The notes under the pieces: generated by a model
The model's database searches: none
What the model saw: the letters and a program-made list of their open reading frames with translations, nothing else
Told to the model about the DNA's origin: nothing
In this document: positions 1 through 64,000 of the stretch, one piece after another
How the letters are laid out: each line of letters opens with the position of its first letter
Position numbering within the stretch: position 1 is the stretch's first letter
Made by a program: the position numbers and the translations under genes
Virus record (IMG/VR): IMGVR_UViG_3300046007_007028
Coordinates: 8,440-72,439 of that record
Origin: a virus
DNA: 64,000 nucleotides
Direction: 5' to 3' (one strand)

Positions 1-290
1 GCGGTTACTTCCAAGGAAGTTTTCTCCGTTCCGTCCGCAGCGGTATAGCTCCTTTGAGACAGCCGACCCTCAACCATTACCTGAGATCCTTTGGTAATGT
101 ACTTTTGGGCAATTTCGCCTGTTTTGTTCCAAGCAGCAATTTTGTACCAAATAGTCTTTTCGGGGTCTTGCCCCCGTGCCGGCTGGTTGATAGCGATTGA
201 AAATTCACAAACGCTTCCAGATTGAAGCGCTTTGGTTTCGGGGTCCTTGCCTACATTCCCGACAAGGGTTACTTTGCAATAAGATGCCAT
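1..290 (-). CDS. ssb: Single-stranded DNA-binding protein (3' end outside window; absent from ORF track)
   Basis: Manual translation MASYCKVTLVGNVGKDPE...WYKIAAWNKTGEIAQKYITKGSQVMVEGRL is a canonical SSB OB-fold pattern. Confidence 0.93.
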   Translation of the reverse strand, partial: MASYCKVTLVGNVGKDPETKALQSGSVCEFSIAINQPARGQDPEKTIWYKIAAWNKTGEIAQKYITKGSQVMVEGRLSQRSYTAADGTEKTSLEVT

Positions 291-308
291 AAGATTTTTA
301 AATTTCAC

Positions 309-316
309 CAAATATA
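309..316 (-). promoter_or_regulatory. Bacteroidota-type -7 box TATATTTG for ssb, with upstream TCGA box at 348-351
   Basis: Matches TAnnTTTG; repeat partner at 369-372. Confidence 0.7.
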
Positions 317-361
317 CCACCCCGCAGGGATGGGTGCAACAGGGTTTTCGATGGAATAGCG

Positions 362-931
362 TTATTTCCGGATGAAGTCAAAGGGTACGTATCCATCCTT
401 CTGATCTGGAAAAACCATCGCCGGCATAAAAAAAATCTCAGCCTCGAAATCGCAGTACATTGGCACAACGCAAATGCCTTTGTTTGGGGAAAAGATTCGC
501 AAAGAACCCATTTTTGCCCCTACTGACCTCAAGCCCCTTGCAAGAATGTTTGGCTCTATTCCAACCCATTCAATCGGCTGCTGCACCATATTCTCCGGCT
601 TTACAACGGCCCTGTAGTCCGGAAACTTCACATCCCATTCCGACCGGATTTCCAGCTTGCCGTATGTGGTTACGACCATCGCAGTTTCATTCTCCAGCAC
701 AAAGTCAATGCAGTCATCCGAACACCAGAACTTCCATGTTTTTCGATGAATCATCATTCCGTTGATTTTAGCCAGAATCTCATCCGGAATCATCTCCAGT
801 TTGACTTTGACCAAAACATGAGCGTCCGTCGCAACGGCATATTCGCCGTCAATGAACACGCAATTATAGGCTGCCAATACTTTTACGTTTGAGCAAGCCA
901 GATGCAGAGGTGGTAGATTCAATTTTTTCAT
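362..931 (-). CDS. Short DNA polymerase III beta-clamp-like protein
   Basis: AVATDAHVL (cf. VATDGHRL), KFPDYRAVV (cf. FPDYxRVIP) and C-terminal FFMPAM (cf. VMPM); only 189 aa. Confidence 0.6.
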   Translation of the reverse strand: MKKLNLPPLHLACSNVKVLAAYNCVFIDGEYAVATDAHVLVKVKLEMIPDEILAKINGMMIHRKTWKFWCSDDCIDFVLENETAMVVTTYGKLEIRSEWDVKFPDYRAVVKPENMVQQPIEWVGIEPNILARGLRSVGAKMGSLRIFSPNKGICVVPMYCDFEAEIFFMPAMVFPDQKDGYVPFDFIRK

Positions 932-987
932 GCTACAAAATGAACATGTCTATACCTGTGGTCAAAAAGCGTTCGATGAGCAAACAA

Positions 988-1017
988 AAAAGCCCGACCA
1001 ATTACGGACGGGCTTTT
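988..1017. terminator. Intrinsic terminator, potentially bidirectional
   Basis: aaaagcccg-N12-cgggctttt flanked by A/T tracts. Confidence 0.7.
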
Positions 1018-1035
1018 GAATGGGAAAAGGGGAAC

Positions 1036-1350
1036 CTATTTGCCTTTCAGCTCTGGCTTGCCAGCAACAGGGTTCAACGAAACCGCTTGCTGGGTATAAA
1101 CCGAAATGAACAACTTCTTCAATACCTGATCGCCCCTTTCCAGCTTGATTACGCAATCCCCGAAAGACAAAGCCTTAATCTTTGCCTTCGTGCCCTCTGC
1201 CACAATATCGAGAACGCTGTCGTTGTTAAAGAAAAACTCAACAGGCTCCGTTTCTTCCGGCAGATTGATTGTGAATGCCTCCCCAACAAGAACATCAACC
1301 TTCTCAACATCAAAGGCCGTTACGTTGGGGAAAATGAAATTGGCCTTCAT
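1036..1350 (-). CDS. Small Ig-like beta-sandwich protein
   Basis: All-beta pattern (NNDSVLDI...AKIKALSFGDCVI) resembling Big_2-type domains. Confidence 0.5.
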   Translation of the reverse strand: MKANFIFPNVTAFDVEKVDVLVGEAFTINLPEETEPVEFFFNNDSVLDIVAEGTKAKIKALSFGDCVIKLERGDQVLKKLFISVYTQQAVSLNPVAGKPELKGK

Positions 1351-1352
1351 GA

Positions 1353-1670
1353 TTACTTAGGCTCAGGCGTCCCAACGGTGATTCCCAAAGAAGCCGCAAG
1401 CGGAGTGGTCACCGCCAAAGTAATGGTTTCGCCAATCTCAACAATGCCTTCTCCAAGGTCAGCGTCAGCAACAACGGCAAATTCGGAAATGCCAGGCTCG
1501 CCAGAAATCAAGGTTGCAGAGAGTCCGTCTTCGGAAACCTCAAGGGTTGCGTCGCCAGAAATTTTTGTCCATACCGGATTCTCAACCTGTGCTGGGTTTT
1601 CAGCAGCGGTCTTAGGGGAAAGAACAACAGGAATTTTTTGCTCGGAAGTAATGCTAATTACAGATGCCAT
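1353..1670 (-). CDS. Small Ig-like protein, possible virion decoration
   Basis: PVWTKISGD...SEDGLSATL...V.ADADLGEG all-beta pattern; start placed at MASVISI. Confidence 0.5.
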   Translation of the reverse strand: MASVISITSEQKIPVVLSPKTAAENPAQVENPVWTKISGDATLEVSEDGLSATLISGEPGISEFAVVADADLGEGIVEIGETITLAVTTPLAASLGITVGTPEPK

Positions 1671-1770
1671 GTTTTTGCGTGTGTTAAAAGATTTGGTCCG
1701 CAAAATAACCCTTCCACTATTACCCCTAAAATATTTTTATGGCATTGTTTTTAGGTGCGGATTGGATATA

Positions 1771-1802
1771 AAAAAACCGCCTGAATCTCAAGCGGCCTTT
1801 TA
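1771..1802 (-). terminator. Intrinsic terminator
   Basis: Minus strand aaaggccgcttgagattcaggcggtttttt; near-identical to terminator at 24681-24711. Confidence 0.7.
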
Positions 1803-1833
1803 AAAACAATCATAAACCCTAAGCAATCGTTTG

Positions 1834-2052
1834 TCAAAATAAATCCTTCTCCATCCCCGCCTTCAACCCCTCCCACTTGTCCCCGTACACAATCTTGCCG
1901 ATTTCATCGAGGTTGCGGGATAGCTCTGCGAAGAGTTCTTTTGCCGTCTTGCCGTCCACAAACATATCATTCAAAGTTTTATCCGGCTTGAATAAAGTGT
2001 GACAGAGGAACCCAAAGTGGGCCGTGAATATGTCTTTTTGGTCTGGGGTCAT
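1834..2052 (-). CDS. Hypothetical protein
   Basis: 72-aa ORF coupled by ATGA overlap to upstream gene. Confidence 0.7.
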   Translation of the reverse strand: MTPDQKDIFTAHFGFLCHTLFKPDKTLNDMFVDGKTAKELFAELSRNLDEIGKIVYGDKWEGLKAGMEKDLF

Positions 2053-2276
2053 TCTCCTTTCAAAACTTGTTTACAAAAATCAATTACTTTTTTCTCAATG
2101 TCCCTTTGAGCCTTCTCCAGACTCCGCCACTTTTTGCCTTCGGGGAAGAAATGAAAAGTGGGGCTGGTATGGGCGTGCCAATACCCTTGTTCCTGATGAA
2201 TTTGAAAAAGAACCGTTTGGCCCTGCATAAGCCAAAATTCGGGGTAGGGTTGCAAGGTCATGTCGAGCCAAGTCAT
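2049..2276 (-). CDS. Hypothetical protein
   Basis: 75-aa ORF with overlapping start/stop coupling. Confidence 0.65.
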   Translation of the reverse strand: MTWLDMTLQPYPEFWLMQGQTVLFQIHQEQGYWHAHTSPTFHFFPEGKKWRSLEKAQRDIEKKVIDFCKQVLKGE

Positions 2277-2671
2277 AACTCAATCTTTTTCGGGAATGGG
2301 TTTTCGAGTGCGATATTTTGCCAATTCGTTGCTTCGTTACTTATATTTTGAACTCTAAAGCCCCTTTCTTTTGTTTTCCCAATAAAATAACCGCAAGCAG
2401 TTACTTTCGGCTTTTCAACCTCCCCATCCCAGCAATAAACAAAAGTGCCCGGTTCCGGCAATACTTCCGGCCTACGGACCTCGTAGGGTTCGGGGAAGAG
2501 GGTTGGGACGCACTTAGAAGAAATAGCCCCGTTCTCATTATAAGAGAAAAATTCTCCTATAAAAAATACATGGGTTCGATATTCTTTAATTTCTTTCACC
2601 TCCCCTTCCACCCCAGGAAACAGGGCCTCGTCGTAAACCTTTTGGCCGACATAGAATTTTGTGTGTTCCAT
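2273..2671 (-). CDS. Hypothetical protein (leaderless start MEHTKFYVGQKV)
   Basis: TAGGTTTG box at 2677-2684, 5 nt before ATG; the longer track ORF runs through the ncRNA. Confidence 0.7.
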   Translation of the reverse strand: MEHTKFYVGQKVYDEALFPGVEGEVKEIKEYRTHVFFIGEFFSYNENGAISSKCVPTLFPEPYEVRRPEVLPEPGTFVYCWDGEVEKPKVTACGYFIGKTKERGFRVQNISNEATNWQNIALENPFPKKIEL

Positions 2672-2744
2672 GTGAGCAAACCTACCACCTGTCCGGAAAT
2701 CCCGGACAACTGTTTCGATGGATGTATCAATTTCCCCGATAAAC

Positions 2745-2875
2745 AAAAAACGCCCCCAGTGGAAGCGTCGTTTGCTCGTTTTCAAACAGTATGAATCTAT
2801 AAGAACGCTTGCCTTTCGGCATTGTAGGCCACGTCGTCGACAACGTAAGCCCGGCACCACCTCCGAAAAGGTTCG
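2745..2875 (-). ncRNA. Putative stand-alone structured small RNA (~130 nt)
   Basis: Own -7 box TACATTTG (2879-2886), UUCG, UCGA and GAAA-capped hairpins, terminator cgcttcc-act-gggggcg-tttttt. Confidence 0.6.
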
Positions 2876-2950
2876 AGGCAAATGTAGCACATCAAATCTG
2901 AAATCAATTACCCCCATTCGACGAAACGACGGGAATGCTCGATGGGTGGG

Positions 2951-3373
2951 TTATACTTCTTTGATTGAAATGCCATGCACCTGCTTCATCAGTTTTCGCT
3001 TGGCAATATAGGTGCTGAGTTTTTTTGTTGCCTCAGACTTAACATCTTCCACCACCAGTTCCCCAGTTGCTTGTATTCGGTACACAAAATCGGCAAAATA
3101 GGACATTTTGCGTTCACCCTTTTGTGCCGGGACCAGCACAAACTCAACCTGTCGCTCAGGCAAAGTTATTTCGCCAATTTTCACCAAAAGCATAAGCTCC
3201 CGATACCGATTGTACTCTTTTTTGGAGTCAAAAGTCATGCCGTCATACAAGACTTTTTCGTTGTTATACTTCGCTCGCCTTGCCTTGCCCTTCTTAACTT
3301 CAAGCAGATGGCTGTTTTCCGGCCTTTTGGCGGCCTCTGACTTGCGAAACGACTCAATGTCCCATCCTTTCAT
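2951..3373 (-). CDS. DUF1064 family putative endonuclease
   Basis: KYNNEKV..DG.TFDSKKE..RY, YFADFVY, VVEDVK motifs. Confidence 0.85.
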   Translation of the reverse strand: MKGWDIESFRKSEAAKRPENSHLLEVKKGKARRAKYNNEKVLYDGMTFDSKKEYNRYRELMLLVKIGEITLPERQVEFVLVPAQKGERKMSYFADFVYRIQATGELVVEDVKSEATKKLSTYIAKRKLMKQVHGISIKEV

Positions 3374-4025
3374 TTGCGTTCGTTGTAGGGGCTAATAGAG
3401 GCTTTCGTTGGGCAGCGGGATGATATTTGGCTCCAATTGGCTGTACTTCAATTTTCCAAATATACTTGCCTTTATACATTCTGTTGTCTTTTATGCAGTT
3501 CATTACTGTTCTTTGGTTTGTTCCCGTTTGTTTATACAATGATTTAAAGGATTCGTATTCCTCTAATAAAACCCCGCTAGAATCGTATTTAAAGACTTTA
3601 GTTCTTCTGCGAGTTTTTTCTAGGCTTTTTGCATTTTCTCTCCCATGCAGATACCCTAGTTGCCTCATTCTTTCTGCCGCCTTTTTTCTGGAATTATCCA
3701 TAATCCCCGTATCAAAAGCGTGTCTCATATTTTCGGACAAGGTAGTCCACTCCAAATTGCTTGCGCAATTATTCTTTTTGTTGCCGTCTTTGTGATTGAC
3801 CTGTGGCTTGTTTTCTGGGTTCGGAATAAAATGCAACGCCACTAATCTATGAATTGTTCCTCTTTTGTTTTTGCCGCCAACCCACATATTAAAATATTCA
3901 TACCCGTTTTTGCCAAAGTTTGTTTTTGAACTTTTTTGATTTGTTGATCTAAAGTTGCCAAGGTCTGAAATTTCATAAAGACCGTTTGAGTTTTTTACAC
4001 TTACCCATTTTTCTTGCGTTTCCAT
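3354..4025 (-). CDS. NUMOD4-HNH homing endonuclease
   Basis: EKW...GLYEISDLGNFRS; HRLVALHFIPNPENKPQVNHKDGNKKNN..NLEW. Confidence 0.92.
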   Translation of the reverse strand: METQEKWVSVKNSNGLYEISDLGNFRSTNQKSSKTNFGKNGYEYFNMWVGGKNKRGTIHRLVALHFIPNPENKPQVNHKDGNKKNNCASNLEWTTLSENMRHAFDTGIMDNSRKKAAERMRQLGYLHGRENAKSLEKTRRRTKVFKYDSSGVLLEEYESFKSLYKQTGTNQRTVMNCIKDNRMYKGKYIWKIEVQPIGAKYHPAAQRKPLLAPTTNANERMGH

Positions 4026-4029
4026 AAAA

Positions 4030-4134
4030 TGAAAGACCCCGAACTCAAACGCTGCTACACATTCAAATCCGAGGTCAGTTGTTGGTTGTTAAACCAATAT
4101 TTTTTTGCTGGTAGCAGACAGCAATACAAAGGTA
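4030..4134 (-). promoter_or_regulatory. Promoter TACCTTTG plus kissing-loop leader 1
   Basis: Hairpin A loop CUGCUAC (4111-4117) is complementary to hairpin B loop GUAGCAG (4052-4058). Confidence 0.7.
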
Positions 4135-4135
4135 A

Positions 4136-4528
4136 TTAATCTCCTGAATATTCATTGGGAAGTTTTAAAAGAATTGAATACTCCGAGAGTGCCCACGTCC
4201 GGATTGCTTCGTGATAATCTTCGGCTTGTAAGGTGTTAAAGTCTTTTGTTGAACCACCAAACACCATTAGTTCGCCTGTTATTTTATTCAACCGCTCCAC
4301 AGGGTTAAATCGCTTTTTCAGCTCTTCGTGCATCTCCGATGGAAAATATCCGAAACATTCTGCCAATGGGTTGACAATGCAGGCGAAGTAATAGCCCCGT
4401 TGCGAATCACTGCGCTTTTTGCGCCACTTTTTGATCTGAATGACATTGCGGCCTTTCAGGGCTTTGAGGACAGCGTAGAGCCGGCGCTTGTCCGGCTCTT
4501 TGTCGAAATCAATGATTAAATCGACCAT
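4136..4528 (-). CDS. NinB/Orf-like recombination protein
   Basis: KKRSDSQRGYYFA...MHEELK...STKDFN pattern of NinB family. Confidence 0.6.
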   Translation of the reverse strand: MVDLIIDFDKEPDKRRLYAVLKALKGRNVIQIKKWRKKRSDSQRGYYFACIVNPLAECFGYFPSEMHEELKKRFNPVERLNKITGELMVFGGSTKDFNTLQAEDYHEAIRTWALSEYSILLKLPNEYSGD

Positions 4529-5033
4529 GGTGGTATGGAGTAATGATGTTTTTAGCCCCGTGTTCAAACCGGGCTTGTTTTGAAAGAGACAAAGCGTATT
4601 CCATGGCTGGATGATTGTCGGAACCCATATTCCCAAAGTACATAATCCCAAACTTGCCGCGTATCTCATCAGCAAAAGCCCAGCCTTCCGCGCTCCTTAC
4701 GTCTCCGTTGTTCCCTTCTCTCCAAAACAGGAAATTGGGGTTTTCGCTTGGCGGCCCGACAAAAAGCAAGAGGAACTTTCCGCTTTCGTCGACGAAGTCC
4801 CGGTGCTTTGAGTCCTTTTCAAAGTTTGATGGCTTTACCTCTCCGAAGGCGTCGTACCTGGGGAAGTAGAAGTCTGGTAGATACAAATCTCCACTCGAAA
4901 GGGCATAGCCCTCAAGTTCGTACTCCCATTTTACCCCAAGGGCGTCAAAATAGATTGCCCAACGGGCCTCGGTCCTACTTCGGAAACGGTAGCCCCTGTA
5001 TTGCGTTTCGATGGCTTTGATTTGCTGTTCCAT
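4509..5033 (-). CDS. PD-(D/E)xK nuclease
   Basis: FRSRTEARWA.YFD...WEYE...YLPDFY...GEVK. Confidence 0.8.
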   Translation of the reverse strand: MEQQIKAIETQYRGYRFRSRTEARWAIYFDALGVKWEYELEGYALSSGDLYLPDFYFPRYDAFGEVKPSNFEKDSKHRDFVDESGKFLLLFVGPPSENPNFLFWREGNNGDVRSAEGWAFADEIRGKFGIMYFGNMGSDNHPAMEYALSLSKQARFEHGAKNIITPYHHGRFNH

Positions 5034-5038
5034 GGTTT

Positions 5039-7012
5039 TTAGAAAGGTGCTTTTTCGTTGGAATTAAAATCAATCTTGCCCATATCGGGCACCACGGGCA
5101 TAAATAGCGGCTGCGATTCAAAATTCAAGGTTCGCTCCATGGCACTGACCGCGTTCATGGCACTGACTTTTTGCTCCGGAATGCTTACGTCGTAGTCCTC
5201 GTGTTCAAACTTGAAGGATATGCCACGTAGCTTCATTGCGTCTGCCATCGGGTCCCGGTCCCCATCAAAAATGTACCTACGCTTGCTATTGTGGTAATGA
5301 AACTCCGAATACCCAAGCTTGCCAACCACGTATTGCCGTTTGATTTTTTTAGCATGGAACTCGCAAAGGGTGTTGTTTGGTTCTTCCTGGTGTAATGGTC
5401 GGTGGTAAATCAGAATGTTATCCATCTTGTTTGCCCACATAGACCCTCCGGTGATGGAATAGTGGTCAGGGCACGGGAAATTGTTCCTCCCGTTCTTTTG
5501 CGGCTTTGTTGGGTGGGCCACAATAATGACCGAAATGTTGTTGTCCTGAGCAAACCGGGTCATGTTGCCCAAAAATCCCTCCAAATACCGGTGATCCTGA
5601 TCCCCGGAATACTGGTGGGCAAGTTGATTGTAGGGGTCAATAATGCAGGCGCAAACCTTTTCCTTCATAATCACCTGAAGAAAAATGCCCTTTATGTGGT
5701 CGGGAGTAGGCATTGCTTCTTTGGGGTAGACAAAGAAGATGTATTGGTTTAAGAACATGATTGCGGCCCTGTATTCGTCCTCCGTAGGTCCTCCGGGCAC
5801 GTTTGGCGTACAAATCTTGCCAATCAACATCTCGGCAAGGTGGTGGTAAAACTCCTCGGCGGGGCAATCTTCGGGCGGGAACAGGGCAAATTTGCGCTTA
5901 TACAAAATCACCTGCATAAGCATATACCACTTCAAAAACTGGCTTTTACCGTAGTTGGCATACCCCGACAAAAGCGTAAGTTCCTTCATTTTGAGCTTAA
6001 AGTGGCGGTCTACTTCCGGAACATTTATCCCCGAAACCGATTCAAAGCCGTTTCTCCAAATGTTGACGGCATCCTCAATAACATCTTCGGCATAAATTAC
6101 GTCTTTGATTTTCTCTTGAAGGTCAATTTCATCCGGAATTTGCTGTACGGGGGCCTCCGCGCCAGTTGTTTTGTTTTGAAGGCGGTTGTTTACAAAGTGG
6201 CAGGTTCCAAAGTCTTTTTGAGCCACCTTCCAAGCCTTTGCCGTAATGTCATTGGCTATTTCGGGGTCAGAGGGCAGGTAGTTGACGGTGATGTAGTAGG
6301 CAACGTCCGATTCTGGCAGCCCAAACCGGCAGCAGGAGCAGGCAAGGCGGAAAAGAAAGTTGTTTCTGTTGCCGTCGACGTATTGCTGACTTCGCTGATT
6401 CCAGATCAAAAGGTTCTTGAATATCTTTTCCTGCTCGGTAATGGGCTCGCCCATCATCATTTGCGACACTTGTTCTGGCACTTTATACACCTTCACCTTT
6501 GTGAACACCTTGGCGTTTGGATTCACGTAAATCTTGCTGTCGCAGCTTTCGTAGCACACCCTTGCCACATTGCGGCACATCTTGTCCATATCAGGGAAAA
6601 CGGACAAAAGGGCGTCAAAATGGGCTGTATGCTTGTCTGGGTCGGAAATCTTAACCAAAGCTTTGAGCCCGTTGCCGGACGGGGACAGCCAAAGGGCGTA
6701 AATAATTTCATTTCGCTGAAGCTCCTGTTTTTTTTCTTCCAGAGCTGGGCCTTCAAGGCGGTCAAAATCAAGGCAAATAAGCCCTGAGTGCTTTTTCACC
6801 AACAAATTCTTGCGTCTACCCTCAAAAACGCCTGAAAACATGACGCAGGGCAGCCGGCGCTTTATTTCGTTTTGCTCAACCTTGGTTTTTGCCTCCCTCA
6901 CCCGCTTTATGAGCGGCCAGCTTTTGCCGGTTTTTATGCGCTCGAAAGCTTCTTCGGGCGTTATGGTGTGGCTTACGGCGTCCTCGACCCCGTTGTAGTA
7001 GATGGAAATCAT
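5039..7012 (-). CDS. Primase-helicase (VirE_N/BT4734-like + PriCT + DnaB/Twinkle-type helicase)
   Basis: HSGLICLDFD, SPSGNGLK, GNRNNFLF, Walker A SGYANYGKS, IIDPYN, IIVAHP, GGSMWANKMDN. Confidence 0.88.
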   Translation of the reverse strand: MISIYYNGVEDAVSHTITPEEAFERIKTGKSWPLIKRVREAKTKVEQNEIKRRLPCVMFSGVFEGRRKNLLVKKHSGLICLDFDRLEGPALEEKKQELQRNEIIYALWLSPSGNGLKALVKISDPDKHTAHFDALLSVFPDMDKMCRNVARVCYESCDSKIYVNPNAKVFTKVKVYKVPEQVSQMMMGEPITEQEKIFKNLLIWNQRSQQYVDGNRNNFLFRLACSCCRFGLPESDVAYYITVNYLPSDPEIANDITAKAWKVAQKDFGTCHFVNNRLQNKTTGAEAPVQQIPDEIDLQEKIKDVIYAEDVIEDAVNIWRNGFESVSGINVPEVDRHFKLKMKELTLLSGYANYGKSQFLKWYMLMQVILYKRKFALFPPEDCPAEEFYHHLAEMLIGKICTPNVPGGPTEDEYRAAIMFLNQYIFFVYPKEAMPTPDHIKGIFLQVIMKEKVCACIIDPYNQLAHQYSGDQDHRYLEGFLGNMTRFAQDNNISVIIVAHPTKPQKNGRNNFPCPDHYSITGGSMWANKMDNILIYHRPLHQEEPNNTLCEFHAKKIKRQYVVGKLGYSEFHYHNSKRRYIFDGDRDPMADAMKLRGISFKFEHEDYDVSIPEQKVSAMNAVSAMERTLNFESQPLFMPVVPDMGKIDFNSNEKAPF

Positions 7013-7016
7013 GAGT

Positions 7017-7835
7017 TTAAATTTCGGCTAAGATTTCGAGGTTGTGGGTCCGGCAATACTGCTCGTACTCTTGGTAGGAGTCAAAGGTCATTTGAATTTC
7101 ACGTGGTTTGAGGTTTTGAAGGGGGTGTTTTTTGGGTAAAGCCGGAATATCGGATTCTTTTGATTGATACGTCCCGTTACGGCTTTTTTCATTTCTATGC
7201 CACGTAGCAAGTCTTTTTGGCAAGTCCCAGAACTTTTCTTTTTCATACCGGAATGCAGTGGCGGATTTGTTTTGCTCGGTCCAATAAGCAAAAAACGCAT
7301 TAAGCATTTCACGCCCATAGGTCTCTACAAACGGAACCAGTGTTTCTTTGAACTTATCCTTTCGCTCATTCAAACTTGGCTTTGCCTTGGGTGTGGAAGC
7401 AACCGCCGGTTGCGGTGCAATCACTATAGGTTCTAAGGTTATAGGTTCTAAGGTTATAGGTTTATCTATACTACTACTGCTTTCGCCTGTGCTTTCTATC
7501 TGCTTTATCAAGTGCTTTGCAAGTGCTTTCGTATGTGCTTTGTCAAATTTTAACAAAGCAATTATGTTTGCAGTGTATTGATTTTTGCTTTCCTGAATCA
7601 TTTCTATTGCCCCCAATTCCACCAATTCAGAGAGGGCTTTTTTGTAGGTGTTATAGGACTTTATCCCAATAGCCTCCATTGCTTCGGATGCCGGGAATCC
7701 AAACTTTGGCTTTTGGCTCATCCGGTTCCACTTTTCAATGGCCCACATATAAAGGGCCGTGGTTGTCGGGGAGTTTAGGTCCGGGTTTTCAAACGCCCAG
7801 TCGAACCAGTTCTTTGATAGTTCGTATCCAGTCAT
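7017..7835 (-). CDS. Phage replication initiator (N-terminal HTH, lambda O-like organisation)
   Basis: N-terminal wHTH-like region, low-complexity linker with DNA repeats, C-terminal FFAYW...WDL.KRL.TW; directly upstream of helicase. Confidence 0.7.
   Translation of the reverse strand: MTGYELSKNWFDWAFENPDLNSPTTTALYMWAIEKWNRMSQKPKFGFPASEAMEAIGIKSYNTYKKALSELVELGAIEMIQESKNQYTANIIALLKFDKAHTKALAKHLIKQIESTGESSSSIDKPITLEPITLEPIVIAPQPAVASTPKAKPSLNERKDKFKETLVPFVETYGREMLNAFFAYWTEQNKSATAFRYEKEKFWDLPKRLATWHRNEKSRNGTYQSKESDIPALPKKHPLQNLKPREIQMTFDSYQEYEQYCRTHNLEILAEI
7428..7591. repeat. Iteron array, putative replication origin inside initiator gene
   Basis: TGCTTT at 7478, 7490, 7501, 7513, 7524, 7536; tandem aggttctaaggttat x2 at 7428-7457. 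Confidence 0.65.
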
Positions 7836-8050
7836 TTCGATTCGGCTGATTTAATAACCCGGTTCAATTCTTCTACAAACGCCTTTGCCGTATCAACATC
7901 CAGCGGCATATAGGTCTTGCTGTATGGTGGTTCGGCGTCATCTGTTTCAATTTTTATAACCACTTGGGCTTTGTTATTGACAAAGGCGGAAAGCTCGTAT
8001 TCGTCGAACCCTTTACTGTTGCTAAAAAATACCCTTATTGAATTTGCCAT
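7832..8050 (-). CDS. Hypothetical protein
   Basis: 72-aa ORF coupled to the initiator. Confidence 0.7.
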   Translation of the reverse strand: MANSIRVFFSNSKGFDEYELSAFVNNKAQVVIKIETDDAEPPYSKTYMPLDVDTAKAFVEELNRVIKSAESK

Positions 8051-8098
8051 TGTTGTAAACTTTTGTTAACGGAAACGTTTCTTTTAGGAGCCAAAAAA

Positions 8099-8257
8099 TC
8101 AACCCTTGAACTGTTTTTTAAGAGCCTCTTGTATGTGAATAGGCATATCCCGGTGCTTGTGTAGGTAAATCGAAAGCAGGGGCCTTGAAATTCCTACCCG
8201 TTTGGCAACCCAGCTTATTTTGAGGCCACGGTTCTTAATTTCTTCTTTGAAATCCAT
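8099..8257 (-). CDS. Cro-like HTH protein (52 aa, not in track)
   Basis: MDFKEEIKNRGLKISWVAKRVGISRPLLSIYL; TAGATTTG box at 8262-8269, 4 nt before ATG. Confidence 0.75.
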   Translation of the reverse strand: MDFKEEIKNRGLKISWVAKRVGISRPLLSIYLHKHRDMPIHIQEALKKQFKG

Positions 8258-8301
8258 GCTGCAAATCTAATGTTAACAAAATTGTTTATCCAAATTTATT
8301 T

Positions 8302-8523
8302 TCACTTCTCCAATCCAACCCCAATCTCCACCCTAACCCCATCATCCACAACCTCAGTGATGGTGACGCATCTGGGAGTCATTTCCAGAAAGTCGCTGAA
8401 TCGCTTTGATCCGGGCAGAAGATCCTCTCCAAATGCCCGAATAGCCCTCACAGGGTACATTTTCCCCGTTACCCGGCTTTCAACAACACGTCCAAGGCGA
8501 ATGGTTCCGATGGTGGGTTTCAT
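8302..8523 (-). CDS. Hypothetical protein
   Basis: 73-aa ORF coupled to RepL-like gene. Confidence 0.6.
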   Translation of the reverse strand: MKPTIGTIRLGRVVESRVTGKMYPVRAIRAFGEDLLPGSKRFSDFLEMTPRCVTITEVVDDGVRVEIGVGLEK

Positions 8524-9026
8524 GGCTTTTGATTTTCAAAATCATCAATGTCGTTGTCCCTTGCTTGCTCGAAAGAAACCAAAACGCTTTTGGCCTCCAG
8601 CTTCTTTTTGCCCATAGCAGCCCGTTCGTCCGTACCGCCTTTCCAGAATATCTCGTGCGAAACGCAATAAGACCCGCCTTCGCCACGAATCAAATCCAGG
8701 CCCTTTAACCGACGCAAACTCCGGCTAATCTGCTCCTTGGTCATAACCAAGTCCTCCATCATCTTCTTGCGCTTTAAAGCCGTCAAATCAACCTCGCCGG
8801 TATTCATTTGAGCCCAGCTACACATCTTAGCCAGCACCTTAAAATCATCGGCATACCGAATCTCATAAAACGGGCCCATAAACTGAATGAACGTCATAAA
8901 AAACTCATCGGTCCTCACCGGAATGCTATACCGCTTCCGGGTAACCACCTCCCTGACCTCACCCGTAAGACGGTCGGTATCCGTCACCGTTTCCTCATTA
9001 ACCAGCTTTATTCTTGTTCTTGGCAT
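8520..9026 (-). CDS. RepL-like wHTH protein
   Basis: D.LTGEV N-terminus, ISRSLRRLKGLDLI, Y.VS.EIFWKG; TATCTTTG box at 9047-9054. Confidence 0.7.
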   Translation of the reverse strand: MPRTRIKLVNEETVTDTDRLTGEVREVVTRKRYSIPVRTDEFFMTFIQFMGPFYEIRYADDFKVLAKMCSWAQMNTGEVDLTALKRKKMMEDLVMTKEQISRSLRRLKGLDLIRGEGGSYCVSHEIFWKGGTDERAAMGKKKLEAKSVLVSFEQARDNDIDDFENQKP

Positions 9027-9093
9027 CTGTTGACTAAATAATGCAACAAAGATAATAAATCCGGAAACAAGTTGTACCGAAAATGTCAACCTG

Positions 9094-9152
9094 TTGCAAT
9101 AGAGCGCAAGCGGGATGCGTTCTAATGCAAAACACTCGGTATCCTATTGCAA
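9094..9152. repeat. Three 22-bp-spaced imperfect repeats (TTGCAWTAG...)
   Basis: ttgcaatagagcgca (9094) and reverse copies at 9116 and 9138, upstream of RepL-like gene. Confidence 0.55.
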
Positions 9153-9349
9153 TTGTAACACTACATACACCATTGAAAATCAATCATGTAACCATTGTTA
9201 CACCTCTTATCTTGTAGTATACACTTTTTATCACGCTACCATGTCATGAACTACCTGCATTTTCTCTTGGTTTTTACCCTCTTTTCGACCCATACCCCCC
9301 CCATCAAACCACCTACAAAACAAATCCATTTCAAGCCCGGTGGGGTGGC

Positions 9350-10130
9350 TAAACACATAGGACAGACAGCCGGGACAGAAAAGACAGGGTTCGGGTGGCC
9401 AAAAAGACGGAGATGCAGGTTTGGGGGTTAAACAGGGAGGATGGTTGAAAACAGCAACGTTTGAGTACAGAGGCGATTGGCCGAGACTAAGGGGAAGGGT
9501 TGATCGGTGAGATTGACCGGAGAGACGATTGGCAGAGAATGCGGCAGTAAAGACGGGCCAGAAAGAGACGTTACAGGATTGGGATTAGATGCAGAGTGGA
9601 TTGATAGATGGGCATGGCCGAGAAAAGAACGGGACAGATAAGACAGGGGATTATGACCGGAGAGACGATTGGTTACTCCCCCTCCACCCCGGCCTCTTCC
9701 CTCACCACAAAACCGAAACCATTTCGACCCGGTACCCTCGAAAATCCATCGCAAACCGGACCGCAACCAGCAAGAAACCCGATTGAGACAACGCAATACG
9801 GGAAACAGAAACCAAACCTAAGCTATCCCTTCGCGTGCTTTACGTGGCGTTTGTGTTTGTTGTGCTTCGCGTTGTGGCGTTGTGGGAAACCAAGTCAGGA
9901 CCGAAGCAAGGGAACCGGAACCGGAACCGAAACCGAAACCCGGAACCCGGAACCGGAACCCATGCGGAAGATGTGTACCAGGTAAAGCATACCAATTCAG
10001 TCAGGGCAGAACATACCAATTCAGGGAAACCGGACCGAAGCAAGGGAAACCATACCAATTTAGACCAAACCCGCAGACCAATTTCGCGCAAAATCTCAGG
10101 ACCGAAGACGGGAAAAGGTGCTTGGAAAGG
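9350..10130. repeat. Non-coding repeat-rich region, candidate genome terminus/packaging region
   Basis: GACCGGAGAGACGATTGG x2, (GGAACC/GAAACC)n 9911-9960, CATACCAATT x3, GGACCGAAG x3; strong strand skew. Confidence 0.65.
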
Positions 10131-10331
10131 TCAGGATTGAGGGGGAAACGGGAAGGTTTGGAGGGGAGGAAACCCACCTTCCTTTCGCCCAATTTCACCC
10201 TCAAAACGCCTAACCTCTTCATTTTCACCCCTATTTCTTTGGTCCTTCGATTCGCGTCAATCAACCCTCAAAACGCTTGTTTGGTCGAATGAATAGCGAA
10301 TATTTGCTTTTTTTGTACTTTAAATTGCGTT

Positions 10332-10514
10332 ATGGAAAATCAAATCAAAGCAAAGAAGGGGAGAAAAAAACTTCCGGAAGGGGAGCGAAAAGTTCCGATT
10401 CGCATATACGTTTGTGAAAAAGATGTAAAAGATTTCGGCGGGGAACTCGCTGTAATGGAGCAACTTATAAATTATTTTAATTTCTTGCTAAAAAAACGCT
10501 TGGAAATTAAATAA
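10332..10514 (+). CDS. Small basic DNA-binding-like protein
   Basis: KKGRKKLPEGERKVPIRIYV (GR.K/RHH-like pattern). Confidence 0.65.
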   Translation: MENQIKAKKGRKKLPEGERKVPIRIYVCEKDVKDFGGELAVMEQLINYFNFLLKKRLEIK

Positions 10515-10521
10515 TTCATTC

Positions 10522-10529
10522 TACATTTG
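10522..10529 (+). promoter_or_regulatory. Early promoter -7 box TACATTTG
   Basis: Consensus box with TTG at about -33, heading the early operon. Confidence 0.65.
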
Positions 10530-10572
10530 TCCTAACAATTCAACGGAAGCCCACGGAACGGGCAAAATAACC

Positions 10573-10869
10573 ATGTTTACAGAACCAGCCTTATTAGTAT
10601 CAGATGCACACGGTGTATTTATGATGCAATTATTGATTGACGAAAATAAGAAGTCCAATTCCTTATTTTTCCGTCAATTGTCTGAAAAATTATCTTCTGA
10701 GGACCTTGCCATTTTATTGGAAGGTCCGGATAATAAGTTTCATTTCGAGGTTTGTGACGACGTTTGCAGCCTGACGTTTACGGAAGAGGACGGACAAGAA
10801 TATTTTCTCAGTTATGAGGAAGGTGGAATTTTCGCTATTCCTTCAGGTTATGAATTTGAAAACAACTAA
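10573..10869 (+). CDS. Acidic early protein
   Basis: 98 aa, D/E-rich. Confidence 0.75.
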   Translation: MFTEPALLVSDAHGVFMMQLLIDENKKSNSLFFRQLSEKLSSEDLAILLEGPDNKFHFEVCDDVCSLTFTEEDGQEYFLSYEEGGIFAIPSGYEFENN

Positions 10870-10898
10870 CGCTGCCCGCGTCAAAGGCAAAAAAAAGT

Positions 10899-11177
10899 AT
10901 GTCAAAAAAAGCATTCCTTCATTTCGGCGGTTCTTTTGTCGGAACTCCCAACGGACCATTTTTCACAACGGAAACAGATTTTATTGAGGCTCCGCTTTGG
11001 TGGCACAAACAAGGCTTATCCTTTACCAAATCAGGCTATGGTTCGCGCATTCCCATGCCTTACAAGGTCCGCATGGGAAACAGATTTCACCGTGTTTATT
11101 GCTGTATTTATGGCAATTCAGGTACCTGCTTTATTGAGCAAAAAAGAAAGCCTGTTGCAACGGTTGATATTTATTAA
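10899..11177 (+). CDS. Phage early hypothetical protein
   Basis: SGYGSRIP..YKV...RVY...YGNSGT motif. Confidence 0.75.
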   Translation: MSKKAFLHFGGSFVGTPNGPFFTTETDFIEAPLWWHKQGLSFTKSGYGSRIPMPYKVRMGNRFHRVYCCIYGNSGTCFIEQKRKPVATVDIY

Positions 11178-11197
11178 AATCTTAATTCAAAAACAGT

Positions 11198-11638
11198 ATG
11201 AAAACAGTAAATGCAATCAATTCAGTTTCTGAAATTCAGGAGCTTGAAAAAATGGGAGTTGAAATAGAGTTCACTCCAGAAAATGAAGATATTTCTCCCT
11301 TTGGTCAGTTCGATGACGACGAAACGGCGCAAAAGATTTGTGACAAATACGAAAGGGGTAATGAGGCTGCATGGTTTTGTGCAAAAGTTTCCGTAAGGTT
11401 TCGCGGTTTTGAGGGGACCAATTATTTAGGTTGCTGTTCTTACAAGTCCTTCAAAGAGTTTTGCAGCGATGAATCCGGATATTATGTTGATATGGTTAAT
11501 CAGTGTATTTCCCAAGTCAATACAGAAATTCAGGCCCGCAATTATGAAACCCAAAAGGCTTGGGACATTCGCCGGGCTGTAAATTTGATTCAGTCTTACG
11601 GATATGAAATTTTCCAATCAATCAGAAAAACAGCATGA
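11198..11638 (+). CDS. Hypothetical early protein
   Basis: 146 aa, WFCAKV...YLGCCSY. Confidence 0.75.
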   Translation: MKTVNAINSVSEIQELEKMGVEIEFTPENEDISPFGQFDDDETAQKICDKYERGNEAAWFCAKVSVRFRGFEGTNYLGCCSYKSFKEFCSDESGYYVDMVNQCISQVNTEIQARNYETQKAWDIRRAVNLIQSYGYEIFQSIRKTA

Positions 11639-11768
11639 AACCCACAACATACCAAACCATCTCAATCCCCGGCTACCTTTTCCCTGTAAGGGTTGAGGTA
11701 GTTATGGGAGCCGGATTTATTGCCTACCGTAGGGCAGGAAGGGAGATTTTTAGGGAAACCATTAAACC

Positions 11769-12011
11769 ATGCGACAAATGAAAACAATCGACAAAATACT
11801 TTGCGAAGTATCAACAAAATATGGGGCGCCAATGGGACGCCCAAATGTAAACCCCACAACGCCGCAAGGCCACAAAACAATATTTGACTGTCGCGTAGTA
11901 TTGGACCGCGGAGGTTATGACAAGGGCGGGGCATATTGGGGCATTGGCAAGGAATTGCGGGTTAGTTACACAAAGGACCTTTCGTACATAAATTTTTATC
12001 GCAGACCATGA
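11769..12011 (+). CDS. Phage early hypothetical protein
   Basis: YGAPMGR...GGYDKGGAYWG motif. Confidence 0.75.
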   Translation: MRQMKTIDKILCEVSTKYGAPMGRPNVNPTTPQGHKTIFDCRVVLDRGGYDKGGAYWGIGKELRVSYTKDLSYINFYRRP

Positions 12012-12202
12012 AAACACCTCAAATATTAGCACTCAAAAAACAAGCTCAAGAACAACGGGAAAGGCTGCCCTCATACCATCCATGGCAGAAACTAAGCGAA
12101 AGCGCGTTGATTTCTGAGCTTATGTATCTGGAAAACCAAAGGATAAAGGCCGAAAGGGAGAAAATGGAAAGCGACAAATCTCACTTTTATTTCAATGATT
12201 AA
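12008..12202 (+). CDS. Hypothetical protein
   Basis: ATGA-coupled 64-aa ORF. Confidence 0.6.
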   Translation: MKTPQILALKKQAQEQRERLPSYHPWQKLSESALISELMYLENQRIKAEREKMESDKSHFYFND

Positions 12203-12516
12203 CCCCATAAAACCCTTACCCATTGCCCGAATCCTGTTTGCCCTATCCTTTTGTTTCCTGATTTTAAGCCTTCATTTCTTAATGATCGGGTCAAAGGTTT
12301 GGGGGTATGGATTGATTTTTCCAGCGTTTACTCACATGATCGGGGCCCTTTATTTATTCAGGAAACACAAATAAAAATCCCCTCCCTTGCCCCTGAAATA
12401 TGGGGGCCGCGTATCGGATACGGGGGAGGTGGGCAAAGACTTAATCCCTGAAAGGTCGATAAATGTAGAGGGGGAAAAAACCCGTCCTAAGCCCGGACGC
12501 AAAACAGGGGAATTTT

Positions 12517-12924
12517 ATGAACATAGTTGAAATGTTGGTTTCATTCGTAAACCAAAGGCCCGGATTAGATTTTGAAAATTATGGGGACATATCTGCGTAC
12601 CGGAAAGAAAGCCGCGAAATAACGGCGGATAAACACGATTTCTTTGAATTGCTTTCACTTGCCCAACGCAGGATTGACAATTTCCCGGCAAAGCTGGAAA
12701 CCTACCTGACAAACACCGATGGAAGGCTTCAGTATTGCACCGGACAATATTTCCCGACTGAATATCGGCCCGCGGCAAATGGCGTCCTCAAATCGTTTAT
12801 TTGGAACTCATACCGGGACGAAAAGCACCCGGACGGGACATCCGTTTATACTACGGGTCCGGAAATCCGCAAGGCTATCAAACGGAATCTTTCTACAAGG
12901 GTTGGGAAATTGTATTTTAATTGA
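12517..12924 (+). CDS. Hypothetical early protein
   Basis: RPGLDFENYG...YCTGQYFPTEYR. Confidence 0.75.
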   Translation: MNIVEMLVSFVNQRPGLDFENYGDISAYRKESREITADKHDFFELLSLAQRRIDNFPAKLETYLTNTDGRLQYCTGQYFPTEYRPAANGVLKSFIWNSYRDEKHPDGTSVYTTGPEIRKAIKRNLSTRVGKLYFN

Positions 12925-13169
12925 TTACTGAAATGGAACGCGAAATAATCAACGGAATGAAAAGAGGCATCCAATACTCGCACTATGTTGGAGGCTATTT
13001 ATTAGAAATACAAAACTCGCTATTTCTTGCACTTGATCCAGAACTTTCCAAATATATGGAAGGGGAAGAGGGGAAAAATGAATATTGGGCCAAACGTGCC
13101 ACCGATATGGTAACACAATTACGCGATAAAATTGCGGAATTGGATAAGCTCAACAAAATGGATTATTAA
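12921..13169 (+). CDS. Hypothetical protein
   Basis: Coupled ORF, TTG or nearby ATG start. Confidence 0.6.
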   Translation: MITEMEREIINGMKRGIQYSHYVGGYLLEIQNSLFLALDPELSKYMEGEEGKNEYWAKRATDMVTQLRDKIAELDKLNKMDY

Positions 13170-13182
13170 CTGATTGTAAGCC

Positions 13183-13557
13183 ATGAAAATTGATTTTTCA
13201 ACTATTGCATACGTCCGGCATTCGCTTGCCGGACCTGTTTCAAACCTTCGCGGATTTGCCAAAGACGTAAACGACTATCTAAGCGAAACGCACCCCGCAA
13301 TTTTGGCGGAGAAAACAAATCCCAAAGGGCTTTTTACTATCGGGCACAAATTAGAGTGTTTGGTACGCGATGCGGACAATATAATAAGCGAAATCGACCG
13401 CATTCGCGATGCGGCAACGCCGGAGGCTTATGAAATAATCCGCGCCCTTGTGGATGAACTGAACAGGCAAATAGAGAACACCCCGACGGCAAGAGAACGA
13501 ACGGCCCCGGCAATTTTAGACAAAGCAGAATCTTTTTTAACCAACTGGAATCCATGA
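13183..13557 (+). CDS. Hypothetical protein
   Basis: 124-aa ORF in operon. Confidence 0.7.
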   Translation: MKIDFSTIAYVRHSLAGPVSNLRGFAKDVNDYLSETHPAILAEKTNPKGLFTIGHKLECLVRDADNIISEIDRIRDAATPEAYEIIRALVDELNRQIENTPTARERTAPAILDKAESFLTNWNP

Positions 13558-13775
13558 CAATCTATCAAATTAAGCACGCAACCCGGCATACAGCACCGGA
13601 ATATTTTACCCGTAGAACCATGCGTTTTTTCGGGCAAACATTAAAGGATTTTTCAGTCCGAAAACAGGCTGATGGACGTTTTAGAATTGCGGCCCCTATG
13701 CGAAACTTTGAAGGCAAGAAAATAGGGGTTAGTGTTCGGTTTTTTAATCCTGAGAACAACAAATTAGAGGCATAA
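13554..13775 (+). CDS. Phage early hypothetical protein
   Basis: YFTRRTMRFFG motif. Confidence 0.7.
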   Translation: MTIYQIKHATRHTAPEYFTRRTMRFFGQTLKDFSVRKQADGRFRIAAPMRNFEGKKIGVSVRFFNPENNKLEA

Positions 13776-13780
13776 AAACA

Positions 13781-13830
13781 TCCCCTGCCTGCCTTTCGGG
13801 GGCTGCGGTCGAACCGGGGCAGGGGAACCA
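13781..13830 (+). other. tRNA-like mini three-way junction ending in ACCA
   Basis: 10-bp closing stem, T-loop-like cgg-tcgaa-ccg arm, 3' ACCA. Confidence 0.5.
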
Positions 13831-13852
13831 ATTTTTAAAACAAACAAACAGT

Positions 13853-14470
13853 ATGCAGACAAAACAATTTAATGGGCTTATTCAAATTGTAACAGGTCGG
13901 GACCTGACAATTAAAACCAATGATTTGGAATTGGAATTTGAAAAAGAATATTATGTTTTCAGGAAGCTACCCATAACAGGGAGAACGGTTTCTTTTTACT
14001 GGAAAACGCCCAAATCCGACGAAAAAATGCTACGGTCTTTTATTACGGCTTTTTGTTCCAAATACCGGGAACCGAACCCTGCAAAATATGGCCCTTGCAG
14101 CATTTACACCGAGGCAAAAACATGGGACCAAAAAACAGAAGAAGAAAGGGAGCATTGCTATATGCACCACAGTACCAATATGTACTCCAAAGAAAGACTA
14201 TTGGAACAAGTGCAAGCCAATTTCAATAGCCCCGAAATTACAGACGGGCTTATTAAGTACGGGTTCTACCCGACCGAATACGGGGTAGGTATTTTTGTAG
14301 TCTTTGAAACCGACTATGTAAAAAGGGCGGTCAATGCAATGTATAATTTTCTCAAAAAGAAAGGCATACCATTTTCAAACGAATACTCCGACGCCCGGTG
14401 GGTATTCAGGTTTAAACTCAACCTTACAAAACAAGTGCATCAAAACCTTTTAACGGGCTTTGTAGCTTAA
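13853..14470 (+). CDS. Hypothetical protein
   Basis: 205-aa ORF with A-rich start. Confidence 0.8.
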   Translation: MQTKQFNGLIQIVTGRDLTIKTNDLELEFEKEYYVFRKLPITGRTVSFYWKTPKSDEKMLRSFITAFCSKYREPNPAKYGPCSIYTEAKTWDQKTEEEREHCYMHHSTNMYSKERLLEQVQANFNSPEITDGLIKYGFYPTEYGVGIFVVFETDYVKRAVNAMYNFLKKKGIPFSNEYSDARWVFRFKLNLTKQVHQNLLTGFVA

Positions 14471-14564
14471 TCCACCCTTCCCGCATTGCCTGAAATGATA
14501 CACGGCAATAGCAACCCTTTAAACATCGGAACAGGGGCGGGAACCAAACCAAAATGCGGCCACC

Positions 14565-14789
14565 GTGTCAGAGTGGCAAGGGAAAATGACACAAAAGGAA
14601 AAACAAAGATGCCGGGATCAATTCGACCAAGTGAACGACTTTTACCGGATTAACCACAGGGAGCCACGTTTAGACGGGCCGCCCATTGAAAAGATGTTGT
14701 ATTTCAGACTTGAGGCATTCCGGAAAAATCCGGCATTTGCGCAAGCCGCAAGCGATGAATTTCAGCTATTGATTGACGTAAACAAGTAA
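14565..14789 (+). CDS. Hypothetical protein
   Basis: ORF in operon; start uncertain. Confidence 0.55.
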   Translation: MSEWQGKMTQKEKQRCRDQFDQVNDFYRINHREPRLDGPPIEKMLYFRLEAFRKNPAFAQAASDEFQLLIDVNK

Positions 14790-14793
14790 CAAA

Positions 14794-15021
14794 ATGCAAA
14801 CCTTATCCACCCGCTTTGCCACCCTGGCCGCAGCGCAGCAAATGGGATACTTTCCCAATTTCGACACACAATTTTTTGATTCCTTCAAAAAGGTTCCGAA
14901 AAAATACGTTCGGACCACATCCGAACAAACAGCCTTGAAAATGGCCGACCGCCTTGGCAAACCAACGGCGGCAAAGAAAGAGGGGCAGAATATTTTTATC
15001 ATTTGGACAAAAAACAATTAA
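14794..15021 (+). CDS. Hypothetical protein
   Basis: 75 aa. Confidence 0.65.
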   Translation: MQTLSTRFATLAAAQQMGYFPNFDTQFFDSFKKVPKKYVRTTSEQTALKMADRLGKPTAAKKEGQNIFIIWTKNN

Positions 15022-15025
15022 AACC

Positions 15026-15487
15026 ATGCACGCCAAAAAATATTTCATCCGCGAAAAACCCGTAGCAATCCTGCCGGCCTTCAGCGGAAAATGGGGCACG
15101 TATGCCAAAGTAGAGCGGGGCCTGAATTTGAGTGAGAAAAAGCTGGAAGAAAGGGGGTATGTCCTCAAATACCTGACCCCGGAGGAAGCGCAAGGCTACT
15201 ATCAGAGGGTGAACGCTGAACTCCACGAACAACGGGCCATGGAATTATTGGACAGGGCCGAACAAGTGGCCTTGTGTTTGACCTGCCCGCCTGTGCCAAT
15301 ATTTGATGGGATTGCCAAATTGAAAGGCGAACCCATGCGGGATGCTTACCATGGATGTGGTAAGGGGACGGCCTACATACAGGATGGTTTTGTGGTGGCC
15401 TTTCATTACGGATATGCAAGGCCGGAGAATGCACCGGGGGAAGGGTGTAAGGTGATGTTATCAGGGAATGAGATTGTTTTTGTATGA
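15026..15487 (+). CDS. Hypothetical protein
   Basis: Start at MHAKKYF. Confidence 0.7.
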   Translation: MHAKKYFIREKPVAILPAFSGKWGTYAKVERGLNLSEKKLEERGYVLKYLTPEEAQGYYQRVNAELHEQRAMELLDRAEQVALCLTCPPVPIFDGIAKLKGEPMRDAYHGCGKGTAYIQDGFVVAFHYGYARPENAPGEGCKVMLSGNEIVFV

Positions 15488-15768
15488 GAACGACAATACA
15501 CGACAACGGGCAGGAATTTACCTTCCCCAATGGCTTTGAAAGCTGGCACGAAACGCATTACCAAATTTCCGCAGCAATACATTCCAGACAACAAAGCCAC
15601 CCTATTTCCGGCCTTGTGCATGATACGCAAAAAGGGATGGGACTTGCCGGACTTCCGGCCCTTGCCGTCCATTTAACAAATGAATTTGAGCAAGCGAATG
15701 AGGGGCGTGAATGGGACGGGGAATATTTTGAAGCAATCGAAACTTTTGTTGACTCTAAAAACTTATGA
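15484..15768 (+). CDS. Hypothetical protein
   Basis: FPNGFESWHETHY...WDGEYFE. Confidence 0.7.
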   Translation: MRTTIHDNGQEFTFPNGFESWHETHYQISAAIHSRQQSHPISGLVHDTQKGMGLAGLPALAVHLTNEFEQANEGREWDGEYFEAIETFVDSKNL

Positions 15769-16061
15769 AAACAAATTTCACACCGGGACCTTGGATTTAT
15801 CAACAAGGCCACTCCCCAGCATTTCAGGGCCATGTTTGGTCTGAAGAAACGGGTAAATACATAGCCGTAACGCATGAAGACGAAGGCGGACACAACGCCG
15901 CCTTAATCGCCGCCGCCCCTGTTATGTACGAACAGCTTGTAAAAGCCCTTGAATGGCTGGACGCCCTCGAATCGGGGGTAAGTATGCCTGAGATGCGACG
16001 GGCCTCAATACAGGCATTTTTGCAAGAAATACGGGGGACCTTAAACAAGGTTGGATCATGA
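15765..16061 (+). CDS. TPGPW-motif phage protein
   Basis: FTPGPW...NAALIAAAP.MYE.L. Confidence 0.75.
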   Translation: MKTNFTPGPWIYQQGHSPAFQGHVWSEETGKYIAVTHEDEGGHNAALIAAAPVMYEQLVKALEWLDALESGVSMPEMRRASIQAFLQEIRGTLNKVGS

Positions 16062-16303
16062 GAATCACCCTAACCATCCAAACCTGCGACCGTCCCCGCT
16101 TTGATGCGGCGGTAAAGGTGGCATTGAAGGGCTCCAGTCCTTTGATTGATTGGGGCAAGCCTTTGGGCAACGCTTCTGGATTTGCTCCGGTGCATATTGT
16201 GTGTGATGGGTACACGGAGGGGGAATTGGGTTTTAAAATTGGGCAGGAGTATGGCAAACATTTTTTCAAATTCAAACAAATAAAACAATGGGATACAATT
16301 TAG
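16058..16303 (+). CDS. Hypothetical protein
   Basis: Coupled ORF. Confidence 0.6.
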   Translation: MRITLTIQTCDRPRFDAAVKVALKGSSPLIDWGKPLGNASGFAPVHIVCDGYTEGELGFKIGQEYGKHFFKFKQIKQWDTI

Positions 16304-16764
16304 CAATCGGTCAACTAAAGACCACAATCGAATCAGAAGGACTCCATACAAGAATTGTTAATGATGTCGAGCCGATGCGATTAGACGAAGCACCTGCGTA
16401 CGGAGAACCTACCGATGGGACCAACCAAAGATGGCCGTCATATACCGTATGGCGCAACGCAATGGATTTTATCGGTCTTTCTGATCTTATGTACAACAAT
16501 GAACACGGTCTTTTAAGGAGTCATCCCGGATGCTTTCCATTAACAAAAGCACACAAAAAAGCGATTGACGAAGCACGCAAAAATTTTTACAAGAAATATC
16601 CAAACTGCAAGCCCGGATACGAACCCGGAAAGGATATTTTCTTAACCGATCCGGACCCAAGTTGGCCGATTCAAAACAGTTATGCCACACGATTAGAATG
16701 GCTTAAATTCTGGGTTGATTGGGCCTTAAAAAATTGCTCACAGCCTGTTTTTTATAATTCGTAG
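16288..16764 (+). CDS. Hypothetical protein
   Basis: N.RWPSY...HPGCFPL...RLEWL.FW.DWAL. Confidence 0.75.
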   Translation: MGYNLAIGQLKTTIESEGLHTRIVNDVEPMRLDEAPAYGEPTDGTNQRWPSYTVWRNAMDFIGLSDLMYNNEHGLLRSHPGCFPLTKAHKKAIDEARKNFYKKYPNCKPGYEPGKDIFLTDPDPSWPIQNSYATRLEWLKFWVDWALKNCSQPVFYNS

Positions 16765-16769
16765 CATTT

Positions 16770-16952
16770 ATGACCACCACCCTCCTTCCACCTCGCACCC
16801 TCCGCCAACTAATGGCCGGGGATTTGCTCGCACAACCTGATTATCTGAATACCTTGCACCTCATCCAGATCATTTTGGACAAGAAAAACACGGATTCCGT
16901 CGTAAAATGGACGGCAGCCAAGATATTGGGGGATAGATTGCAGGAGAATTAA
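16770..16952 (+). CDS. Hypothetical protein
   Basis: 60 aa. Confidence 0.55.
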   Translation: MTTTLLPPRTLRQLMAGDLLAQPDYLNTLHLIQIILDKKNTDSVVKWTAAKILGDRLQEN

Positions 16953-16953
16953 C

Positions 16954-17244
16954 ATGGATATGGGTATGAAATCATCTTACATGGGCACGGCAATGTTTAT
17001 GGCTTTGTTGGCCACTCAGGACAATTTTGGCAGCCTACCAGAAATTGACGACCACGAATCCGACGAGGACCGAATAGAACGGCTGGAAAGGGACGCTCGG
17101 CATAAGAAACGGATACTTGCCCAACAAGAGGCCGACCGCAACAAAGCCAAAGGGCTGCGCCAATTCTTCTACGGGCCAAATAGCCTTTGGGCCCTGAATC
17201 AAAAGTCGGCAGACAAAAAGGCAAAAAGGAATAACTGGATTTAA
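16954..17244 (+). CDS. Hypothetical protein
   Basis: 96 aa, WALN.KSA..KA. Confidence 0.65.
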   Translation: MDMGMKSSYMGTAMFMALLATQDNFGSLPEIDDHESDEDRIERLERDARHKKRILAQQEADRNKAKGLRQFFYGPNSLWALNQKSADKKAKRNNWI

Positions 17245-17259
17245 TCAACAAAAACAAAA

Positions 17260-17646
17260 ATGAAAACAGTAAAACAATGGCTTGAGCAGCTTCCGGACGG
17301 ATACCGGGAGAGGGCGTTGGAGAATTTGGTCCAAGACGGGAGGGAGAAAAACTCTGTCGGGCTTATATATTTGGCAATCCACAGGGCTTTTACATGGCAG
17401 GAAACAAAAGAGGGTTTTAGTTTTTGGGCCGCGGTGTACTCCCACTATGCAGCCAAAAGCGTGCCTCTCCCGCAACTTGCCCCACTCCCACCGCCACCAT
17501 CAAAACCCCTCCCCTACCGCCTTATCCTTGCCATGTTGGGGGTACTGGTTGCGGCTGCCGGCTTCTTTATGGACCTCCAGTATTTCGTCGGCTTCGGGAC
17601 CGCCATCGTATCATTTGCCATATTTTTTAAAATTGAGAAAGCATGA
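17260..17646 (+). CDS. Membrane protein, 2 C-terminal TM helices
   Basis: AFTWQETKEG.SFW motif plus hydrophobic tail. Confidence 0.7.
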   Translation: MKTVKQWLEQLPDGYRERALENLVQDGREKNSVGLIYLAIHRAFTWQETKEGFSFWAAVYSHYAAKSVPLPQLAPLPPPPSKPLPYRLILAMLGVLVAAAGFFMDLQYFVGFGTAIVSFAIFFKIEKA

Positions 17647-17837
17647 AAACCCCTAAAGAAATCAAACCTCACCCCGTAGCCATCGGGCTGTTTTTTGTGG
17701 CGGTGGCCCTTTTGATTGGTGGCTGGATTGCGGCCATATACACACCCCTTGAATCCAGATTGCCACACGCTTTGTCATATACCGGGATTGCGGTCATGGG
17801 CCTATGTCTACTCATTTTAATCTTTCAGAAATCATGA
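17643..17837 (+). CDS. Small 2-TM membrane protein
   Basis: Two hydrophobic segments. Confidence 0.65.
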   Translation: MKTPKEIKPHPVAIGLFFVAVALLIGGWIAAIYTPLESRLPHALSYTGIAVMGLCLLILIFQKS

Positions 17838-18151
17838 TGCCACACCATATCATAACGGCCTGCCACGTGCTGGCTCAAACGGGGGTAAGATCCCGGCTTT
17901 TAATTCACTCCTTCCAGAAGGAGGTGATTGTTGAGATGCTCGATGCCTTTGGTGGGACGCTGGAGGTGACGGCCTACGGGCTCAAGTATTCGCAAGATGT
18001 CAAAGACATGGTGCAGGTAGAGGCGTTTGTCCCCATGTCAGAGGTCAAACAAAACGAACAGATTGCCGCATGGGGTTGTTCCTTGAATTTTTACAGCCCG
18101 ATGCAAGAGGGGCCGAAACCAGAATGGAGGGATGGGATATTGATATTATGA
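17834..18151 (+). CDS. Hypothetical protein
   Basis: Coupled start MMPHH. Confidence 0.65.
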   Translation: MMPHHIITACHVLAQTGVRSRLLIHSFQKEVIVEMLDAFGGTLEVTAYGLKYSQDVKDMVQVEAFVPMSEVKQNEQIAAWGCSLNFYSPMQEGPKPEWRDGILIL

Positions 18152-18258
18152 AACGAGAACTGCTTGAAAAATTCAAAGGATGGGCTTGTATAGCCCTTCT
18201 TTTTGCCTTTTCGATTTACGTCTGGGCACAGTTGATAGCGACTTTAATTTTGAAATAA
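18148..18258 (+). CDS. Tiny single-TM protein
   Basis: MKRELLEKFKGWACIALLFAFSIYVWAQLIATLILK. Confidence 0.5.
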   Translation: MKRELLEKFKGWACIALLFAFSIYVWAQLIATLILK

Positions 18259-18259
18259 A

Positions 18260-18508
18260 ATGTTTGACAACGACACCCCACCAACCTACCCTGTCACCGT
18301 CCAGGACTACATTGATAACAATTATCAAAAGCCTTGGTCTGATGTTTTAAGCTGGTTTTTGACAAGCTATTTGGAAGAGGAATGCGAAACCAAAACAGAC
18401 CTGCTGATTTATTTGGGATATGCAGATGCCCCGGAATCATTGATTGATATGGTTCGGAATGATACGTTCCCGGAGCAACTAACCGAAGAATACGAGGGGT
18501 TGGTCTAA
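18260..18508 (+). CDS. Acidic hypothetical protein
   Basis: 82 aa, D/E-rich. Confidence 0.65.
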   Translation: MFDNDTPPTYPVTVQDYIDNNYQKPWSDVLSWFLTSYLEEECETKTDLLIYLGYADAPESLIDMVRNDTFPEQLTEEYEGLV

Positions 18509-18618
18509 GATTTTTATTCACCCGACAAAACATCATTTACTTTGAAAAGTACAATCAAACAAGCGTTGCGGCTGCTTATCCTTGCCGCTATCATTTACAT
18601 CTCATTTTTTTAAAACCT

Positions 18619-19485
18619 ATGCAATTACAGAAAGCAACCCGGAAGAAGACGAAGCTACGGCTAAATCTTTCGGCCCCTTCAGGTGCGGGAAAGACCTATT
18701 CAGCCCTTCTTATGGCCAAAGGATTGGTCGGGGATTGGGACAAAATTGCCGTTATTGATACCGAAAACGGTTCGGCATCTCTGTACGAACACCTCGGCCC
18801 GTTCAACGTCATTGACCTTGCCCCACCATTTTCCCCGGAGCGATACATACAAGCCATTGACGCTTGTGTTGCCGCTGGGATGGAGTGCATTATCATTGAC
18901 TCCAGTTCACACGAATGGAGCGGCCCCGGAGGGTGTCTGGAGTCAAACGACGCACTTGCCGCTGCAAAGTTTAAAGGAAACAATTGGGCCGCCTGGAACG
19001 AAACGACGCCCCGCCACGAACGCTTTGTGAGCAAGGTGCTTCACTGCGACGCTCACGTAATTACCTGCACCCGTTCCAAGATGGAGACCGTTCAGGAAGG
19101 GGGAAAGATAAAGAAGTTGGGTATGAAGGACATCCAAAGGGAAAACTGGGAGTACGAATTAACCGTATCGCTATCAATTGATAGAGATACCCACATGGCG
19201 GTCCCAAGCAAGGACCGTACGCAACTGTTTGAGGGCACAGCTCCATTTGTCATCACCGAAGAAACCGGTAAACTGATAAAGGCATGGTGCGAAACCGGCG
19301 TGGTGGACCCGGTCAATGAGTTCCGGGACAAGTTGCGCAAGGTTATTGACAACCCGCTTATCACTCCAGAGGAACGGGCTAAGTGGGAGAACTGGATGCC
19401 GTCTGGCACGGCAGAAACCCTTCAGGGACAGATTGCAAAAGCACAGGAAATGATTAACCAACGCACCAATGAACCTCAACCGTGA
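18619..19485 (+). CDS. AAA_24 / Sak4-like recombination ATPase
   Basis: APSGAGKTYSAL, IDTENGSASLY, IIDSSSHEW. Confidence 0.88.
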   Translation: MQLQKATRKKTKLRLNLSAPSGAGKTYSALLMAKGLVGDWDKIAVIDTENGSASLYEHLGPFNVIDLAPPFSPERYIQAIDACVAAGMECIIIDSSSHEWSGPGGCLESNDALAAAKFKGNNWAAWNETTPRHERFVSKVLHCDAHVITCTRSKMETVQEGGKIKKLGMKDIQRENWEYELTVSLSIDRDTHMAVPSKDRTQLFEGTAPFVITEETGKLIKAWCETGVVDPVNEFRDKLRKVIDNPLITPEERAKWENWMPSGTAETLQGQIAKAQEMINQRTNEPQP

Positions 19486-19657
19486 ACTGACCTGCATCAT
19501 TTCCGACGCCCGGTTGTTTAGCGACGCTGACCGCACCCGATTCAGGGAGCGGACGGCTCGCAGGCCGGTGGAACAGGTTGTTGCCGTGGCCCGTCGGGTG
19601 GAAGCGGCAAGGTGGAAGAAGTGGAAAGAAGAGCATCGTAATTTTTTGATAGGATGA
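19469..19657 (+). CDS. Hypothetical protein
   Basis: Overlap-coupled 62-aa ORF. Confidence 0.5.
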   Translation: MNLNRELTCIISDARLFSDADRTRFRERTARRPVEQVVAVARRVEAARWKKWKEEHRNFLIG

Positions 19658-20166
19658 ATTTATTCAACATTACACACGAACGCAAGCTGCTTATGCAGCA
19701 GTTGGAAGCCGCAGACGGGGAGGCGTCAGAGGAGCTTCTGGAAGAACTTGCAATCAATCGGTCAAACTTTGAAGAAAAGGCCGAAGGATACGCCTACATG
19801 ATGCGCAAACTCGAAACGGATGTGAATGCCGTCAAAAGCGAAATCGACCGCCTGACGGCCCTAAAAACGGCAAAAGAAAGGGCATACGAACGCCTTGAAA
19901 AGACTTTGCTTGATGCCGTTGTTCAATACGGGGAGAAAGGCAAGGACGACGTGGCAAGGGCCGAGGTTGGGACTTTCCGGTTTTCAACCCGTCGCAATCC
20001 CGCTTCGGTTGAGATTTTGGATGAAGAGGCTATTCCAGAGGAGTACAAGGTGAGCAAGACGACGGTGAGCGTAAGCAAGACGACGATCAAAAACGCCTTG
20101 TCTTTGGGGCAGTCCGTTCCGGGGGCGCAGATGAAGGAGGGGGACTTGAGGCTGGTTGTGAAGTAA
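19654..20166 (+). CDS. Siphovirus Gp157 family protein
   Basis: EEKAEGYA...EIDRL..K...RRNP.SV.ILDE..IP.EY...V.GA. Confidence 0.85.
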   Translation: MNLFNITHERKLLMQQLEAADGEASEELLEELAINRSNFEEKAEGYAYMMRKLETDVNAVKSEIDRLTALKTAKERAYERLEKTLLDAVVQYGEKGKDDVARAEVGTFRFSTRRNPASVEILDEEAIPEEYKVSKTTVSVSKTTIKNALSLGQSVPGAQMKEGDLRLVVK

Positions 20167-20185
20167 AAAAATGTTTTTACATTTG

Positions 20186-20640
20186 CAGCGGATAGAAAAC
20201 CAAGCTGAACCGGTTTATTGCCCAACCAACCCCTCATAGGGCAAAAGTGTGCATCCTAATTACCGGTTCAGCCATAGTTTAGCAATAAGCTATGCGGTTT
20301 TTGGGGTGCACACTTTTGTTTTGCCCCTCTTTGGTTTTGACTTTCTACCATAGTCCAAAGACAAAAAGAAAGGCCGTTTGATCCGGCTGGGAGTAATCCT
20401 GAAAACTCGACCACACACAGGCTTGCGATTAAGTCCTGCTCTGACCCAAGGTGTCAACAGGCAACTGGTGCCGGAAGGTAGTAAGTCTGATGAACGAAAC
20501 ACCCAAAGCTGTTAAAGCTGAAGTTAATAAGAATTGGGACAGGACGGAAGTGGTGGTTTGGGTTGAAGTGTTAATAGGAGACACTTAAATCTTGGTACAT
20601 GGGGAACCTATACACCAGGATAAAAACCTTCCTATGATTA
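20186..20640 (+). ncRNA. Large structured RNA / leader (~450 nt) including kissing-loop element 3
   Basis: TACATTTG promoter at 20178-20185, no credible ORF, many local and long-range helices. Confidence 0.65.
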
Positions 20641-20654
20641 AAAACCAATAATTT

Positions 20655-20975
20655 ATGCTACTCCACACAATCGAACGAGGCAAGTATGCGAGGGTGGTCG
20701 CTGAAAGGGTGGTTTACATTGAAGCATCCGGTCAGGACCAAACAACCCTGCACATGACAGACAAACGGATGATTGCGGTACGTGGTGCATTGGGATTGAT
20801 TGCGGCCAAATTCCCGACCTTTTCTCAGGCTGCCAAATATTGCTATGTGAATCCGGACCATGTTTATTCCGTTCGGGTAATTGGTATGAGGGTTCATATT
20901 AAGTTTGGGAATGGGGAGAAGCTGGAGGTGGGCCGGAGCAAAAAATTCTACAAACAATTTTTGTCGTCCCTTTGA
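20655..20975 (+). CDS. Stand-alone LytTR-like DNA-binding protein
   Basis: VVYIEASGQ...TLH...L..I...F.Q..K.CYVNPDHV...LEVGRS, matching LytTR I.YIEA / F.R.HRSY.VN / L.VSR. Confidence 0.75.
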   Translation: MLLHTIERGKYARVVAERVVYIEASGQDQTTLHMTDKRMIAVRGALGLIAAKFPTFSQAAKYCYVNPDHVYSVRVIGMRVHIKFGNGEKLEVGRSKKFYKQFLSSL

Positions 20976-21029
20976 GGGGTTTGGTCGAAGAATTTATATC
21001 TGATTGAGAGGGTGAAATATTTTTGAAAC

Positions 21030-21290
21030 ATGGAAGCAACAAAACCAACAAAACAACAAATCAACGCTGCGGCACTGGAGGTGATTGCTCGTATTTCTGA
21101 AGGTAAGGAACGTGAGAGGCTGGAGAGGGAGGTAGGGGAGGTTCTAAATAAACCAAGAAACATAATTGGAAATGCTTTATGGAATAACGATAATCTAGCA
21201 TTTTCTTTTTGGCCTACTTGGATAGACTGTTGTAATTCAAATGGATACCTTGTCGCCACCTTCAAACTCAAATCCCGCAAAACCGTTTAA
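21030..21290 (+). CDS. Hypothetical protein, leaderless
   Basis: TATTTTTG box at 21018-21025, 4 nt before ATG. Confidence 0.65.
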   Translation: MEATKPTKQQINAAALEVIARISEGKERERLEREVGEVLNKPRNIIGNALWNNDNLAFSFWPTWIDCCNSNGYLVATFKLKSRKTV

Positions 21291-21323
21291 GAACATCCAA
21301 AACAAAACTTTAACAAAAAACAA

Positions 21324-21527
21324 ATGGAAGCAAAAGAATTTTACGACAAAAGATTAAAAGAAGATGGCACTATTGGTAGTGTTCAGCTTATGGAAGAGTA
21401 TGCAAAACACATTATTGAAATAAATTTTTGCGATGGAATCTCAATTGAATTTAATAAGCTGTCAGTAGAAGATTTAAAACGTATGCATAGGGCGGTAAGC
21501 TTATGTGTCATGTGGGTCAACACTTAA
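21324..21527 (+). CDS. Hypothetical protein
   Basis: 67 aa. Confidence 0.6.
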   Translation: MEAKEFYDKRLKEDGTIGSVQLMEEYAKHIIEINFCDGISIEFNKLSVEDLKRMHRAVSLCVMWVNT

Positions 21528-21548
21528 TTACTTAACCAAACCATTCAA

Positions 21549-22052
21549 ATGATCTTCCTGCAAACCTCCGCCACGACCTTCCACCAGATTGATGCTGGGG
21601 AGGTGGTATTTATTAACACAACAATCAATACAATCTTGCACAAGGATAATATTATCAATTATTCCGATGACTTTGAGGGCAGGATTGTTCAGGAATTGGT
21701 TCGGGCCAATCCAATGATTTCTAAAGTGAACGAATCGGAGTATCTGAATCGGAACAAGATTGACCGGATTGAAAGGATTGGATACGACTACCATGCCTAC
21801 ATTTCCGGAAGTCCATTTAGACTCGACCCCAACTGCCTTCTGGTCCACCTTACATTCAAAAAAAGCTATGTGAAAACAGCAAAGCAATACATCAATAACT
21901 TGGACAACCAGGGCATCATTGATTCAATAATCCTTGGTCCGGGAACCGTGGAACACAAAATACGGAGGATTGCAAAAGAGGACATTGGCGAAACGGTCAA
22001 TACCTACTACATCAACAAAAGGAAGAGGGAATTGAAAGCGAAAAACAAATAA
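21549..22052 (+). CDS. Divergent LytTR-like protein with C-terminal extension
   Basis: QIDAGEVVFI...SKVNESEYLNRNKIDRI resembles LytTR pattern. Confidence 0.5.
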   Translation: MIFLQTSATTFHQIDAGEVVFINTTINTILHKDNIINYSDDFEGRIVQELVRANPMISKVNESEYLNRNKIDRIERIGYDYHAYISGSPFRLDPNCLLVHLTFKKSYVKTAKQYINNLDNQGIIDSIILGPGTVEHKIRRIAKEDIGETVNTYYINKRKRELKAKNK

Positions 22053-22056
22053 GAGC

Positions 22057-22317
22057 ATGAAAACCAAAAACATCCGGGACTTTGTAATCGTCCCAACAAC
22101 GCCCGAAGAGGCGCAAAAGGTAGCAGATCGGCTGGTGGAGATGGGGGAGCCTGTATTTGAGCCGGAGGAGTTTGCTAAATGTTTTAATCGTTTCCGATGG
22201 GTGACGTTTGATGGGGATGATTGGGTCCAAAATAAGCCAAATTTTGAAAACCGCCCCCGCATCTCAGCAGCCGATTTTTTGGCGGGGGATACTCAAAAGA
22301 TTTTGGAGGTGGAGTAA
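22057..22317 (+). CDS. Hypothetical protein
   Basis: 86 aa. Confidence 0.65.
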   Translation: MKTKNIRDFVIVPTTPEEAQKVADRLVEMGEPVFEPEEFAKCFNRFRWVTFDGDDWVQNKPNFENRPRISAADFLAGDTQKILEVE

Positions 22318-22382
22318 GTATTCAACCAAAACCAATCCAGAGCCGTAAAAAGCAACAAAATAAAAACCTTTAATTTTACGAC

Positions 22383-23639
22383 ATGAAAAACCTCTTTCTC
22401 CTCGCAGCCTTCCTGATGGTATTGGGAAGCTGCACACGCAAACTTATCACGCCACAAACCGACGAATTGGTTGTAACCTCCGACGAAGTTCCTGGACCAC
22501 AAGAACTGTCAATGTTCCGCACCGCAAGTGAACCGGATTTCTGGGAACCAACTTACCGAAGCTACCGGATTGTTCCGTTCTACATCGAAGTTGATTCAAT
22601 CTACAACGCTCACTGGCGACCTTTTACCGAAGACACGGTAAGAGCCAGATTTGCCAGGATTGCATGGAACATGGAACGCCAGACGGGACTAAGGTTTACA
22701 ATTAGCCAAATCAAAATCCTAACCCGCCACGACATTGTAAGCCGTCAGACAAACGGAAATAATATGCTGTTTCAGTTTTCATCAACGGTTCCAAGGGTAG
22801 GCAACAACTTTATGCTAAGGATCTCAGGACGTTCTGGATTAGGTGGTTCGGCCTTCATATCCAGAGGAAGCCTGACAACTGCACCATACGCCATTTCTGG
22901 CTTCGGCAAAGCGATTGCAGGAGGGTTTGATAAGCCCGGAAACGACGAGTACGCCATTGGCCACGAAATCCTGCATAACTTGGGAATCTCACATTCCCAT
23001 AACTGTTGCGAGTGGTACACCAAGGACGGCAGACCATTGGGCAGACTTGATTCAGCAGCAGCCGGGGAAACAACTTGTTCACCTGTTCCGATCCGTTGTA
23101 ACAGGACGACCATACGCCAATCGGGAGGCTGGAATAGTTATGCTCATATTTGGGGACAGGCAACCTACACCCTGCATCCATCGGTATTGGCTAAGCTACA
23201 TCGGGCCGTGTTTTATTCAAGCCTTCAGACTTATACCCCGACACAACCACCATTACCACCCGTTACTACTTGCAGCACTCAGGTAGCCCACACATCAGCC
23301 ACAGGAAGTCATCCGGGCTTTGATAAGGCATTGGATGGTATTGACAACACAAACGCTTCCAGATGGGTTGTAAATGCCCCACAAACAAGCCTGACCTTGA
23401 CCTACAACAATGCCAGCGTGGATTGCATCCGGATATGGACAGGGTACTTGTCTGGCTCAACATGGGGCAGCCCAATCAGGCAAGCAATCGTATCGGTAAA
23501 CGGCACTCAGTTATTAGCCGTTCCTGGTGCTTTGGAGATCAACATTCCGGTTAATCGGGCTGGGGTGAATACCATTAAGATTGATTTCTTTGCGTTGGAT
23601 AGCCATGTAAGAATTAGAGAGGTTAGGGTTTTGGATTAG
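22383..23639 (+). CDS. Lipoprotein zinc metallopeptidase (metzincin, M12-like) with C-terminal F5/8C-like domain
   Basis: Lipobox LGSC; HEILHNLGISH; Pro/Thr linker; KALDG...SRW...IREVRV. Confidence 0.8.
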   Translation: MKNLFLLAAFLMVLGSCTRKLITPQTDELVVTSDEVPGPQELSMFRTASEPDFWEPTYRSYRIVPFYIEVDSIYNAHWRPFTEDTVRARFARIAWNMERQTGLRFTISQIKILTRHDIVSRQTNGNNMLFQFSSTVPRVGNNFMLRISGRSGLGGSAFISRGSLTTAPYAISGFGKAIAGGFDKPGNDEYAIGHEILHNLGISHSHNCCEWYTKDGRPLGRLDSAAAGETTCSPVPIRCNRTTIRQSGGWNSYAHIWGQATYTLHPSVLAKLHRAVFYSSLQTYTPTQPPLPPVTTCSTQVAHTSATGSHPGFDKALDGIDNTNASRWVVNAPQTSLTLTYNNASVDCIRIWTGYLSGSTWGSPIRQAIVSVNGTQLLAVPGALEINIPVNRAGVNTIKIDFFALDSHVRIREVRVLD

Positions 23640-23642
23640 GTT

Positions 23643-23733
23643 GCATAAAGTTCCGCAGATAAGCGAAGGCACAAATAGCGTTGGCTTTAGCAAGGGATTT
23701 GGGCTTTTGCTTATGTGCTGTTAGCAGAAGTAC
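23643..23733 (+). repeat. attC-like imperfect palindrome
   Basis: gcagataagcgaaggc...gcttttgcttatgtgc stem ending in GTTAGCA. Confidence 0.55.
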
Positions 23734-23774
23734 GGTCAATTTTAAACGAATTTTTAACTTAAATAAATAACAAA

Positions 23775-24044
23775 ATGAAAGTAACAGTAACAGAGGATTT
23801 AGGTATCCAATTAGAAGAAGTTTTTAGCGGTTTAACTTTAAAAACCGAAAGTGGGGAAACAATGTCAATTTGTATGCGAGATAGTGGCTTTGAGTTTAAT
23901 TATCAAGGCGAGTGGTATTTTGCAAAAGAAGGATATGTTGAGCCATTTCACAAGTCAGTTAGAGATAACTATTTAGTTTCTGAATTGCAAAGACACGACC
24001 ATAATTTAGATGCAGATGCAATGCCTGTTAGTAACGGTCAGTAG
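23775..24044 (+). CDS. Hypothetical protein in cassette-like unit
   Basis: AT-rich ORF bracketed by inverted repeat 23720-23733 / 24044-24057. Confidence 0.75.
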   Translation: MKVTVTEDLGIQLEEVFSGLTLKTESGETMSICMRDSGFEFNYQGEWYFAKEGYVEPFHKSVRDNYLVSELQRHDHNLDADAMPVSNGQ

Positions 24045-24101
24045 TATTTCTGCTAACTCGTAAATATCCGCAATCAACCTAACCAACAAAACCAGCGAAA
24101 G

Positions 24102-24458
24102 ATGAACTACGAAAAGCTATTTAATTATTTCCATGAGCAACATGGGATAAGTCTGTTGCTAACAGATATGCAGGAGGTTGCCCGTATTGTTAAGGAAGTG
24201 GAAGAGCCGGGAAGCACGAAGCCAACTTGTCCGATAATTGACGTTTGTGGGTTTACTATTGACTTGCGAAAAGTTGAGCGTGTTACTCCGGTCGGTGGCG
24301 ATAAAAACCATTTGTCATATATGGTTTATTTTACAGGCGGCAATAAAATAGAAATTCCTCATGCACAGCAATTTGCCAACGGGAAGAAATTTGACCACAT
24401 GGAACGGGAAAAGTTTGTTGAATTATGGAAATCTTTTAATCTGAGTATCCATGCTTGA
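24102..24458 (+). CDS. Hypothetical protein
   Basis: 118 aa. Confidence 0.7.
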   Translation: MNYEKLFNYFHEQHGISLLLTDMQEVARIVKEVEEPGSTKPTCPIIDVCGFTIDLRKVERVTPVGGDKNHLSYMVYFTGGNKIEIPHAQQFANGKKFDHMEREKFVELWKSFNLSIHA

Positions 24459-24660
24459 AATCCTCATAACCGGCTTCCTTCTGTTTGTGGCTTATGTCAT
24501 CTATCACCACAACCGCTACACCTACGGCCACTGCAACGGCATACCGGCGCGGAAGCATTGGGCATCTGGAGTGGTTGAGATGAAGTTGGAGCAGGAATGG
24601 GTCGTGATGTCCCGGAAATATTGGAAGGAGTTTACAGCGTATAAAGACCTTGAAAAGTGA
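24451..24660 (+). CDS. Small N-anchored membrane protein
   Basis: N-terminal hydrophobic helix. Confidence 0.6.
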   Translation: MLEILITGFLLFVAYVIYHHNRYTYGHCNGIPARKHWASGVVEMKLEQEWVVMSRKYWKEFTAYKDLEK

Positions 24661-24680
24661 GAATTTGGTTAAATGACTGG

Positions 24681-24711
24681 AAAGGCCGCTTGAATTTTGA
24701 GCGGTTTTTTT
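24681..24711 (+). terminator. Intrinsic terminator between convergent units
   Basis: ccgcttga-attt-tgagcgg-ttttttt. Confidence 0.75.
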
Positions 24712-24723
24712 ATTTCCCTTCCA

Positions 24724-24933
24724 TTATTTCTCTGGCATATCCACCTTGTTATACTTGCTAACCAATCGCCTAAACTGGTCCACAAATTGACCTAAAATAT
24801 AGATCAGGATTGCATCGGTTGTGTCTATCTTCCCAAATTTGTAAAGCCATCCAACTCCAATAAGAAGCCCGACAAGGATTGCGCTTGTTAAAAGGAAGGA
24901 GATAAACTGAATTGTTCTTTGCCAATCCCACAT
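24724..24933 (-). CDS. Small 2-TM protein, holin candidate
   Basis: Two TMs, basic tail, own TATTTTTG box at 24938-24945, near endolysin. Confidence 0.5.
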   Translation of the reverse strand: MWDWQRTIQFISFLLTSAILVGLLIGVGWLYKFGKIDTTDAILIYILGQFVDQFRRLVSKYNKVDMPEK

Positions 24934-24948
24934 TCCACAAAAATATCT

Positions 24949-25079
24949 TATATTTGCATGGCTTCCAATAGGAAGCAACCAACGGACTAGGTTGGACAAG
25001 AAACTGGGAGAAATCCCATAACACGGCCCTGAATTGGCGTAGCTAGTCCCTGCGTTGATTTGGGGCTTTTGTTTTTAAG
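24949..25079 (+). promoter_or_regulatory. Promoter TATATTTG plus kissing-loop leader 2
   Basis: Loop GGACUAG (24984-24990) complementary to loop CUAGUCC (25043-25049). Confidence 0.72.
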
Positions 25080-25592
25080 ATGGATAAGTATTTAAAATTT
25101 GTTGAAGCAGGGCTAAGAGTTTCTAAGGATGGAGTAGTCTACGGCAAAAGAGGGAAAGAAAGAGTATTATTCACCAACAATTCAGGTTATTCAATAACCC
25201 ATTTTCTATATAAGGGGAATCCCATAAACGTCTTGGTGCATCGACTTGTCGCAATGGCATTTATCCAAAATCCATTGGGTCTTTCTCAGGTAAACCATAT
25301 CAACGGGATAAAATCCGACAATCGAGTGGAAAATTTAGAATGGTGCTCTGTGAGCCAAAACATACGTCACAGATTTTCATCTGGCATAACATCTTTGCAA
25401 TCGCAATCTCGTCCTTCTTTACAAAATGGAAGATGCAGGAAGGTGCACCAAATTAAAAATGGGGTAATTATTGATACATTCCCTTACATGGTGGCTGCCG
25501 CACAAGCTGTTGGCGGCACAGCCTCGTGCATTAGAAATGTTTGTGCTGGTAGGGCTTCATCGCACAAGGGCTTTCAATGGGAGTACGCTTGA
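25080..25592 (+). CDS. HNH homing endonuclease with NUMOD1-like C-terminus
   Basis: VHRLVAMAFIQNP...VNHINGIKSDNRVENLEW; I.NVC.GR...KGFQW. Confidence 0.92.
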   Translation: MDKYLKFVEAGLRVSKDGVVYGKRGKERVLFTNNSGYSITHFLYKGNPINVLVHRLVAMAFIQNPLGLSQVNHINGIKSDNRVENLEWCSVSQNIRHRFSSGITSLQSQSRPSLQNGRCRKVHQIKNGVIIDTFPYMVAAAQAVGGTASCIRNVCAGRASSHKGFQWEYA

Positions 25593-25622
25593 TCCTTTTG
25601 CCTGTTATGTCGGAGTTGAATT

Positions 25623-26066
25623 TCATGGCTTCACAATCAACAATCCTTTTGCATTTGGGACCCACCTTGAGTCTGCATGAAGCCATCGCGGGGTCGCAGA
25701 AATGTCCTCTACGGCCCTGATAGACGTTTTGGCAATTACCTCTTCCTGGTTATCCAAAAGCCACTTGTATAGCTCCTCAACAGTCATATCCGGACTATCA
25801 AAGTCGGTGGCGTTCATTTTGTAGGAATGCTGGCTCCACGGATTGAAAGACGGTGCGTCGGGCGTTCTCAGGCCCCGCCAGAAATGTACGGGGTTCTTGG
25901 TGTGCCAGTTGTTTACAACAAGGCGCACTCCTGTCCGGGTCCGGAGCCACTGCATTGCCTCAACTTGCTCCCTGACCAGAAACCACGTAGAATTTGCGCC
26001 CCACTTTTGATAGGTGGACCGGCTTACAAATTCTTGGATGTCAAAGTTGGTTGTGAGATTGCCCAT
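25623..26066 (-). CDS. Endolysin, peptidase M15 family
   Basis: NF...EF, GLR, SQH...ATD, WLHAD Zn-ligand pattern. Confidence 0.85.
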   Translation of the reverse strand: MGNLTTNFDIQEFVSRSTYQKWGANSTWFLVREQVEAMQWLRTRTGVRLVVNNWHTKNPVHFWRGLRTPDAPSFNPWSQHSYKMNATDFDSPDMTVEELYKWLLDNQEEVIAKTSIRAVEDISATPRWLHADSRWVPNAKGLLIVKP

Positions 26067-26136
26067 TAGTCCACAAAATAATGGGTTTGGTCGAAAACTG
26101 CAAAATGGATTTATTGGGAAGGGGTAGGTTTGGGGA

Positions 26137-26325
26137 ATGGAAAATACTTATACTCCAATCATTGTAGACCTTGTTTACACCAATTTTGAATCCAATCTTT
26201 TAAAGCAAGATGGGAAGAAAATAGATATGGGGAAATTATCTATCACCGCAATTTTGGCAACCCAAAAGGACGTTGAGGGAATAATCAATCAACTGGAAAT
26301 CATCAAACATTGTTTTAAGAAGTAA
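26137..26325 (+). CDS. Hypothetical protein, leaderless
   Basis: TAGGTTTG box at 26125-26132. Confidence 0.6.
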   Translation: MENTYTPIIVDLVYTNFESNLLKQDGKKIDMGKLSITAILATQKDVEGIINQLEIIKHCFKK

Positions 26326-26495
26326 TGAAACAAATCCTTCTAACCCTAATCGACCGCCTATTCCCCGCCAAGTGCAAGCATGAGTGGGAGGATAAATATA
26401 TGGTTTCGGTAAAAAATGAGATTGGTCAAGTATATAAGACAAGAGTAACTTTGGCTTGCAAACATTGTGGTGAGATTAAACAGATGAGTTTATGA
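26325..26495 (+). CDS. Small Zn-ribbon protein (56 aa, not in track)
   Basis: CKHEW...CKHCG. Confidence 0.65.
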   Translation: MKQILLTLIDRLFPAKCKHEWEDKYMVSVKNEIGQVYKTRVTLACKHCGEIKQMSL

Positions 26496-26746
26496 CAAAA
26501 ATCAAATTTATTGCTGTCCCAATCCGTATCGGGAAAGCAGCAGCCCTAAATCAATGGCTTGACGGCTTTTGTGAAATCCACGACATTGATAGAGACAAAG
26601 TCAATGTCGTAATGGCTGGGAAATCTGCTGTGCTAAGAATTACGATTGCCAGTTTAGAGCATATCAAACTTTTGTCGGACGGGTTGAAGGATGTGGTGGA
26701 GAAGGCGCCTACCTCAACCCCGCAAAATACTCAACCGACCTCCTGA
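26492..26746 (+). CDS. Hypothetical protein
   Basis: Coupled ORF. Confidence 0.55.
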   Translation: MTKIKFIAVPIRIGKAAALNQWLDGFCEIHDIDRDKVNVVMAGKSAVLRITIASLEHIKLLSDGLKDVVEKAPTSTPQNTQPTS

Positions 26747-27008
26747 CCCTTTTCCATCGTCCCCGCCTTCCTTCTTCGACAAACAAAAAGCTGTCCGCCT
26801 GTATAGCCACCGGAAAAACATAGTTCATGTCCCGGATTAGATATGCCTGTTCCCGTTCCTGGGCCCGGAGCCTGTCCTGAAGCTGTAATGTCAGCAACGC
26901 AAGCGAATCAAACTCCGCACGAGATACGGGCCTTTCAGATGGGATATGAACCGTCGGGCCGGTGCAGGCGGTGGTTAATAATAATAATACGAACGCAATC
27001 TTTTTCAT
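26709..27008 (-). CDS. Lipoprotein, spanin-like candidate
   Basis: MKKIAFVLLLLTTAC lipobox plus coiled coil. Confidence 0.55.
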   Translation of the reverse strand: MKKIAFVLLLLTTACTGPTVHIPSERPVSRAEFDSLALLTLQLQDRLRAQEREQAYLIRDMNYVFPVAIQADSFLFVEEGRRGRWKRVRRSVEYFAGLR

Positions 27009-27349
27009 TTTTTGAACCCTAAATAAACCCCAACAATATGCCAAACTTTTGCCCATCCCTTCCTTTTGAGGCCCTCCACGGCCTCCCGCTTCAACACGGG
27101 CTTGACCTGCGTGTCCCATTCGGGTTTACGAACGTCCCTGAGTCGCTTGTAGGTGTCGAGCATGGCATTTAAGATACGCCAGCCGAGAAGCAATAGCCAT
27201 CCATGGGTGAATAGCCATTGCTCCCAATCGGGGAAGTCCGGTTTGATCTGAAGAAAAACGGCCCCGGCTCTAATTCCCCAGAAAACAGACTGATCCTGAA
27301 GGGTATGAATGTAGTCTTCTTTTAGGTTACAAAAAAACCGGGTCGGCAT
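27005..27349 (-). CDS. Membrane protein, holin/spanin candidate
   Basis: Hydrophobic Trp-rich segments, lysis context. Confidence 0.45.
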   Translation of the reverse strand: MPTRFFCNLKEDYIHTLQDQSVFWGIRAGAVFLQIKPDFPDWEQWLFTHGWLLLLGWRILNAMLDTYKRLRDVRKPEWDTQVKPVLKREAVEGLKRKGWAKVWHIVGVYLGFKK

Positions 27350-27747
27350 TACTCCTCTGTCTTGCGGTGGTAGTACAAGGTGTCGGGTGTCGCAGTTTTC
27401 CATCCGGGTAGTCCGAAGATGTAGGCGATGGCTTGGGCTCCGGTGATTTCATGTCCCTGAACTCTTTTGTTTCCAAGCAAGCCAGTCAGCCTTTCTTCCA
27501 TGGCAAAACCATTAATTCGGAAAGTTGTTTCAATTTTCCAGCCTTTTGAGGACATTTCCCCTGGTAATTGCCGGTTATCCATCCCGATTGCAAACCCCTC
27601 TGAGGTCATCAGGGCGTGGCACAAAGAATCCCCGTGCTTAACCAGCAAACACGGAATCCGCTCGATACGGGTATAAAGTCCGAAAAAGGACCTGACGGGC
27701 CGCTGGATAATGCGCACATCCCACGGCTTTGGGCTGTTATGCTTCAT
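27349..27747 (-). CDS. Hypothetical protein
   Basis: Start MKHNSPKPWD. Confidence 0.6.
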   Translation of the reverse strand: MKHNSPKPWDVRIIQRPVRSFFGLYTRIERIPCLLVKHGDSLCHALMTSEGFAIGMDNRQLPGEMSSKGWKIETTFRINGFAMEERLTGLLGNKRVQGHEITGAQAIAYIFGLPGWKTATPDTLYYHRKTEE

Positions 27748-28117
27748 TTTCGTTTGGCTCAATAAGGACGACAATAATCTTTTCCAGCAAAGCGGGTGCA
27801 ATCGTTCCGGTTTCGTTGGAGATGTCAATCATTTTCAGATCGAGGTCCTCTGTTTCCTGCAAGGCTTCCCAGCGGGTCGAAACGGCGGCATCGGCTTTTT
27901 GGGACATTGCCACAAACTCTTGGTAGGCGATGTCTTTGGCCCCGTCTTTCAAGGCATCCATCTCCTTTTGAACTTCTTCGGAAAACCTCTTCCCGATCCA
28001 TTTAAGCCTATCAAGATTGCGGGCAACCCGGTAAGCGGTAGTGTGCGACAGCTCCTTAGCTGCAAGCTCTCTGAGGCCAAAATACAACTTGGCGGCTTCT
28101 AAAATCTGTAACTTCAT
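27737..28117 (-). CDS. Helical protein, possible tail-fibre assembly chaperone
   Basis: AYRVARNL..L motif; follows fibre genes. Confidence 0.55.
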   Translation of the reverse strand: MKLQILEAAKLYFGLRELAAKELSHTTAYRVARNLDRLKWIGKRFSEEVQKEMDALKDGAKDIAYQEFVAMSQKADAAVSTRWEALQETEDLDLKMIDISNETGTIAPALLEKIIVVLIEPNENEA

Positions 28118-28136
28118 GTGTAAAAAATTTCTGCAA

Positions 28137-28499
28137 TTATACATTAAATCTTCCAAGGTTGTCAGCCCACTCAATCTTGGCCTCGACGAATTGATTGATA
28201 ACAACCGGCTGCCCCATCAGCATAATGAAGAAGTCAAATTCAGACATTATCCCGCCCTCATCAACAAGCTGGCCCTGCTGGTTCACCATCTGGTCTTTGG
28301 TGGCCCTTAGCGTGTACCATTTGGCCGGCATGGGATGGGCGGTTTTGACCTCGTCTTTGATGAAGTAGTGGTCAATCCGGATGCGAAGTCCGACCCCGAA
28401 TCCGAACTCTGGATCAGCGTCGACAACAAGGCCGGAAAAAGAGGCTTCCCGAAGGATATTGCTATCAATGGGGTGTATGGAGATTTCGATTGGAGTCAT
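28137..28499 (-). CDS. Hypothetical tail-associated protein
   Basis: 120 aa downstream of fibres. Confidence 0.65.
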   Translation of the reverse strand: MTPIEISIHPIDSNILREASFSGLVVDADPEFGFGVGLRIRIDHYFIKDEVKTAHPMPAKWYTLRATKDQMVNQQGQLVDEGGIMSEFDFFIMLMGQPVVINQFVEAKIEWADNLGRFNV

Positions 28500-28504
28500 A
28501 GTTT

Positions 28505-29341
28505 TTATACGTTTCTACCTAAAGCAGTTTGAAATGCGTTCACTAAAATCAAGGCTATACGGGCCTGTTCGTCGGTAAGGCCTTTCCCGCCAGCACCGAA
28601 AGAGATTTGCTGAGTTGAAGCAAAATCCCTGCCCGTAGCCCCGTTTCTTGTCCCGTAGTAGAGGTTTCGGTTTGGCCTCGTAGTTGATGCCACGGTTATT
28701 GTTCTGTTAAGCCGATCCCGAATCCACAACTGCATAATGTTGGATGCCTGCCTGTTTGCAAGCCATGCCCCTTGGGTATTGGTTATCCCCAAAGCAAAAG
28801 CCGCTCCCGCAGCGGTCGCATTCAGGGTTCCGTTCCCGTTAAAAGCTGTGCGTGAAGCATTTATCTGGTGGAGATTGGTCCCGTCGCCCGCTCCAAATAA
28901 TACGGTTGCGGCGCCAGAATCCGTCCGGGTGTAAACCATTAGACTTGCATCATTGAGAAGCCCTGCCGTTGATGGGTTGTATCCAAAGTCGGCATAATTG
29001 GGCGTAGGATTTGATGCAAATGCGGGTGTCATTCCCGTCGAAGCGTGCGTCCATGTGCCAAAAAAAGTGGTATTGTATGCGTTCTTCATATCCAAGGCAT
29101 GAGTCGCCGACAAGCCGCCGACTATCGGGTGTATAAAGTCCCATTCATCCCAAATCCCATTCACCACCAGTCCCCATGTAAGGGCGTTGAGAGCATTGAT
29201 AACAGGAACAGTCGGCTCGTATCCAGCAACGTCAAGCCGGTTTAGAAAAGACAGGCAAAAAGGATGAATGTTATCCGGAATAAACGTCGAGGTGGTCCCC
29301 ACGACTACCGTTCCTGATCCGCTTATGGCTGTGAGTGGCAT
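28505..29341 (-). CDS. Tail fibre/spike-associated protein, LamG/lectin-like
   Basis: GIWD...P..GG, GLTD...VNAFQTALGR. Confidence 0.65.
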   Translation of the reverse strand: MPLTAISGSGTVVVGTTSTFIPDNIHPFCLSFLNRLDVAGYEPTVPVINALNALTWGLVVNGIWDEWDFIHPIVGGLSATHALDMKNAYNTTFFGTWTHASTGMTPAFASNPTPNYADFGYNPSTAGLLNDASLMVYTRTDSGAATVLFGAGDGTNLHQINASRTAFNGNGTLNATAAGAAFALGITNTQGAWLANRQASNIMQLWIRDRLNRTITVASTTRPNRNLYYGTRNGATGRDFASTQQISFGAGGKGLTDEQARIALILVNAFQTALGRNV

Positions 29342-29348
29342 GATTTTA

Positions 29349-32300
29349 TCAATTCAAATAATGCGCATAAACCTGAGTTGCCGTAATGGTATTTGAGGCG
29401 CTTGCTGACCCCCATTCGGCCTGAACATCAAACGAAACAGTTGAAGTCATGTTGATGGCACCGGGAACGGCAGGAATATCAAAGCCAGAATCATGCCCGC
29501 TTGTAGTCTCAAAATAAGCCGAACCGCCCGCCCGAACCGTTCCGGAAGCCCCGGTAGTGATGCAAACTATCGTGGCGTTAATTTCCCAATATTTTGAGGA
29601 CATGGACCCTGAATGGAGGAGAGGAATAGTCGCCACCGTAACGCCCCCAATGATAATAAGAATATCGACGTTGTTTGATCCACTATTTGTCCCCCATTCC
29701 CCAGATGCAAATACTTTGATGGTTTTCCCAACCCCAAAGAATCCGGACGGCAGGGTGGTTGAGCCTGTGACTGAGCCGATGATGGAAGTGGGGTCCGTAT
29801 CATTTGTTACCGCCGCAGCAGGAGTAGTGACAGAAAATATCCCCAAAGCCGTCAGGTCCGAGGACTTGGTTAGGTTCCCGGATGAATCCGATACCACCAC
29901 GCCAGAAGAAGACCCGGTGGCAAAGTCAGGGTTGCGGTCAAGGGTAATGAATTTGGTTACCGCTGAGTCTTTGTAGAAAAGCAGGGATGTATTGGTGGGA
30001 GAACCAGTATTCATCCACATTGCCCCGTTTGTTGTCAGGGTTGGCGTAACCCCGGACATTGGAACAAAGATGGCGTGAGGAATAGATGCCGTCGCCCCGG
30101 AAATGTGCATTAAAGCCGTTGGCGTTGTAAGGCCGATACCCACCAGTCCCGCCGTTACCAGCAAGGCATAGTTGTTTGTTCCGCCCGATGCCGTTAGGGA
30201 CAAGGCGATGTTGGTGGTCCCTCCAGTAGCCGTCGAAGAAAGCCCGACATTAGTAGAAGTTCCGCCCGTATGGGTATTAGAAAAAGACCCAGCAGTCGTA
30301 GTTTGGCCTGCCGTCCCATTCGCCCCCGACAATCCCACCGAAAAAAGCGTCTGAGCGTTTGATGCCGCAGCGGTCGACGTTGAGGATAACCGGAAGGCCG
30401 TCGCCCCCGCCAAGGTGTTCCATTGCCATTCCTGAGCGAAATTCCCGTTCCCGGTGATGGTATTGCTTCCTGTTGCAGAGGTCAAAGCCGACAACGCCGT
30501 AGAACCGCCTCCTCCGCCCGTTACCCAACTCAGCACTCCAGACCCGTTCGTTTGAAGCACCTGTCCGGAAGTCCCGTCTGCCGTTGGCAGCGTGTACGTT
30601 ACCGATGCCGAGGCCACTCCGGATTGGATGGTGGTGGTATTGGCGTTGGTTCCGTTGCGAAAAACAATCGCCCCCGCAATCGAAGAGGCCGTACCCAAAG
30701 TCAGGGCCGATGCCCCCGTGGCGACAAGGCCGACGAAAGTACCGACGCCGGAATCATTTAGGGTAGCGGCGGAGTTTTGAATAAGCTTCCCAGTGGTGCC
30801 ATCAAACCTCGTAAAAGCATTGTCAGTAGCCGATCCTGGCCCCACCACATCCCCCGTTCCCGCTACGTTGGCCCACGAAGGAAGTCCGGACGCCAAAGTC
30901 AATACCTGACCATTCGAGCCAACCCCAAGCCTTGTGAACAGGCCGCCAGAATTTCGGTAGTAAATATCCCCCGTCGCATCCGAGCCTACGTTAATTACGG
31001 GGGAAGTCAGGGTTTTGTTTGTTAATGCCTGAGTGGTGGCCTCCCCAACGAATGTGTCGCTCGAATCAGGAACAATCCACGAAACAGCACCGGTCAGTAA
31101 AGAAATATCAAAGACAAGGCTCGATGAGGGCGATGTAGCGTCGTCGGCTATAAAGAAATTCGCAGCCGTAACCCACAGGTCCGACCCGTCAGTTATCATG
31201 CGGGCAAACCCGTCAAAAGCCCCAGCGTTGTTCCACTGAATTTCCCCGCTTGAACCTCCCGGAGTTCCGCCACCGCCACTTGATGTAAGCACCCCAGACC
31301 CAGACAAAGAAAGGCCAGAGCCAATCGTTATTTGCTGAATATCCCCTGAGCCCGCACCCCAACGACCAAGTAAGATTGCCGTTGATACATTCTGCATCTT
31401 AGCAAATGATACGGCATCGTTGGCTATGGTCATTACCCCGTCCTTATCCAAAGACCCGTCACCGGACATTGGAACCCCCACAGCCGCATTGGCGTCGCTT
31501 CCAACAAAGATGTAGGCTTCTGTCAGGGTATCATCAAGCTTATTTGCCAAAGCATCTGTAAGCCCAAAGACCTGACTCTGCGCAATCGTCGGAATATCTC
31601 CCGCAACCAGAGTGTCCCAGACGGGGGCCGTTGCCGTGCCCAATGTTGACAAAGACCGTAGAAATTTGCGGGTATTGGTGGTGTCCCCGGCAAGCCTTGT
31701 TGGCGACCCTAATGCTGCCCCGTAGATAATGTCCCCCAAAGTAGTCATCGGGTTTGTCAGGGAACTGATGGTGGCGTATTCAAGCTCTGTTCCGCCAGCA
31801 TTTACCCTCAAAACCTGCAAGGCCGACCCAAGCGTGGTAAGGCCCGTACCACCATAAGCAATCTGAATCGTATTCCCCTGCCATGTGGTTGATGTAATTG
31901 GCGAGGTTACCCTTATGCGGGATGTGGCATCGTCGTAGCTTAGATTCGTCCCAAGGGTTACAAACCTTGCCGCTGCCGAGCTCTGGTCCCAAAAGAAAAA
32001 GGCATCTGCCGCCGGGGCAGATAAAACCGTTTGAGTGCCACCATAGGCCAGTGCCACGGGATCAGCCTCCCATGCACCCTGCACCACCGACCCAACGATC
32101 AGATCAGACCCAATCGTTACATCCGTTGCCGTCCCGCCAATAAGCAAAGACCCCGCAGAATCAATACCAAAACCCGTCGAGAAATTCAGGGTTCCGGTCA
32201 TTGTGTCCCCGGCCTTTAGCACATACAAAGACAGATCCGGAGCCGATGGAAGGGTCGCCCATTCCAAAGCCGTAGCCCCGGCGTTCACCCTCAAATATTG

Positions 32301-32897
32301 CAGGGCCGTACCGATGGCAGTCAGGCCCGTGCCGCCTTTTGTAGTTGATATGGCCGTGGCGTTCCAGACTCCGGTGGTAAAGGCATTGCCCGTAAGCACG
32401 GCCTGACCAATATTTACCTGAGTGGCCCCCGTGCCAAGGTTTAGGACCCCCGTTGAGGTAAGGCCCAGTCCGGTGCCGAAAGTAATGTTGCCCGTCATTG
32501 TGCCTCCCGCAAGCAAGAGGTAGGTATTGAACTTGGCAATCAGGTCGGTTTGGTCGTTGATGTTGCCAACCCCGCCACCCCATAGCCACGAAGTCGCCGT
32601 CCCAGAGGGTGCGGTTTCAAACAGGAATGGTTGGTACAAGTTGATGATTTCAACCGGGACGTTGGTGTTTAGCTGCGCATTGTCAACCAGAAGAGTGAGC
32701 AGGCGAAGGCGTAGTTCCTCGGTTTGGTTGGTGTCTGCCGATCCCTCTAAAAGCTGGTTGTACCAGACTATGTTGTTGATCTGCTGCTGACCAGAGCGAC
32801 CCGCAGCCCTTTCGGTGCGCAGGAGTGCCCTTTGCTCGGCAATCTTCTCGATTGCGGCATTGGTGTAGGCTTCAAGGTTGTCTAAGTAATTTGCCAT
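29349..32897 (-). CDS. Long tail fibre protein
   Basis: G/T/S-rich; repeated GGTMTG, GGTGLT..G.ALQ.LRVNAG and GQVL..G..SW modules. Confidence 0.85.
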   Translation of the reverse strand: MANYLDNLEAYTNAAIEKIAEQRALLRTERAAGRSGQQQINNIVWYNQLLEGSADTNQTEELRLRLLTLLVDNAQLNTNVPVEIINLYQPFLFETAPSGTATSWLWGGGVGNINDQTDLIAKFNTYLLLAGGTMTGNITFGTGLGLTSTGVLNLGTGATQVNIGQAVLTGNAFTTGVWNATAISTTKGGTGLTAIGTALQYLRVNAGATALEWATLPSAPDLSLYVLKAGDTMTGTLNFSTGFGIDSAGSLLIGGTATDVTIGSDLIVGSVVQGAWEADPVALAYGGTQTVLSAPAADAFFFWDQSSAAARFVTLGTNLSYDDATSRIRVTSPITSTTWQGNTIQIAYGGTGLTTLGSALQVLRVNAGGTELEYATISSLTNPMTTLGDIIYGAALGSPTRLAGDTTNTRKFLRSLSTLGTATAPVWDTLVAGDIPTIAQSQVFGLTDALANKLDDTLTEAYIFVGSDANAAVGVPMSGDGSLDKDGVMTIANDAVSFAKMQNVSTAILLGRWGAGSGDIQQITIGSGLSLSGSGVLTSSGGGGTPGGSSGEIQWNNAGAFDGFARMITDGSDLWVTAANFFIADDATSPSSSLVFDISLLTGAVSWIVPDSSDTFVGEATTQALTNKTLTSPVINVGSDATGDIYYRNSGGLFTRLGVGSNGQVLTLASGLPSWANVAGTGDVVGPGSATDNAFTRFDGTTGKLIQNSAATLNDSGVGTFVGLVATGASALTLGTASSIAGAIVFRNGTNANTTTIQSGVASASVTYTLPTADGTSGQVLQTNGSGVLSWVTGGGGGSTALSALTSATGSNTITGNGNFAQEWQWNTLAGATAFRLSSTSTAAASNAQTLFSVGLSGANGTAGQTTTAGSFSNTHTGGTSTNVGLSSTATGGTTNIALSLTASGGTNNYALLVTAGLVGIGLTTPTALMHISGATASIPHAIFVPMSGVTPTLTTNGAMWMNTGSPTNTSLLFYKDSAVTKFITLDRNPDFATGSSSGVVVSDSSGNLTKSSDLTALGIFSVTTPAAAVTNDTDPTSIIGSVTGSTTLPSGFFGVGKTIKVFASGEWGTNSGSNNVDILIIIGGVTVATIPLLHSGSMSSKYWEINATIVCITTGASGTVRAGGSAYFETTSGHDSGFDIPAVPGAINMTSTVSFDVQAEWGSASASNTITATQVYAHYLN

Positions 32898-32898
32898 A

Positions 32899-33558
32899 TC
32901 AACAGTTACATAGGCATGAAGGATCATTGCATAGCGTCACAAGCTCGTCAATCTGAGCCTGCGCCTCCGTGTAAATATCCTCCGTGGATTCAACATTAGG
33001 AACAAGGGATGGAATGCACGTACTGAGCGTTGCTGCCGTCCCTATAAACATTGCATTCTTTTCAAGCCACTCCTCCTGAGAACAATTGCTTGGAAACTTG
33101 TTATTTAGCCGCCTCAAAGCATCGTAAACACAATTGGATTCGTTTACGTTCATCCATACCGGAAGCTGCCCCAGTGCCCCGCTTGACTGAGCAAGGTCAA
33201 TGAAAGCGTCCCAGTCGTAGCCTTCATCCAAAAGCTCCACCCAATTAAGGGAATTATCCACCACAAGTTCCACAAGCTGAATAACTCTGTCTGCCCCACC
33301 ACTTAGGTTGGCAAACGTGCGTGTGGACTGAGAGGGCGGAACGCGGATAAGGGAAATGTCTGAAAACGGCAAAAACCGGTACATAAACCAGATATTCACC
33401 TCGCTTTCTTCGGGCCTGGTCAGTGTTCCAGAGCCCGGAGGCGCAAAACCACCCGGACTTTCTGGATATGTTCCGGTGGCGTCGGCGACGGTGAAAGCCG
33501 TGTTGTCGGCAGAAATTGAAGTGACAGAAGGAATAATGCGAAGGTCAGAATACGGCAT
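32899..33558 (-). CDS. Tail hub/fibre attachment-like protein
   Basis: D.TG.Y...GGF and C-terminal CLCNC; directly upstream of fibre. Confidence 0.55.
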   Translation of the reverse strand: MPYSDLRIIPSVTSISADNTAFTVADATGTYPESPGGFAPPGSGTLTRPEESEVNIWFMYRFLPFSDISLIRVPPSQSTRTFANLSGGADRVIQLVELVVDNSLNWVELLDEGYDWDAFIDLAQSSGALGQLPVWMNVNESNCVYDALRRLNNKFPSNCSQEEWLEKNAMFIGTAATLSTCIPSLVPNVESTEDIYTEAQAQIDELVTLCNDPSCLCNC

Positions 33559-33752
33559 CAGCTTCCAAAGTTATTTTGTGCTTTCTCCAAAAGTTGCTCC
33601 ACCCTGACTCCGTCGTTTAGGGCCTCGCTCACCACAATATCGGCATAAATAGCCAGCATTTGCGTTGCCGTCCGGTCCGGACCGCTGTTGGTCCGCTCCC
33701 CGGCCTGAGCCACGGCAAGATAAGCGTTTGTCAAAAGTTCTGCGGCAGTCAT
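33558..33752 (-). CDS. Hypothetical protein
   Basis: Downstream of TACATTTG box at 33772-33779. Confidence 0.55.
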   Translation of the reverse strand: MTAAELLTNAYLAVAQAGERTNSGPDRTATQMLAIYADIVVSEALNDGVRVEQLLEKAQNNFGS

Positions 33753-33782
33753 GGGCAAAGTCTATTGGCTACAAATGTAAAG

Positions 33783-33812
33783 AAAAAAGCCGCGTATTAT
33801 TACACGGCTTTT
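33783..33812 (-). terminator. Intrinsic terminator
   Basis: aaaagccgtgtaa-taa-tacgcggctttttt on minus strand. Confidence 0.65.
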
Positions 33813-34129
33813 ATCAACTTATCGACGATTTCCTGTCGCTCGCAGCACGAGGCTATCAACTCGTCTATTTCTTTTGGGACAACAGCCCTTTCATCTCCCA
33901 CCTCCACAATATCGGGGTTCAGTGGTTCATTGATATGGGGCAGGATGTCAACCCAGCACTCGTCAAATCCCCCGTCAATAATGGCCTGAGCCAAGACGGG
34001 TCCACAGAACAGGATAATAGGCCCTTTGTTCTCTGCCCACCATAAAGCCCTCCCGACAAGGTCGGAAAGACTTTCTTTGGTGATGACAAAGTTGTTTGGG
34101 ACGGTTTGGTGTCCGGTGGTATCAAGCAT
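33800..34129 (-). CDS. Hypothetical protein
   Basis: 109 aa. Confidence 0.65.
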   Translation of the reverse strand: MLDTTGHQTVPNNFVITKESLSDLVGRALWWAENKGPIILFCGPVLAQAIIDGGFDECWVDILPHINEPLNPDIVEVGDERAVVPKEIDELIASCCERQEIVDKLIKAV

Positions 34130-35172
34130 TATTCCCCAACTTTAGCGGATTTTGCCCCGGACTTACTCGTCTTGGAAAGCTCATCAAGGTAGGTGGCAAG
34201 GGCTTTGTAGCCGTCGCTGCCATCAATCTTTTTCTTGATATACAACACGCGCTCCTCTTCGTTTACAAACGTCGGGATTGGCTCCTCAAACTTGAAAAAC
34301 ACCTTCCCGTTGTCGGTCCGGATTGCCTCAAAGTCTGTCAGCTTCACCTTACCGCTTTTGATGGCGCCAACAAACTGGTCAACCTCAATGGCATTGTCAA
34401 GGTCTGCAAAGATTTTGCGCATCCTGTCGTAGCCACCAACTTCTTTGACCTTGTTGACAAGGTAAGCCCGTGCCCCTGGTGTGGACTTGGCAAGCGTTGG
34501 TTGATTGAAGAATTTGTACCCGCGGAAATTGTCGGACATCAAAATTTGCAGATGGCCCTCCTGAACTTCGCGAATCTTGTCGTTGACCTCCTGTTCCCGC
34601 TCCCACGCATCGTACACATCCACGCCCTGAAGATCAGGGTTCTTGAACTCAAATGTCCAATTCCTGCGCAGCACCATATTAGCAATAACATTCTTGCGGG
34701 TCACTTCCTTCCCGTCCTGCCTTAGCTTTGATATTGTGGCAAGGATGTCCTGACGGCATTGTGGGTGCAACTGAAGCACCAGCCAATCAATTTGGTCCTC
34801 TTGGTTGTCGCCACGAAAGGTCTGAACGCCAAAGTTGTTGAACTGGCGACGACGGAACCTTGGCATATTGTTTCCGTGCCAGCCCGCATGAAAGCCAAGC
34901 AATACCTTTTGAGCATTCCATGTAATGTCCCATGATTTTATCAGTCCGATAACGCCGAGCCTTTGCTCCACGCCGGAAGATATAACCTTGTTTTTGTCAA
35001 GGGACGAGCCTTTCTGAACGTGAACCTTCGTAAAAAAGGTTGGGTTGATCGTCACTTGCTTTACTTCTCCCGGACTTAAAATGTCAAGGAGGCTTTTGTC
35101 TGTCGCTTTCGCATCGTACAATTCCGATGGGAGGTCATTGACCTTTACCACCATGGTAGTTAAGCTTTGCAT
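34129..35172 (-). CDS. Head-associated hypothetical protein
   Basis: 347 aa immediately after capsid gene. Confidence 0.7.
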   Translation of the reverse strand: MQSLTTMVVKVNDLPSELYDAKATDKSLLDILSPGEVKQVTINPTFFTKVHVQKGSSLDKNKVISSGVEQRLGVIGLIKSWDITWNAQKVLLGFHAGWHGNNMPRFRRRQFNNFGVQTFRGDNQEDQIDWLVLQLHPQCRQDILATISKLRQDGKEVTRKNVIANMVLRRNWTFEFKNPDLQGVDVYDAWEREQEVNDKIREVQEGHLQILMSDNFRGYKFFNQPTLAKSTPGARAYLVNKVKEVGGYDRMRKIFADLDNAIEVDQFVGAIKSGKVKLTDFEAIRTDNGKVFFKFEEPIPTFVNEEERVLYIKKKIDGSDGYKALATYLDELSKTSKSGAKSAKVGE

Positions 35173-35197
35173 TTTTTTGTTTGTTAAAAGGTAAATA

Positions 35198-35228
35198 AAA
35201 AAGCAGGGGACACCGCGCCCCCTGCTTT
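35198..35228 (-). terminator. Terminator after capsid gene
   Basis: aaagcagggg...cccctgctttttt. Confidence 0.75.
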
Positions 35229-35241
35229 GAAGAAAACATTT

Positions 35242-36672
35242 TTAGGCAGGTGCCCCAAAGTAGAGCTTGTTTGCAAGCATCGTTTGAACGGCAATGTCCT
35301 TACCCATGGTCATGTAGAACTCTTCTTTTTGAAGGTTCTCAGGATTGACGTTATAAACCCTTGTTTTGAGTTTCTGACCGCCAATCATTTGAGGAGATTC
35401 CTTCTGAAGAATCCGTACCATCGGAGCAGTAACGGAGAAAGAAGTGTTGGACATTCCTTTCTGCAAAGCATACTGCTGGTCAGGGATAATGATGAAGGCA
35501 TTATTCCAGTAGGCAGCGGTTTGCACGCCGTCAGAGTTCAATGGCGAATACATTTCCTTGTGTGACCACTCAGAGGCATTCATCAAATCAAACTCCCTTA
35601 CGCCCAAGATAAACCGGCCCAAAGTCCGCTTAATCTGGTTGCGCTCACTGTTTTGGATGCCCTCCCCGGAGATATACTGGATAGCCCCGTTGGTAAGAGC
35701 GGCAAAGTTGTTGCGCTGCAAGGTATTGACCGCGTTTGCACCACCCCAGAAATTGACCTTAGACCCCGCCTGAACAGCGTCAAGCTGATCGGAGATGTCA
35801 TAAAAGTCATCAAAGGTCATTGTGCCAGCGGCAAAAGTGTCGCTGATGCCGTATGTCTGAGCGGCGGAAACGTACCCTTGAGTAGTCGCCTTCCCGTTCA
35901 AAGTTTCGCCCCGGCTAACGGTGGCAATGGCAGAAGTTTCAAGGTAAGAAGTCAGGATTGCATCCGAGAAAATCTTGGCGGCAAGGTAGGTCTGACCCTC
36001 AAACTTGAACTCAAAAGACTGGTTGTAAGCAGCCGGATTGATTGTGGCCGAGCTGGTCAGTTGGTACTGCCATGTTACGCCATAACGGGACCAGCCACGA
36101 ACCGATCCACCAGGAAAGCTGTCGCCATACGCAAACGCAGAGGCTTGTGGCTTCAAAACGTCACCAGAGGCCACCAGCGTATTCAGCACCGCAGTTGATG
36201 TGGATTTGAATTTGATGGTGTGTGTGCTTGAGGCGGGGTCAAATACGGGAGCCTCGGAAACAATCAACTGAGTGGACGGAACCGCCCCTTCAAAGATTTT
36301 ACCGATAGTACCGTAGTTGTAGAAGTAGTCTGACCCGTTGTTGTCAAAGGAATTGGCAACAACAGTAACAGTGATTTCAGCACCGGCAGATGCACCACCA
36401 GTAGTGGAAACAACCGTAAGGGTGTTGAGGACAGAGTTTTGCTCTGTATGGAAGATGTTGTTGGTATCGACGGCAACGCCTACGAATCCACCATTATCAA
36501 CCTGATTAGCCATGAACCCATTTTCGATGGGGGCACGGTCTTCGTACTGGTCCAGAAGGACTGGCCAGAACTGACGGGTTTGCGACGTTGAGTCAGCAAA
36601 ACCAGCAAGAACCTGAGAGATGTCGGGGGTTGAACCACTACCGGCACCAACAGGACCAAATAATGCAGCCAT
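35242..36672 (-). CDS. Major capsid protein (putative)
   Basis: 476 aa, portal-scaffold-capsid order, followed by strong terminator. Confidence 0.75.
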   Translation of the reverse strand: MAALFGPVGAGSGSTPDISQVLAGFADSTSQTRQFWPVLLDQYEDRAPIENGFMANQVDNGGFVGVAVDTNNIFHTEQNSVLNTLTVVSTTGGASAGAEITVTVVANSFDNNGSDYFYNYGTIGKIFEGAVPSTQLIVSEAPVFDPASSTHTIKFKSTSTAVLNTLVASGDVLKPQASAFAYGDSFPGGSVRGWSRYGVTWQYQLTSSATINPAAYNQSFEFKFEGQTYLAAKIFSDAILTSYLETSAIATVSRGETLNGKATTQGYVSAAQTYGISDTFAAGTMTFDDFYDISDQLDAVQAGSKVNFWGGANAVNTLQRNNFAALTNGAIQYISGEGIQNSERNQIKRTLGRFILGVREFDLMNASEWSHKEMYSPLNSDGVQTAAYWNNAFIIIPDQQYALQKGMSNTSFSVTAPMVRILQKESPQMIGGQKLKTRVYNVNPENLQKEEFYMTMGKDIAVQTMLANKLYFGAPA

Positions 36673-36692
36673 TGTTGTGTAAAAGTTTTTTA

Positions 36693-37688
36693 TTATTGAA
36701 CCATTCGGACATCACTGAAAGGAGAGACATAGACCTGTTTTGCATTTGGGTCCTCACTCCTTACCCCTCCATTGTCCTTATTATGAAGAGTTTTGTTGGC
36801 AAGACTCGCTTCCAAAGCCTCCCGTGCTTCTTTTGGAGCCACCCTTTTTGCCGCTTCAACCATCGGTTTTAGCGCCTCAAGGGTTTTCTTCAAAAGAAGA
36901 GCGTCGTGCATCGCCTGAACGTCGGGCACGAAACCTTTTTCACCGTCAACCTTGAAAATGGCATTGCCATTATTAAACATTTCCGTCACCTCAGCATCGC
37001 TTACAACAGGTAGCTGAAACCCCTCTAAAGGGATGTCAACTTGTGGAACCACTTTCCCGGCAAGTCCGGCGTTGAGTTCTTCCGTGAGGAAAGCTATTTG
37101 AGCCTCCACATCCGGCGCCGACTGTTCTTGCCCCTTACTTTGCAAAGCGCTCTGCTTGGCCGCTTCAATCTTAGCCTCCAAATCAGACTTCTGTTGCGAA
37201 ATTTCAGCCCTTCGGCCATCGGCCTTGAACTTAATCTCGCCCCATTCGTCTTCGGGTAACCCCAGATTTTCGGGTATATCAAAATCCGCGTCAGGGAATT
37301 GTTTAATAATTTCTTTCCTCAACAAGCTTTCGCTGTTAAGCCATGGTTTTTCAGCCTGCAACGTCTCCTTAAACAAGTCAACGTCGGACAGAGATGCGGG
37401 GTCTGTATCCAGCAAACGCCTGTTTTCAGGGTTCTCCATAATGGATACATAGTCCTCTGGAAGCTGATACACTACCTCCTTAACCGGCTCCCGGCTTTCA
37501 AGGTCGGTGACTTTCTGCTTCCACTCCTCAAGCTCCTTTGCAAGAGATTCGGGGTCAACGGTTTGCGCCCCCTCCGCTGCTGCTTCCTGCCCCACTTCGG
37601 CAGGCTTGTCAGGGTCTACAAATGCCACGTCCGAAAACGGGCTTTGATATTCCTGGCCTTTCTCGACTACTTCTTCGTTATTCTCCAT
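36693..37688 (-). CDS. Scaffolding protein (putative)
   Basis: Acidic and helical, between portal and capsid; TAGCTTTG box upstream. Confidence 0.7.
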   Translation of the reverse strand: MENNEEVVEKGQEYQSPFSDVAFVDPDKPAEVGQEAAAEGAQTVDPESLAKELEEWKQKVTDLESREPVKEVVYQLPEDYVSIMENPENRRLLDTDPASLSDVDLFKETLQAEKPWLNSESLLRKEIIKQFPDADFDIPENLGLPEDEWGEIKFKADGRRAEISQQKSDLEAKIEAAKQSALQSKGQEQSAPDVEAQIAFLTEELNAGLAGKVVPQVDIPLEGFQLPVVSDAEVTEMFNNGNAIFKVDGEKGFVPDVQAMHDALLLKKTLEALKPMVEAAKRVAPKEAREALEASLANKTLHNKDNGGVRSEDPNAKQVYVSPFSDVRMVQ

Positions 37689-39978
37689 AAATCAATGCTA
37701 ATTCTCGTTGAATCTTTGGCAAAGCTACATCAGGGGATTCTTTTTCCAAAACCTTCTCAGCCCATTTCTCCATGATGGCCCCGACGGTCTTTAGTTTCTC
37801 CAGATTCTCTTTGCCCTTTTGTGCCTGTTCATTGCTTGCCTGTTGCTGCATGGCATTGGCCTCAATGTCGGCTTGCTTGGCCTTGGCCGCCCGAATTTCG
37901 CCCCGACGTTCCTTAATTGCCAGATACGCTTGCGCCTGTTTTAAGTTGTCAATCCATTGCAGGTAAACGTAGTCTGACATGGTGATGGTCTTGGCCTGCA
38001 TGGCCGTGTCAGCAATAGCGTATAGCTTCTGCCACATTTCATCGGTAGGCAATACCTCCGCTTGCAGGTTAGGAATAAGGCGGGTGGTGATGTATTCTCC
38101 GTCAAGGTCTCCTTCCCTTTCCGGATTGCCCGAAAGCACGTCAAACGGCCTTCCTTCAACAACGCCCGAAGCCCCGTTGATAAGAATGTCGTACATGAGG
38201 TTCTCCCATAGCCTTTCAATCAGGTCCACCTTAGCCGAAACAAGTCCGGACAAAATGTTGTCGCTTCCCGCCAAAGCAAGCTGGGTAAGCCCTTTGCCCT
38301 GGTCGGCGGTGGGTGCCATGCCTGACTCGACGTTGACAATACCCAAGGTATCCCGAATCAGGTTGAGTTGCTGAAGAAGCATGGTCCAGAGCATCTGAAG
38401 GTTTGCGGCCCCTTCGTTGCCCACAATCTTAAACGCATCTCCAAAGCTGGATTGAAATAGCCCTTGCAGATTTGAGCTGTCCCCAATAATCTGTCCCTTC
38501 TGAATAGCGGTGGTAAGGAAGTCATCGGCGGATATGGGGTCGCCTCCGTCCTTGGTAATAATTTCAGCAAGAGCCTTTTGGTCAATAACAACGAGCCACG
38601 GAATAAACTCCCTTGTGTATGTTTTGATTTTCTTAAAGGTATCCTCAGCAGCGTCGATATGAGGACGGGCCACGTCGATAAAGGACTTGGTTAAGCCCTG
38701 AATCATATTGGGGGTGGTCCAAAGGAAGCTGCCATACACCTTTGCGGCGTTCACCTTTGCGGCATCCTTCTTGTTTGTTACCAGCGGTTGAGAAATCCTG
38801 TCCTTTATGCCGTAGTCAAAAATAACGTCGGTTCCGCATACATACGAGCCGCCAATAAGGTTTTGCACGTCTGCCCTGCGCACTACGTCCGGGTCGCCGT
38901 CCTTTGGCTTAAAGCCGTAGTATTGCTTGCCGTTGCGGATGTTGGTGTAGTGGGTGTCAGTGGTGTAAAACTCAAAGTCCATCAAAAGGACGTAGTTTGA
39001 AAACACCGCATTAAGACCCATGGTGGAAAGGCCAAACTGGTCAACATTCCAAAAGAAAATGGAGTTGAAAAACAGGTTGAACATCCCGCCTCTCAGGTTC
39101 TTTAGTTTCTCTTCATCCACCTGCCCCTGAGCCATATAGCGCACGTCCTCAACACTCACCATCCTAATGCGGTAAGACCACCAAATATCCCTGCCATCTT
39201 CGTAGAACGACGGGGAGTGGCCGGCATTGAGCGGATTGATGTATTCAATCTGACGGCGGTTAAGATTGCGGTTGATGTAATACCCTGACGTTCCGGCAAT
39301 TACAAGGTCGGTGTCTGAATGTCGTGTCACCACCTCCATTCCGGACTGATTAGAAATATCCGTCAAGGCCATTTCCAGATTCATTTCGGTGGTGAACTGT
39401 GGCATCATTCCAGCCTTGATTTCAAGTTCGGTGGTGTCAAGTGGCACGTCCTCTTCTGTGAATCCGAATTGCTCCAGAATCGGCTGAATCTCCGCCCCTT
39501 GTTGGGCCATGGACATAAGGTAGGCAAGACGTGCCTTGTATTCACCCCGGTCCTTTTGGGAGAGGCTATCCACCATCGTGATGGACGGCTTTAGCTTGAC
39601 CCTTTGCAATTTGCCCACAAGGGTTCTTACCACCTGCGGGAGTAGCTGCATATTGGTCTGGTCCGAGCCGGGGATGGTTTGTTGGTCGTTGCCCGTCATC
39701 GTGTCGATGGGGGCAATGGAAGACCGGTAGGCTTGGTTTCCCAATGCGTACTGGTAGTTGACGGCGAGTCGGTTGTTTTGCACCCCGCCTACGTTCGTGT
39801 ATTGGGCAAGGTGTCGGGCCTGAAATTGTCTGGCAATAGCAAGTCCGAAAGAGGAGTCAATCTTTTTCTCCAAAGGGGCAGTCAGGTCCACTTCGGCCAT
39901 GAAGTCCCCTCCGCCTACGCTGTTGGTTGACGGCCTTGGTGGATTAACTTCTGAAAATTCCCGGTTTGGTGTTGACAT
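37678..39978 (-). CDS. Portal protein (crAss-like size)
   Basis: 766 aa, NYQYALGNQ, QLNLIRDTLGI..V..G, Q/A-rich C-terminal barrel. Confidence 0.8.
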   Translation of the reverse strand: MSTPNREFSEVNPPRPSTNSVGGGDFMAEVDLTAPLEKKIDSSFGLAIARQFQARHLAQYTNVGGVQNNRLAVNYQYALGNQAYRSSIAPIDTMTGNDQQTIPGSDQTNMQLLPQVVRTLVGKLQRVKLKPSITMVDSLSQKDRGEYKARLAYLMSMAQQGAEIQPILEQFGFTEEDVPLDTTELEIKAGMMPQFTTEMNLEMALTDISNQSGMEVVTRHSDTDLVIAGTSGYYINRNLNRRQIEYINPLNAGHSPSFYEDGRDIWWSYRIRMVSVEDVRYMAQGQVDEEKLKNLRGGMFNLFFNSIFFWNVDQFGLSTMGLNAVFSNYVLLMDFEFYTTDTHYTNIRNGKQYYGFKPKDGDPDVVRRADVQNLIGGSYVCGTDVIFDYGIKDRISQPLVTNKKDAAKVNAAKVYGSFLWTTPNMIQGLTKSFIDVARPHIDAAEDTFKKIKTYTREFIPWLVVIDQKALAEIITKDGGDPISADDFLTTAIQKGQIIGDSSNLQGLFQSSFGDAFKIVGNEGAANLQMLWTMLLQQLNLIRDTLGIVNVESGMAPTADQGKGLTQLALAGSDNILSGLVSAKVDLIERLWENLMYDILINGASGVVEGRPFDVLSGNPEREGDLDGEYITTRLIPNLQAEVLPTDEMWQKLYAIADTAMQAKTITMSDYVYLQWIDNLKQAQAYLAIKERRGEIRAAKAKQADIEANAMQQQASNEQAQKGKENLEKLKTVGAIMEKWAEKVLEKESPDVALPKIQRELALIYGE

Positions 39979-39981
39979 GGA

Positions 39982-40812
39982 TTATCTGAAAGTATCTCCG
40001 GTGTATCGTTTTCTTGCGAGAATGTTATTATAGGCATCTGACTGATAGGTCCCATAACCACTTCCATATCCAGAAAGAATAGAAGGGCTCCCCCCTTGAG
40101 GCTGGACGTTATAGAATTGATAGGAAGGCGTCATTCCCTCTAATGTTTGCGTTCTTTCAGTATCAAGCCTATCTGGAAGTTGATTTATCAGAGAATCGGG
40201 AATATCATCTAAGGTTCTTCCTCCTAAGTCAGAATCGGTATTATATCCCTTTTTTGCCAAAGCGTTTGTTTTGTTTTTTAGGCTATTTTCAGAAAGTCCC
40301 TGCATCCCATACCCCAATGCTCCGATGCCGCTGGTAAAGGCGTTGTAGTAGTTCTGCATTCCAGCACCCCTTAGCGCCCCAATAGCCTCCTCCTGTTCCT
40401 GACGGGCTTGTTCATCCATCCTTGCCTTACCCATCAAGCCCGTGTTGTAGGTGCCCAAACGCCTTTCCTGAGCCTCTTGTCCGGCGGCGTACAACCGACG
40501 CTTCTGAGCCCCCTTCTGCTGGTTTAGGCGGGAAAGGATGTTGTATAGGTTAGACGGGCTTACACCCGCTCTTTTGGCTTCCCCAAGGGTTGTGGCAGCG
40601 TCTTGATTGATTTCGTCAATGGCTTGGCCGTACCCCGCTACCTGAGCGTTGTTGGCTTGGTTTTGCTGATTAGCCAGCATTTGCTTGTAAGCAAGCGGGA
40701 CAATGTCGGCAGGACCACCTTTGGCAAGCTCTTTTGCCTGTTTGTTCTGCTGGTATCCCCGATACGCTTGGTATCCGGTTTGGGCAAGTGCTAATGCGGT
40801 AATCGGGTCCAT
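39982..40812 (-). CDS. Internal virion/pilot-like protein
   Basis: MDPITALALA start; A/Q/G-rich helical. Confidence 0.65.
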   Translation of the reverse strand: MDPITALALAQTGYQAYRGYQQNKQAKELAKGGPADIVPLAYKQMLANQQNQANNAQVAGYGQAIDEINQDAATTLGEAKRAGVSPSNLYNILSRLNQQKGAQKRRLYAAGQEAQERRLGTYNTGLMGKARMDEQARQEQEEAIGALRGAGMQNYYNAFTSGIGALGYGMQGLSENSLKNKTNALAKKGYNTDSDLGGRTLDDIPDSLINQLPDRLDTERTQTLEGMTPSYQFYNVQPQGGSPSILSGYGSGYGTYQSDAYNNILARKRYTGDTFR

Positions 40813-40819
40813 ATTATTA

Positions 40820-43800
40820 TCATTGAACGGGTGAACGGGTTGCTTTAACTTCGATATAGTTCAACTTGACGAAATTACTTGTACTCCAGACAAAAGTAGA
40901 TATAAGTAATCGACTTTCCATAATTCTGCCATTCATTACTTCTGCATCGTCGTCTACGCTTGTTTTTATAGCCGCTTCGTAACTCCATTTGCGGGGTATC
41001 CACCAGCCCGGCAAGATATAGCTTGAAAGAACGTCGTCGTCTGTACCCTCTGGGGCTTCGGAAGAAAGTTCGGTCTCTATCGGGCTCGGTCCAAATATGA
41101 CAATCTGATTCCACCGCTTTACCACGGTAGGCTCTACGTTGGTGATTATCGTTAATTCGGGATTTTTAACCTCATCAAAAAACCTATTTGGTTGTGCGCT
41201 TAATCCGGAGCCCATCTGCCAAACACGCCCTTGGAGAAAGAAAAACGTCCGGGTCGCAAGGGTGGCACCCCGCTCCGGCCTGATGCTTGGCTCGCCCTGA
41301 GCGTAGTCCCGTGCCGGCTGAAAGGTTTTGAACCGCTCCGAAAATACATACCCGCTTGAATTGTTCCCCACCAAAATGGCCTCGTCGGTCACTTGGTCGT
41401 AGGTGACAAATACGCTGTCTGAATTGGATAGCTGGTTGCGCAAAAAGTTCATGAACTGATACGTCTCTCCAAGCTGCTCAAGGCCCGCATTGGTGTAGCG
41501 AATCCAGTCCCGGATGCCTTCGCTCCAGTAGTACACCGTACCCAAGGGTGTGGCGCAAATGTTCCGTAGCTTTTCTGCCCCGTAATTACCCACCAATGGG
41601 CGCTGGGAAGCAAGGTACTTGTCCGACGTGGATACGTTGGCAGACCCGTCCACGTTGGTAAGCTGAATACCGTCGTAGTAGAAGCTGGAAACCCCGTTCT
41701 TTCCGATGGCAAGCAACACCCCTGGTTCCCGCTGCGTGGCGCTCGTTCGCACCAGTGCAGTGATGGGGCCGTTTTCCAATGGGGCTTGTCGCAGGTCCAA
41801 AGAATTGAACTTGGATAGCCCGTTGATTTGCGTGCCTTGGATAAGGGCGGAAGAGAAAGCAATGCCGTTTTCAACCCTGACCTGCTCCTGCCTTTCATTC
41901 ACCACGCTTTCCTGACCCTGTTGCGGGTTCCAGTCTTGAGAGTAAATGTCGGTTGGGTTCATTGCAACATACACCCCAAATGTCAGGTTTCCCCTAAACG
42001 GGAAAGAAGCGTTGGGGTCGGTTATGTACGAGATGTAGTCTGTTGTGTTTTGAGGCTGGAAGTTGTCAATGTATGGGGTGAACCATGGATTGAAAATCTT
42101 CTTAAATCTTGTCAGGTAGGCATCCCCATACAAAGTTCCCGTTGCTGATATTGCCCCGCCTGTGATGTCGGTAAATACGTTTTCGTTCTGATAGTAAATT
42201 TCAGAAGCCGTTGTTGTCTTTGTTGTAACCTCGATGCCAAAGTACATCGGGTCCTGATTGAGCGAACTTGCCAGCCCGTAGTTGACCGAAAACGGGAAGT
42301 CGGGCTCGTCAAGAATATCCCCCTGAAGTTTGATATACAAGGCATTGTTGACCTGTTTGTCCACCTTGTATTCCCGGCCCTCCCCGTAGTTTGCAAAGTC
42401 AAACGGGGCCAGCACCGTACCAAGTTCATAGGCATAGCTGCCAATAATGGTAACATAGGTTTCGTCGCCCTTGACAAAGTTTATGGGGCTTTCTGTGGGA
42501 AGAAAAATGGCATACCCCTTGTGAAAAAAGTCAAGGGCTTCGGTGAACGGGCCGCCCGTGTCGGATTGCCGGTAGACCTCCCCCAAGTAGAACCGGGACA
42601 AGTAGTCCTGCCCGTTTTCACCTTGATACCAGTACAGAAGTATAGTGGTCATCCTGTGAAACCTAACTACCCTTACCGCCGTGCTTTCCACCACCCGATA
42701 ATATTTCACCCACGAAGGAACCGTGCCGGTAAGCTCCCAGTCAATCCAATAACTATTGTCCTCCCAGTCCCGGTTTTCATTCTCAGGAACGTCGTTTCCT
42801 TCAGATTGGACGGCAAAGTTTTCATAGGTCGGAATAGTGACGGGGACCTGATTGACAACGCCAATGCGCCGGCCCCACTCGTCAAGCAACTCCACCCCAA
42901 CATTGTAGGTCCCTCCGGGCTTGTGTATCTTATTGACCACCTGCGCATTGATGTTTGCGTCGTAAGTGGCCGCCACCGCTGTTGCCGTAAGGGTCAGGGT
43001 GTCCACCGTTGGGTAGTCGATAAGGTAGTTGGACAGGGTTATCCGGTTTTGAGCAATTTCGTTGGACGTTGCCAGAAGCGGGACCGCATCAAAAGGCCGG
43101 TCGACAATATCGGAAGATACCGCAACCTTTGGGATAGTAAGCAGGTCGTCAACGACTATGGAGTAGCTGTTCACATCCACGTTGTCAACCGACTTAATAA
43201 CATACCAAACCCCGTCGTTGCCCTGCCGGTAGAGATACACTATTTGCTTAACAAGATTGAGGTTAAGCAGGTATGCGTTGTATTCGTCCTCTGGAATAGA
43301 GATTTGAATTTGCTTGGTGTAATAGCACTCGGTAGAAAACGGGGCTATGGTAGACTCTTCGTCGTTGTCGTAAATGTAGTAGTAGCTGAACTGAAAGGGG
43401 ATGCCGGTAAAGGTGGTGATGCCGGAATCGGAAAAGTCATTGCTTATGTCTGTTTTGCTCCAGATGTCAACGGTGAGATAGCCTATGCCGTTAAAGAATT
43501 TGGCGGCAAGCGGGAGTCCAGGCTGCCGCTTTATCTGCGTTATCATCCACTCCTCAAGCGGACTTGGATAATCCCCGGCGATACCCTTGGCGATGTTGAC
43601 CATGCGGGGTTGGTTGATGTTGTCGGTCCAATACAGCTTGCCATCAATAATGGCCATGGAAACGTCCGAGTCCTCCTCGAAAGCAAGAATAGACCCCTCG
43701 ATTACAAGGTCAATGCTTTCGCCTTGTATGCGGTAAATGCCGTGGTCGTCGTTTGAGTTCCATAAGGCAAAGAATACGCTCTGACTCTCGAAATCTTCAC

Positions 43801-44005
43801 GAACACCGATGACAAGGTTATCGCCGGCGGGCAACGGATGGGCTATGGGATATTCAATTTCTAACATCCCATTCACCAAGGTCGTAGCCAAATTGGTGTC
43901 CCCCACGGAAGCACCTAAGCGCAGGTTACGCCCTGCCCGTGCCGCGTTAGGCGGAAGGAGGCGGTTATCGAGATCCGGGAGTATGCGATCAATTCTGTGG
44001 ACCAT
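40820..44005 (-). CDS. Tail muzzle/stabilisation protein
   Basis: A.N.R N-terminus, LYWTD...PR..NI, QFSY.Y.YDN.E.S, beta-propeller-like; about 1060 aa. Confidence 0.75.
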   Translation of the reverse strand: MVHRIDRILPDLDNRLLPPNAARAGRNLRLGASVGDTNLATTLVNGMLEIEYPIAHPLPAGDNLVIGVREDFESQSVFFALWNSNDDHGIYRIQGESIDLVIEGSILAFEEDSDVSMAIIDGKLYWTDNINQPRMVNIAKGIAGDYPSPLEEWMITQIKRQPGLPLAAKFFNGIGYLTVDIWSKTDISNDFSDSGITTFTGIPFQFSYYYIYDNDEESTIAPFSTECYYTKQIQISIPEDEYNAYLLNLNLVKQIVYLYRQGNDGVWYVIKSVDNVDVNSYSIVVDDLLTIPKVAVSSDIVDRPFDAVPLLATSNEIAQNRITLSNYLIDYPTVDTLTLTATAVAATYDANINAQVVNKIHKPGGTYNVGVELLDEWGRRIGVVNQVPVTIPTYENFAVQSEGNDVPENENRDWEDNSYWIDWELTGTVPSWVKYYRVVESTAVRVVRFHRMTTILLYWYQGENGQDYLSRFYLGEVYRQSDTGGPFTEALDFFHKGYAIFLPTESPINFVKGDETYVTIIGSYAYELGTVLAPFDFANYGEGREYKVDKQVNNALYIKLQGDILDEPDFPFSVNYGLASSLNQDPMYFGIEVTTKTTTASEIYYQNENVFTDITGGAISATGTLYGDAYLTRFKKIFNPWFTPYIDNFQPQNTTDYISYITDPNASFPFRGNLTFGVYVAMNPTDIYSQDWNPQQGQESVVNERQEQVRVENGIAFSSALIQGTQINGLSKFNSLDLRQAPLENGPITALVRTSATQREPGVLLAIGKNGVSSFYYDGIQLTNVDGSANVSTSDKYLASQRPLVGNYGAEKLRNICATPLGTVYYWSEGIRDWIRYTNAGLEQLGETYQFMNFLRNQLSNSDSVFVTYDQVTDEAILVGNNSSGYVFSERFKTFQPARDYAQGEPSIRPERGATLATRTFFFLQGRVWQMGSGLSAQPNRFFDEVKNPELTIITNVEPTVVKRWNQIVIFGPSPIETELSSEAPEGTDDDVLSSYILPGWWIPRKWSYEAAIKTSVDDDAEVMNGRIMESRLLISTFVWSTSNFVKLNYIEVKATRSPVQ

Positions 44006-47000
44006 AAAGCATTTTTCTTTCATACGTCCGCATCCAGCGCGGGCGCATACGTTCAACATCTTCCTTGTCGTACAGCCCCGTGCTTTTCAAGAACTCCATG
44101 GCTTTGAGGGCCTGCTGGTATTCGGCCTTGTAGGTCTGCATAATGCTTTCGGTAAGTTCCCGGTTGTTATACAGTTGCCTGATTCTATCAAGCTGCTTTT
44201 TACTGTACTCGCTCTGAGCGGCCCGCATCTGTCCGGTTTTGTATATGGTAAAGAACTCATCCAAGTAGGACTGTTCAAGCCCAATCTTCTCTGTAAGCGT
44301 CCCCTCCGACAAGGCTTTCTTTGCGACCTCTTTCAAGACCTTGCGCTTCTCAAAGCCCGTCTCGTAGGTGCCTTTTAGCGTTTCAACGGCGTCCACGAAG
44401 GTCTTGACATCGCCGGTCTGAATGGCAGCGTCTATCACTTCGTTTGCCCGCTTGCGGCTTTCTTCTTCGGGCTTTAGCAGGGCGCGGGCCTGCTGGATTT
44501 TAGCCTTACCCTCTCGCTCCTTGTCTGTAATATTCTTTCTCTTTGCGCTTAGGTATTTATCCAAAGAAGGGGTTATTGGATTGCGAATTGCCATAGAGGC
44601 AAGAATATTCAGCATTTGTAGCGCTAAAAGCCTGTCCTTTTCTTCCGGGTCTTTACCCTGCAATAACTCATTGGACACCTTAGCTGTTGAATATGTGCCC
44701 CGTAGCAATGTCGCTCCAGTTGAACCAATTGCCGGCACAAGTCGTAGCCAATCTGTCCCCGTGCTTTTGTCTGTAACCGGATTCGTATAAAGCCCCTCAT
44801 TTGCATATTGGGCCAACTTCTCAACATTCTCTTTTTGCTCAGAATCTTTTAAAGCTGTTTTTGCAATTCCAAGGGACACGGCAATTAAAGCCCTAAAAAT
44901 AGGCCCATACCTTCCTGTTAGTAACGACAAATTATTCCCAACAAACATACTCCCCAAGTCGTCTGTCCATGTGGACAAAACCTTTTTCGCCTCTTCATCC
45001 CAAGGCTCATCATCGTCGTCCGAAATTTCCTTAAATGCTTGGGCAAGCATACTCATACCCACCATATAAACGGCGTTCGATATTTGAACAGATGCAATTC
45101 TTTGAGCAGCCTTTACGCGCCCCTCATTTGTCCCCAATGCAAGGTCTTTAAATGCTTGTGCGGTCTTAGTAGCCTCATGAATTGTGTAAGACTGAAGAAA
45201 CCCAAACATTTTTGCAACCCACTTCTTCTTTGATAATAAAGACTTAGTCCCCTCTGTAAAAGGTACTAATTTGGTATGGCTACTCTGAGCAAACGCAGAC
45301 GAGGGAACAAACTCTTTACTTAATTCGAGTTGCGAATCCTGTTTGGCAGACAAAATTGCTTTGGCATTGTCGTCTCTGTATGTATTGTCAGGGTCTAAGA
45401 AAGCGTCAATATCAAAGTCTTTCCCGGTTTGCTTTTTGAAGGCTTTTTCAAACAAAGTTATCGCGGATACTTTCATCGGCCCAGCATCTCCAAGCCCAAT
45501 CAATCTGTCGGAAAACTTGCTTAAAGCATCCTTGGAGGATGTAATACTTTCCTGCCCAAGAATGCCTGAAAAGTCCGAAACCGAAGTGAATAATTGCTCT
45601 AAAAGATGGTCGTACTTTTGGTCTTTATCAATAAGAATCTCAGTTGCTCTTGTGTATGCAGCCGGGTTCTCAATTGCAAGTCTGGAAAGGTTTGATACAA
45701 AATCTGCCAAGAATCTAACCGTGCTAAGTTTTAGGGTTCTGTTAGCCCTAAGAATAGCATCCACCGTTCTTGATACTTGGTCCGACCCTTCTTGTTGAAG
45801 GTCGAGCGTCGTAATTAGCCCTTGCTTTATGGCTTCTTCCATAGCCACAAGAAAACGCTGTTGATCGCTGTTTTTCTGACTTCTTGTTGCAAGCCGCGAC
45901 ATTGCTCCGATAGTCGTGCGGACCGGATCTGTAAGATAGTAGTCCCGGAATGTGTCTCTGATATGCGACAATATCATGTTGTCCAAATTGTAGGAAACGT
46001 AGTATCTGTCGCCAGTTCGTTTGTTTGTTGCCGCCTGCTTTAATCGGATTGCAGCAGGCGTTTTGCCGCCCAAAATATCCTCAATAAACTGAGCATTAGA
46101 AGCATCCTCTACTTCGGATTTTTGACGTACCATCCGATTAGCATATTCCTGCCGAAGCTGAAATATGTCGCCTCTTTTTTCGGTGTTTATACGAACGTAA
46201 TCTTCTGATTTTGAATAAATCTCGCGAACCGCATCAAGTATCTGCTTTTCTTTTTTCGATAAAGAAGCGACATAGGCTTTGATGTCGACATTGCCATTTC
46301 CGTCTTTTGGCATAGACTTCCACGCCCTCTTTATTCTGGCTTTCTCTTTGTCATCAACACGGGCAAAAGAGTCAAGATTCTCGGTAATGTACCGATAGTA
46401 GTCTTTCTCTTCGGTTGGCAAATCTTTGTGGTCAATTGTTTCTCCCTTAATAATAGAAGGGTTGGCTTCATAATCCATTTGAATCAAAGCCAATGCTACC
46501 CTATCTTTTTGAATTTCATCTGCCCCGGATACGGCTTTGTAGTAATTCGAGGAAAGCACTTTGGCTTGATGAAGCGCCTTGTCAACCGCGTCAATAATTG
46601 GCGAAAGAATCTTTTTCCAAATTGGCTTTTTCTTTCCAACGCCAAAAAAGTCATCCCAATAATCTTTATTTTTCAAAAGCAATTGAGCGGTCATTTTGTC
46701 TACACTCTTCCACATTGGGCCGCCAAATTTACCTACCAGTTGGTGTAACTGGCTGCGCTTCTCTGTATCGGCCTTGGCTTGCACTACGTCTTTAGAAGCT
46801 TCAGCAATGCTTCGGGCTTTTTCAATTAACCCCGCTTGCTTGATAAGGTCGTAAGTAGTGGTATTCAAAAATCCGTTTGACAGCCCAATGATGGCTTTTT
46901 GATAAGCATCCAGTTGTCCCGGCGTAAAATCCTGTAAAATAGAAATCGGGATGCGCATCAAGGCATTCCCTGTTTCTTTCTGCAAATCGGTAAGGCCGTC

Positions 47001-48605
47001 CATGTCAACGTCTGCGGATAGTTGTTTCGCATCGTTAATCATTTTGGTCTTTAATGCCGTTACTTGTTTTTGAACATCTATCTTAGTCCCGTCAAGCAAA
47101 GTAGTCTCAGCCTTGTTATAGGACTCTCGAACAAATTCCGCATCGGCTTCTGATATTTCACCTTGCGCAATTAACTTGTTAAGAGTTTTTTCAAGTCCCG
47201 AAAGAGCCGTAGACAACTCAAAATAATCTTCAAGAGATTCGATTTTATTTTCCGACAATGAAGCTACCTCTCTAACAAGCTTATCCAACTGATTCCTTGT
47301 CGCAGGAGGGTCGATCAGGTCCATAATATCATTATAGACCGCATTCATAACCTTTACGTCGGGAACTCTTTTTTGAGCCAAACCATTTAGCGCTTGTTCG
47401 TAGTCTGAAAGCAGATTGGCCGGTATTGCACGGGGATTTATGGCAAGAAACTGCTTGACAAGAGAAGTGTGATTCCCATAGTCTTTGTTGCGCAACTTTC
47501 GCTGCATAGAATTTATATCCGATACGCGATCAACATAATTCGCGTCGTCAATAATGTTGTTTACCAATTCAGAAAACTTCTCGTGAGACGCTTTAGTAAA
47601 CACCTTTGGAATACCATTAAGGATTTGCTGGACCTGCTTAGGAGAAAGTTCGCCTTTTAATGTGGCAATGGCTTCTGAAATAATGTCCTTGATTTTAGTT
47701 CGGGTTACATCAGCTCCCGCTACAAACCCAGCTTTCATGCCCTGCGTGGCTCCCTTCTGAAATCCCTCTTGTTTTCCAAAGCCCATACCAATATCAAACG
47801 CCTTATTGATAGCCTTTTGAATACGGGCTTTGGTGCTTTGATTTTTTGCCCCAGTTGTACGGTTTATGTCGGCCTTAACGGTCCCTTTTTCATAAGACAA
47901 AATTGCATTGGCCGCATCCTCTAACTCCTTGTCGCTATATTCCCCTTTCGCTTTTAACGCTTGTCGGGCCTCATACATGGCGTGCGCACGGGTAATGGCC
48001 TTTCCAGCCTCGCGTGCAGCCTTTAATATCCCCGCATAAATATCAAGAAGCAGCAGTGTTGTTGAGTTAAATAAAAAGGGGTCGTTTAATGTTCGTTTTT
48101 TTAAGGCGTCCCGAAGCTTGTCTACCGCGTCAATATGACTGTCCAGAATACTATCCTCCATTATGCGGCTTTCCACCGATACAGGCTTAATGCCATATTC
48201 GTTTTGTTGCGCCCTGACGTATTCCGCCATTTTAGCCGCTATGGGACTATCGGTATCAAGAAGTTCCGCTTGAGGGCGGGACAAAAGGTCTTGATAGATT
48301 TGATTGGCTTGCGTTGCTTTAGTCTTTTCATTTAATGGGGGTAGTCCCATTTGATTAAGATAGTAGGGAAGCTCTTCTTCCAGCGTTTCTTTTGAAAGAC
48401 CAGCCCCTTCTTCTATTCTTGAAAATACTTCTGCATAGGATGTGATCTTAGGGGCCTCTACCCCTTTTTTTCCCACCACACCCCCCTCCTCCTTCCTCCC
48501 CTCCATCCACACCTCCGGGTTGTCAATAAGGTACTGCCGGGCCTCGTCGTAAGACAAGACCTTGCCGGAGGAAACGATGGTGAATTTACATGGGGTTAAG
48601 CTCAT
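43989..48605 (-). CDS. Large cargo/ejection protein
   Basis: 1538 aa helical; FLQSY...E motif in C-terminal region. Confidence 0.7.
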   Translation of the reverse strand: MSLTPCKFTIVSSGKVLSYDEARQYLIDNPEVWMEGRKEEGGVVGKKGVEAPKITSYAEVFSRIEEGAGLSKETLEEELPYYLNQMGLPPLNEKTKATQANQIYQDLLSRPQAELLDTDSPIAAKMAEYVRAQQNEYGIKPVSVESRIMEDSILDSHIDAVDKLRDALKKRTLNDPFLFNSTTLLLLDIYAGILKAAREAGKAITRAHAMYEARQALKAKGEYSDKELEDAANAILSYEKGTVKADINRTTGAKNQSTKARIQKAINKAFDIGMGFGKQEGFQKGATQGMKAGFVAGADVTRTKIKDIISEAIATLKGELSPKQVQQILNGIPKVFTKASHEKFSELVNNIIDDANYVDRVSDINSMQRKLRNKDYGNHTSLVKQFLAINPRAIPANLLSDYEQALNGLAQKRVPDVKVMNAVYNDIMDLIDPPATRNQLDKLVREVASLSENKIESLEDYFELSTALSGLEKTLNKLIAQGEISEADAEFVRESYNKAETTLLDGTKIDVQKQVTALKTKMINDAKQLSADVDMDGLTDLQKETGNALMRIPISILQDFTPGQLDAYQKAIIGLSNGFLNTTTYDLIKQAGLIEKARSIAEASKDVVQAKADTEKRSQLHQLVGKFGGPMWKSVDKMTAQLLLKNKDYWDDFFGVGKKKPIWKKILSPIIDAVDKALHQAKVLSSNYYKAVSGADEIQKDRVALALIQMDYEANPSIIKGETIDHKDLPTEEKDYYRYITENLDSFARVDDKEKARIKRAWKSMPKDGNGNVDIKAYVASLSKKEKQILDAVREIYSKSEDYVRINTEKRGDIFQLRQEYANRMVRQKSEVEDASNAQFIEDILGGKTPAAIRLKQAATNKRTGDRYYVSYNLDNMILSHIRDTFRDYYLTDPVRTTIGAMSRLATRSQKNSDQQRFLVAMEEAIKQGLITTLDLQQEGSDQVSRTVDAILRANRTLKLSTVRFLADFVSNLSRLAIENPAAYTRATEILIDKDQKYDHLLEQLFTSVSDFSGILGQESITSSKDALSKFSDRLIGLGDAGPMKVSAITLFEKAFKKQTGKDFDIDAFLDPDNTYRDDNAKAILSAKQDSQLELSKEFVPSSAFAQSSHTKLVPFTEGTKSLLSKKKWVAKMFGFLQSYTIHEATKTAQAFKDLALGTNEGRVKAAQRIASVQISNAVYMVGMSMLAQAFKEISDDDDEPWDEEAKKVLSTWTDDLGSMFVGNNLSLLTGRYGPIFRALIAVSLGIAKTALKDSEQKENVEKLAQYANEGLYTNPVTDKSTGTDWLRLVPAIGSTGATLLRGTYSTAKVSNELLQGKDPEEKDRLLALQMLNILASMAIRNPITPSLDKYLSAKRKNITDKEREGKAKIQQARALLKPEEESRKRANEVIDAAIQTGDVKTFVDAVETLKGTYETGFEKRKVLKEVAKKALSEGTLTEKIGLEQSYLDEFFTIYKTGQMRAAQSEYSKKQLDRIRQLYNNRELTESIMQTYKAEYQQALKAMEFLKSTGLYDKEDVERMRPRWMRTYERKMLYGPQN

Positions 48606-49627
48606 TTTTTCAGCCTTTGGATTGCTTTTAACATTGACCTAACTTTCTCGTCTTTTATCGAATACCTCTGCCCCGGACCCCATAAAGTATCTGACTTGGA
48701 GGGCTCAGGCTGCGGTATGGGCATTGTTCTTAGCGTTTGCTCCGGAACAGCAGGGGCCACATTTGTCGAAGGCTGCATGGGTGCGATGGACTGCGGGACC
48801 GGGGTAGGTGCGGGCTGAAACTTGCCCTCTTCTTGCGGCGTGGCAAAGAATGGTTTTTTTTCTGCTTGCCTCTGTCTTGCAAAATCAATAGCCTTCCTAC
48901 TTATCACATCATCCACGCCTTGCCTCGCAGACGGATTGTATTTGCCAGAAAGTAAGTATGCCACCTCTGATTTTGTCAGGGTCGGCACCATAGTAGGAAT
49001 CAAAACTTCTTTCCCGCCAATATTCACTCCGATTGATAATTCGGTGGATACCTTGCCGTCAGGCCGCTTAATTTCCCCAAAGAATCCTTTTCCCTTTGGA
49101 GTGCCGTCGGGGCGTAGGTTGCCGTTGTTGCGAACTTGCACCAAATTTTCTTGTAAATGAAATCCCGGCCTTTTGGCTACCGTTTTCCAATTAGCCGAAT
49201 TATTGCCATAGTCTCGTTTTTCTTGGTTTAGCACTACTGGCTGTTGCGGAGCAGGAAATGGTAATGGTTTATGATGCCTTATTCCGGGCGAATCAATATA
49301 CTGATTCGTCCCCTTCATCTCTAATTGATTTTCTGGAATGTTTAGCCTATATCTTGCCTTGAATTGATTATCCCTAACCCTGTTAGGGTCCGTCGCCCTT
49401 TCAATATAATCTTTTTCATAAAAAGCATTTCTTTGGGCCGGCGTCATTTTGACCAACTCATTCCACTTTCCTATTTCATATTTTTGATATTCATGCAACG
49501 CCAAACTATCCTGATACGCCCTGAGTCGCGGGTCGTTCGGATTTGAAACGACAATAGGCTTCCTTTGCCGGTCTTGGAGGACCCGCATTGCAGCAAGTGT
49601 CGTAGGGTCGGCTGGCGGATAGAGCAT
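48602..49627 (-). CDS. Hypothetical protein
   Basis: RPDGTPKGKGFFG...STELSI...LIPTMVP domain with Pro-rich linkers. Confidence 0.7.
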   Translation of the reverse strand: MLYPPADPTTLAAMRVLQDRQRKPIVVSNPNDPRLRAYQDSLALHEYQKYEIGKWNELVKMTPAQRNAFYEKDYIERATDPNRVRDNQFKARYRLNIPENQLEMKGTNQYIDSPGIRHHKPLPFPAPQQPVVLNQEKRDYGNNSANWKTVAKRPGFHLQENLVQVRNNGNLRPDGTPKGKGFFGEIKRPDGKVSTELSIGVNIGGKEVLIPTMVPTLTKSEVAYLLSGKYNPSARQGVDDVISRKAIDFARQRQAEKKPFFATPQEEGKFQPAPTPVPQSIAPMQPSTNVAPAVPEQTLRTMPIPQPEPSKSDTLWGPGQRYSIKDEKVRSMLKAIQRLKK

Positions 49628-50097
49628 TATTTCAAAAGCCTTTGATTAACAAGCCCCACTCCAACGCTGTCGATTTCGGCGATTAGGTCAGCAATTTCTC
49701 CCACCGCCTCAAGCTGTGCCTTTGCAAAGTCTTGAAACACGGTTTTGAGCGCCACGCTATCGGCCTTCTGATACGCTTTTTCGTATTGCTTCATCAGGCT
49801 CACTTCGGCCTTATATGCCCCGTTTAGCGCATCCTGAATGGTTTCTCCATCAAATTCCACTTCGTCGATTGCCTCCATTTCAAGTTCAAAACCGCAATCA
49901 TTGGCTATGTTCCTTAGCTTTCGCCAATGGGCCAACTCATTATTAGCTTCGTCGTCAAAGTAGGCGACAAATCCGGTAAGATGCTTTGCGAGGGCGCAAG
50001 ATGCAGCGTAAAGGTAGAGGTGGTTAGCCGTCAATTCCGCATTGGCAAGTTCTTGTATCAAGTCCCTGTCCGTTTTTCCGACAATAGGCTCTTTCAT
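49627..50097 (-). CDS. Ferritin-like protein
   Basis: E-L-x-A..Y, GF..YF..EA.NE..H, AE, F...Q.E four-helix ferroxidase pattern; own TATATTTG box at 50103-50110. Confidence 0.8.
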   Translation of the reverse strand: MKEPIVGKTDRDLIQELANAELTANHLYLYAASCALAKHLTGFVAYFDDEANNELAHWRKLRNIANDCGFELEMEAIDEVEFDGETIQDALNGAYKAEVSLMKQYEKAYQKADSVALKTVFQDFAKAQLEAVGEIADLIAEIDSVGVGLVNQRLLK

Positions 50098-50183
50098 GGG
50101 TTCAAATATACATGAAATTTCATTTGTCGATAAAATGTTGGGAGTGGTCGAAATCCTGCCCTCCACGTGGAACGGGGGCTTGC

Positions 50184-53100
50184 CTACGGACAATCAATCT
50201 CGATAGCCCCTTTCTTTTGCAACCCCCTGAGTATCTTCTCGGCGTTCTTTGCCACCTGCTCGATAACATCAAACTTCTCCGGACCCACCTGTTCTTTCAA
50301 CGCCGCCCGTGCTTTGCGGCCTTCCTGTCCTTTGGTCTCGAATGCGGCAAGGGGAGAGGGGGCTGGCTGCTGCGCCTTTGTTTGATCGGGGGATTCGGGA
50401 GTGGGGGTTAATGGCGATTGGTCAGACTCTCCAGATTCTCGAAGACGAGTAAATCCTTCTTGCTGCTCACGATACGCCCTTTGCCCCTCAGAGACTCTCT
50501 CTTGAACGGCTTCCTTCGTTTTTTTAACGCCTTCAAATCCAGCTTTACTACCTTCAAGGTAGATAAATGTTTCAAATCCTTCAGGGGCATCTTCATTGGT
50601 ATAAGCAATTTTATCTCCGTTAAAATAATCTTCTTTTAATGGCTTTCTTGTGTCTGCGTTGGCATCTAAAAAAGCAACCAAATTCTTTGCATTCGCAATA
50701 GCATCGGCACGTGCTTTGCCTGTAAGGTCTTTGTTGTTTACAATTCCCCTTAGCAAATCCTTAGCAGCCTCCAGTCTGTCTATCCCTTTTTGCGTCACCT
50801 TCCTTTTGCTGGAAAACTTACCCGATGATGTTGTTTGTGTCAGAACTTTATCCTCCACCTCCCCCACCTCCTGTTGTGTTTCGGGGAGGGGTTGGGGTTC
50901 TGGTACGACAAACCCTCGTTCTTCTCTTAATAATTTAATTGCGTTTTCGCTTGTGAGTTCTTGTAGTTTTTTGTTTGAAACTGCCTTTTCAAATGTTTCC
51001 AAAGAGGAGTTTGGATTATTTGCAATGGACCAAGTAATATTACTTTCTTCTGGAAGTCCATTTACCCTATCCAAAACTTCTTGAAGTTCAGTATTTGATT
51101 TTGAGCCGTCCGCAATAGTTCTTAAAACTTTTGCTTTTAGGCTAATATCTTCTGTATTGTCAAATACTTCTTTCCAGTTTTTGCCTTTGCCAAATGTTGA
51201 TTTTCTGCTTTTCCAAAAAGATTTTCCCTCTTCTGTTAGGCTTTCCGTTGGCACCAATGGGTGTCCTTCGCTTTGTGCAAAATCATACATAGCGGTCATA
51301 ATCCCTTTCCTTCGATTCGCCTTGCTTACCTCAATATCATTCCCACTCCAAACCTTCCCGTTTCTTGTTTCAAACAAGGCGCTCCCAACCTCATTGCCAC
51401 TACTGTCGGCTGCTTTAATATAAAAGTGGCCGGTTTTTTTATCCTTATCTATTACAAGCGTAATTTCATTTCCGTCTTTATCGGTTATTTTCTTTTCTGC
51501 CTTATACCACTTTTTGCCGTCTTCTTTAACTTGTACTTCTTGATTCATTTCTGGTTCTACTTCCCCCACAACTTGCTCCTCCTCCACAACCACGCCCTCT
51601 TCTTGGTTAAGGCTGGGGGTGGGTTCCTCATCCAACTGCCTTTGCATTTCAGCAAACCTTTCCTGCTTTGCGTTTTCTTTTACCGCATCCACCTTTGCAG
51701 AACTTTCCGCTCTTGCAGGCTCGGTCTTGTTGATTGCAATATCCTGCTTTTGCTCCATTGTCATACCAGCCAATTCCTCTTCGGTATATCCAAGTTTCAA
51801 AAGAGCTGCATCAAATGGGTTTTGAATTTGGAAGTCCACTTCCGAGACGGACATAGTTGGCATTGGTGCACTCTCCTCCACCATCTGCCTTAATTCGGCT
51901 CCCTCCACGGAAACCGGTTCAGACACATCAGCCTGTACTCTTGCCTCGCCCACAGGTAGCTGAGTTCCAGTAGCGCCTGGCGATGGGGATTGAGTAGGTG
52001 TTTCATTGGTCCCGATTCTAAACTCCGAAAATGGTCTATTTTCCGTCCCGTTAATTCTGTTTTTAATATAATTTACTACCGTTGTTTGGTCGGCTCCAAA
52101 ATCAAAAACATGACCATTTGCCCTTAACATATCAGCAATTTGCTCAAATGTTAATCCCCTTTTTATACCAGAGGAAATCGTTCTTTCAATAGATTGCTCT
52201 TGAAATTCAGCATCTTCACCTTCTAATAAAATATTAGAGCCATCTGGGTTGTATTTTTTAACTAAAAAAACATTTGAAAAATACGGCTGCTTTCCATTTT
52301 CCGCTTGTGCCGTCCCGCCATCTTGGGTTTCAACAGGTGTTTCATAACTCTCAACCGCCAATCTAACCATTTCCCGGTAATTTGGGTCGTCGGGCAGGTC
52401 TTCCAAGGTCTGCTGCCCTTCAATTATTTTCCTTGCATCATCCTCAACCGACGCCAGTCGTGCCTCGTCCTGCAACGTACCGTCTTTAAAGGCTTGCAGT
52501 TCCTCGTCGGTGGTGGTGACGTATTCGGTGTCTTCCGCCACTGGGGCCGCTTGCTCCTGCTTTGACTTAGCCGCAAATTCTTGCATAAAAGTCCCGCCAT
52601 CTCTTTTTGAAATGTATTCACCAAGCAAGCCTAAAGTGTTCTCATAATCCGAAATGCCTTGTGCAATTTGATCCTGAGTCAAAACTCGGTTTGTAGATTG
52701 TTGTTGATTCCTAAATATTTTGTATTCATTGTAAATCCCTTCCATCAAATCTTTCACCGACTGAACTCCGACCATTTTTCCTTGAGAAACCGACTGGATA
52801 AGACTTTTAGCTTCTTGTGGAAGCGCCTGAATGGGGGATACGAATTGGAAGCCCGACCTTTCTTGACCGGCTTTTATTGCATCGTCGCTTTGTTTCGCCT
52901 GCTGTTTAACATCCTCTTCTTGTCTTACAGGAACTTCCGGCTTAAACTCAGGTGCTCCTTCTGGTACGTCCTGCGTCGGAATGCCGCCAAGCTGGGTTGG
53001 GGGCTGCTGTGGACCCGCATCTTTCTTGCCGCCACCAAAGGCCCTGTTCAACAACCGTCCGCCAGCAACCAGACCAGTACCACCAACAGTGCCACTTACA

Positions 53101-54266
53101 AAAGACTCTTTCAGCCTTTCCTGCCCTTCGGGACTTGAAAAAATGCGCTCTACATTCTGGCTAAATTGGTCTAAGTTTTTCGACGGGGCAGCCGCCTGAG
53201 CAAACATTGAAGTTGCTTCCTGAGCCTGTTCTATGGCGCCTTCGTAAATTCCAACACCTGTGGTAGCAAGACCGCCACGGGCCGCCCTCTGCCAGCTTTT
53301 ATTGCCAAGTCCTTTCAGTACATTGTCCCTGAGCCACTTATACCCACCCTTGGTTTTGATGGCTTTTGAAATTACTCCGCCCTCAAACTTTTCAAGCAAA
53401 CCCGTAACCCCGGCAGACAAATATGCAATAACATCCGCATCGTCTCCATCGGCAATAACTTGTTCGGGAGTTCGGTTTGTTTGTTTAGCAATTTCCTCTA
53501 CCCCCTGAGCGTATTCGCTTGGAAGGGTCTGGGCAAACATGGAATACCCACCTGTCCACGCGGCAGGAAGCATCTGCATACCGGCATCAAGGATAGTGGA
53601 AATCGTTGCTTCCGGAACTCTATTCCAGTCGCCCCGCTTAACGGCCTGATATACACTTGGTTCGATGTTGTATATCTCTCTTTCTTTTTGCAGCTTTTCA
53701 TCAAGGGCGCTGTTCCACCGCATGACGCTTTGCTTGACCTTTTTTTCGTTTTCCTTCGCCTCTTTTTCGCCTTCCCCAAACGTCAACAAGCTCCTTTGCT
53801 TTGCGGCCAAAAGCCGTTCGCCTTGGACAATCTTGCTATACATATTGTCAAAGGCAGCACCAGCTTGTTTGCCGAGGTCCTTGGTCTTTTCCCACCACCC
53901 ACGGCCTTCGTCTCTGCGATCCTGTGCATCCTGGCGGGCCATCTGTTGCTTTTCAGGCGGGAGGTTCATAACCATCCCCCTCGCCACATCGCTTACCGAC
54001 TGCGCCTTCGGAGGGGCCGTAACCAGCGGAACGGGGGAAACGGGTTTTGGCGGGGCCATGTATTGCTCAAAGAATAGGTCCACCGTGGGAACCACTCCCT
54101 TCTCAACCATCTGGTTGGCCACCGCCATAGCGGCCTTCTCGTCGCTCAATAAGCGGCTTTCAAACTCCTTGAAAGAGTATTGCTTAAACGTCCCCGCAGT
54201 CTTGGGGTCGGTAATCAACGCCCGATAAATGTCCCGACGGTCGCCCGGTTTTATTTCTTCTTCCAT
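50184..54266 (-). CDS. Large polyvalent cargo protein with GNAT-like domain
   Basis: 1360 aa; EG..E..QE cargo motif; V...RRKGIMTAMY acetyl-CoA-binding motif. Confidence 0.7.
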   Translation of the reverse strand: MEEEIKPGDRRDIYRALITDPKTAGTFKQYSFKEFESRLLSDEKAAMAVANQMVEKGVVPTVDLFFEQYMAPPKPVSPVPLVTAPPKAQSVSDVARGMVMNLPPEKQQMARQDAQDRRDEGRGWWEKTKDLGKQAGAAFDNMYSKIVQGERLLAAKQRSLLTFGEGEKEAKENEKKVKQSVMRWNSALDEKLQKEREIYNIEPSVYQAVKRGDWNRVPEATISTILDAGMQMLPAAWTGGYSMFAQTLPSEYAQGVEEIAKQTNRTPEQVIADGDDADVIAYLSAGVTGLLEKFEGGVISKAIKTKGGYKWLRDNVLKGLGNKSWQRAARGGLATTGVGIYEGAIEQAQEATSMFAQAAAPSKNLDQFSQNVERIFSSPEGQERLKESFVSGTVGGTGLVAGGRLLNRAFGGGKKDAGPQQPPTQLGGIPTQDVPEGAPEFKPEVPVRQEEDVKQQAKQSDDAIKAGQERSGFQFVSPIQALPQEAKSLIQSVSQGKMVGVQSVKDLMEGIYNEYKIFRNQQQSTNRVLTQDQIAQGISDYENTLGLLGEYISKRDGGTFMQEFAAKSKQEQAAPVAEDTEYVTTTDEELQAFKDGTLQDEARLASVEDDARKIIEGQQTLEDLPDDPNYREMVRLAVESYETPVETQDGGTAQAENGKQPYFSNVFLVKKYNPDGSNILLEGEDAEFQEQSIERTISSGIKRGLTFEQIADMLRANGHVFDFGADQTTVVNYIKNRINGTENRPFSEFRIGTNETPTQSPSPGATGTQLPVGEARVQADVSEPVSVEGAELRQMVEESAPMPTMSVSEVDFQIQNPFDAALLKLGYTEEELAGMTMEQKQDIAINKTEPARAESSAKVDAVKENAKQERFAEMQRQLDEEPTPSLNQEEGVVVEEEQVVGEVEPEMNQEVQVKEDGKKWYKAEKKITDKDGNEITLVIDKDKKTGHFYIKAADSSGNEVGSALFETRNGKVWSGNDIEVSKANRRKGIMTAMYDFAQSEGHPLVPTESLTEEGKSFWKSRKSTFGKGKNWKEVFDNTEDISLKAKVLRTIADGSKSNTELQEVLDRVNGLPEESNITWSIANNPNSSLETFEKAVSNKKLQELTSENAIKLLREERGFVVPEPQPLPETQQEVGEVEDKVLTQTTSSGKFSSKRKVTQKGIDRLEAAKDLLRGIVNNKDLTGKARADAIANAKNLVAFLDANADTRKPLKEDYFNGDKIAYTNEDAPEGFETFIYLEGSKAGFEGVKKTKEAVQERVSEGQRAYREQQEGFTRLRESGESDQSPLTPTPESPDQTKAQQPAPSPLAAFETKGQEGRKARAALKEQVGPEKFDVIEQVAKNAEKILRGLQKKGAIEIDCP

Positions 54267-55849
54267 ATATCAAGAATGCCTTGCGTTTTTTGAGGTCCAC
54301 TTCCTGCGTCGCTATCCCGGTCGATAGCAGTCTGAATATCTACGCCATCCTCCTCCGGAATAAAAAGCTTAATTGATGGGTATCTACCCCCTTTTAATTG
54401 CTTGCCGTCGGAATCAATCGGGTTGCCATACTCATCGGTATTGGGATACACCACGTCCGCCGTTACTTCATACCCGCTAAGGAATTGGGTCTTGGCAAGT
54501 TTGGCCTTATCATTTTTGATGTTCTGGTAAACAACATCGTCAAGTGGCGTATTGGCCGGAACGGTGTAAATAACTTTGCCATTACGGGTAAAGTCAATGG
54601 GTTCTTTGGTGAACGGCCTGCGCTGCTTAGAGGCAAGGCGATATTGGAATCCCTGATTGATTGTGTACCCGCCGCGATTGTTTGCTTGGACAAGCCCTGC
54701 CGCCTCAGCAACACCGGGGTCGGATAGCAGGAACGCCCGTGTACCAGCATTAGCAACTTGCGGCCTGTCAAATATGTGATTTTCTGCCTTTGGGTCAGTA
54801 AAAGTCCCGTTCATTTTAAGGTCTTTAACAACTTTTCCCTTGGCATCTTTGAGCGGCACAGAAAAGACAAAGTTGCTGCGGGTTCCCGTGCTGGTGGCGT
54901 ACTTCTTGTCCTTCTCGTCGCCTCCCTTGTCCTTCTTCTCATAATCATTAACCACCTCAAACCCAAGGCGACCACCGATATAGCGGTCCACGGCCTTGTC
55001 TGTAACTTTGAGCAAAATACCCTTCTCTGCGTCGGTTAGGTCCTCGTAGGCTTTGGATAAGATGTTTTTGTCGTATCCGAACTGATTGAAAAGCTCCTCA
55101 TAAACAAATGGCAGTTGCTCCTTAATTACGGGGTCCTGCTTCAAATACTTTAGGCCGTCCCCCGTCTTAACCTGCATCTTCCCCGTTTTGCGGTTGTAGG
55201 TAGCGAATACCGGAATGTTGGTTTCTGTTTCGTTGCCATCAATGTCAATTACCTTGGCTTTTTTCACCCCCGCATCTTTAGCCGCCTTGTCGCCAAGTTG
55301 AGCGTAATTGAAGTAGGCGGGGTTGCGTTTCACCTTTTCTTCCATCTTGATATTCAGCGACGGGTCAAGGTAGTTGTCGCCCTTTTGAGTCAACTCATGC
55401 GCCACTTTGTCGGGGTTGAAGGCGTAGCCGGTCTTGTTGAGTTCCTCAGCCCTTTTGTAAAATCGCTCTTGTTGCTGGTCAAGCATTACTCCCCTTCCCA
55501 TCTTTTTTGCCTTGGCGGCTCTGGTAACTTGCGCCGTTATATACGGATCTCCATTCGCCCGCCTGATTGCGTCAATCGCCTCCATGTCATCTTTTAAGTT
55601 ATCCTCGGCATATTTCATAGGAAACAATCCCCCCTTAGCCGCCACATCAAACTCTGGATACTTTATCGGCTCCTCTTTGACCGGCTTATTGGCCTTCATC
55701 CGCTGCAATGCCTCAAACTTAGCCATCGCATCCCGACGGTTGGCAAGGTTACCCAATACGCCCAAAGTAGGCATCGGGTTAAACACCTGCGCCTCACCGC
55801 TGCCAATCCGGCCTCCCGGAACTAAAACATTACCACTAAGTTCTGCCAT
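54251..55849 (-). CDS. Internal virion/cargo protein
   Basis: 532 aa, K-rich, precedes large cargo gene. Confidence 0.6.
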   Translation of the reverse strand: MAELSGNVLVPGGRIGSGEAQVFNPMPTLGVLGNLANRRDAMAKFEALQRMKANKPVKEEPIKYPEFDVAAKGGLFPMKYAEDNLKDDMEAIDAIRRANGDPYITAQVTRAAKAKKMGRGVMLDQQQERFYKRAEELNKTGYAFNPDKVAHELTQKGDNYLDPSLNIKMEEKVKRNPAYFNYAQLGDKAAKDAGVKKAKVIDIDGNETETNIPVFATYNRKTGKMQVKTGDGLKYLKQDPVIKEQLPFVYEELFNQFGYDKNILSKAYEDLTDAEKGILLKVTDKAVDRYIGGRLGFEVVNDYEKKDKGGDEKDKKYATSTGTRSNFVFSVPLKDAKGKVVKDLKMNGTFTDPKAENHIFDRPQVANAGTRAFLLSDPGVAEAAGLVQANNRGGYTINQGFQYRLASKQRRPFTKEPIDFTRNGKVIYTVPANTPLDDVVYQNIKNDKAKLAKTQFLSGYEVTADVVYPNTDEYGNPIDSDGKQLKGGRYPSIKLFIPEEDGVDIQTAIDRDSDAGSGPQKTQGILDIWKKK

Positions 55850-56600
55850 GCCTGTATCCTAAATTGCGCTCAATGATTTTAAGGATTGTCGTTCTGTCAA
55901 TCTTGTTCTGCTGGGTTATCTGATACAAATATGCACCCGCATAGTCATTCTTGTACGTTTCGGCCATCGCCAAAGACCCCCGACTCCGGTGCCACTTCCA
56001 CATACAGTAGTCCTTAAAGCAAGCAATAAACCACGGATTGATGCACGTTTCGCCCGACGGGGTAATGCAGTTCTTGTAGAAATGCAGGACAATATTGGTG
56101 TACGGATACCGGTGCGAAGTGTATATCCGGTTGGTCTTGTAGTCAATGCTGTAATCGCCAAAGTCCTGACCGTTCCCGAAGCTGGAAAGCCCCATCGACC
56201 CGCTCCCACTCCATGCCCCAACCCCGTACAAGCTACCCCAATACCAGGCATTTGCCTGAGAATCGTTGGTGACAAGTCCCTTGGTTGGCTGCACGGGAAG
56301 CTGGTTTGTCCCCCGTGTATTTAGTGCCAGCCCTTTGATGTACCTACCCACCTGAACCCCCACTGAAATAAGGTCCACCATGCCCACCGGAAGCGGGACG
56401 GAATTGGACCCTGAATTATCGAAGTAGTAGGTGACGGTAGCATCCCGGTCGGGGACCTGAAAGGTTTTGGCGTCCTGCTGCATTTGCCGGACAAAGTCAA
56501 GGCCCCACGAAATGAACTTGAGTTCTTCGGATGCGGGAATGTCGTTTTCAAGCAACATCACCCCGACAAGTTCCCGTATGGATTGTGTAAGTTTTCCCAT
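55836..56600 (-). CDS. Tail ring (tubular) protein
   Basis: SVPLPVGMVDL..VG; one of three tandem 200-250 aa genes. Confidence 0.6.
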   Translation of the reverse strand: MGKLTQSIRELVGVMLLENDIPASEELKFISWGLDFVRQMQQDAKTFQVPDRDATVTYYFDNSGSNSVPLPVGMVDLISVGVQVGRYIKGLALNTRGTNQLPVQPTKGLVTNDSQANAWYWGSLYGVGAWSGSGSMGLSSFGNGQDFGDYSIDYKTNRIYTSHRYPYTNIVLHFYKNCITPSGETCINPWFIACFKDYCMWKWHRSRGSLAMAETYKNDYAGAYLYQITQQNKIDRTTILKIIERNLGYRHGRT

Positions 56601-56601
56601 A

Positions 56602-57201
56602 TTATTTCACGTTAGGGTTCTGGTCGGTTATCATATCCGCCGGCATTCCCATCCGGATTCGTAGTAATGGCACAACCCTTTCAAGGACCAAAAGCCCCTG
56701 AGATTCGGTAAGCGTTGTGGAATTAGCCACGGCAAGCGTTACCACCACCGACGGAAACTGAATCCGCTCAACGCAGGTTGGCAGAATAAGGATTTTCCCT
56801 GCCAAAATGGCGTAAGAAGGTTTGTCCAAAAATTCAAGCAACGACCCACCTTTAAGCAATTCATACTTGTCGTAACCCATTAGTGGTAAAGTATTTCCAG
56901 CCGCCTGTACTTTGTGTACGCCCCGGTTCTTAGGAAGGGCAATATACGCTTCGGGCAAGACCGCTTGCTTTAATCCAAGGGTGGCGTTGTCGGTCAGGCT
57001 GATTTCGTATGGCACAAGCCACTGCCCCTGAACCTCCGACTGGTTCATTGCCTTGTAGTTCTCAAAGTATTCCTGACGGGCAACAACAGGCAGGGCCTCC
57101 CGGACCAAAGCCCGGACCTCACGCTTGTCGATACCCTCCACTGTCGGGCGACCCCCACTCACCATTAAAACCGCTTGGTCGGCAAGATATTCGATGGTCA
57201 T
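56602..57201 (-). CDS. Tail ring protein
   Basis: LP..YI.LP.NRG; C-terminal PADMITD. Confidence 0.6.
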   Translation of the reverse strand: MTIEYLADQAVLMVSGGRPTVEGIDKREVRALVREALPVVARQEYFENYKAMNQSEVQGQWLVPYEISLTDNATLGLKQAVLPEAYIALPKNRGVHKVQAAGNTLPLMGYDKYELLKGGSLLEFLDKPSYAILAGKILILPTCVERIQFPSVVVTLAVANSTTLTESQGLLVLERVVPLLRIRMGMPADMITDQNPNVK

Positions 57202-57896
57202 AGCTGCTGCTGTAATTGAGATTGTGAGCCCTGAATCAATACTCCGTTCTGCAAAGTAAATCCAAGATTCTGAATTGTAAGGAATACAAGGGCAGGAATC
57301 TTTTCAGGAGTCCATAACAGGTCCTGCGTCACGGTGATTGTCGGAATCGGACCACCGCTTTCTGTGAGGGTAAACTGGGGCTCCGGGGGCAAAATATACA
57401 CCGACGCCTCAACCCCCGTGTAGTCGCTTGGCAGCACCTCGAATTGCTGGTATTGCTCCGGGTCGGTTAAGCGCACAAATCGGGCGTATGGGAACTCGTC
57501 TTCGGGCGGCACAACCGCATTCTGGTTCATGGTGGCCCACTGATTCGGGGGTAGTATTTTGGCCCCGTAATACGGCCCGTCTGCCACGTATTGCACGTCA
57601 AGGTTCTCCACAATGTCCACCACCTGATCGGCAAGGCTGACAATAAGCGGGTTGCCAGTGAGGGGGATTATTTGAAACAATTCGGCAAGACTGTCGAGAG
57701 TTAATGTTGTTTCGCCGAAATTCAGGACGGCCTTTGGGCTGTTCTTTTGATATTGCGCCATGTTTCCACGGAACCTTTGGTATAGCTGTGTATTGGCAAG
57801 CGATATTGCGGTCTGCATTTCGGTTGTACTCCGGAAGTAGGCCCCAGCGTTGATTGCGTTATAGACATTGGTTATTACCGTTTCAAGGACTGCCAT
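57198..57896 (-). CDS. Tail ring/adaptor protein
   Basis: G.Y....E...A...A.; Y..PP.P. Confidence 0.6.
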   Translation of the reverse strand: MAVLETVITNVYNAINAGAYFRSTTEMQTAISLANTQLYQRFRGNMAQYQKNSPKAVLNFGETTLTLDSLAELFQIIPLTGNPLIVSLADQVVDIVENLDVQYVADGPYYGAKILPPNQWATMNQNAVVPPEDEFPYARFVRLTDPEQYQQFEVLPSDYTGVEASVYILPPEPQFTLTESGGPIPTITVTQDLLWTPEKIPALVFLTIQNLGFTLQNGVLIQGSQSQLQQQL

Positions 57897-57921
57897 GGCA
57901 AGCTAAATTTTTGCGAAAATA

Positions 57922-58587
57922 ATGAAAAATCACTGGATTGACCAACTAACACAAATTGACCACGGCGGCATTCAATATTTTATGCGCAAGGACAATTTTA
58001 TAGACAACCAATGCTTTCGGGAGTCTGTGCTTGAAGACCAATACCGCCTTTCAAGCCTTATCGGCAGAATAGACTACGTTATTGACATCGGGGCGTGTCA
58101 GGGCATCTTTGCCGTCAGGGCAAACGCCATCCTTAAATGCCCTGTCTATTCCTTTGAGCCGCACCCCGACAACTTCAAAATTCTTACCCTGAACGCAAAG
58201 GACAAGTATCCACAAGTTTACCCGTTTGAGGGGGCGTTTATGCCTCGTAATTCAGGGCAGAGGGGCTTTTTAACCAGCGACGGCCACGAAGCGGCAAATC
58301 ATTTGGCCGACGAGGGTATTCCCGTGTTGGGGTGGAATTGTGACGAAATCCTTTCCCTTGTACCCGGAGATGGGCGGTGTTTACTCAAAATGGACTTTGA
58401 GGGCGGGGAAGACCTTGCCATTCAGGACTTCCACTACTTCAACTACAAAACCCTTGATGTTGTTGGCGAGTGGCACCACGACCCTGAGCCCGTTAAACGT
58501 GCTTTACATCAATGGAATTTTCAAAACATTGAGGTTGAAGAAACAGGGGATATAACAGGACTATTTTTTGCAACAAAGAAGAGATGA
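57922..58587 (+). CDS. FkbM family methyltransferase
   Basis: VIDIGACQG, SFEPHPDNF, LLKMDFEGGE, VGEWH. Confidence 0.88.
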   Translation: MKNHWIDQLTQIDHGGIQYFMRKDNFIDNQCFRESVLEDQYRLSSLIGRIDYVIDIGACQGIFAVRANAILKCPVYSFEPHPDNFKILTLNAKDKYPQVYPFEGAFMPRNSGQRGFLTSDGHEAANHLADEGIPVLGWNCDEILSLVPGDGRCLLKMDFEGGEDLAIQDFHYFNYKTLDVVGEWHHDPEPVKRALHQWNFQNIEVEETGDITGLFFATKKR

Positions 58588-58877
58588 TAAATATTAACGG
58601 AATTGAACTCCTCGATTCGTGGGACGGGTCAAAGGAGAATGTAACGGTGGTGGTTAGCCCGCCGCAAAGAACCTATGCAAGCGCACCGGTTTTGCCAATT
58701 GACATTTACCCTGAATCCTATGAATCCTATGCCATTGCATTGTTTCGAGAGGACAGGGCAATTTCAAAGCCATACGCTTTAATTGCTTATGAAAGCCAAC
58801 GAGACGAAAAGCTGAATGCGTTATTTGAAGATTTAAAAAGAGTATTCGGCCCCGACCTTAAAATTGTAATTCAATGA
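58584..58877 (+). CDS. Hypothetical protein
   Basis: Coupled ORF in cassette. Confidence 0.65.
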   Translation: MININGIELLDSWDGSKENVTVVVSPPQRTYASAPVLPIDIYPESYESYAIALFREDRAISKPYALIAYESQRDEKLNALFEDLKRVFGPDLKIVIQ

Positions 58878-60526
58878 TCGAAATCAACAAAATCTATTGC
58901 CTCGAAGGCGACACCCACATAACCAACGACATCCGACGCACCGGAACGCTCAAATGGGACAAAACCTTTGAGAAGGTGCTACAACTCATTGGGCGGGGAA
59001 ACGGGCGGGTTATGGTGGACGTAGGGGCTTACATCGGGGATAGCACCAAATGGTTTGAGGATGCAGGGTTTAAGTGCCATGCTTTTGAGCCCATGCCCGA
59101 TGCGTTTGAGTGCCTTGAAAAGAATGTACACCCCGATACCACCTGCTATAATTTGGCCGTCGGGAACGGTCAGACCTATGGCACCACAACGGAGTCCGAA
59201 GGAAATTTGGGCGGTCGCAGCCTAATCCTAAACGGTGGCGGCACGATTGCTCCTACCCTTGACTTCTTGTTCCCCGACGGCATTGACGTGCTTAAAATCG
59301 ACGCAGAGGGCTTTGAGCCTTTCATTCTCGAGGGGGCTGCCAACATCCTGAAAAAGAAGCCTATCATTATCATTGAAGTCAATGAAGAGGCTTTGGCACG
59401 GTTCGGGTTCGGGCCGCAGGATATTTTGAAGCATCTGGAGGGCTATGAATTTGAGGAGGTGTATCGGTATGGGCACGGTCAATTTGACTTGGTCTGCTTC
59501 CCGAAAATGACCTTTGCCATTGCCATGCCCGTCTGCAACCGCCCTGAGTACACCGACAAGGCGCTGAAGGCGATTTATGCCATGGAGGGGTGGGGCGGGA
59601 CAATTCATGCCCATATAGACCCTCAACCCGACGGGACAATCAATCAAGACGTTCTCGATGTTCTCAAAAAATACCAAGTAGGAATACGGGCCGCAAAGAC
59701 AAAACTCGGCTGCAACGGCAACGTAAAGGCCACCCTTGACCTCGCATGGGAATCAAGTCCCGACGTGGTTATCTGCATCGAAGACGACGTGGTGGTAACT
59801 CCCGACGCATTCAGGTACATCAAATGGGCCGCCCGACGCTACAAGCACGACCCCACTTACCGAACCATCGGGCTTTGGTCTCATAAGGACGGATGGAAGC
59901 CGTCTATGCCGTGGAATGACTTGGAAGCAACCAAAGTGATGGAGCAACCTGCCTTTTCTGTGTGGGGATGGGCTACATGGAAAGACCGCTGGCAGGAAAT
60001 ATCCGACAACTGGACCACTGGACCCGACGTTCACGACACCTCATGGGACGTAGTAATGCTTTCGCAGCTAAACGGCAGGAAAGAAGTGGTGCCATCCATT
60101 TCCAGAGCAAACAACATTGGAGCCCTCAACGGTACGCACCAAGGCGCAGTTCACCCGACGGTGCTGGCTTCCGGATTCGACACCTCCGGAGCGTATTGGG
60201 CCCCGATGCCAGACAAGGCGAAAAGAAAGGTCTTTGTGGTTATGGGGGCCTTCGGAGACATCTATATGATTGCCAAGCACGTCCCTCCCGGTTCCATCAT
60301 TGCCACATCTCCGCACTACGCTGACATTGTGTACGAACTCTTTCCCGACCTTGAAGTGTTTGAGGTGGAGGGCGACCGCAATAGCCTACCCAACGTGGCT
60401 GCCATGTGCGCATACAAGTACCCGACCTACGACATTATTGTCGCCCAACAGGACGGGCAGGGAACTGACGTGGTGAAACCGTACCGGTCGTATCAAAAAT
60501 TTCAAGAGGCAATGGCCCGTTCATAA
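58874..60526 (+). CDS. FkbM methyltransferase fused to GT-A glycosyltransferase, with GT9-like tail
   Basis: DVGAYIGD, FEP, KIDAEGFE; PVCNRPEY, IEDD, WGWATWKDRW, SWD; GAFGDI. Confidence 0.85.
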   Translation: MIEINKIYCLEGDTHITNDIRRTGTLKWDKTFEKVLQLIGRGNGRVMVDVGAYIGDSTKWFEDAGFKCHAFEPMPDAFECLEKNVHPDTTCYNLAVGNGQTYGTTTESEGNLGGRSLILNGGGTIAPTLDFLFPDGIDVLKIDAEGFEPFILEGAANILKKKPIIIIEVNEEALARFGFGPQDILKHLEGYEFEEVYRYGHGQFDLVCFPKMTFAIAMPVCNRPEYTDKALKAIYAMEGWGGTIHAHIDPQPDGTINQDVLDVLKKYQVGIRAAKTKLGCNGNVKATLDLAWESSPDVVICIEDDVVVTPDAFRYIKWAARRYKHDPTYRTIGLWSHKDGWKPSMPWNDLEATKVMEQPAFSVWGWATWKDRWQEISDNWTTGPDVHDTSWDVVMLSQLNGRKEVVPSISRANNIGALNGTHQGAVHPTVLASGFDTSGAYWAPMPDKAKRKVFVVMGAFGDIYMIAKHVPPGSIIATSPHYADIVYELFPDLEVFEVEGDRNSLPNVAAMCAYKYPTYDIIVAQQDGQGTDVVKPYRSYQKFQEAMARS

Positions 60527-60527
60527 A

Positions 60528-61565
60528 ATGCACAACTACAAAAAAGTCATCATCAATCTCGACGGGAACTCCAGTAAGATTCAGCATCGGGACATCGTCG
60601 AAAAGAACATTGCAGAGGCCCTGCTTGCCCTGCAAATCCCATACGAGTTCTACAAGTCAAAGCGCAAAGGATTTAAGGTGCTGATGGAGGACATGAACCA
60701 GCCGGATACGCTCTATATTTTGGCTGATTCGCTCCAATATCATTTCTGCGAGCAGCCGCATATTGTCATTTGCCGGTCAATTCCGTGGGTACAATCTTCC
60801 GTAAAGCCGTCCACCATTGGCCGCCTGACTAACGAGATGCTATTGCAGGACCCGACCGAACTCATCGCAACCATCGCAAGAAACAAGGTGATGCGCCAAG
60901 AAAACGACGCCCCTGATTGCCGGACCTATCTGCTTTTCAACGACTATGCCGAAACCACTTCTGACTCCTTCGGGCGTAACGGCGGGGCGGCAATGTCGTG
61001 GATGGTTTGCGGGATAAACGACATCCACCTTGAGTTCTTGCCATACGAAGAGGAGGGAAGGCCGTTTGTCAATGAAATGCTAAAGCTTGGCATTGAAAGG
61101 TGTAAGCACCCCGACGACATTCTGATTCTGACGAATCGTGACGTGTGTCTTATCCCTGAAGCAACGGGGCTCATAAGAGCGTTCATGGACAACCGCAATA
61201 TCGACGCCTGCTTTGCGCAGAGGGTGGATGTGCAGTATTCAAAGCCCCTGACCTTTACGGACCTGATGGGTAAGCCTCAGTATTCAGGGATTGACGTTTT
61301 CTGCTTTCGGCCCTCCTACCACAAGCTACCTGAATTGCTCAGTGTGAATCTATTGCTTGGCTTTGAGGGATGGGATAATCTGTATGCCAACATTATTCAA
61401 TGCCGCCTACCTTTTTCGTGCGCCTACCACTGGCCCCATATTGGCGGCTGGCAAACAGACAACAACGAAGGGAATATGTTCAACAGGCAGCAAATAGCGG
61501 CCCATGATTCAAATGTGATTGTGGACGGGATGAACGGGATGGTTTGGTACAAAAGAAAGCATTGA
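60528..61565 (+). CDS. Glycosyltransferase-like protein
   Basis: N-terminal ADS..YH (GT9-like) and C-terminal LTNRD, G.DVF.F, G..GWD (GT-A-like). Confidence 0.6.
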   Translation: MHNYKKVIINLDGNSSKIQHRDIVEKNIAEALLALQIPYEFYKSKRKGFKVLMEDMNQPDTLYILADSLQYHFCEQPHIVICRSIPWVQSSVKPSTIGRLTNEMLLQDPTELIATIARNKVMRQENDAPDCRTYLLFNDYAETTSDSFGRNGGAAMSWMVCGINDIHLEFLPYEEEGRPFVNEMLKLGIERCKHPDDILILTNRDVCLIPEATGLIRAFMDNRNIDACFAQRVDVQYSKPLTFTDLMGKPQYSGIDVFCFRPSYHKLPELLSVNLLLGFEGWDNLYANIIQCRLPFSCAYHWPHIGGWQTDNNEGNMFNRQQIAAHDSNVIVDGMNGMVWYKRKH

Positions 61566-61589
61566 GGCCCCCGAAGAGGCCCCAATTCC

Positions 61590-61835
61590 TTACGCCTGAA
61601 TTGCACCAAATGCAGACCGGACGCTGGCAACAGACAACTTCACCGTAGTATTGTTAGCCGCCAAAGTGGCAGCGCCATACATAAAGGTGGAAGAAGCTGT
61701 GGTTCCAGGAACGGAAGCAAGCGTTGGCCAGTTGATAAAATCGCTGTCGAATGTTACCAACTGCGACCCCGGCGAGCCGAGGGGCTTCCCAGATGAAGGC
61801 ACCTGAGTAGCAACCATTGTTCTTAAAAGTCCCAT
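61590..61835 (-). CDS. Small structural-like protein
   Basis: MGLLRTMV...; TAACTTTG box at about 61869-61876. Confidence 0.55.
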   Translation of the reverse strand: MGLLRTMVATQVPSSGKPLGSPGSQLVTFDSDFINWPTLASVPGTTASSTFMYGAATLAANNTTVKLSVASVRSAFGAIQA

Positions 61836-61873
61836 TTCAGTAAGACGGATTGTTTTTGCCCGTCGGGACAAAG

Positions 61874-64000
61874 TTATGCAATTCTCCGATAAAAGAATCC
61901 CTCCCGACTCCAGTTTTTTGACCGCACCTGGCCGTCCTGCTGCTGCTGAACGTACCACTTTGCGTTCCCGTAGTCGTTAATATTATATTCTGCCGTACTC
62001 AGCATAAGCCTTGACATGGCGCCGTCGGACTTTTCCCGGTCAATCAGGTTGAAGTTCATGTCGTCCTGTATCGCCTGCTTGAAAGGGTAGCGGATAGGCT
62101 GCTCGACAATATTGTATGAAAACTCCTTCAGGTACACGCTGTCGCCCCGCAGAAACGAATTGTGGTATTCACAGGCGTCGCCAATACTTCCGTTCTTAGT
62201 CTGCTCACTGCTCCCAGTGAAAATCCCGATTTCCTGATTTTCCTTTTTGTTTTCAAACCCCAATATCTCAAACTTCTTGAGCATGAACCCAATAAGGCCA
62301 TGTTCAATCATATACTTCTCAAAGGCCGCACTCCGGTTGTTTTCAAGGGATATGGGCATGGAGTAATATTGGGCAATAAGGGCCATTTGCTCAAAGTCCC
62401 AATTCGGGTTCTGAGGGTCGTTTTGCCTGTTGACAAATTCAAGGAAAAAGCACGGGGTAGGCAGATAGTCGGGCAAGGTCATTCCCGTTTCCTCAATGTG
62501 ACGAATATTGGCCCGCTCGTATGCCTCGTTGAAATAAAGCTTGCCCGATGCCCCCTGCTTTGACCCTTCCTGCTTCACCTCTGTCTTAGCGTAGGGGTCA
62601 AGGCCAAGGATGCCCAGCTTGTGGTTGAGCGGAATGAGTACGTTGTTCTTGGCTCCGAACTTACCGATGGTATGCGCTGGCGGCTCCCAGGTCCTGAACA
62701 CCGGACCCTTGGAGTCATCCACCCATACGGGCAGGCGGCAGTTCTTCTTGTCCAATGCCTTGAAATATCCGGCCTTGATGCGGCCCTGAACCTCCGGAAC
62801 GTCTACCGCTGAAAGCAAGTCGCTTAGGATGTTCACGTCGAACGGGCAGAACGGGTTGAGGCTGGAAAATACATCGTATATGGTGAATGGGTTCTGACGC
62901 CGCTCCTCCATCCACAAAGACTCTCTTTGCTTCTTTTTCTGTTCGGCATCAAGTTCCAGCTTCCTTTTGGCCCCCATCCGGACAAGGGGAATCCCCTCGG
63001 AGTCCTCCAGATGCCGGTGATTGGCCTGCATATGCTCCCATTGCTCGTCTGTCGGGTCGTCGATAATGTCCTCTCCATACGGACCAATGAATCCAGGCTG
63101 TCCGATATAGGACGGCAAAAACAGGTTGCGAAGCTTGTTTGAGGTGTACAGGTATTTGCCTTCTTCAGTGGTGGCAAGGTCAGCGTCGAAAAAGAACTTT
63201 TTGTAGTTCTTGCCTCCCTTTTCAATCTTGTTTGAGGTGGATGGCAAAAAGGCAAATCCGGTCTTGCGACCCATGTTGGTCATGGTCTTTTCCTGAATTG
63301 ACCACCACTCAGTGATGTCAAAGCGAATCACCTTACCAATCTCATCCTGACCAATCATGTTCATCTCGTCCCCGTCAAAGCCCATCTCGGTGGACGTTTC
63401 AAGGCGGATGAGGGAGTTAAGGGCCTCAGATTCTTTGCCCTTGCGCATGATGTGGTGGCTTTCGGTAAAGCTGATGCTATCCTTGGTCACCTCCATGGTG
63501 TAGCGCATCCACTTGGGAAGCTTTTGAATCGGAATAACAAGGAACTTGCGGAAGTTGGCACGGGACAGCTTTTCATCCGTTGAGGACAAACCGCAGTTTT
63601 GTTCTTCCCTGAGCGTTGCAAACCAGTAGGCGAGAAAGTGCTGAAACATGGTGGCCGAAAGCCGGCGTCCCTTAGCGTAAATCACCCCGTACTCCCGCCA
63701 GAACTTGTAGCAATTCCAGCAATAAAGCATCACAAGGCGGTCCCTGTTCCGGTACTCTGGGAACCCGTCTTTGGTCTGCACCTTGGGCCTCCAGTACGTC
63801 AGGATGTTGTATTGCCAAGGCGTTATCCACGTCAGGTATTTGCCCTGAATGAAAAACCAATAGCCGTCACGGTAGTTGCGGTCATCCTCCTGAATAATGA
63901 AGTCGGCCTGAGATTTAGTCGGTGCCTTGGGGTCCACGCCCTTCATGAAGGCGGGTTCGGGCGTTCTCTGAAATTTAGACTTGGGGTCCCCGTAGCCGGG
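61874..64000 (-). CDS. terL: Terminase large subunit (5' end outside window)
   Basis: KGRRLSAT Walker A variant, QDEIG Walker B, GLDPY, ENN, KSDG nuclease motifs; frame open to window end. Confidence 0.88.
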   Translation of the reverse strand, partial: PGYGDPKSKFQRTPEPAFMKGVDPKAPTKSQADFIIQEDDRNYRDGYWFFIQGKYLTWITPWQYNILTYWRPKVQTKDGFPEYRNRDRLVMLYCWNCYKFWREYGVIYAKGRRLSATMFQHFLAYWFATLREEQNCGLSSTDEKLSRANFRKFLVIPIQKLPKWMRYTMEVTKDSISFTESHHIMRKGKESEALNSLIRLETSTEMGFDGDEMNMIGQDEIGKVIRFDITEWWSIQEKTMTNMGRKTGFAFLPSTSNKIEKGGKNYKKFFFDADLATTEEGKYLYTSNKLRNLFLPSYIGQPGFIGPYGEDIIDDPTDEQWEHMQANHRHLEDSEGIPLVRMGAKRKLELDAEQKKKQRESLWMEERRQNPFTIYDVFSSLNPFCPFDVNILSDLLSAVDVPEVQGRIKAGYFKALDKKNCRLPVWVDDSKGPVFRTWEPPAHTIGKFGAKNNVLIPLNHKLGILGLDPYAKTEVKQEGSKQGASGKLYFNEAYERANIRHIEETGMTLPDYLPTPCFFLEFVNRQNDPQNPNWDFEQMALIAQYYSMPISLENNRSAAFEKYMIEHGLIGFMLKKFEILGFENKKENQEIGIFTGSSEQTKNGSIGDACEYHNSFLRGDSVYLKEFSYNIVEQPIRYPFKQAIQDDMNFNLIDREKSDGAMSRLMLSTAEYNINDYGNAKWYVQQQQDGQVRSKNWSREGFFYRRIA

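Follow-up and report, generated by a model that had tools for sequence, protein, structure and literature searches.

Paired direct repeats upstream of −7 boxes and a stand-alone LytTR-domain protein suggest a candidate LytTR regulon in a Bacteroidota phage

Results

Promoters with paired boxes

The 72.4-kb genome of a phage of Bacteroidota, derived from lake water, contained at least seven promoters with paired boxes at LytTR-type spacing. Six were located inside the window, the 64,000-nt stretch of DNA that was analysed and whose numbering is used here, and one about 2 kb before it. At the seven promoters, the TCGA of a proximal box (consensus TTNRTCGAA) ended 29–31 nt upstream of the −7 box, and a degenerate distal copy (TTNRTCGNG-like) preceded the proximal one by exactly 21 nt, the pair forming direct repeats of 9 bp each, 12 bp apart, with a 21-bp period. 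Six promoters sharing one geometry had been named in an original prediction, and all were recovered where it had placed them. The seventh, at genome position 6419 (minus strand; approximately window position −2020), showed the same build, with the −7 variant TAATATTG at a spacer of 29.

Four of the units in the window were on the minus strand. The ssb unit (288..376) consisted of the distal box TTCATCCGG (368–376), the proximal box TCCATCGAA (347–355) and the −7 box TATATTTG (309–316) at a spacer of 31, with a TTG 20 nt upstream of the −7 box and the ATG at 290; the downstream ORF was identified as SSB (PF00436, E 7e-27). The unit of a 189-aa gene (929..1001) combined TTGGTCGGG (distal, 993–1001) and CTCATCGAA (proximal, 972–980) with the −7 variant TCATTTTG (936–943) at a spacer of 29, the ATG following 4 nt past the box, and its protein yielded only weak PHROG matches, to RusA-like and processivity-factor families. 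A 132-aa gene was preceded by the unit 2669..2743, with TTTATCGGG (distal, 2735–2743), TCCATCGAA (proximal, 2714–2722) and the −7 box TAGGTTTG (2677–2684) at a spacer of 30. The real start of this gene is the ATG at 2671, in frame with a longer ORF (2273–2917), the upstream part of which contains the box promoter. The fourth unit (2879..2946), with CCCATCGAG (distal, 2938–2946), TTCGTCGAA (proximal, 2917–2925) and TACATTTG (−7 box, 2879–2886) at a spacer of 31, heads a predicted short transcript of about 130 nt with a 31-codon ORF.

Two units were on the plus strand. The first (20960..21032; PWM 21.9) lay just behind ORF1, a LytTR gene described below, with the distal box TTTGTCGTC (20960–20968) within the 3′ end of ORF1, the proximal box TTGGTCGAA at 20981–20989, the −7 box TATTTTTG at 21018–21025 (spacer 29) and the ATG at 21030, 4 nt past the −7 box. 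The second (26066..26139; PWM 21.2), before an operon of 62-, 56- and 84-aa genes, carried TTAGTCCAC (distal, 26066–26074), TTGGTCGAA (proximal, 26087–26095) and TAGGTTTG (−7 box, 26125–26132) at a spacer of 30, again with the ATG 4 nt past the −7 box.

Weaker and inverted sites

Two sites that had been predicted as weak proved to be so. At 10281..10334 (plus strand), a perfect proximal box TTGGTCGAA was accompanied by a poor −7 box TTAAATTG at a spacer of 31, with an ATG 4 nt later; a distal partner was looked for at this site (10285) and none was found. The pair at 18504/18483 (unit 18479..18544, plus strand; CTAACCGAA / TTGGTCTAA), with cores TCTA and CCGA and a poor −7-like element TTACTTTG, is a doubtful member located before an AAA_24 (Sak4-like) gene (ORF 18619–19485, matched by Pfam). 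A TTCGA was also present 30 nt upstream of TAATTTTG at 18245, with a poor box and no partner.

The predicted pair at 50127/50148 also exists (TTTGTCGAT-12-GTGGTCGAA, at 50123–50131 and 50144–50152, plus strand) and, with a PWM score of 16.9, was the top non-promoter match. It covers positions −16 to −45 in the promoter of a minus-strand gene that is ferritin-like by Pfam. The pair 50123..50152 is inverted relative to that promoter and points away from it, no −7 box follows it, and it lacks a conserved counterpart before the homologue in the related record G006. Its role is possibly repression.

Statistics of the motif

Across the whole genome, TCGA was found at a spacer of 29–31 for 6 of 54 TAnnTTTG boxes, and no spacer from 0 to 119 outside this range had more than one TCGA. 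Among 300 genomes simulated with a first-order Markov model, the mean count at 29–31 was 0.47 with a maximum of 3, and the best three-offset window at any position reached at most 5. At 7/7 sites, RTC preceded the proximal TCGA by exactly 21 nt (background RTC frequency 0.027), and no other partner offset from 6 to 59 reached 2. Genome-wide, RTCS occurred at −21 for 17 of 326 oriented TCGA (4.5 expected), and seven of the 17 were these promoters. The positional enrichment and the exact 21-nt copy, both of which had been predicted, were thus confirmed. The predicted LytTR architecture was likewise found: a −33-like TTG, where the promoter has one, begins 4–9 bp past the 9-12-9 repeats, and a TTG at this position, 18–22 nt before the −7 box, was detected at 6/12 sites. 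The −7 box departed from TAnnTTTG at three of eight sites in this phage (the weak 10285 site counted), as expected of activator-dependent promoters. The motif and its geometry are non-random, far beyond chance.

A non-transcriptional origin of the pairs, as origin iterons, methylation targets or chance, is scarcely credible. Iterons often have a period of about 21 bp, TCGA is a palindrome of the type that methylases recognise, and DNA methylase genes lie in the same cluster in both this phage and G006. However, the pairs are scattered over 7–8 places in sense orientation at a fixed 29–31 nt from the −7 box, whereas iterons cluster in one place; TCGA shows no depletion (163 observed vs. 179 expected); and chance is excluded by the spacer, the −21 partner and the G006 statistics given below.

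The LytTR-domain protein ORF1 and the proposed second LytTR, ORF2

ORF1 (20655..20975, plus strand) encodes a 106-aa protein that matched the LytTR family of Pfam (PF04397) over residues 13–96 with 28.3 bits (cut-off 22.6). Its AlphaFold2 model was obtained with a pLDDT of 92.1 and a pTM of 0.83, and the best 10 rows of a Foldseek search with this model were all LytTR domains. AgrA was the best match both in structure (4xqn_A; TM 0.75/0.81, rmsd 2.2) and in sequence (ORF1-family profile, E 2.8e-6). Judged by the Pfam match, the model and these two matches to AgrA, ORF1 is a true receiver-less LytTR domain standing alone, and it is the proposed reader of the boxes. It was the sole recognisable transcription factor among 53 window/genome ORFs in a Pfam scan, and a six-frame search gave no match to sigma-70 r2 or r4_2. 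Most early ORFs were ORFans without any family, and a search of the GenBank phage collection turned up no relative of the ORF1 family.

A −7 box TACATTTG at 20178..20185 (plus strand), with a TTG 19 nt upstream, heads a leader of about 470 nt before ORF1, in which no Rfam family and no tRNA were found. No RTCGAA box was present upstream of this −7 box, which is presumed to be an activator-independent early promoter of ORF1. No gene for a polytopic membrane inhibitor adjoined ORF1.

A second stand-alone LytTR protein, placed under a box promoter and thereby providing feedback, had been proposed in ORF2 (21549..22052, plus strand; 167 aa), and this is very unlikely. ORF2 does sit in the operon behind the 20960–21032 promoter, and its residues 10–118 aligned colinearly with the ORF1 family in hhalign (probability 34%, pairwise E 4e-4). 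Against this, ORF2 had no Pfam match at E 0.1, no match to the ORF1-family profile at E 1, an unusable AlphaFold model (pLDDT 43.7) and no lead in PDB or Atlas. Homologues of ORF2 were present in two related records (G001 and G002) that have neither boxes nor the ORF1 family, and ORF2 was absent from G006, which has boxes. Since the distribution of ORF2 does not follow that of the boxes, the prediction of two LytTR proteins with feedback falls.

Co-occurrence in related records

Ten records, including this phage (G000), were compared; they had been chosen via different query proteins and were mostly fragments. The ORF1-family profile matched 3/10 (G000, G006 and G007). The strict pattern RTCGA-N29-31-TANNTTTG was found five times in G000 and three times in G006 but was absent from the eight other records. 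Boxes accompanied the LytTR gene in two of three records that have it and in none of the seven that lack it, a small table. The predicted co-occurrence of motif and LytTR held for G000, G006 and the seven records with neither, but not fully for G007, a 26.7-kb fragment with an ORF1-family LytTR but only one moderate pair (PWM 13.4), no strict-pattern match and 0/19 −7 boxes with TCGA at 29–31.

G006 and G000 are syntenic relatives with no DNA similarity by blastn and proteins 22–55% identical. The small LytTR family of ORF1 nevertheless recurs in G006, and so do the boxes, in unchanged geometry, at four promoters: TCCATCGGA-12-TTCGTCGAA-29-TATCTTTG, TTTGTGGGG-12-TTGGTCGAA-29-TAGTTTTG, TTAGTCGAG-12-TTGGTCGAA-30-TATGTTTG and CTGGTCGAA-30-TAATATTG. 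These stand before a C5 DNA methylase gene, a DUF3127 gene and small ORFs. TCGA at 29–31 was counted for 4/63 −7 boxes (simulated mean 0.43, maximum 2, n=200). The data demonstrate that the cis-element, its geometry and the LytTR gene occur together in a second, very distant phage. In addition, all three LytTR records have a box pair where the regulator gene reaches its 3′ end (G000 20960, G006 10037 and G007 7209), 29 nt upstream of a TA-initial −7-like element.

The boxes might instead be read by a host protein, for example one of the many LytTR response regulators of Bacteroidota. The phage would then tie these genes to a host signal, and its own LytTR would serve another purpose, for example competing with or mimicking the host factor. 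The 9-12-9 architecture would suit any LytTR protein, G007 has a phage LytTR without clear boxes, and the putative DNA-reading loop, aligned with AgrA 'RCHNSF', is SQAAKYCY in G000 vs. LRPLVSYL in G006 despite the same boxes. This reading is nevertheless unlikely: boxes were seen only in records with the phage LytTR family, the regulator gene has a box promoter directly next to it in G000 and G006 (weakly in G007), and an ssb gene reliant on a signal-dependent host regulator would presumably make the phage fragile.

Another phage DNA-binding protein, of no known family, could also be the reader, with the LytTR co-occurrence reflecting shared ancestry. Pfam assigned no family to dozens of early ORFs, and many genes co-occur with the boxes because G000 and G006 are syntenic, such as a 70-aa/74-aa protein pair with 46% identity in the same gene cluster, for which the 70-aa member gave no Pfam match. 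Nor are LytTR sites alone in having a 21-bp period, which AraC half-sites share. This is improbable as well, since the site architecture is the LytTR-specific one, no transcription factor other than ORF1 was recognisable in the Pfam scan, and in three records a target promoter is physically linked to the gene of the regulator.

Discussion

Binding sites of AgrA, ComE, PlnC and YpdB are described, in the available extract, as two 9–11-nt repeats with 11–13-nt spacers just upstream of the promoter (PMC4847170), a placement that the phage pairs share. Sites of HdrR/BrsR-type receiver-less regulators are given, in a similar extract, as 9-bp repeats with mostly 12-bp spacers 4–11 bp upstream of −35 (PMC6193735). 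As in HdrR/HdrM and BrsR/BrsM of Streptococcus mutans, so far as that extract describes them, ORF1 is a small receiver-less LytTR, paired with two 9-bp repeats 12 bp apart near a −35-type element and with a putative activator role. Unlike these systems, ORF1 has no polytopic membrane inhibitor gene beside it, and its own promoter has no boxes upstream, so positive autoregulation is not evident; ORF1 is also phage-borne and is proposed to act on phage DNA-metabolism genes at Bacteroidota −33/−7 promoters. The fold of ORF1 is common to AgrA, ComE, PlnC and YpdB (TM 0.69–0.81; structures 3bs1, 4xqn and 4cbv), whereas ORF1 lacks the phosphorylatable receiver domain and kinase partner of AgrA-type regulators and is 17–18% identical to AgrA in sequence. 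The TTNRTCGAA boxes differ from the AgrA, YpdB and HdrR boxes given in the extracts (PMC4847170, PMC6193735).

The original prediction knew of no described case, and our literature search found no described phage LytTR regulon. LytTR-domain genes as such, without function, have been noted in the Pseudomonas phages Lu11, PMG1 and D3, according to the available text (PMC3901668; repeated in PMC11945551), as possible AgrA homologues that might eavesdrop on quorum sensing (PMC3901668). These genomes resemble the present one in carrying a LytTR-domain gene; they differ in that the available text describes no binding sites or regulon and in that their hosts are unrelated (PMC3901668, PMC11945551).

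In marking a promoter set by a box at a fixed distance, the proposed phage activator would be comparable to the activators that some phages encode for their middle or late promoters, such as T4 MotA/AsiA. MotA, with AsiA, is a phage DNA-binding protein that redirects host RNA polymerase through a box at a fixed distance from a −10-type element; by sigma appropriation at around −30 it replaces −35 recognition. The fold of ORF1 is unrelated to that of MotA, and in the present phage the −33 element is retained, with the paired boxes upstream of it.

We consider it probable, at roughly 0.6, that ORF1, a phage LytTR protein made early, binds the 9-12-9 repeats and turns on operons for DNA metabolism and accessory functions; its binding, an activating and not a repressing effect, and the timing are inferred. 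ORF1 would be transcribed from its box-less host-type promoter (TACATTTG at 20178) via the long leader. Two ORF1 molecules would occupy the two 9-bp direct repeats on the same DNA face, at about −71..−63 and −50..−42 if the −7 box is −12 to −5; at promoters with a −33 TTG, the repeats would end 4–9 bp upstream of it. Thus placed, ORF1 may help host sigma-A RNA polymerase to start at promoters that are often imperfect in −7 or −33. The targets would include ssb, the 189-aa and 132-aa genes, the short transcript, a 256-aa gene that adjoins the DNA methylase gene and lies outside the window, the operon immediately following ORF1 and the small-gene operon at 26137, and most of their transcripts would be leaderless. 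Taken together, ORF1 and the LytTR-spaced box pairs suggest that an activator of the phage's own probably turns on its DNA-metabolism genes.

ORF1 belongs to the LytTR domain family

The 106-aa product of ORF1 (window 20655-20975, plus strand) matched the Pfam LytTR family PF04397 with 28.3 bits (gathering cut-off 22.6, E 2.1e-6), and residues 13-96 aligned with profile positions 5-89 of 98. The AlphaFold2 model, computed from an alignment of 8 family members, had a pLDDT of 92.1. The best 10 Foldseek matches listed for this model were to AgrA, B. cereus 3d6w and ComE with TM-scores of 0.69-0.81, AgrA reaching up to 0.81, and the ORF1-family profile matched AgrA chains in PDB by sequence (E 2.8e-6). 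ORF1 has the all-beta fold of AgrA and counts among the LytTR domain proteins. The domain fills the protein, with 101-108 columns aligned by Foldseek, and a REC domain was absent; because there is no receiver, ORF1 is not a two-component response regulator. Regulators of the AgrA/ComE/LytR type, in contrast, carry an N-terminal REC domain with a phospho-acceptor aspartate.

The family was small, with 9 representatives at E ≤ 0.001 among the 1.84 billion searched. Its members were 106-122 aa long and located on metagenomic contigs of up to ~70 kb. The family was found neither in bacterial genome contigs (queries A3, an alignment, and protein P0014) nor in GenBank phages (tblastn with P0014 and P0010), and no relative was confirmed in metagenome contigs scanned with ORF1 and alignment A1.

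Among the 53 window or genome ORFs scanned in Pfam, ORF1 was the only recognisable transcription factor, and no sigma-70 domain was detected in a six-frame search. Most early ORFs matched no family, so it is possible that other phage DNA-binding proteins are present among them.

Box pairs lie at a fixed distance from Bacteroidota -7 boxes

The motif TAnnTTTG, given in excerpts of PMC9723704 as the sigma-A -7 box of Flavobacteria and Bacteroides (-12 to -5), was present 48 times in the window and 54 times in the whole genome (G000, the 72,439-bp record, of which positions 8440-72439 form the window), a frequency that fits a Bacteroidota host. The original prediction had placed TCGA-centred boxes with a second copy 21 nt upstream at six promoters, and its coordinates were all correct: 348/369 (ssb), 973/994 (189-aa gene), 2715/2736 (132-aa gene) and 2918/2939 (short transcript) on the minus strand, and 20985/20964 and 26091/26070 on the plus strand. 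On the sense strand, each site consisted of a distal 9-mer (TTCATCCGG, TTGGTCGGG, TTTATCGGG, CCCATCGAG, TTTGTCGTC, TTAGTCCAC), a 12-nt spacer and a proximal 9-mer (TCCATCGAA, CTCATCGAA, TCCATCGAA, TTCGTCGAA, TTGGTCGAA, TTGGTCGAA), the TCGA of which ended 29-31 nt ahead of the -7 box. A seventh site was located outside the window at genome position 6419 (minus strand), reading TCGGTCGAG-12-TTTGTCGAA-29-TAATATTG with an ATG 4 nt on; the gene behind it encodes 256 aa and adjoins an N6/N4 DNA methylase gene.

The -7 box was an exact TAnnTTTG at five of the seven sites and a variant at the other two; non-consensus boxes numbered 3 of 8 when the weak 10285 site was counted in. Bacteroidota sigma-A promoters carry a -33 TTG about 19-21 nt ahead of the -7 box. 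A TTG was present 18-22 nt upstream of the -7 box at four of the seven, and at 6/12 sites such a TTG also lay 4-9 bp past the proximal box. With the -7 box set at -12 to -5, a placement taken from the box position in excerpts of PMC9723704, the proximal box would fall at approximately -50 to -42 and the distal one at approximately -71 to -63.

The boxes were enriched at this position. TCGA occurred at spacer 29-31 in 6 of the 54 -7 boxes of the genome and at most once at any other spacer from 0 to 119. In 300 simulated Markov genomes, the count at spacer 29-31 averaged 0.47 and never rose above 3, and no 3-offset window had more than 5. At all seven sites, RTC preceded the proximal TCGA by exactly 21 nt, and at each other offset from 6 to 59 it occurred fewer than twice. 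A position matrix derived from the boxes scored the seven sites at 20.4-22.1, and the next best score in the genome was 16.9 (window 50123-50152). Depletion or methylation of TCGA was rejected as an explanation of the boxes, since the tetranucleotide was not depleted (163 observed vs 179 expected). A search for 21-bp dyads that assumed no motif was discarded, since coding periodicity dominated its output and the known sites themselves were missed.

Several further features were observed at these promoters. Just past the distal box, the 12-nt spacer was often (G)GAAATAAC-like, both in G000 (window 356-367, 2723-2734 and 26075-26086) and in the related phage G006 (near 56829 and 58294); the distal site may extend into the spacer, or an A-tract there may favor DNA bending. 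A hairpin and a T-run close the short unit (window 2745-2872, minus strand) that follows the 2879-2946 promoter. This unit includes a 31-codon ORF with its ATG at 2822-2820 and may either act as a small RNA or encode a small protein. When short contigs of 4 runs were compared over 20 kb, one metagenome contig that diverges beside the ssb promoter showed TTTCGAT at the position of the proximal box, an anecdote from a 30-letter loose end.

An ORF-opening ATG followed 4-5 nt past seven exact TAnnTTTG boxes and two variant ones. Start codons just past -7 boxes were located at window 931, 2671, 8257, 21030, 24933, 26137 and 50097 and at genome 6374, so many phage transcripts would be leaderless. 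Five of the seven box-bearing promoters had this arrangement.

Weak and unrelated pairs

The remaining sites of the original prediction fared less well. The weak site at 10285 kept the geometry, with a poor TTAAATTG at spacer 31 and an ATG 4 nt further on, but had no distal box, and the site at 18504 was doubtful. The pair at 50123-50152 was real but faces away from the promoter of the ferritin-like gene, which it overlaps; it was not supported as a conserved site, given its absence before the ferritin-like homologue of G006.

Two other pairs were noted within coding sequence. Window 38650-38690 contains a CGTCGATA pair (8/9 identical, period 21 nt), which lies in a structural gene on the strand opposite to the coding sense, has no proper -7 box after it and is probably a coding repeat. 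A TTCGTCGGA-12-TTCGTCGGT pair (window 22440-22470, minus strand) is antisense in the start of a 418-aa gene, and was kept at 4873 of locus L004 and 11908 of locus L005, both without LytTR. This pair matches a repeated (T/S)DE peptide of the coding strand and is therefore probably outside the regulon.

The boxes recur in a second LytTR-encoding phage

The ORF1 family was also present in two other IMG/VR records, G006 (61.9 kb, 47% identical) and G007 (26.7 kb, 44% identical). G006 was syntenic with G000, with protein identities of 22-55% and no blastn similarity. In its DNA-metabolism cluster, four promoters carried the same boxes in the same geometry: TCCATCGGA-12-TTCGTCGAA-29-TATCTTTG before a DUF3127 gene, TTTGTGGGG-12-TTGGTCGAA-29-TAGTTTTG before a C5 DNA methylase gene, TTAGTCGAG-12-TTGGTCGAA-30-TATGTTTG before a 108-aa ORF and CTGGTCGAA-30-TAATATTG before a 75-aa ORF. 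TCGA was found at spacer 29-31 in 4 of 63 -7 boxes of this genome, one of these 4 being a poorer site at 5527, whereas 200 simulations averaged 0.43 and none exceeded 2. The boxes of G006 count as a phylogenetic footprint and as co-occurrence of motif and regulator.

Seven further related records (G001-G005, G008 and G009), reached through the primase, ORF2 or SSB, had neither the ORF1 family by its profile A2 nor the strict pattern RTCGA-N29-31-TANNTTTG. A negative six-frame PF04397 search of the related records was discarded in favor of A2, because the same search misses ORF1 itself in G000 and is insensitive for so divergent a member. As evidence against the co-occurrence, G007 has the LytTR gene without a strict match (0 of 19 -7 boxes with TCGA at spacer 29-31); G007 is a fragment lacking the cluster that bears most sites in G000 and G006.

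In G000, G006 and G007 alike, a box pair was located in or at the 3' end of the LytTR gene, with a TA-initial -7-like element 29 nt on. The pair read TCCATCGTT-12-CTCATCGAA followed by TAATTTTA in G006, and TCCATCGTT-12-TTCGTCTAA followed by TAAATTGC in G007; these two are not mutually independent because they lie within homologous coding sequence.

IMG/VR protein scans with the primase/helicase reached loci L001-L003, those with the ORF2 alignment L004 and L005, and those with the SSB L015 and L016, all without boxes. Protein P0010 retrieved L011 and L012, and alignment A3 the same two loci again. No relatives were obtained with ORF1 alone, protein P0012 or the 189-aa protein.

ORF2 and the neighbors of ORF1

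Of the two LytTR proteins originally proposed, only ORF1 was supported. ORF2 (window 21549-22052, plus strand, 167 aa) had no Pfam hit, no match to the ORF1-family profile, no relevant PDB hit and no Atlas lead above chance level. Comparison with the ORF1 family by hhalign gave a probability of 34%, and the ORF2 model (pLDDT 43.7) was too poor for fold comparison. The distribution of ORF2 was opposite to that of the boxes, since it was present in G001 and G002 and not in G006 or G007, and a feedback loop through a second LytTR protein was unsupported. In the complete 39.6-kb G002 (L029/L030, 13305-13782), the ORF2 homologue was split into two overlapping pieces in different frames, which suggests a frameshift or a sequencing error.

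No RTCGAA box was found upstream of the promoter-like box that precedes ORF1 (20178), and the pair at the 3' end of ORF1 faces the next gene. A membrane inhibitor was not detected among the four ORFs after and the one before ORF1, as no 19-residue Kyte-Doolittle mean exceeded 0.8. Only a 418-aa protein 1.4 kb downstream had an N-terminal signal- or lipoprotein-like segment. This protein is a conserved neighbor of the LytTR gene in G000, G006 and G007 (34-37% identity). In G000 (window 22383-23639), it showed a lipoprotein-type signal peptide and sub-threshold M12 metallopeptidase hits.

Genome completeness and sequence features

The first and last 750 nt of G000 (genome 1-750 and 71690-72439; the latter is window 63251-64000) were identical at 729 of 750 positions without gaps, so the contig is probably self-closing and the genome essentially complete at ~71.7 kb. 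The record is probably circular or terminally repeated, and more complete than the 64% estimate. The stretch 200-3200 was present in 24 lake-water metagenome runs, with no RNA run listed among them, and a blastn search of window 20000-27000 gave no DNA match in GenBank phages. No Rfam family or tRNA was detected in the window. CTAG was rare in G000 (6 observed vs 74.6 expected), where GATC and CGCG were also low, and CGCG was absent from G006 (0 vs 72) and G007 (0 vs 29); this strong avoidance of some 4-base palindromes looks like restriction avoidance.

Discussion

Our data confirm the box pairs, add a seventh site and show such pairs in a second phage as well, and they partly support the original interpretation of a LytTR regulon. 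As described in parts of PMC4847170, LytTR proteins bind two 9-11-nt repeats with 11-13-nt spacers, and the portions of PMC6193735 on receiver-less regulators of the HdrR/BrsR type describe activators with 9-bp repeats mostly 12 bp apart and 4-11 bp upstream of -35. The pairs at seven promoters of G000 and four of G006 have the same build, from which binding by a LytTR protein is predicted. The likeness to HdrRM-type systems is incomplete: those systems include a co-transcribed membrane inhibitor and have repeats upstream of their own operon promoter for positive autoregulation, whereas ORF1 has neither an adjacent membrane inhibitor nor boxes upstream of its promoter. Excerpts of PMC3901668 and PMC11945551 mention LytTR-domain genes, with possible homology to AgrA, in Pseudomonas phages Lu11, PMG1 and D3. 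Neither a regulon nor an operator of a phage LytTR protein turned up in our full-text literature search, and the sole Bacteroidota phage paper matched, PMC10013915, concerns a host gene in the part retrieved.

The best explanation, to which we assign a probability of roughly 60%, is that ORF1 reads the boxes and activates the promoters behind them. Expression of ORF1 would be driven by the promoter at 20178, which has no boxes; the protein would then occupy both boxes on the same helix face and recruit or stabilise the host RNA polymerase. Activation is favored by the placement of the boxes, which lie upstream of the core promoter. More tentatively, and at slightly less than even odds, this lineage of uncultured freshwater Bacteroidota phages may use a minimal, one-domain, signal-independent LytTR activator for the switch from early to middle genes. 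The timing would be set simply by accumulation of the activator, which would act on 9-12-9 TTNRTCGAA operators located at -50 and -71 in transcription units that are mostly leaderless. Where inverted pairs overlie core promoters (50123-50152), the activator may in addition work as a repressor, or it may bind LytTR operators of the host in a takeover of the cell.

Bacteroidota hosts have unusual -33/-7 promoters and no Shine-Dalgarno sequences, and to our knowledge transcription control in their phages is almost unexplored. The locus would represent a complete circuit, consisting of a 106-aa regulator, a 30-bp operator and at least seven target promoters in G000 and four in G006, and, if true, the first case in which a LytTR protein controls a developmental regulon of a phage. 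If ORF1 binds, a function would be assigned to a phage LytTR protein for the first time, the LytTR domain alone would suffice as an activator without a receiver or membrane inhibitor, and the phage would provide a compact orthogonal activator/promoter pair for Bacteroidota genetic tools.

What the first reader, a model, noticed from the sequence alone, without database searches (positions are those of the whole stretch)
4030..4134. Kissing-loop leader 1 gating the NUMOD4-HNH gene
Seen, minus strand: promoter TACCTTTG, then hairpin A (uugcug-UCUGCUAC-cagcaa), a small hairpin (uugguu-uaac-aaccaa), a 17-bp G.U-rich hairpin B with loop UGUAGCAG, a U-rich run, then ATG. The loops CUGCUAC and GUAGCAG are perfect complements. 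The same architecture recurs with unrelated loop sequences at 24949-25079 and 20190-20330, giving covariation-like support within one genome. Inference: a cis RNA switch (attenuator/pseudoknot, reminiscent of P4 CI, P1 c4 or IncI repZ control) restricting expression of a toxic nuclease.
Basis: partly seen in the sequence, partly recalled or inferred. Interest (0 to 1): 0.78.

Follow-up and report, generated by a model that had tools for sequence, protein, structure and literature searches.

The report
Kissing-loop leader RNA before phage genes
The stretch in front of this lake phage's selfish DNA-cutting (HNH) gene encodes a real folded leader RNA, in which the tip of a small hairpin pairs with the tip of a long terminator-like hairpin; related phages carry it before nuclease and ordinary genes alike, so it probably sets how much of the downstream gene is expressed.

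Summary
Observation confirmed. On the minus strand, 4124-4035, lie hairpin A (6 bp), a UAAC hairpin and an 18-bp hairpin B with 7 G.U pairs. A U-run and the ATG of a NUMOD4-HNH gene follow. Loops A and B are exact 7-nt complements.

This is not chance.
- 24 of 20000 shuffles reproduce the loop complement.
- B folds at -22.7 kcal/mol on the sense strand and -3.9 on the antisense.
- A covariance model built from the second copy alone (24977-25082) finds this copy as the only significant hit in the window (32.8 bits).
- Models that know nothing of the loop pairing then found further copies in related Flavobacteriia-type phages, each with a different matching loop pair.

Interpretation partly supported. 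It is a cis RNA leader with an attenuator-like end. However, relatives carry it before a helicase-methylase, a replication-initiator gene and small ORFs, so it is not a nuclease-specific brake.

Most likely mechanism (inferred): a read-through-dependent terminator whose efficiency is tuned by the kissing loop, as in guanidine-IV riboswitches.

It is absent from Rfam and from the papers searched. Earlier unpublished notes of this scan describe similar leaders on other DNA.

The parts
4127..4134 (-). TACCTTTG, a match to the Bacteroidota -7 box TAnnTTTG. Candidate promoter, 2 nt before hairpin A.
   Evidence: Sequence. The motif occurs 48 times in the window against about 38 expected, so it is unproven. 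Primase relatives are almost all Flavobacteriia phages.
4105..4124 (-). Hairpin A: 6-bp stem, 8-nt loop UCUGCUAC. Kissing bases 4117-4111.
   Evidence: MFE. Stem changed on both sides in 5 of 5 pairs against the second copy.
4082..4097 (-). Small middle hairpin, 6 bp, tetraloop UAAC.
   Evidence: MFE. Aligned with the GAAA hairpin of copy 2. A UAAC hairpin also occurs in the L203 copy.
4035..4076 (-). Hairpin B: 17-18 bp, 7 G.U pairs, loop GUAGCA(G), GC-rich base. Kissing bases 4058-4052. Terminator-like.
   Evidence: Sense -22.7 against antisense -3.9 kcal/mol.
4026..4034 (-). U-rich run UUUCAUUUU between B and the start codon.
   Evidence: Counted as a terminator tail.
3354..4025 (-). NUMOD4 + HNH_3 homing-endonuclease gene (223 aa), between a NinB/Orf-like gene and a DUF1064 gene.
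   Evidence: Pfam PF07463 and PF13392; PHROG 59.
24949..25082 (+). Second copy of the leader: TATATTTG 24949-24956; extra hairpin 24961-24976; A 24979-24995 (loop GGACUAG); GAAA hairpin 25005-25018; B 25025-25067 (18 bp, 7 G.U, loop CUAGUCC); U-run; ATG 25080.
   Evidence: Fold z -4.75. Shuffles 43 of 20000. Source of model R1, which finds copy 1.
25080..25592 (+). Second HNH_3 endonuclease gene (170 aa). It is 43% identical to the first over 69 aa.
20178..20345 (+). Related theme, membership open. TACATTTG, then a branched domain: an 18+4-bp stem with a 7-nt bulge GUUCAGC complementary to GCUGAAC in the multiloop, then a U-run. No ORF follows for about 310 nt.
   Evidence: z -5.29. Not found by model R1. 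A similar 'complex B' leader stands before an HNH gene in L232.

Best explanation
The stretch is one copy of a family of cis-acting 5' leader RNAs of Flavobacteriia-type phages.

Layout: a 5'-proximal hairpin A, a small spacer hairpin, and a terminator-like hairpin B with a GC-rich base and a U-run. The start codon follows within about 10-25 nt. The loop of A forms a 6-9-bp kissing helix with the loop of B.

There is no room for a promoter between B and the AUG, so every transcript that expresses the HNH gene must pass through B.

Most likely B is a leaky or conditional intrinsic terminator, and the A-B kissing helix tunes how often RNA polymerase reads through. The leader would thus set the dose of the downstream gene. 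The nearness of B to the AUG probably also dampens translation initiation in a host that uses no Shine-Dalgarno pairing.

Shown: the structure, its strand specificity, its recurrence, and covariation of stems and of the kissing helix.

Inferred: termination, the direction of the kissing loop's effect, and any regulatory input.
For: Structure and chance
- Folds.
- Only 3 hairpins of 18 bp in 72 kb, two of them before the two HNH genes.
- Shuffle tests: 24 and 43 of 20000.

Homology and covariation
- Model R1, built from copy 2 alone, scores copy 1 at 32.8 bits, E 5e-6. The next hit scores 12.3 bits.
- In the two-copy alignment, 28 of 28 pairs are standard in both copies and 13 pairs change on both sides.
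- Model R2 does not model the kissing helix. In 1.155 Mb of 80 related loci it found L301 6753-6855 (32.2 bits, E 0.0018), which carries CCUCUAC/GUAGAGG.
- On the three-copy alignment the kissing helix is paired in 18 of 18 cells. Three pairs are invariant and 3 change on both sides. Sliding the partners drops overall pairing from 96% to 36-49%.
- Three of the 8 weak R3 hits also carry complementary loops: L202 (GUCGUAG/CUACGAC; 13 of 20000 shuffles), L203 (GUAGGAG/CUCCUAC) and a second L301 copy (AUGCAG/CUGCAU).
- Like-built leaders: L238/L230/L232 (8 nt; 27 of 20000) and L276 (9 nt).

Terminator reading
- B is flagged as terminator-like.
- Relatives have uninterrupted U5-6 runs after B.
- The B-to-AUG distance is 9-12 nt in the two window copies and in L202.

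Precedents read as passages
- T-even homing-endonuclease genes are controlled by leader hairpins, by internal terminators with a downstream promoter, and in one case by a stable hairpin just upstream of the RBS (PMC2988022).
- In guanidine-IV riboswitches a kissing loop between an upstream hairpin and the terminator hairpin hinders completion of the terminator (PMC11611296).
Against: - There is no transcript evidence at all. No listed run is on record as RNA.
- The window's two U-runs are interrupted (UUUCAUUUU, UUUGUUUUU), so termination may be weak or absent.
- A strong terminator before HNH1 would also cut off the overlapping downstream DUF1064 gene, unless the TATATTTG at 3464-3457 is a promoter. 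That is unproven.
- An 18-bp stem is longer than this phage's ordinary terminators, which have 10-16 bp.
- The kissing helix sits at the apex of B and need not affect the base of the stem, where termination is decided.
- Loop sequences vary, so there is no conserved ligand pocket and no identified regulatory input.
- The -7 box in front of copy 1 lies only 2 nt from A, so transcripts starting there may lack part of A's 5' arm.
- In L202 a tRNA-Met gene, not a promoter, lies directly upstream.
- The family is rare. The strict scan found no clean further copy in 1.155 Mb of relatives and none in 50 kb of Maribacter phage Panino.
Confidence: 0.5

Rival explanations
1. Translation-initiation control only. 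B and the kissing complex form a rigid block 9-12 nt upstream of the AUG. It limits, or positions, 30S binding on the U/A-rich, Shine-Dalgarno-less start region. Transcription is unaffected.
For: - B ends 9 nt (copy 1), 12 nt (copy 2) and 11 nt (L202) before the AUG.
- No Shine-Dalgarno sequence is visible.
- Hosts are probably Flavobacteriia. That these hosts initiate without SD pairing is recalled knowledge, not a call.
- T-even precedent: a very stable hairpin immediately upstream of, but not covering, the RBS of seg43(25) (PMC2988022).
Against: - The AUG and the U-run themselves are unpaired in the MFE of copy 2. In copy 1 they form only a weak 6-bp hairpin.
- In L301 and L203 the AUG lies 18-25 nt after B, which is too far for a fixed steric block.
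- The conserved GC-rich base plus U-run is the signature of a terminator, not of an RBS mask.
Confidence: 0.2
2. RNA stability or processing element. The compact 5' fold protects the message from 5'-end-dependent decay, or the long G.U-rich duplex B is an RNase III-type cleavage site that uncouples the gene from upstream transcripts.
For: - A lies within a few nt of the presumed 5' end in several copies.
- B is a 17-18-bp duplex in the window copies.
- T4 seg genes are processed by RNase E (PMC2988022).
Against: - B is only 10 bp in L202 and 6+4 bp in L238. That is too short for RNase III as recalled from E. coli substrates.
- A stabiliser does not explain the U-run or the covarying loop contact.
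Confidence: 0.12
3. One loop is the target of a trans-acting antisense or small RNA, or of a kissing-complex-binding protein. This is the P1 c4, P4 CI or CopA-type control the first reader named. The cis complement would then be a decoy or competitor.
For: - Seven-nt fully complementary loops resemble plasmid antisense kissing pairs (recalled).
- 5 of 8 simple-B leaders share a GUAG/CUAC core in the kissing helix, which could be a recognition feature.
Against: - Both partners lie on the same strand, 59 nt apart.
- Each copy has its own sequence, so one trans RNA could not serve them all.
- The antisense strand of B does not fold.
- No other perfect copy of either loop sequence was looked for beyond the leader itself.
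- Rfam gives no CopA-like or other hit for the two copies at E up to 5.
Confidence: 0.05
4. A DNA-level feature, or coincidence: an ordinary terminator plus unrelated hairpins, with inverted 7-bp repeats that bind a protein or arose by chance.
For: - Loop complements of 7 nt between weak hairpins are frequent in the genome (33 rows).
- The strict scan also gives AT-rich chance hits in unrelated DNA.
Against: - Seven of 18 pairs in B are G.U, so the structure exists on one strand only.
- Per-copy shuffle frequencies are 0.0007-0.002.
- 0 of 149 distinct upstream regions of distant HNH genes reach 7 nt.
- None of the chance hits in 882 kb is followed by an ATG opening an ORF.
- The loop pairs differ between copies, so one DNA-binding protein cannot explain them.
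Confidence: 0.03

Closest known systems
Regulatory leaders of T-even phage homing-endonuclease genes: I-TevI/II/III, segB and Aeh1 mobE hairpins; mobE/segF internal terminators; seg43(25) hairpin. Review PMC2988022, passages read.
   Same: - An RNA hairpin or terminator placed at the 5' end of a free-standing endonuclease gene.
- The gene sits inside an operon of useful genes.
- A stable hairpin lies just upstream of the start region (seg43(25)).
- A possible downstream promoter restores expression of the next gene (mobE).
   Different: - No Shine-Dalgarno sequence is sequestered.
- The -7 box lies upstream of all hairpins rather than inside the inhibitory hairpin.
- A second hairpin contacts the first through a covarying kissing loop, which the passages I read do not describe.
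- The same leader type also heads non-nuclease genes.
Guanidine-IV (mepA motif) riboswitch. PMC11611296, passages read.
   Same: An upstream hairpin and a terminator hairpin with a U-tail, whose loops can form a kissing loop. There, the kissing loop hinders completion of the terminator and gives read-through.
   Different: - No Rfam hit at E up to 5.
- The loop bases are not conserved but covary freely, so there is no conserved ligand pocket.
- The kissing helix is 6-9 perfect pairs and probably forms without a ligand.
- The downstream genes are phage genes, not guanidine exporters.
Recalled; not read here.
   Same: Loop-loop pairing of about 7 nt as the first contact; control of a gene whose overexpression is harmful.
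   Different: - Those pairs form between two separate transcripts, or between a loop and an RBS-adjacent segment opened by leader-peptide translation.
- Here both partners are closed hairpin loops on one transcript.
- No leader ORF and no foldable antisense strand.
Uncatalogued 'kissing-loop leader RNAs' of Flavobacterium-type phages, noted earlier by this scan (AI notes).
   Same: A promoter-proximal hairpin whose loop pairs with the loop of a terminator-like hairpin, with a different matched sequence in each copy. Found before HNH and other genes.
   Different: I could not see their sequences or alignments, so identity of the family is not tested. My own relatives (L301, L202/L203, L238, L276, L232) were found independently.

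Membership tests
T-even-type RBS-sequestering HEG hairpin with embedded late promoter | The hairpin base-pairs the Shine-Dalgarno sequence or start codon. | tested here: not met
   No SD is visible. The AUG and the preceding 9-12 nt lie outside B.
T-even-type RBS-sequestering HEG hairpin with embedded late promoter | The promoter lies inside the hairpin, so that its transcripts lack the 5' arm. | tested here: not met
   The only -7-box matches lie upstream of A, at 4134-4127 and 24949-24956. None lies inside B.
T-even-type RBS-sequestering HEG hairpin with embedded late promoter | Immediately upstream of a free-standing homing-endonuclease gene. | tested here: met
   NUMOD4/HNH_3 ORFs start 9 and 12 nt after B.
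Guanidine-IV (mepA) riboswitch | Two hairpins, the second a terminator, with loop-loop pairing. | tested here: met
Guanidine-IV (mepA) riboswitch | Match to the curated Rfam model, with conserved loop nucleotides. | tested here: not met
   0 Rfam matches at gathering score for the whole window, and 0 at E up to 5 for both copies. Loop sequences differ in every copy.
Guanidine-IV (mepA) riboswitch | Upstream of guanidine-export or detoxification genes. | tested here: not met
   Downstream genes are HNH, helicase-methylase, replication initiator and small ORFs.
Intrinsic (rho-independent) terminator | Stem with a GC-rich base followed at once by a U-rich tail. | tested here: met
   The consensus scan lists B with 18 pairs, 6 G-C pairs and tail TTTCATTTTA.
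Intrinsic (rho-independent) terminator | RNA 3' ends are produced at the U-tail. | not testable with these tools
   No listed run is on record as RNA. The runs laid were DNA contigs only.
Antisense kissing control (CopA/CopT, RNA I/II, P1 c4, P4 CI) | The complementary loops lie on two different transcripts. | tested here: not met
   Both loops are on the sense strand, 59 nt apart. The antisense of B folds at only -3.9 kcal/mol.
IncI repZ-type activating pseudoknot | The loop pairs with a segment next to the RBS that is opened by translation of a leader peptide. | tested here: not met
   The partner is the apical loop of B, about 27 nt from the AUG. No ORF of 40 aa or more lies on the minus strand within the 110-nt spacer; shorter leader peptides were not searched for.
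Kissing-loop leader of Flavobacteriia-type phages (uncatalogued; defined here by models R1-R3) | Hairpin A, spacer hairpin and terminator-like B in register, detectable by a covariance model. | tested here: met
   R1 from copy 2 finds copy 1 at 32.8 bits. R2 finds L301 at 32.2 bits.
Kissing-loop leader of Flavobacteriia-type phages (uncatalogued; defined here by models R1-R3) | Loop A and loop B are complementary, with a different sequence in each copy. | tested here: met
   Loop pairs of 6-7 nt in 6 of 6 model-linked copies: window x2, L301 x2, L202, L203. Pair counts.

The most novel reading that the evidence does not exclude
The leader is a ligand-free, self-contained 'pass' for RNA polymerase. 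The 5'-proximal hairpin A captures the apical loop of terminator B as it emerges, and this weakens completion of the terminator. Only transcripts in which A is free to fold read through. Those would be transcripts started at the leader's own promoter and not covered by a ribosome stopping 12 nt upstream. Read-through transcripts from the upstream operon would be terminated. That would make it a portable transcriptional insulator, carried by homing-endonuclease cassettes and core operons of Flavobacteriia phages. The covarying loop pair would act as a private 'key' for each copy.
Probability: 0.18. Interest if true: 0.85.

Novelty: new variant of a known kind. Interest (0 to 1): 0.64.

Why it matters
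Gene control in phages of Bacteroidota is almost unexplored, and these hosts lack Shine-Dalgarno-based initiation.

This is a compact RNA module of about 100 nt. A terminator-like hairpin is touched at its tip by an upstream hairpin through a pair of loops that change together. If it is confirmed, three things would follow.
- It would be a new, uncatalogued RNA family.
- It would be a natural example of a ligand-independent kissing-loop attenuator.
- It would offer a handle on how selfish endonuclease cassettes are kept harmless inside essential operons.

The copies differ only in their matched loops, which makes the hypothesis directly testable by mutation and compensatory rescue.

Tried and rejected
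Close homologues of HNH1 or HNH2
- IMG/VR gave 80 and 13 loci. Metagenome contigs gave 80 loci and GTDB genome contigs 17. Identity never exceeded 60-80% over partial segments.
- The 5.8-billion-protein search showed only the window's own protein at high identity.
- None of the distant HNH loci carries the leader. Four of 204 upstream regions reach 6 nt and 0 reach 7 nt. Of 149 distinct regions folded by MFE, 0 reach 7 nt.
- R2 on 176 + 17 loci gave one hit, in L046. On reading it is a plain terminator followed by a Shine-Dalgarno sequence.

Sequence patterns in IMG/VR
- A 36-column pattern gave 0 hits.
- A second pattern gave 16 loci, of which only the known L202 copy has matching loops.

Other routes to relatives
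- Terminase gave no relatives.
- The 152-aa ORF of L202 found only itself.
- blastn of both leaders against GenBank phages gave only short chance matches.
- Polaribacter phage Danklef has no leader; its HNH gene starts 8 nt after recT. The 74-nt spacer fetched before the endonuclease of Parabacteroides phage PD491P1 was not examined.
- The first 50 kb of Maribacter phage Panino holds nothing convincing.
- R2 on the three whole relatives found first gave no hit. Structure-based scanning later found the L202 copy there.
- A strict scan of the 80 primase-linked loci gave 13 distinct AT-rich hits, none with an ORF.

Empty-site test
- I asked whether the leader belongs to the endonuclease cassette. 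The relatives are too diverged, and only NinB and primase are recognisable.

Population variation
- Contigs of four lake-water runs are identical over the leader where they cover it (X12: one 1086-nt piece over 3369-4454 with 0 differences). Only two differences were seen, both in the NinB-like gene. This gave no covariation data.
- No RNA holder is listed.

Ideas dropped
- Other loop-complement pairs in the genome, for example 13774-13833, are ordinary stems of branched terminators.
- I considered that stem A + kissing helix + stem B add up to a constant of about 30 bp. It holds for the window copies, L202 and both L301 copies. By my reading of the sequences it does not hold for L203 or L238.
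- In L200 a 13-nt 'complement' is simply the stem of a long hairpin.
- Five of the 8 weak R3 hits are plain terminators without matching loops.

Not seen
- Supplements of the papers were not consulted.

Full report
**Where the window comes from.** The window is bases 8440-72439 of a 72.4-kb IMG/VR virus record estimated 64% complete. Its DNA occurs in lake-water metagenomes. tblastn of its primase-helicase matches 111 GenBank phage records. Of these, 105 infect Flavobacterium, Cellulophaga, Maribacter or Tenacibaculum. The host is therefore probably a member of Flavobacteriia. This fits the TAnnTTTG boxes and the lack of Shine-Dalgarno sequences.

**The gene behind the finding.** ORF 3354-4025 (minus) carries NUMOD4 and HNH_3. 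It lies between a NinB/Orf-like gene and a DUF1064 resolvase-like gene. A second HNH_3 gene lies at 25080-25592 (plus). tblastn finds no other HNH gene in the genome.

**The observation.**
- TACCTTTG, 4134-4127
- hairpin A, 4124-4105
- a UAAC hairpin, 4097-4082
- hairpin B, 4076-4035, with 18 uninterrupted pairs of which 7 are G.U
- UUUCAUUUU
- ATG at 4025.

CUGCUAC in loop A and GUAGCAG in loop B are exact complements. The neighbouring bases on both sides cannot pair, so the helix is bounded by the two stems. This is what a loop-loop contact predicts and an alternative long helix does not.

The fold is better than all 200 shuffles (z -3.24). B is strongly strand-specific, at -22.7 kcal/mol sense against -3.9 antisense. 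That argues for RNA rather than a DNA palindrome.

**Chance.** A 7-nt complement between the loops of any two weak hairpins is not rare; I counted 33 such rows in the genome. The full arrangement is rare.
- Only three 18-bp hairpins exist in the genome, and two of them sit 9 and 12 nt before the start codons of the two HNH genes.
- With B fixed, 24 of 20000 (copy 1) and 43 of 20000 (copy 2) shuffles of the upstream 84-85 nt put a 7-nt complement into a hairpin loop.
- Among 149 distinct upstream regions of distant HNH genes, none reaches 7 nt.
- In 882 kb of unrelated loci, no chance hit is followed by an ATG opening an ORF.

**The second copy and homology.** The region 24949-25082 (plus) has the same plan (z -4.75):
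- TATATTTG
- one extra hairpin
- A, with loop GGACUAG
- a GAAA hairpin
- an 18-bp B with 7 G.U pairs and loop CUAGUCC
- UUUGUUUUUAAG, then ATG.

The spacer between A and B is 28 nt in one copy and 29 nt in the other.

A covariance model built from this copy alone, run without filters over both strands of the window, finds copy 1 as the only significant hit: 32.8 bits, E about 5e-6. The next hit scores 12.3 bits. In the resulting alignment all 28 pairs are standard in both copies, and 13 change on both sides. The two HNH proteins are 43% identical in their core. It is therefore plausible, though inferred, that gene and leader duplicated together.

**The third site.** 20178-20345 is strongly structured (z -5.29), but it is a branched domain. 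GCUGAAC lies in a multiloop and GUUCAGC in a bulge of a long stem. The model does not find it. A similar 'complex B' arrangement stands before a NUMOD4-HNH gene in the related locus L232, with a 10-nt complement. The third site may therefore be a cousin, but it is not the same fold.

**Relatives.** The close population is clonal over the leader and gave no variation. Direct HNH homologues are too distant and lack the leader.

A profile of four primase sequences fetched 80 related phage loci totalling 1.155 Mb. Model R2, built from copies 1 and 2, contains no information on loop-loop pairing. In those loci it found L301 6753-6855 at 32.2 bits, E 0.0018. On reading, that copy has:
- TATATTTG
- an AAUA-loop hairpin like that of copy 2
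- A, with loop UCCUCUAC
- a spacer hairpin
- a B whose arms resemble those of copy 2, with loop GUAGAG(G).

Its loops pair as CCUCUAC/GUAGAGG.

On the three-copy alignment I counted the kissing helix as a pseudoknot.
- Six pairs were counted, and 18 of 18 cells are paired.
- Three pairs are invariant (C-G, U-A, A-U) and three change on both sides.
- Overall pairing falls from 96% to 36-49% when the partners are slid.

Model R3 gave 8 weak hits of 18-24 bits. Three of them carry matching loops:
- L202 3309-3202: GUCGUAG/CUACGAC, 13 of 20000 shuffles, directly after a tRNA-Met gene
- L203 7126-7211: GUAGGAG/CUCCUAC, again with a UAAC spacer hairpin
- a second L301 copy, 9060-9143: AUGCAG/CUGCAU.

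The other five weak hits are plain terminators.

A structure-only scan added two more leaders:
- one shared by L238, L230 and L232: AGUAGUGC/GCACUACU, 27 of 20000 shuffles
- one in L276: GUGUGGAAG/CUUCCACAC.

Five of these eight simple leaders share a GUAG/CUAC core, in either orientation. This is unexplained.

**What follows the leaders.** In the window, both leaders precede HNH genes. In relatives, the downstream genes are:
- an SNF2-helicase/N6-N4 methylase fusion
- a DUF6291 replication-initiator-like gene standing in front of the primase
- a 93-aa zinc-ribbon-like ORF
- ORFs of 84, 152 and 277 aa without family.

The leader is therefore a general device of this phage group, not a nuclease-specific one.

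**Mechanism.** One point is firm. No promoter can fit between B and the AUG, so expression requires transcription through B.
- B has the anatomy of an intrinsic terminator.
- In relatives it is followed by uninterrupted U5-6 runs.
- The window's own U-runs are interrupted, which suggests leakiness.

Two read precedents frame the inference.
- T-even endonuclease genes are restrained by leader hairpins and by weak internal terminators, with a promoter downstream that rescues the next gene (PMC2988022). The window has TATATTTG at 3464-3457, 84 nt before the overlapping DUF1064 start, but this match is unproven.
- In the guanidine-IV riboswitch, a kissing loop between an upstream hairpin and the terminator hairpin hinders completion of the terminator and gives read-through (PMC11611296).

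Here the kissing helices are stronger, at -8.5 to -13.2 kcal/mol as bare duplexes, and they vary in sequence. A small-molecule pocket in the loops is therefore unlikely.

I rate a kissing-loop-tuned, read-through-dependent terminator as the best single reading, at about 0.5. Pure translational damping comes next at 0.2, followed by stability or processing, trans-acting partners, and chance.

**Novelty.** Rfam 15 has no match at gathering score for the window, nor at E up to 5 for either copy. Two full-text searches returned no paper describing such a leader. The first asked for 'kissing loop', 'homing endonuclease', 'phage' and 'leader'. The second asked for 'loop-loop', 'HNH endonuclease', 'Flavobacterium phage' and 'structured RNA'.

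Earlier AI notes of this scan describe kissing-loop leaders before endonuclease and other genes in many other phage genomes. I could not see their sequences and used them as leads only. One note suggested the guanidine-IV comparison, which I then checked in the paper.

Relative to print, this is a new variant of two known kinds: the endonuclease leader hairpin and the kissing-loop attenuator.

Noticed in passing
window 20178-20654 (+): About 470 nt without a credible ORF after a TACATTTG box, highly structured (511-nt fold z -4.43; 5' domain z -5.29). Rfam gives only sub-threshold noise; the best is 24 bits against a gathering score of 51.
   Followed up: partly
window 3457-3464 (-) and 3354-3373: TATATTTG lies inside the 3' end of the HNH gene, 84 nt before the ATG of the DUF1064 gene. 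That ATG overlaps the HNH stop region by 20 nt. It could be a promoter that rescues downstream expression, as described for T4 mobE/nrdB. It may equally be a chance match.
   Followed up: no
window 27186-27225 (-): The third 18-bp uninterrupted hairpin of the genome (5 G.U pairs). It lies inside overlapping long ORFs, with no U-run after it.
   Followed up: no
window 4460 and 4604: The only two differences seen in contigs of other lake-water runs (G>C, T>C). Both lie in the NinB/Orf-like gene. The leader and the HNH gene are invariant where covered.
   Followed up: yes
L202 3315-3388 (-) and 3202-3309 (-): In the related phage record a tRNA-Met gene ends 5 nt before the kissing-loop leader. 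No -7 box lies between them, so this copy must be transcribed from further upstream.
   Followed up: partly
L301 6753-6855 and 9056-9156 (+): Two leaders of the family bracket one SNF2-helicase/DNA-methylase gene. Each follows its own TATATTTGTA box.
   Followed up: partly
kissing helices of window copy 1, L301a, L202, L203, L238: Five of 8 simple leaders keep a GUAG/CUAC core inside the otherwise variable loop-loop helix. CUAC sits in loop A in two of them and in loop B in three.
   Followed up: no
window 13780-13830 (+): A branched terminator-like stem (UCCCCUGCC ... GGCAGGGGA enclosing two mini-hairpins), just upstream of the gene that starts at 13853. My loop-complement scan first mistook it for a kissing pair.
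   Followed up: yes

What the first reader, a model, noticed from the sequence alone, without database searches (positions are those of the whole stretch)
20178..20654. ~470-nt highly structured non-coding RNA between a promoter and the LytTR gene
Seen: TACATTTG promoter and no credible ORF. The 5' domain has hairpin A (aaacc/gguuu) with loop GCUGAAC (20204-20210), complementary to GUUCAGC (20266-20272) displayed in the long stem gggcaaaagugugcauccuaa/uuggggugcacacuuuuguuu; this is a third kissing-loop element. aaaaccaag can alternatively pair with cuugguuuu. The 3' domain has nested long-range helices (aacucgaccac/gugguuuggguu; guccug/caggac) enclosing GNRA hairpins (ugcc-GGAA-ggua, ggga-GUAA-uccu), followed by aagugu/acacuu and auccuggu-type stems. 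Inference: a large unclassified ncRNA or complex riboregulator that times expression of the LytTR activator.
Basis: partly seen in the sequence, partly recalled or inferred. Interest (0 to 1): 0.8.

Follow-up and report, generated by a model that had tools for sequence, protein, structure and literature searches.

The report
Orphan structured RNA leader before phage LytTR
A 488-base gene-free stretch in a lake-water phage folds unusually well as RNA on one strand and sits where related phages carry only a short hairpin before the same regulator gene, so it is probably an enlarged regulatory RNA leader, but no diverged copy or expression data exist to prove it.

Summary
Window 20167-20654 lies between a Sipho_Gp157 gene and a 106-aa LytTR gene. 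It has no credible ORF and no Rfam match.

- **Fold:** the + strand folds far better than shuffles (z -4.1) and the - strand does not (z -0.5). It ranks 1 of 796 strand-specific 480-nt windows.
- **Where the signal lies:** it is uneven. Strong: a 19+4+9-bp hairpin B (z -7.8) and two 3' hairpins (z -4.6). Modest: the 161-nt multi-helix domain (z -2.05). None: 20327-20403.
- **5' module:** an 11-nt perfect complement (20204-20214 / 20262-20272) can form a pseudoknot with hairpin B. This module is a variant third copy of a leader found before the phage's two HNH_3 genes.
- **Relatives:** phages with 63-65% Gp157 identity keep Gp157-LytTR order, but the spacer is only 74-90 nt. It holds a covarying hairpin plus U-run. 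A remnant of that leader survives at 20522-20543, so the stretch is a lineage-specific expansion.
- **Lake strains:** one contig pair carries 9 differences in the flanking genes and none in 20153-20659.
- **Missing:** no diverged homologue was found, so covariation could not be tested, and no RNA run was listed.

Best reading: a cis-acting attenuator-like leader of LytTR (0.45). The scan noted this stretch twice before, on the same genome only.

The parts
19654..20166 (+). Upstream gene: Sipho_Gp157 family (PHROG 'Mu Gam-like end protection')
   Evidence: Pfam PF05565 E 8.9e-31. phrog_253 E 2.3e-34. The stop position matches relatives.
20178..20185 (+). TACATTTG, a Bacteroidota-type -7 box candidate (TAnnTTTG; consensus recalled)
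   Evidence: The same box stands 58-76 nt before hairpin B in all three leaders. Alone it is not enriched in the window.
20186..20207 (+). Weak 5' hairpin CAGCGG...CC..GCUG.
   Evidence: MFE with mean pair probability 0.55-0.71.
20204..20214 (+). 5' strand of helix K1 (GCUGAACCGGU)
   Evidence: 11-nt, 100% complement to 20262-20272. Duplex -19.7 kcal/mol. It is in the MFE of nascent transcripts ending at 20272-20310.
20241..20319 (+). Hairpin B: 19-bp G.U-containing lower stem, ACCG/CGGU, and an inner 9-bp hairpin with a GCAA loop. K1's 3' strand (20262-20272) sits in its interior loop.
   Evidence: Pair probability 0.98-0.99. For 20234-20326, z -7.75 on + and -4.78 on -.
20314..20323 (+). U-rich run UUUUGUUUUG overlapping the 3' end of hairpin B (terminator-like tail)
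   Evidence: Read from the sequence. The tool's terminator scan did not list it (its loop limit is 8). It did list the equivalent hairpins of the two HNH leaders.
20327..20403 (+). Linker segment with small hairpins (GGCCG/CGGCU; GGGA-GUAA-UCCU). No fold signal.
   Evidence: z -0.66 on + and -0.48 on -. Pair probabilities 0.34-0.86.
20404..20564 (+). Multi-helix 3' domain: nested long-range helices enclosing a GGAA-capped arm
   Evidence: z -2.05 on + (8 of 200 shuffles as low) and +0.25 on -. Pair probabilities 0.77-0.99.
20522..20543 (+). Remnant of the ancestral LytTR leader (GTTAATAAGAATTGGGACAGG), now the 3' strand of the domain's inner helices
   Evidence: 15 of 16 identical to the same spot of the 74-90-nt spacers of L032, L033 and L039. 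90% over 21 nt in L064.
20566..20621 (+). Two hairpins: AAGUGUU/GACACUU and AUCUUGGU..AUGGG-GAA-CCUAU..ACCAGGAU
   Evidence: For 20565-20625, z -4.64 on + and -2.13 on -. Pair probabilities 0.92-0.98.
20631..20637 (+). CCUAUGA, predicted to pair with UCAUAGG (20234-20240). This closes the whole domain 18 nt before the LytTR AUG.
   Evidence: MFE, mean pair probability 0.84. Prediction only.
20655..20975 (+). Downstream gene: 106-aa LytTR-domain protein
   Evidence: Pfam PF04397 E 2.1e-06, 28.3 bits against a cut-off of 22.6. The start aligns with relatives' MLIRTIEQGKYA.
4026..4134 (-). Paralogous leader 1 before a NUMOD4-HNH_3 gene: TACCTTTG, a hairpin with loop CUGCUAC, an 18-bp hairpin with GUAGCAG, then a U-run and ATG
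24949..25079 (+). Paralogous leader 2 before an HNH_3 gene: TATATTTG, a hairpin with loop GGACUAG, an 18-bp hairpin with loop CUAGUCC, then a U-run and ATG

Best explanation
The stretch is a lineage-specific, non-coding, + strand RNA leader of the LytTR gene in a lake phage whose kin point to a Bacteroidota host. It was built by expanding the short hairpin-plus-U-run leader that related phages carry.

It has two modules.

**Module 1 (20178-20326).** A -7-box candidate, a weak 5' hairpin, and a long terminator-like hairpin B with a U-rich tail. An 11-nt segment near the 5' end pairs with the interior loop of hairpin B. That pairing forms first on the nascent chain. It then either persists as an H-type pseudoknot or gives way to the full hairpin. 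This module is a variant third copy of the leader that precedes the phage's two HNH_3 endonuclease genes.

**Module 2 (20327-20654).** The read-through part: an unstructured linker, a moderately supported multi-helix domain built around the remnant of the old leader, and two strong hairpins. A predicted 7-bp helix closes the whole domain 18 nt before the AUG.

**Proposed working (inferred).** Most transcripts from the box, or from the upstream operon, stop or are processed at hairpin B. LytTR is made only from read-through, so the leader attenuates LytTR expression.

**Shown:** sequence, fold statistics, paralogy, absence from relatives, and invariance among strains. **Inferred:** transcription, termination, and any effect on LytTR.
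For: 1. Non-coding. No ORF over 45 aa on +. Small or recoded ORFs hit neither Pfam nor PHROGs. TAG ends 4 of 37 long ORFs, so TAG recoding is unlikely.
2. RNA-level, strand-specific fold. z -4.11 on + against -0.46 on -. Rank 1 of 796 windows. 19 of 146 predicted pairs are G.U, and most helices have P > 0.9.
3. The position is that of a conserved LytTR leader. LytTR follows Gp157 in 7 of 11 metagenome loci, with spacers of 74-90 nt in six and 301 nt in one. The same leader travels with LytTR in L064, which gave no Gp157 match. Its hairpin has 14 pairs, 3 with compensatory changes, and G.U pairs on the + strand.
4. A 15-of-16 remnant of that leader lies at 20528-20543.
5. Paralogy. Both HNH_3 genes are preceded by a -7 box, a hairpin whose loop is a 7-nt perfect complement of the loop of an 18-bp hairpin, and a U-run. 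The tool lists both 18-bp hairpins as terminator-like. Such complements occur at 2 of 54 TAnnTTTG sites and in 0 of 300 random controls. The three hairpins share CCYNRAUU / UUYGGGG arms (read).
6. Nascent-chain folds hold K1 until about 20310. The full fold is -53.7 kcal/mol against -44.4 with K1 enforced.
7. In lake run X13, two contigs cover 19873-20693 with 9 differences. All lie in the genes, 5 of the 7 listed in Gp157 are synonymous, and none lies in 20153-20659.
Against: - No diverged homologue of the stretch was found anywhere searched, so there is no covariation support for any helix of this stretch.
- There is no evidence of transcription, of a 5' end at the box, or of termination at hairpin B.
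- The terminator scan did not list hairpin B. Its U-run is partly paired with an upstream A-run.
- The box motif is at chance frequency in the window.
- Relatives do without this element, so LytTR control does not need it.
- The large 3' domain is only modestly better than shuffles (8 of 200), and 20327-20403 is not better at all.
- Zero differences in 507 nt beside diverged flanks fits a recent recombination or sweep at least as well as constraint. X7 and X23 show mosaic haplotypes: Gp157 and the covered RNA parts are identical, while LytTR has 18 listed differences.
- Unlike the HNH leaders, the complement is not in a terminal loop, and the ATG is 330 nt away.
Confidence: 0.45

Rival explanations
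1. A stand-alone, trans-acting non-coding RNA gene. This could be the whole ~470 nt, or just the ~130-nt unit from the box to hairpin B's U-run. It would be a promoter-RNA-terminator 'moron' dropped between Gp157 and LytTR, with a function unrelated to LytTR, such as a decoy, a sponge or an assembly RNA.
For: - A box plus a terminator-like hairpin delimit a compact unit.
- The spot just after the Gp157 stop also holds a different insert in L037, a 68-aa Cys-rich ORF.
- The fold ensemble is well defined.
- There is no variation among lake strains.
- It is not in Rfam.
Against: - No terminator-like site follows the 3' domain on the + strand, so a 470-nt RNA would run into LytTR.
- The two paralogous units abut the HNH start codons with no room for another promoter. 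This favours a leader role.
- No homologues and no expression data exist.
Confidence: 0.2
2. A recently spread, selfish or neutral non-coding insert. Candidates are the relic of a homing-endonuclease cassette that lost its gene, or a recombination patch. Its hairpins would be inherited from the leader family and not selected for a role here.
For: - Absent from all relatives with Gp157-LytTR synteny.
- Identical among haplotypes whose flanks differ, with the differences resuming within 14 nt and 6 nt of the gene borders.
- The 5' module resembles the leaders of the two HNH_3 genes.
- 20327-20403 has no fold signal.
Against: - No trace of a decayed ORF. blastx against the window's own ORFs, and tblastx and blastn against both HNH genes and against relatives, gave nothing better than E 0.03.
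- No significant terminal repeats. The flanking 13-nt direct and 27-nt inverted repeats are at chance level by my estimate.
- The + strand-only fold excess also holds outside the shared leader part: z -2.56 against -0.07 for 20327-20654.
Confidence: 0.2
3. A DNA-level element in the replication/recombination module, such as a replication origin, a protein-binding site or a recombination site. The palindromes would then act as DNA.
For: - It lies beside AAA_24 and Gp157/Gam-like genes.
- Hairpin B is also a strong palindrome on the - strand, z -4.78.
Against: - The fold excess is strand-specific and rests on G.U pairs.
- There is no AT-rich dip: GC 0.415-0.48 against 0.476 for the window.
- There are no iteron-like repeat families.
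Confidence: 0.07
4. Chance: an ordinary spacer that happens to fold well.
For: There are no homologues and no covariation. One segment is at shuffle level.
Against: - Rank 1 of 796 windows.
- 0 of 100 and 0 of 200 shuffles reach the observed energies.
- Two perfect inverted repeats of 11 nt or more, where 3 of 3000 windows have even one.
Confidence: 0.05

Closest known systems
Leader attenuators of mobile elements, e.g. the zipper-type attenuator cATTpLS20 in the 456-nt leader of the pLS20 conjugation operon (PMC13401043; abstract and outline read)
   Same: A leader several hundred nt long on a mobile genome. It holds a weak upstream stem-loop, a long imperfect stem-loop, and a terminator-like element. 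Complementarity between distant segments gives alternative folds.
   Different: There, the upstream stem-loop pairs with the downstream terminator to extend the long stem into an antiterminator. Here, the upstream segment pairs with the interior loop of the long hairpin itself, and the two folds may coexist as a pseudoknot. The host phylum differs. No sequence relation was tested or is expected. Function is shown there and only inferred here.
The short LytTR leader of related lake phages (L032, L033, L035, L037-L040, L064)
   Same: Same position directly before the orthologous LytTR gene, the same + strand G.U-containing hairpin logic, and a shared remnant at 20522-20543.
   Different: Those spacers are 74-90 nt with one 14-pair hairpin, U6-7 and a CA-rich run before the ATG. 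This one is 488 nt, lacks that hairpin's 3' arm and the U-run before the ATG, and has gained a separate 5' module.
The two HNH_3-gene leaders of the same phage (window 4026-4134 minus strand; 24949-25079)
   Same: A -7 box 58-76 nt before a long G.U-rich hairpin with a U-rich tail, an upstream segment perfectly complementary to the hairpin's apical region, and shared CCYNRAUU / UUYGGGG arms.
   Different: There the complements are 7 nt, both sit in terminal loops, and the ATG follows within about 10 nt. Here the complement is 11 nt, its partner is in an interior loop beside an inserted 9-bp hairpin, the stem is extended by about 12 bp, and 330 nt precede the ATG.
Large phage-associated ornate RNAs GOLLD and ROOL (PMC12286853; search listing and abstract start only)
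   Same: Large non-coding RNAs linked with phages and, for GOLLD, with lake metagenomes. They are rich in hairpins.
   Different: No family, these included, reached its Rfam gathering score. None was among the 7 matches at E <= 10 in 19900-20900. This stretch is shorter and has no homologues.
phi29 pRNA and ColE1 RNA I / RNA II loop-loop pairing; T7 intergenic RNase III sites (all recalled, not tested)
   Same: Two loops of perfect complementarity on one RNA (pRNA pairs them between molecules). Stems of about 20 bp between phage genes resemble RNase III substrates.
   Different: No Rfam match to any family. There is no packaging-gene context. Nothing here shows intermolecular pairing or processing.

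Membership tests
Any Rfam 15 family (includes riboswitches, ribozymes, group I/II introns, GOLLD, ROOL, HEARO, pRNA, 6S, tmRNA) | Covariance-model score at or above the family's gathering score | tested here: not met
   There were 0 matches in the whole window. At E <= 10 in 19900-20900 there were 7 matches. The best was SNORA40 on the - strand, 24.1 bits against 51, E 0.12. ARAGORN found no tRNA or tmRNA.
Intrinsic (Rho-independent) terminator / attenuator | A G+C-containing hairpin directly followed by a U-run | tested here: inconclusive
   Hairpin B has a 19-bp stem, and UUUUGUUUUG lies at 20314-20323. But the run is partly inside the stem, the apical part is 41 nt, and the scan (loop limit 8) did not list it. 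The equivalent hairpins of the two HNH leaders were listed.
Intrinsic (Rho-independent) terminator / attenuator | Termination of transcripts at the site, relieved under some condition | not testable with these tools
   No RNA run was listed.
Intra-phage 'complementary-loop' leader family (defined here from the two HNH_3 leaders) | A TAnnTTTG box 55-80 nt upstream of a long G.U-rich hairpin with a U-rich tail | tested here: met
   The box at 20178 is 63 nt before 20241. The other two stand 58 and 76 nt before.
Intra-phage 'complementary-loop' leader family (defined here from the two HNH_3 leaders) | A perfect complement of 7 nt or more between an upstream segment and the apex of the long hairpin | tested here: met
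   11 nt, 100%. The other two leaders have 7 nt.
Intra-phage 'complementary-loop' leader family (defined here from the two HNH_3 leaders) | Both complementary segments lie in terminal hairpin loops of the MFE fold | tested here: not met
   The 3' partner is in an interior loop, and the 5' partner is partly paired in the MFE. The loop-loop scan found only the two HNH leaders.
Intra-phage 'complementary-loop' leader family (defined here from the two HNH_3 leaders) | The start codon of the served gene lies within about 10 nt of the U-run | tested here: not met
   The LytTR ATG is at 20655, about 330 nt after the U-run.
Conserved LytTR leader of related phages | A 14-pair hairpin ACAGGGCCG..CGGTCCTGT, then U6-7 and a CA-rich run 15-20 nt before the ATG | tested here: not met
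   Only the 5' flank and 5' arm survive, at 20522-20543. No matching 3' arm or U-run precedes the ATG.
Protein-coding gene (standard or recoded) | An open frame with family or homologue support | tested here: not met
   TAG=Q opens 114 codons, but there is no Pfam or PHROG hit, and TAG ends 4 of 37 long ORFs.

The most novel reading that the evidence does not exclude
The stretch, or at least its ~130-nt 5' unit together with the two HNH-gene leaders, would represent an undescribed class of phage RNA. A perfectly complementary pair of segments, differing in sequence in each copy, clamps a terminator-like hairpin into a pseudoknot or kissing fold, or joins molecules as in phi29 pRNA. The 470-nt version would be a mobile non-coding cassette that has recently spread unchanged among diverged lake-phage strains.
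Probability: 0.15. Interest if true: 0.75.

Novelty: new variant of a known kind. Interest (0 to 1): 0.45.

Why it matters
If the reading holds, it shows a phage of a poorly studied host group (freshwater Bacteroidota) remodelling a simple hairpin leader into a several-hundred-nt composite RNA. It reuses a leader module that also guards its homing-endonuclease genes.

The three copies, each with a different but self-complementary pair of segments, form a natural compensatory series. It invites a direct test of whether tertiary pairing to a terminator hairpin tunes read-through.

It would also add a candidate to the short list of large phage-borne structured RNAs.

If the element is only a recent neutral insert, its interest is limited to phage mosaicism.

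Tried and rejected
**Searches for homologues (all negative)**
- Phage GenBank collection, blastn 'distant': no match.
- 25 loci (L002-L026), nhmmer and blastn: none.
- 24 whole virus records of AAA_24 relatives: 5 had matches at E <= 1, all 14-25 nt, best E 0.0225.
- 11 metagenome loci of Gp157 relatives: nhmmer found none. blastn found only the 16-nt leader remnant and chance words.
- Viral pattern scan for the leader remnant: 4 stretches. L046 is the known relative. L043 lies inside a 1027-aa ORF. L044 and L045 had no relation.
- Viral scan for a 19-mer of the 3' domain: 1 stretch, with 22 nt of likeness only.
- Genome contigs with the Gp157 alignment: none.
- 13 genome loci of AAA_24 relatives (112,329 nt): nhmmer found none.
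- 5 genomes, then 401 genomes of the order of G025: 2 short matches, 56 nt at 77% and 25 nt at 96%. The second lies inside a 302-aa ORF. For the first I read the flanks but listed no ORFs. I treat both as chance.
- The scan's own notes by sequence and by relatives: only this stretch itself.
- The LytTR protein has one near homologue (95%) in the word-indexed search. Gp157 homologues jump from 100% to 68% or less. No intermediate relative was on hand.

**Decayed-gene idea**
- blastx against the window's ORFs, tblastx against relatives, and blastn and tblastx against both HNH genes gave nothing better than E 0.03.
- Recoding (TAG=Q, table 4) is rejected.

**Other ideas rejected**
- Hammerhead-like CUGAUGA..GAAAC at 20487-20502: there is no room for stem II and no Rfam hit.
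- Flanking 13-nt direct repeats and 27-nt, 70% inverted repeats: by my own estimate about chance level.
- The kissing-leader architecture was sought elsewhere. In 323,130 nt of related loci, 96 hairpins had 3 upstream and 7 downstream complements, mostly AT-rich. In 13 loci of distant HNH relatives, 0 had a loop complement of 7 or more; the maximum was 5.
- A covariance model of the leader family was not built. MAFFT paired non-equivalent hairpins of the two HNH leaders.

**Expression:** no RNA holder was listed among 24 runs. This is no evidence either way.

**Papers**
- Four searches found nothing describing this element, LytTR leaders in Bacteroidota phages, or kissing-loop leaders of homing-endonuclease genes.
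- I read the abstract and outline of PMC13401043. All other papers I saw as search listings only. No supplements were opened.

**Recalled items.** The following are recalled and come from no call: the Bacteroidota -7/-33 consensus; phi29 pRNA; ColE1 RNA I / RNA II; T7 RNase III sites; the phylum of the named genome records.
Full report
**Setting.**
- The window is part of an IMG/VR virus record of 72,439 bases, estimated 64% complete.
- Public runs that hold the stretch are lake-water metagenomes.
- Genome records holding relatives of the neighbouring AAA_24 gene are, by title, mostly Bacteroidota: 11 of 13, by my own knowledge of the names. They include Lacibacter at 60% and a Chitinophagales MAG at 83% over 101 aa. 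This fits reading TAnnTTTG as a Bacteroidota -7 box (consensus recalled).
- The stretch lies in a run of + strand genes. Upstream are AAA_24 at 18619-19485 and Sipho_Gp157 at 19654-20166. Downstream is a 106-aa LytTR-domain protein at 20655-20975.
- Both gene borders are fixed by alignment with relatives. The gene-free stretch is therefore 20167-20654, 488 nt.

- Yes.
- The + strand folds at -152.3 kcal/mol against -125.4 +/- 6.5 for dinucleotide shuffles (z -4.11, 0 of 100 as low). The - strand gives z -0.46, with 32 of 100 as low.
- I folded 398 windows of 480 nt on both strands and regressed energy on composition. The + strand window at 20161 is the most extreme of 796, at z -3.83.
- The signal is uneven (200 shuffles each):

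| Segment | z on + strand | z on - strand |
|---|---|---|
| Hairpin B, 20234-20326 | -7.75 | -4.78 |
| Linker, 20327-20403 | -0.66 | -0.48 |
| Multi-helix domain, 20404-20564 | -2.05 | +0.25 |
| Two hairpins, 20565-20625 | -4.64 | -2.13 |

- 19 of 146 predicted pairs are G.U, and most helices have pair probability above 0.9.

**Not coding, not a known RNA.**
- No + strand ORF exceeds 45 aa.
- Reading TAG as Gln opens 114 codons. That product and the small ORFs hit nothing in Pfam or PHROGs. TAG ends 4 of 37 long ORFs.
- Rfam gives no match at gathering scores in the whole window. Around the stretch it gives only seven sub-threshold matches, best E 0.12 on the wrong strand. There is no tRNA or tmRNA.
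- GC content is ordinary, and there are no iteron-like repeats.

**The 5' module.**
- An 11-nt perfect complement joins 20204-20214 to 20262-20272. The second site is in the interior loop of hairpin B.
- A perfect inverted repeat of 11 nt or more occurs in 3 of 3000 random 150-nt windows of this phage. This module has two, arranged so that both can form only as an H-type pseudoknot.
- I folded nascent transcripts ending at 20272, 20285, 20300 and 20310. The 11-bp helix (duplex -19.7 kcal/mol) is in each minimum-energy fold, later joined by AAAACC/GGUUUU. Only the full module switches to hairpin B, at -53.7 against -44.4 kcal/mol with the 11-bp helix enforced.
- Whether the two coexist or compete cannot be told by these tools.

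**A family inside the phage.**
- I followed two earlier notes of this scan to the leaders at 4026-4134 (- strand) and 24949-25079.
- Both precede HNH_3 genes, which are paralogues: 43% over 69 aa, E 1.7e-17.
- Each has a TAnnTTTG box, a small hairpin whose 7-nt loop is the perfect complement of the loop of an 18-bp G.U-rich hairpin, a U-run, and then the ATG. The tool lists both 18-bp hairpins as terminator-like.
- I folded 150 nt after each of the 54 TAnnTTTG sites of the record. Only these two have hairpin loops complementary over 7 nt. None of 300 random controls reaches 7.
- The three long hairpins share CCYNRAUU / UUYGGGG arms (read).
- The present copy departs from the other two in three ways. 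Its stem is longer. A 9-bp hairpin is inserted beside the complementary segment. The next ATG is about 330 nt away.
- I found no such leader in 323 kb of related loci or before 13 distant HNH relatives.

**What relatives show.**
- The protein searches found Gp157 homologues at 100% and then at 68% or less.
- The metagenome scan gave 11 loci. LytTR follows Gp157 in 7 of them. In two the contig ends first, one has other genes, and one is distant.
- In six of the seven the spacer is 74-90 nt. In L037 it is 301 nt and holds a 68-aa Cys-rich ORF just after the Gp157 stop.
- The spacer has TTGGTTAA-like direct repeats, a hairpin, U6-7, a CA-rich run, and then the ATG. The same leader precedes LytTR in L064, which gave no Gp157 match, so it belongs to LytTR.
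- Across nine sequences the hairpin has 14 pairs, 3 with compensatory changes and many G.U to G-C changes. One of the nine, L036, precedes another gene.
- None of these loci has anything like the 488-nt stretch, except for one word. TAAGAATTGGGACAGG at 20528-20543 matches 15 of 16 positions at the same spot of three spacers. My estimate of about 4e-4 for such a match, given the small search space, is my own arithmetic.
- In this phage that remnant forms the 3' strand of the inner helices of the 3' domain.
- The stretch is thus a lineage-specific expansion of a conserved, simple, structured LytTR leader.

**Strain variation.**
- I laid four lake runs on 19650-21000.
- In X13, one contig covers 19873-20553 with 8 differences. 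The 7 listed ones are all at or before 20152, and 5 of them are synonymous. A second contig covers 20543-20693 with one difference, at 20660, which is synonymous.
- So X13 shows 9 differences in 314 flanking nt and none in the 507 nt of 20153-20659. Under uniform spread (314/821)^9 is about 2e-4, by my arithmetic.
- In X7 and X23 the contigs over Gp157 and over parts of the stretch (20167-20368 and 20471-20623; 20233-20412) are identical to the window. The LytTR contigs carry 18 listed differences (19 counted), 13 of them synonymous (19 listed and 14 synonymous once X13's 20660 is added).
- Parts of the stretch are uncovered in X7 and X23. Contig ends near 20369, 20471, 20623 and 20688 may hide variants. 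X17 gave only an unrelated 37-nt overlap.
- The pattern fits strong constraint or a recent sweep or recombination patch. I cannot separate the two, and total invariance over 507 nt leans toward the latter.

**Reading.**
- I put 0.45 on a cis-acting, attenuator-like leader of LytTR made of a reused leader module plus an expanded read-through part.
- I put 0.20 on a stand-alone RNA gene, 0.20 on a recent non-functional insert, 0.07 on a DNA-level element, and 0.05 on chance. About 0.03 is left unassigned.
- The closest described analogue I could find is the zipper-type attenuator in the 456-nt leader of the pLS20 conjugation operon (PMC13401043, abstract). It differs in which segments pair.
- Nothing shows transcription, termination or any effect on LytTR.
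There is no Rfam match, there are no homologues on which to test covariation, and there are no RNA data.

Noticed in passing
L032:4508-4583, L033, L035, L037-L040, L064:2920-3003: Related lake phages carry a conserved ~75-nt LytTR leader. It has TTGGTTAA-like direct repeats about 10-11 nt apart, a 14-pair hairpin with compensatory changes, U6-7, and a CA-repeat run before the ATG. The repeats could be an operator, and the hairpin a terminator that LytTR expression must read through.
   Followed up: partly
L037:4519-4725 (same contig as L046 and L065): A 68-aa Cys-rich ORF is inserted just after the Gp157 stop. This is the same spot where the window carries its non-coding insert, which suggests an insertion hotspot.
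   Followed up: no
window 35041-35520, minus strand: This is the second most extreme composition-corrected fold energy of 796 windows (z -3.64). It lies at the junction of ORFs 34129-35172 and 35242-36672, with perfect-stem hairpins at 35172-35203 (+) and 35228-35200 (-).
   Followed up: no
window 4026-4134 (-) and 24949-25079 (+): Both HNH_3 endonuclease genes are preceded by a box, a small hairpin and an 18-bp terminator-like hairpin whose loops are perfect 7-nt complements. The loop sequences differ between the two copies. This was seen at 2 of 54 box sites and in 0 of 300 controls. It was not found before 13 distant HNH relatives.
   Followed up: partly
window 19654-20166: The Sipho_Gp157 protein also matches PHROG 253, 'Mu Gam-like end protection' (E 2.3e-34). 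This places the stretch in a recombination and end-protection module.
   Followed up: no
L067, L069, L078 (about 1400-1445): Distant HNH relatives in other viral contigs have GTTACCTTTG followed by an A-run directly before the ATG. This is a plain Bacteroidota-type promoter with no structured leader.
   Followed up: no
window 20208-20215: The core of the 11-nt complement contains the 8-nt palindrome AACCGGUU. Two molecules could therefore pair through it as well.
   Followed up: no
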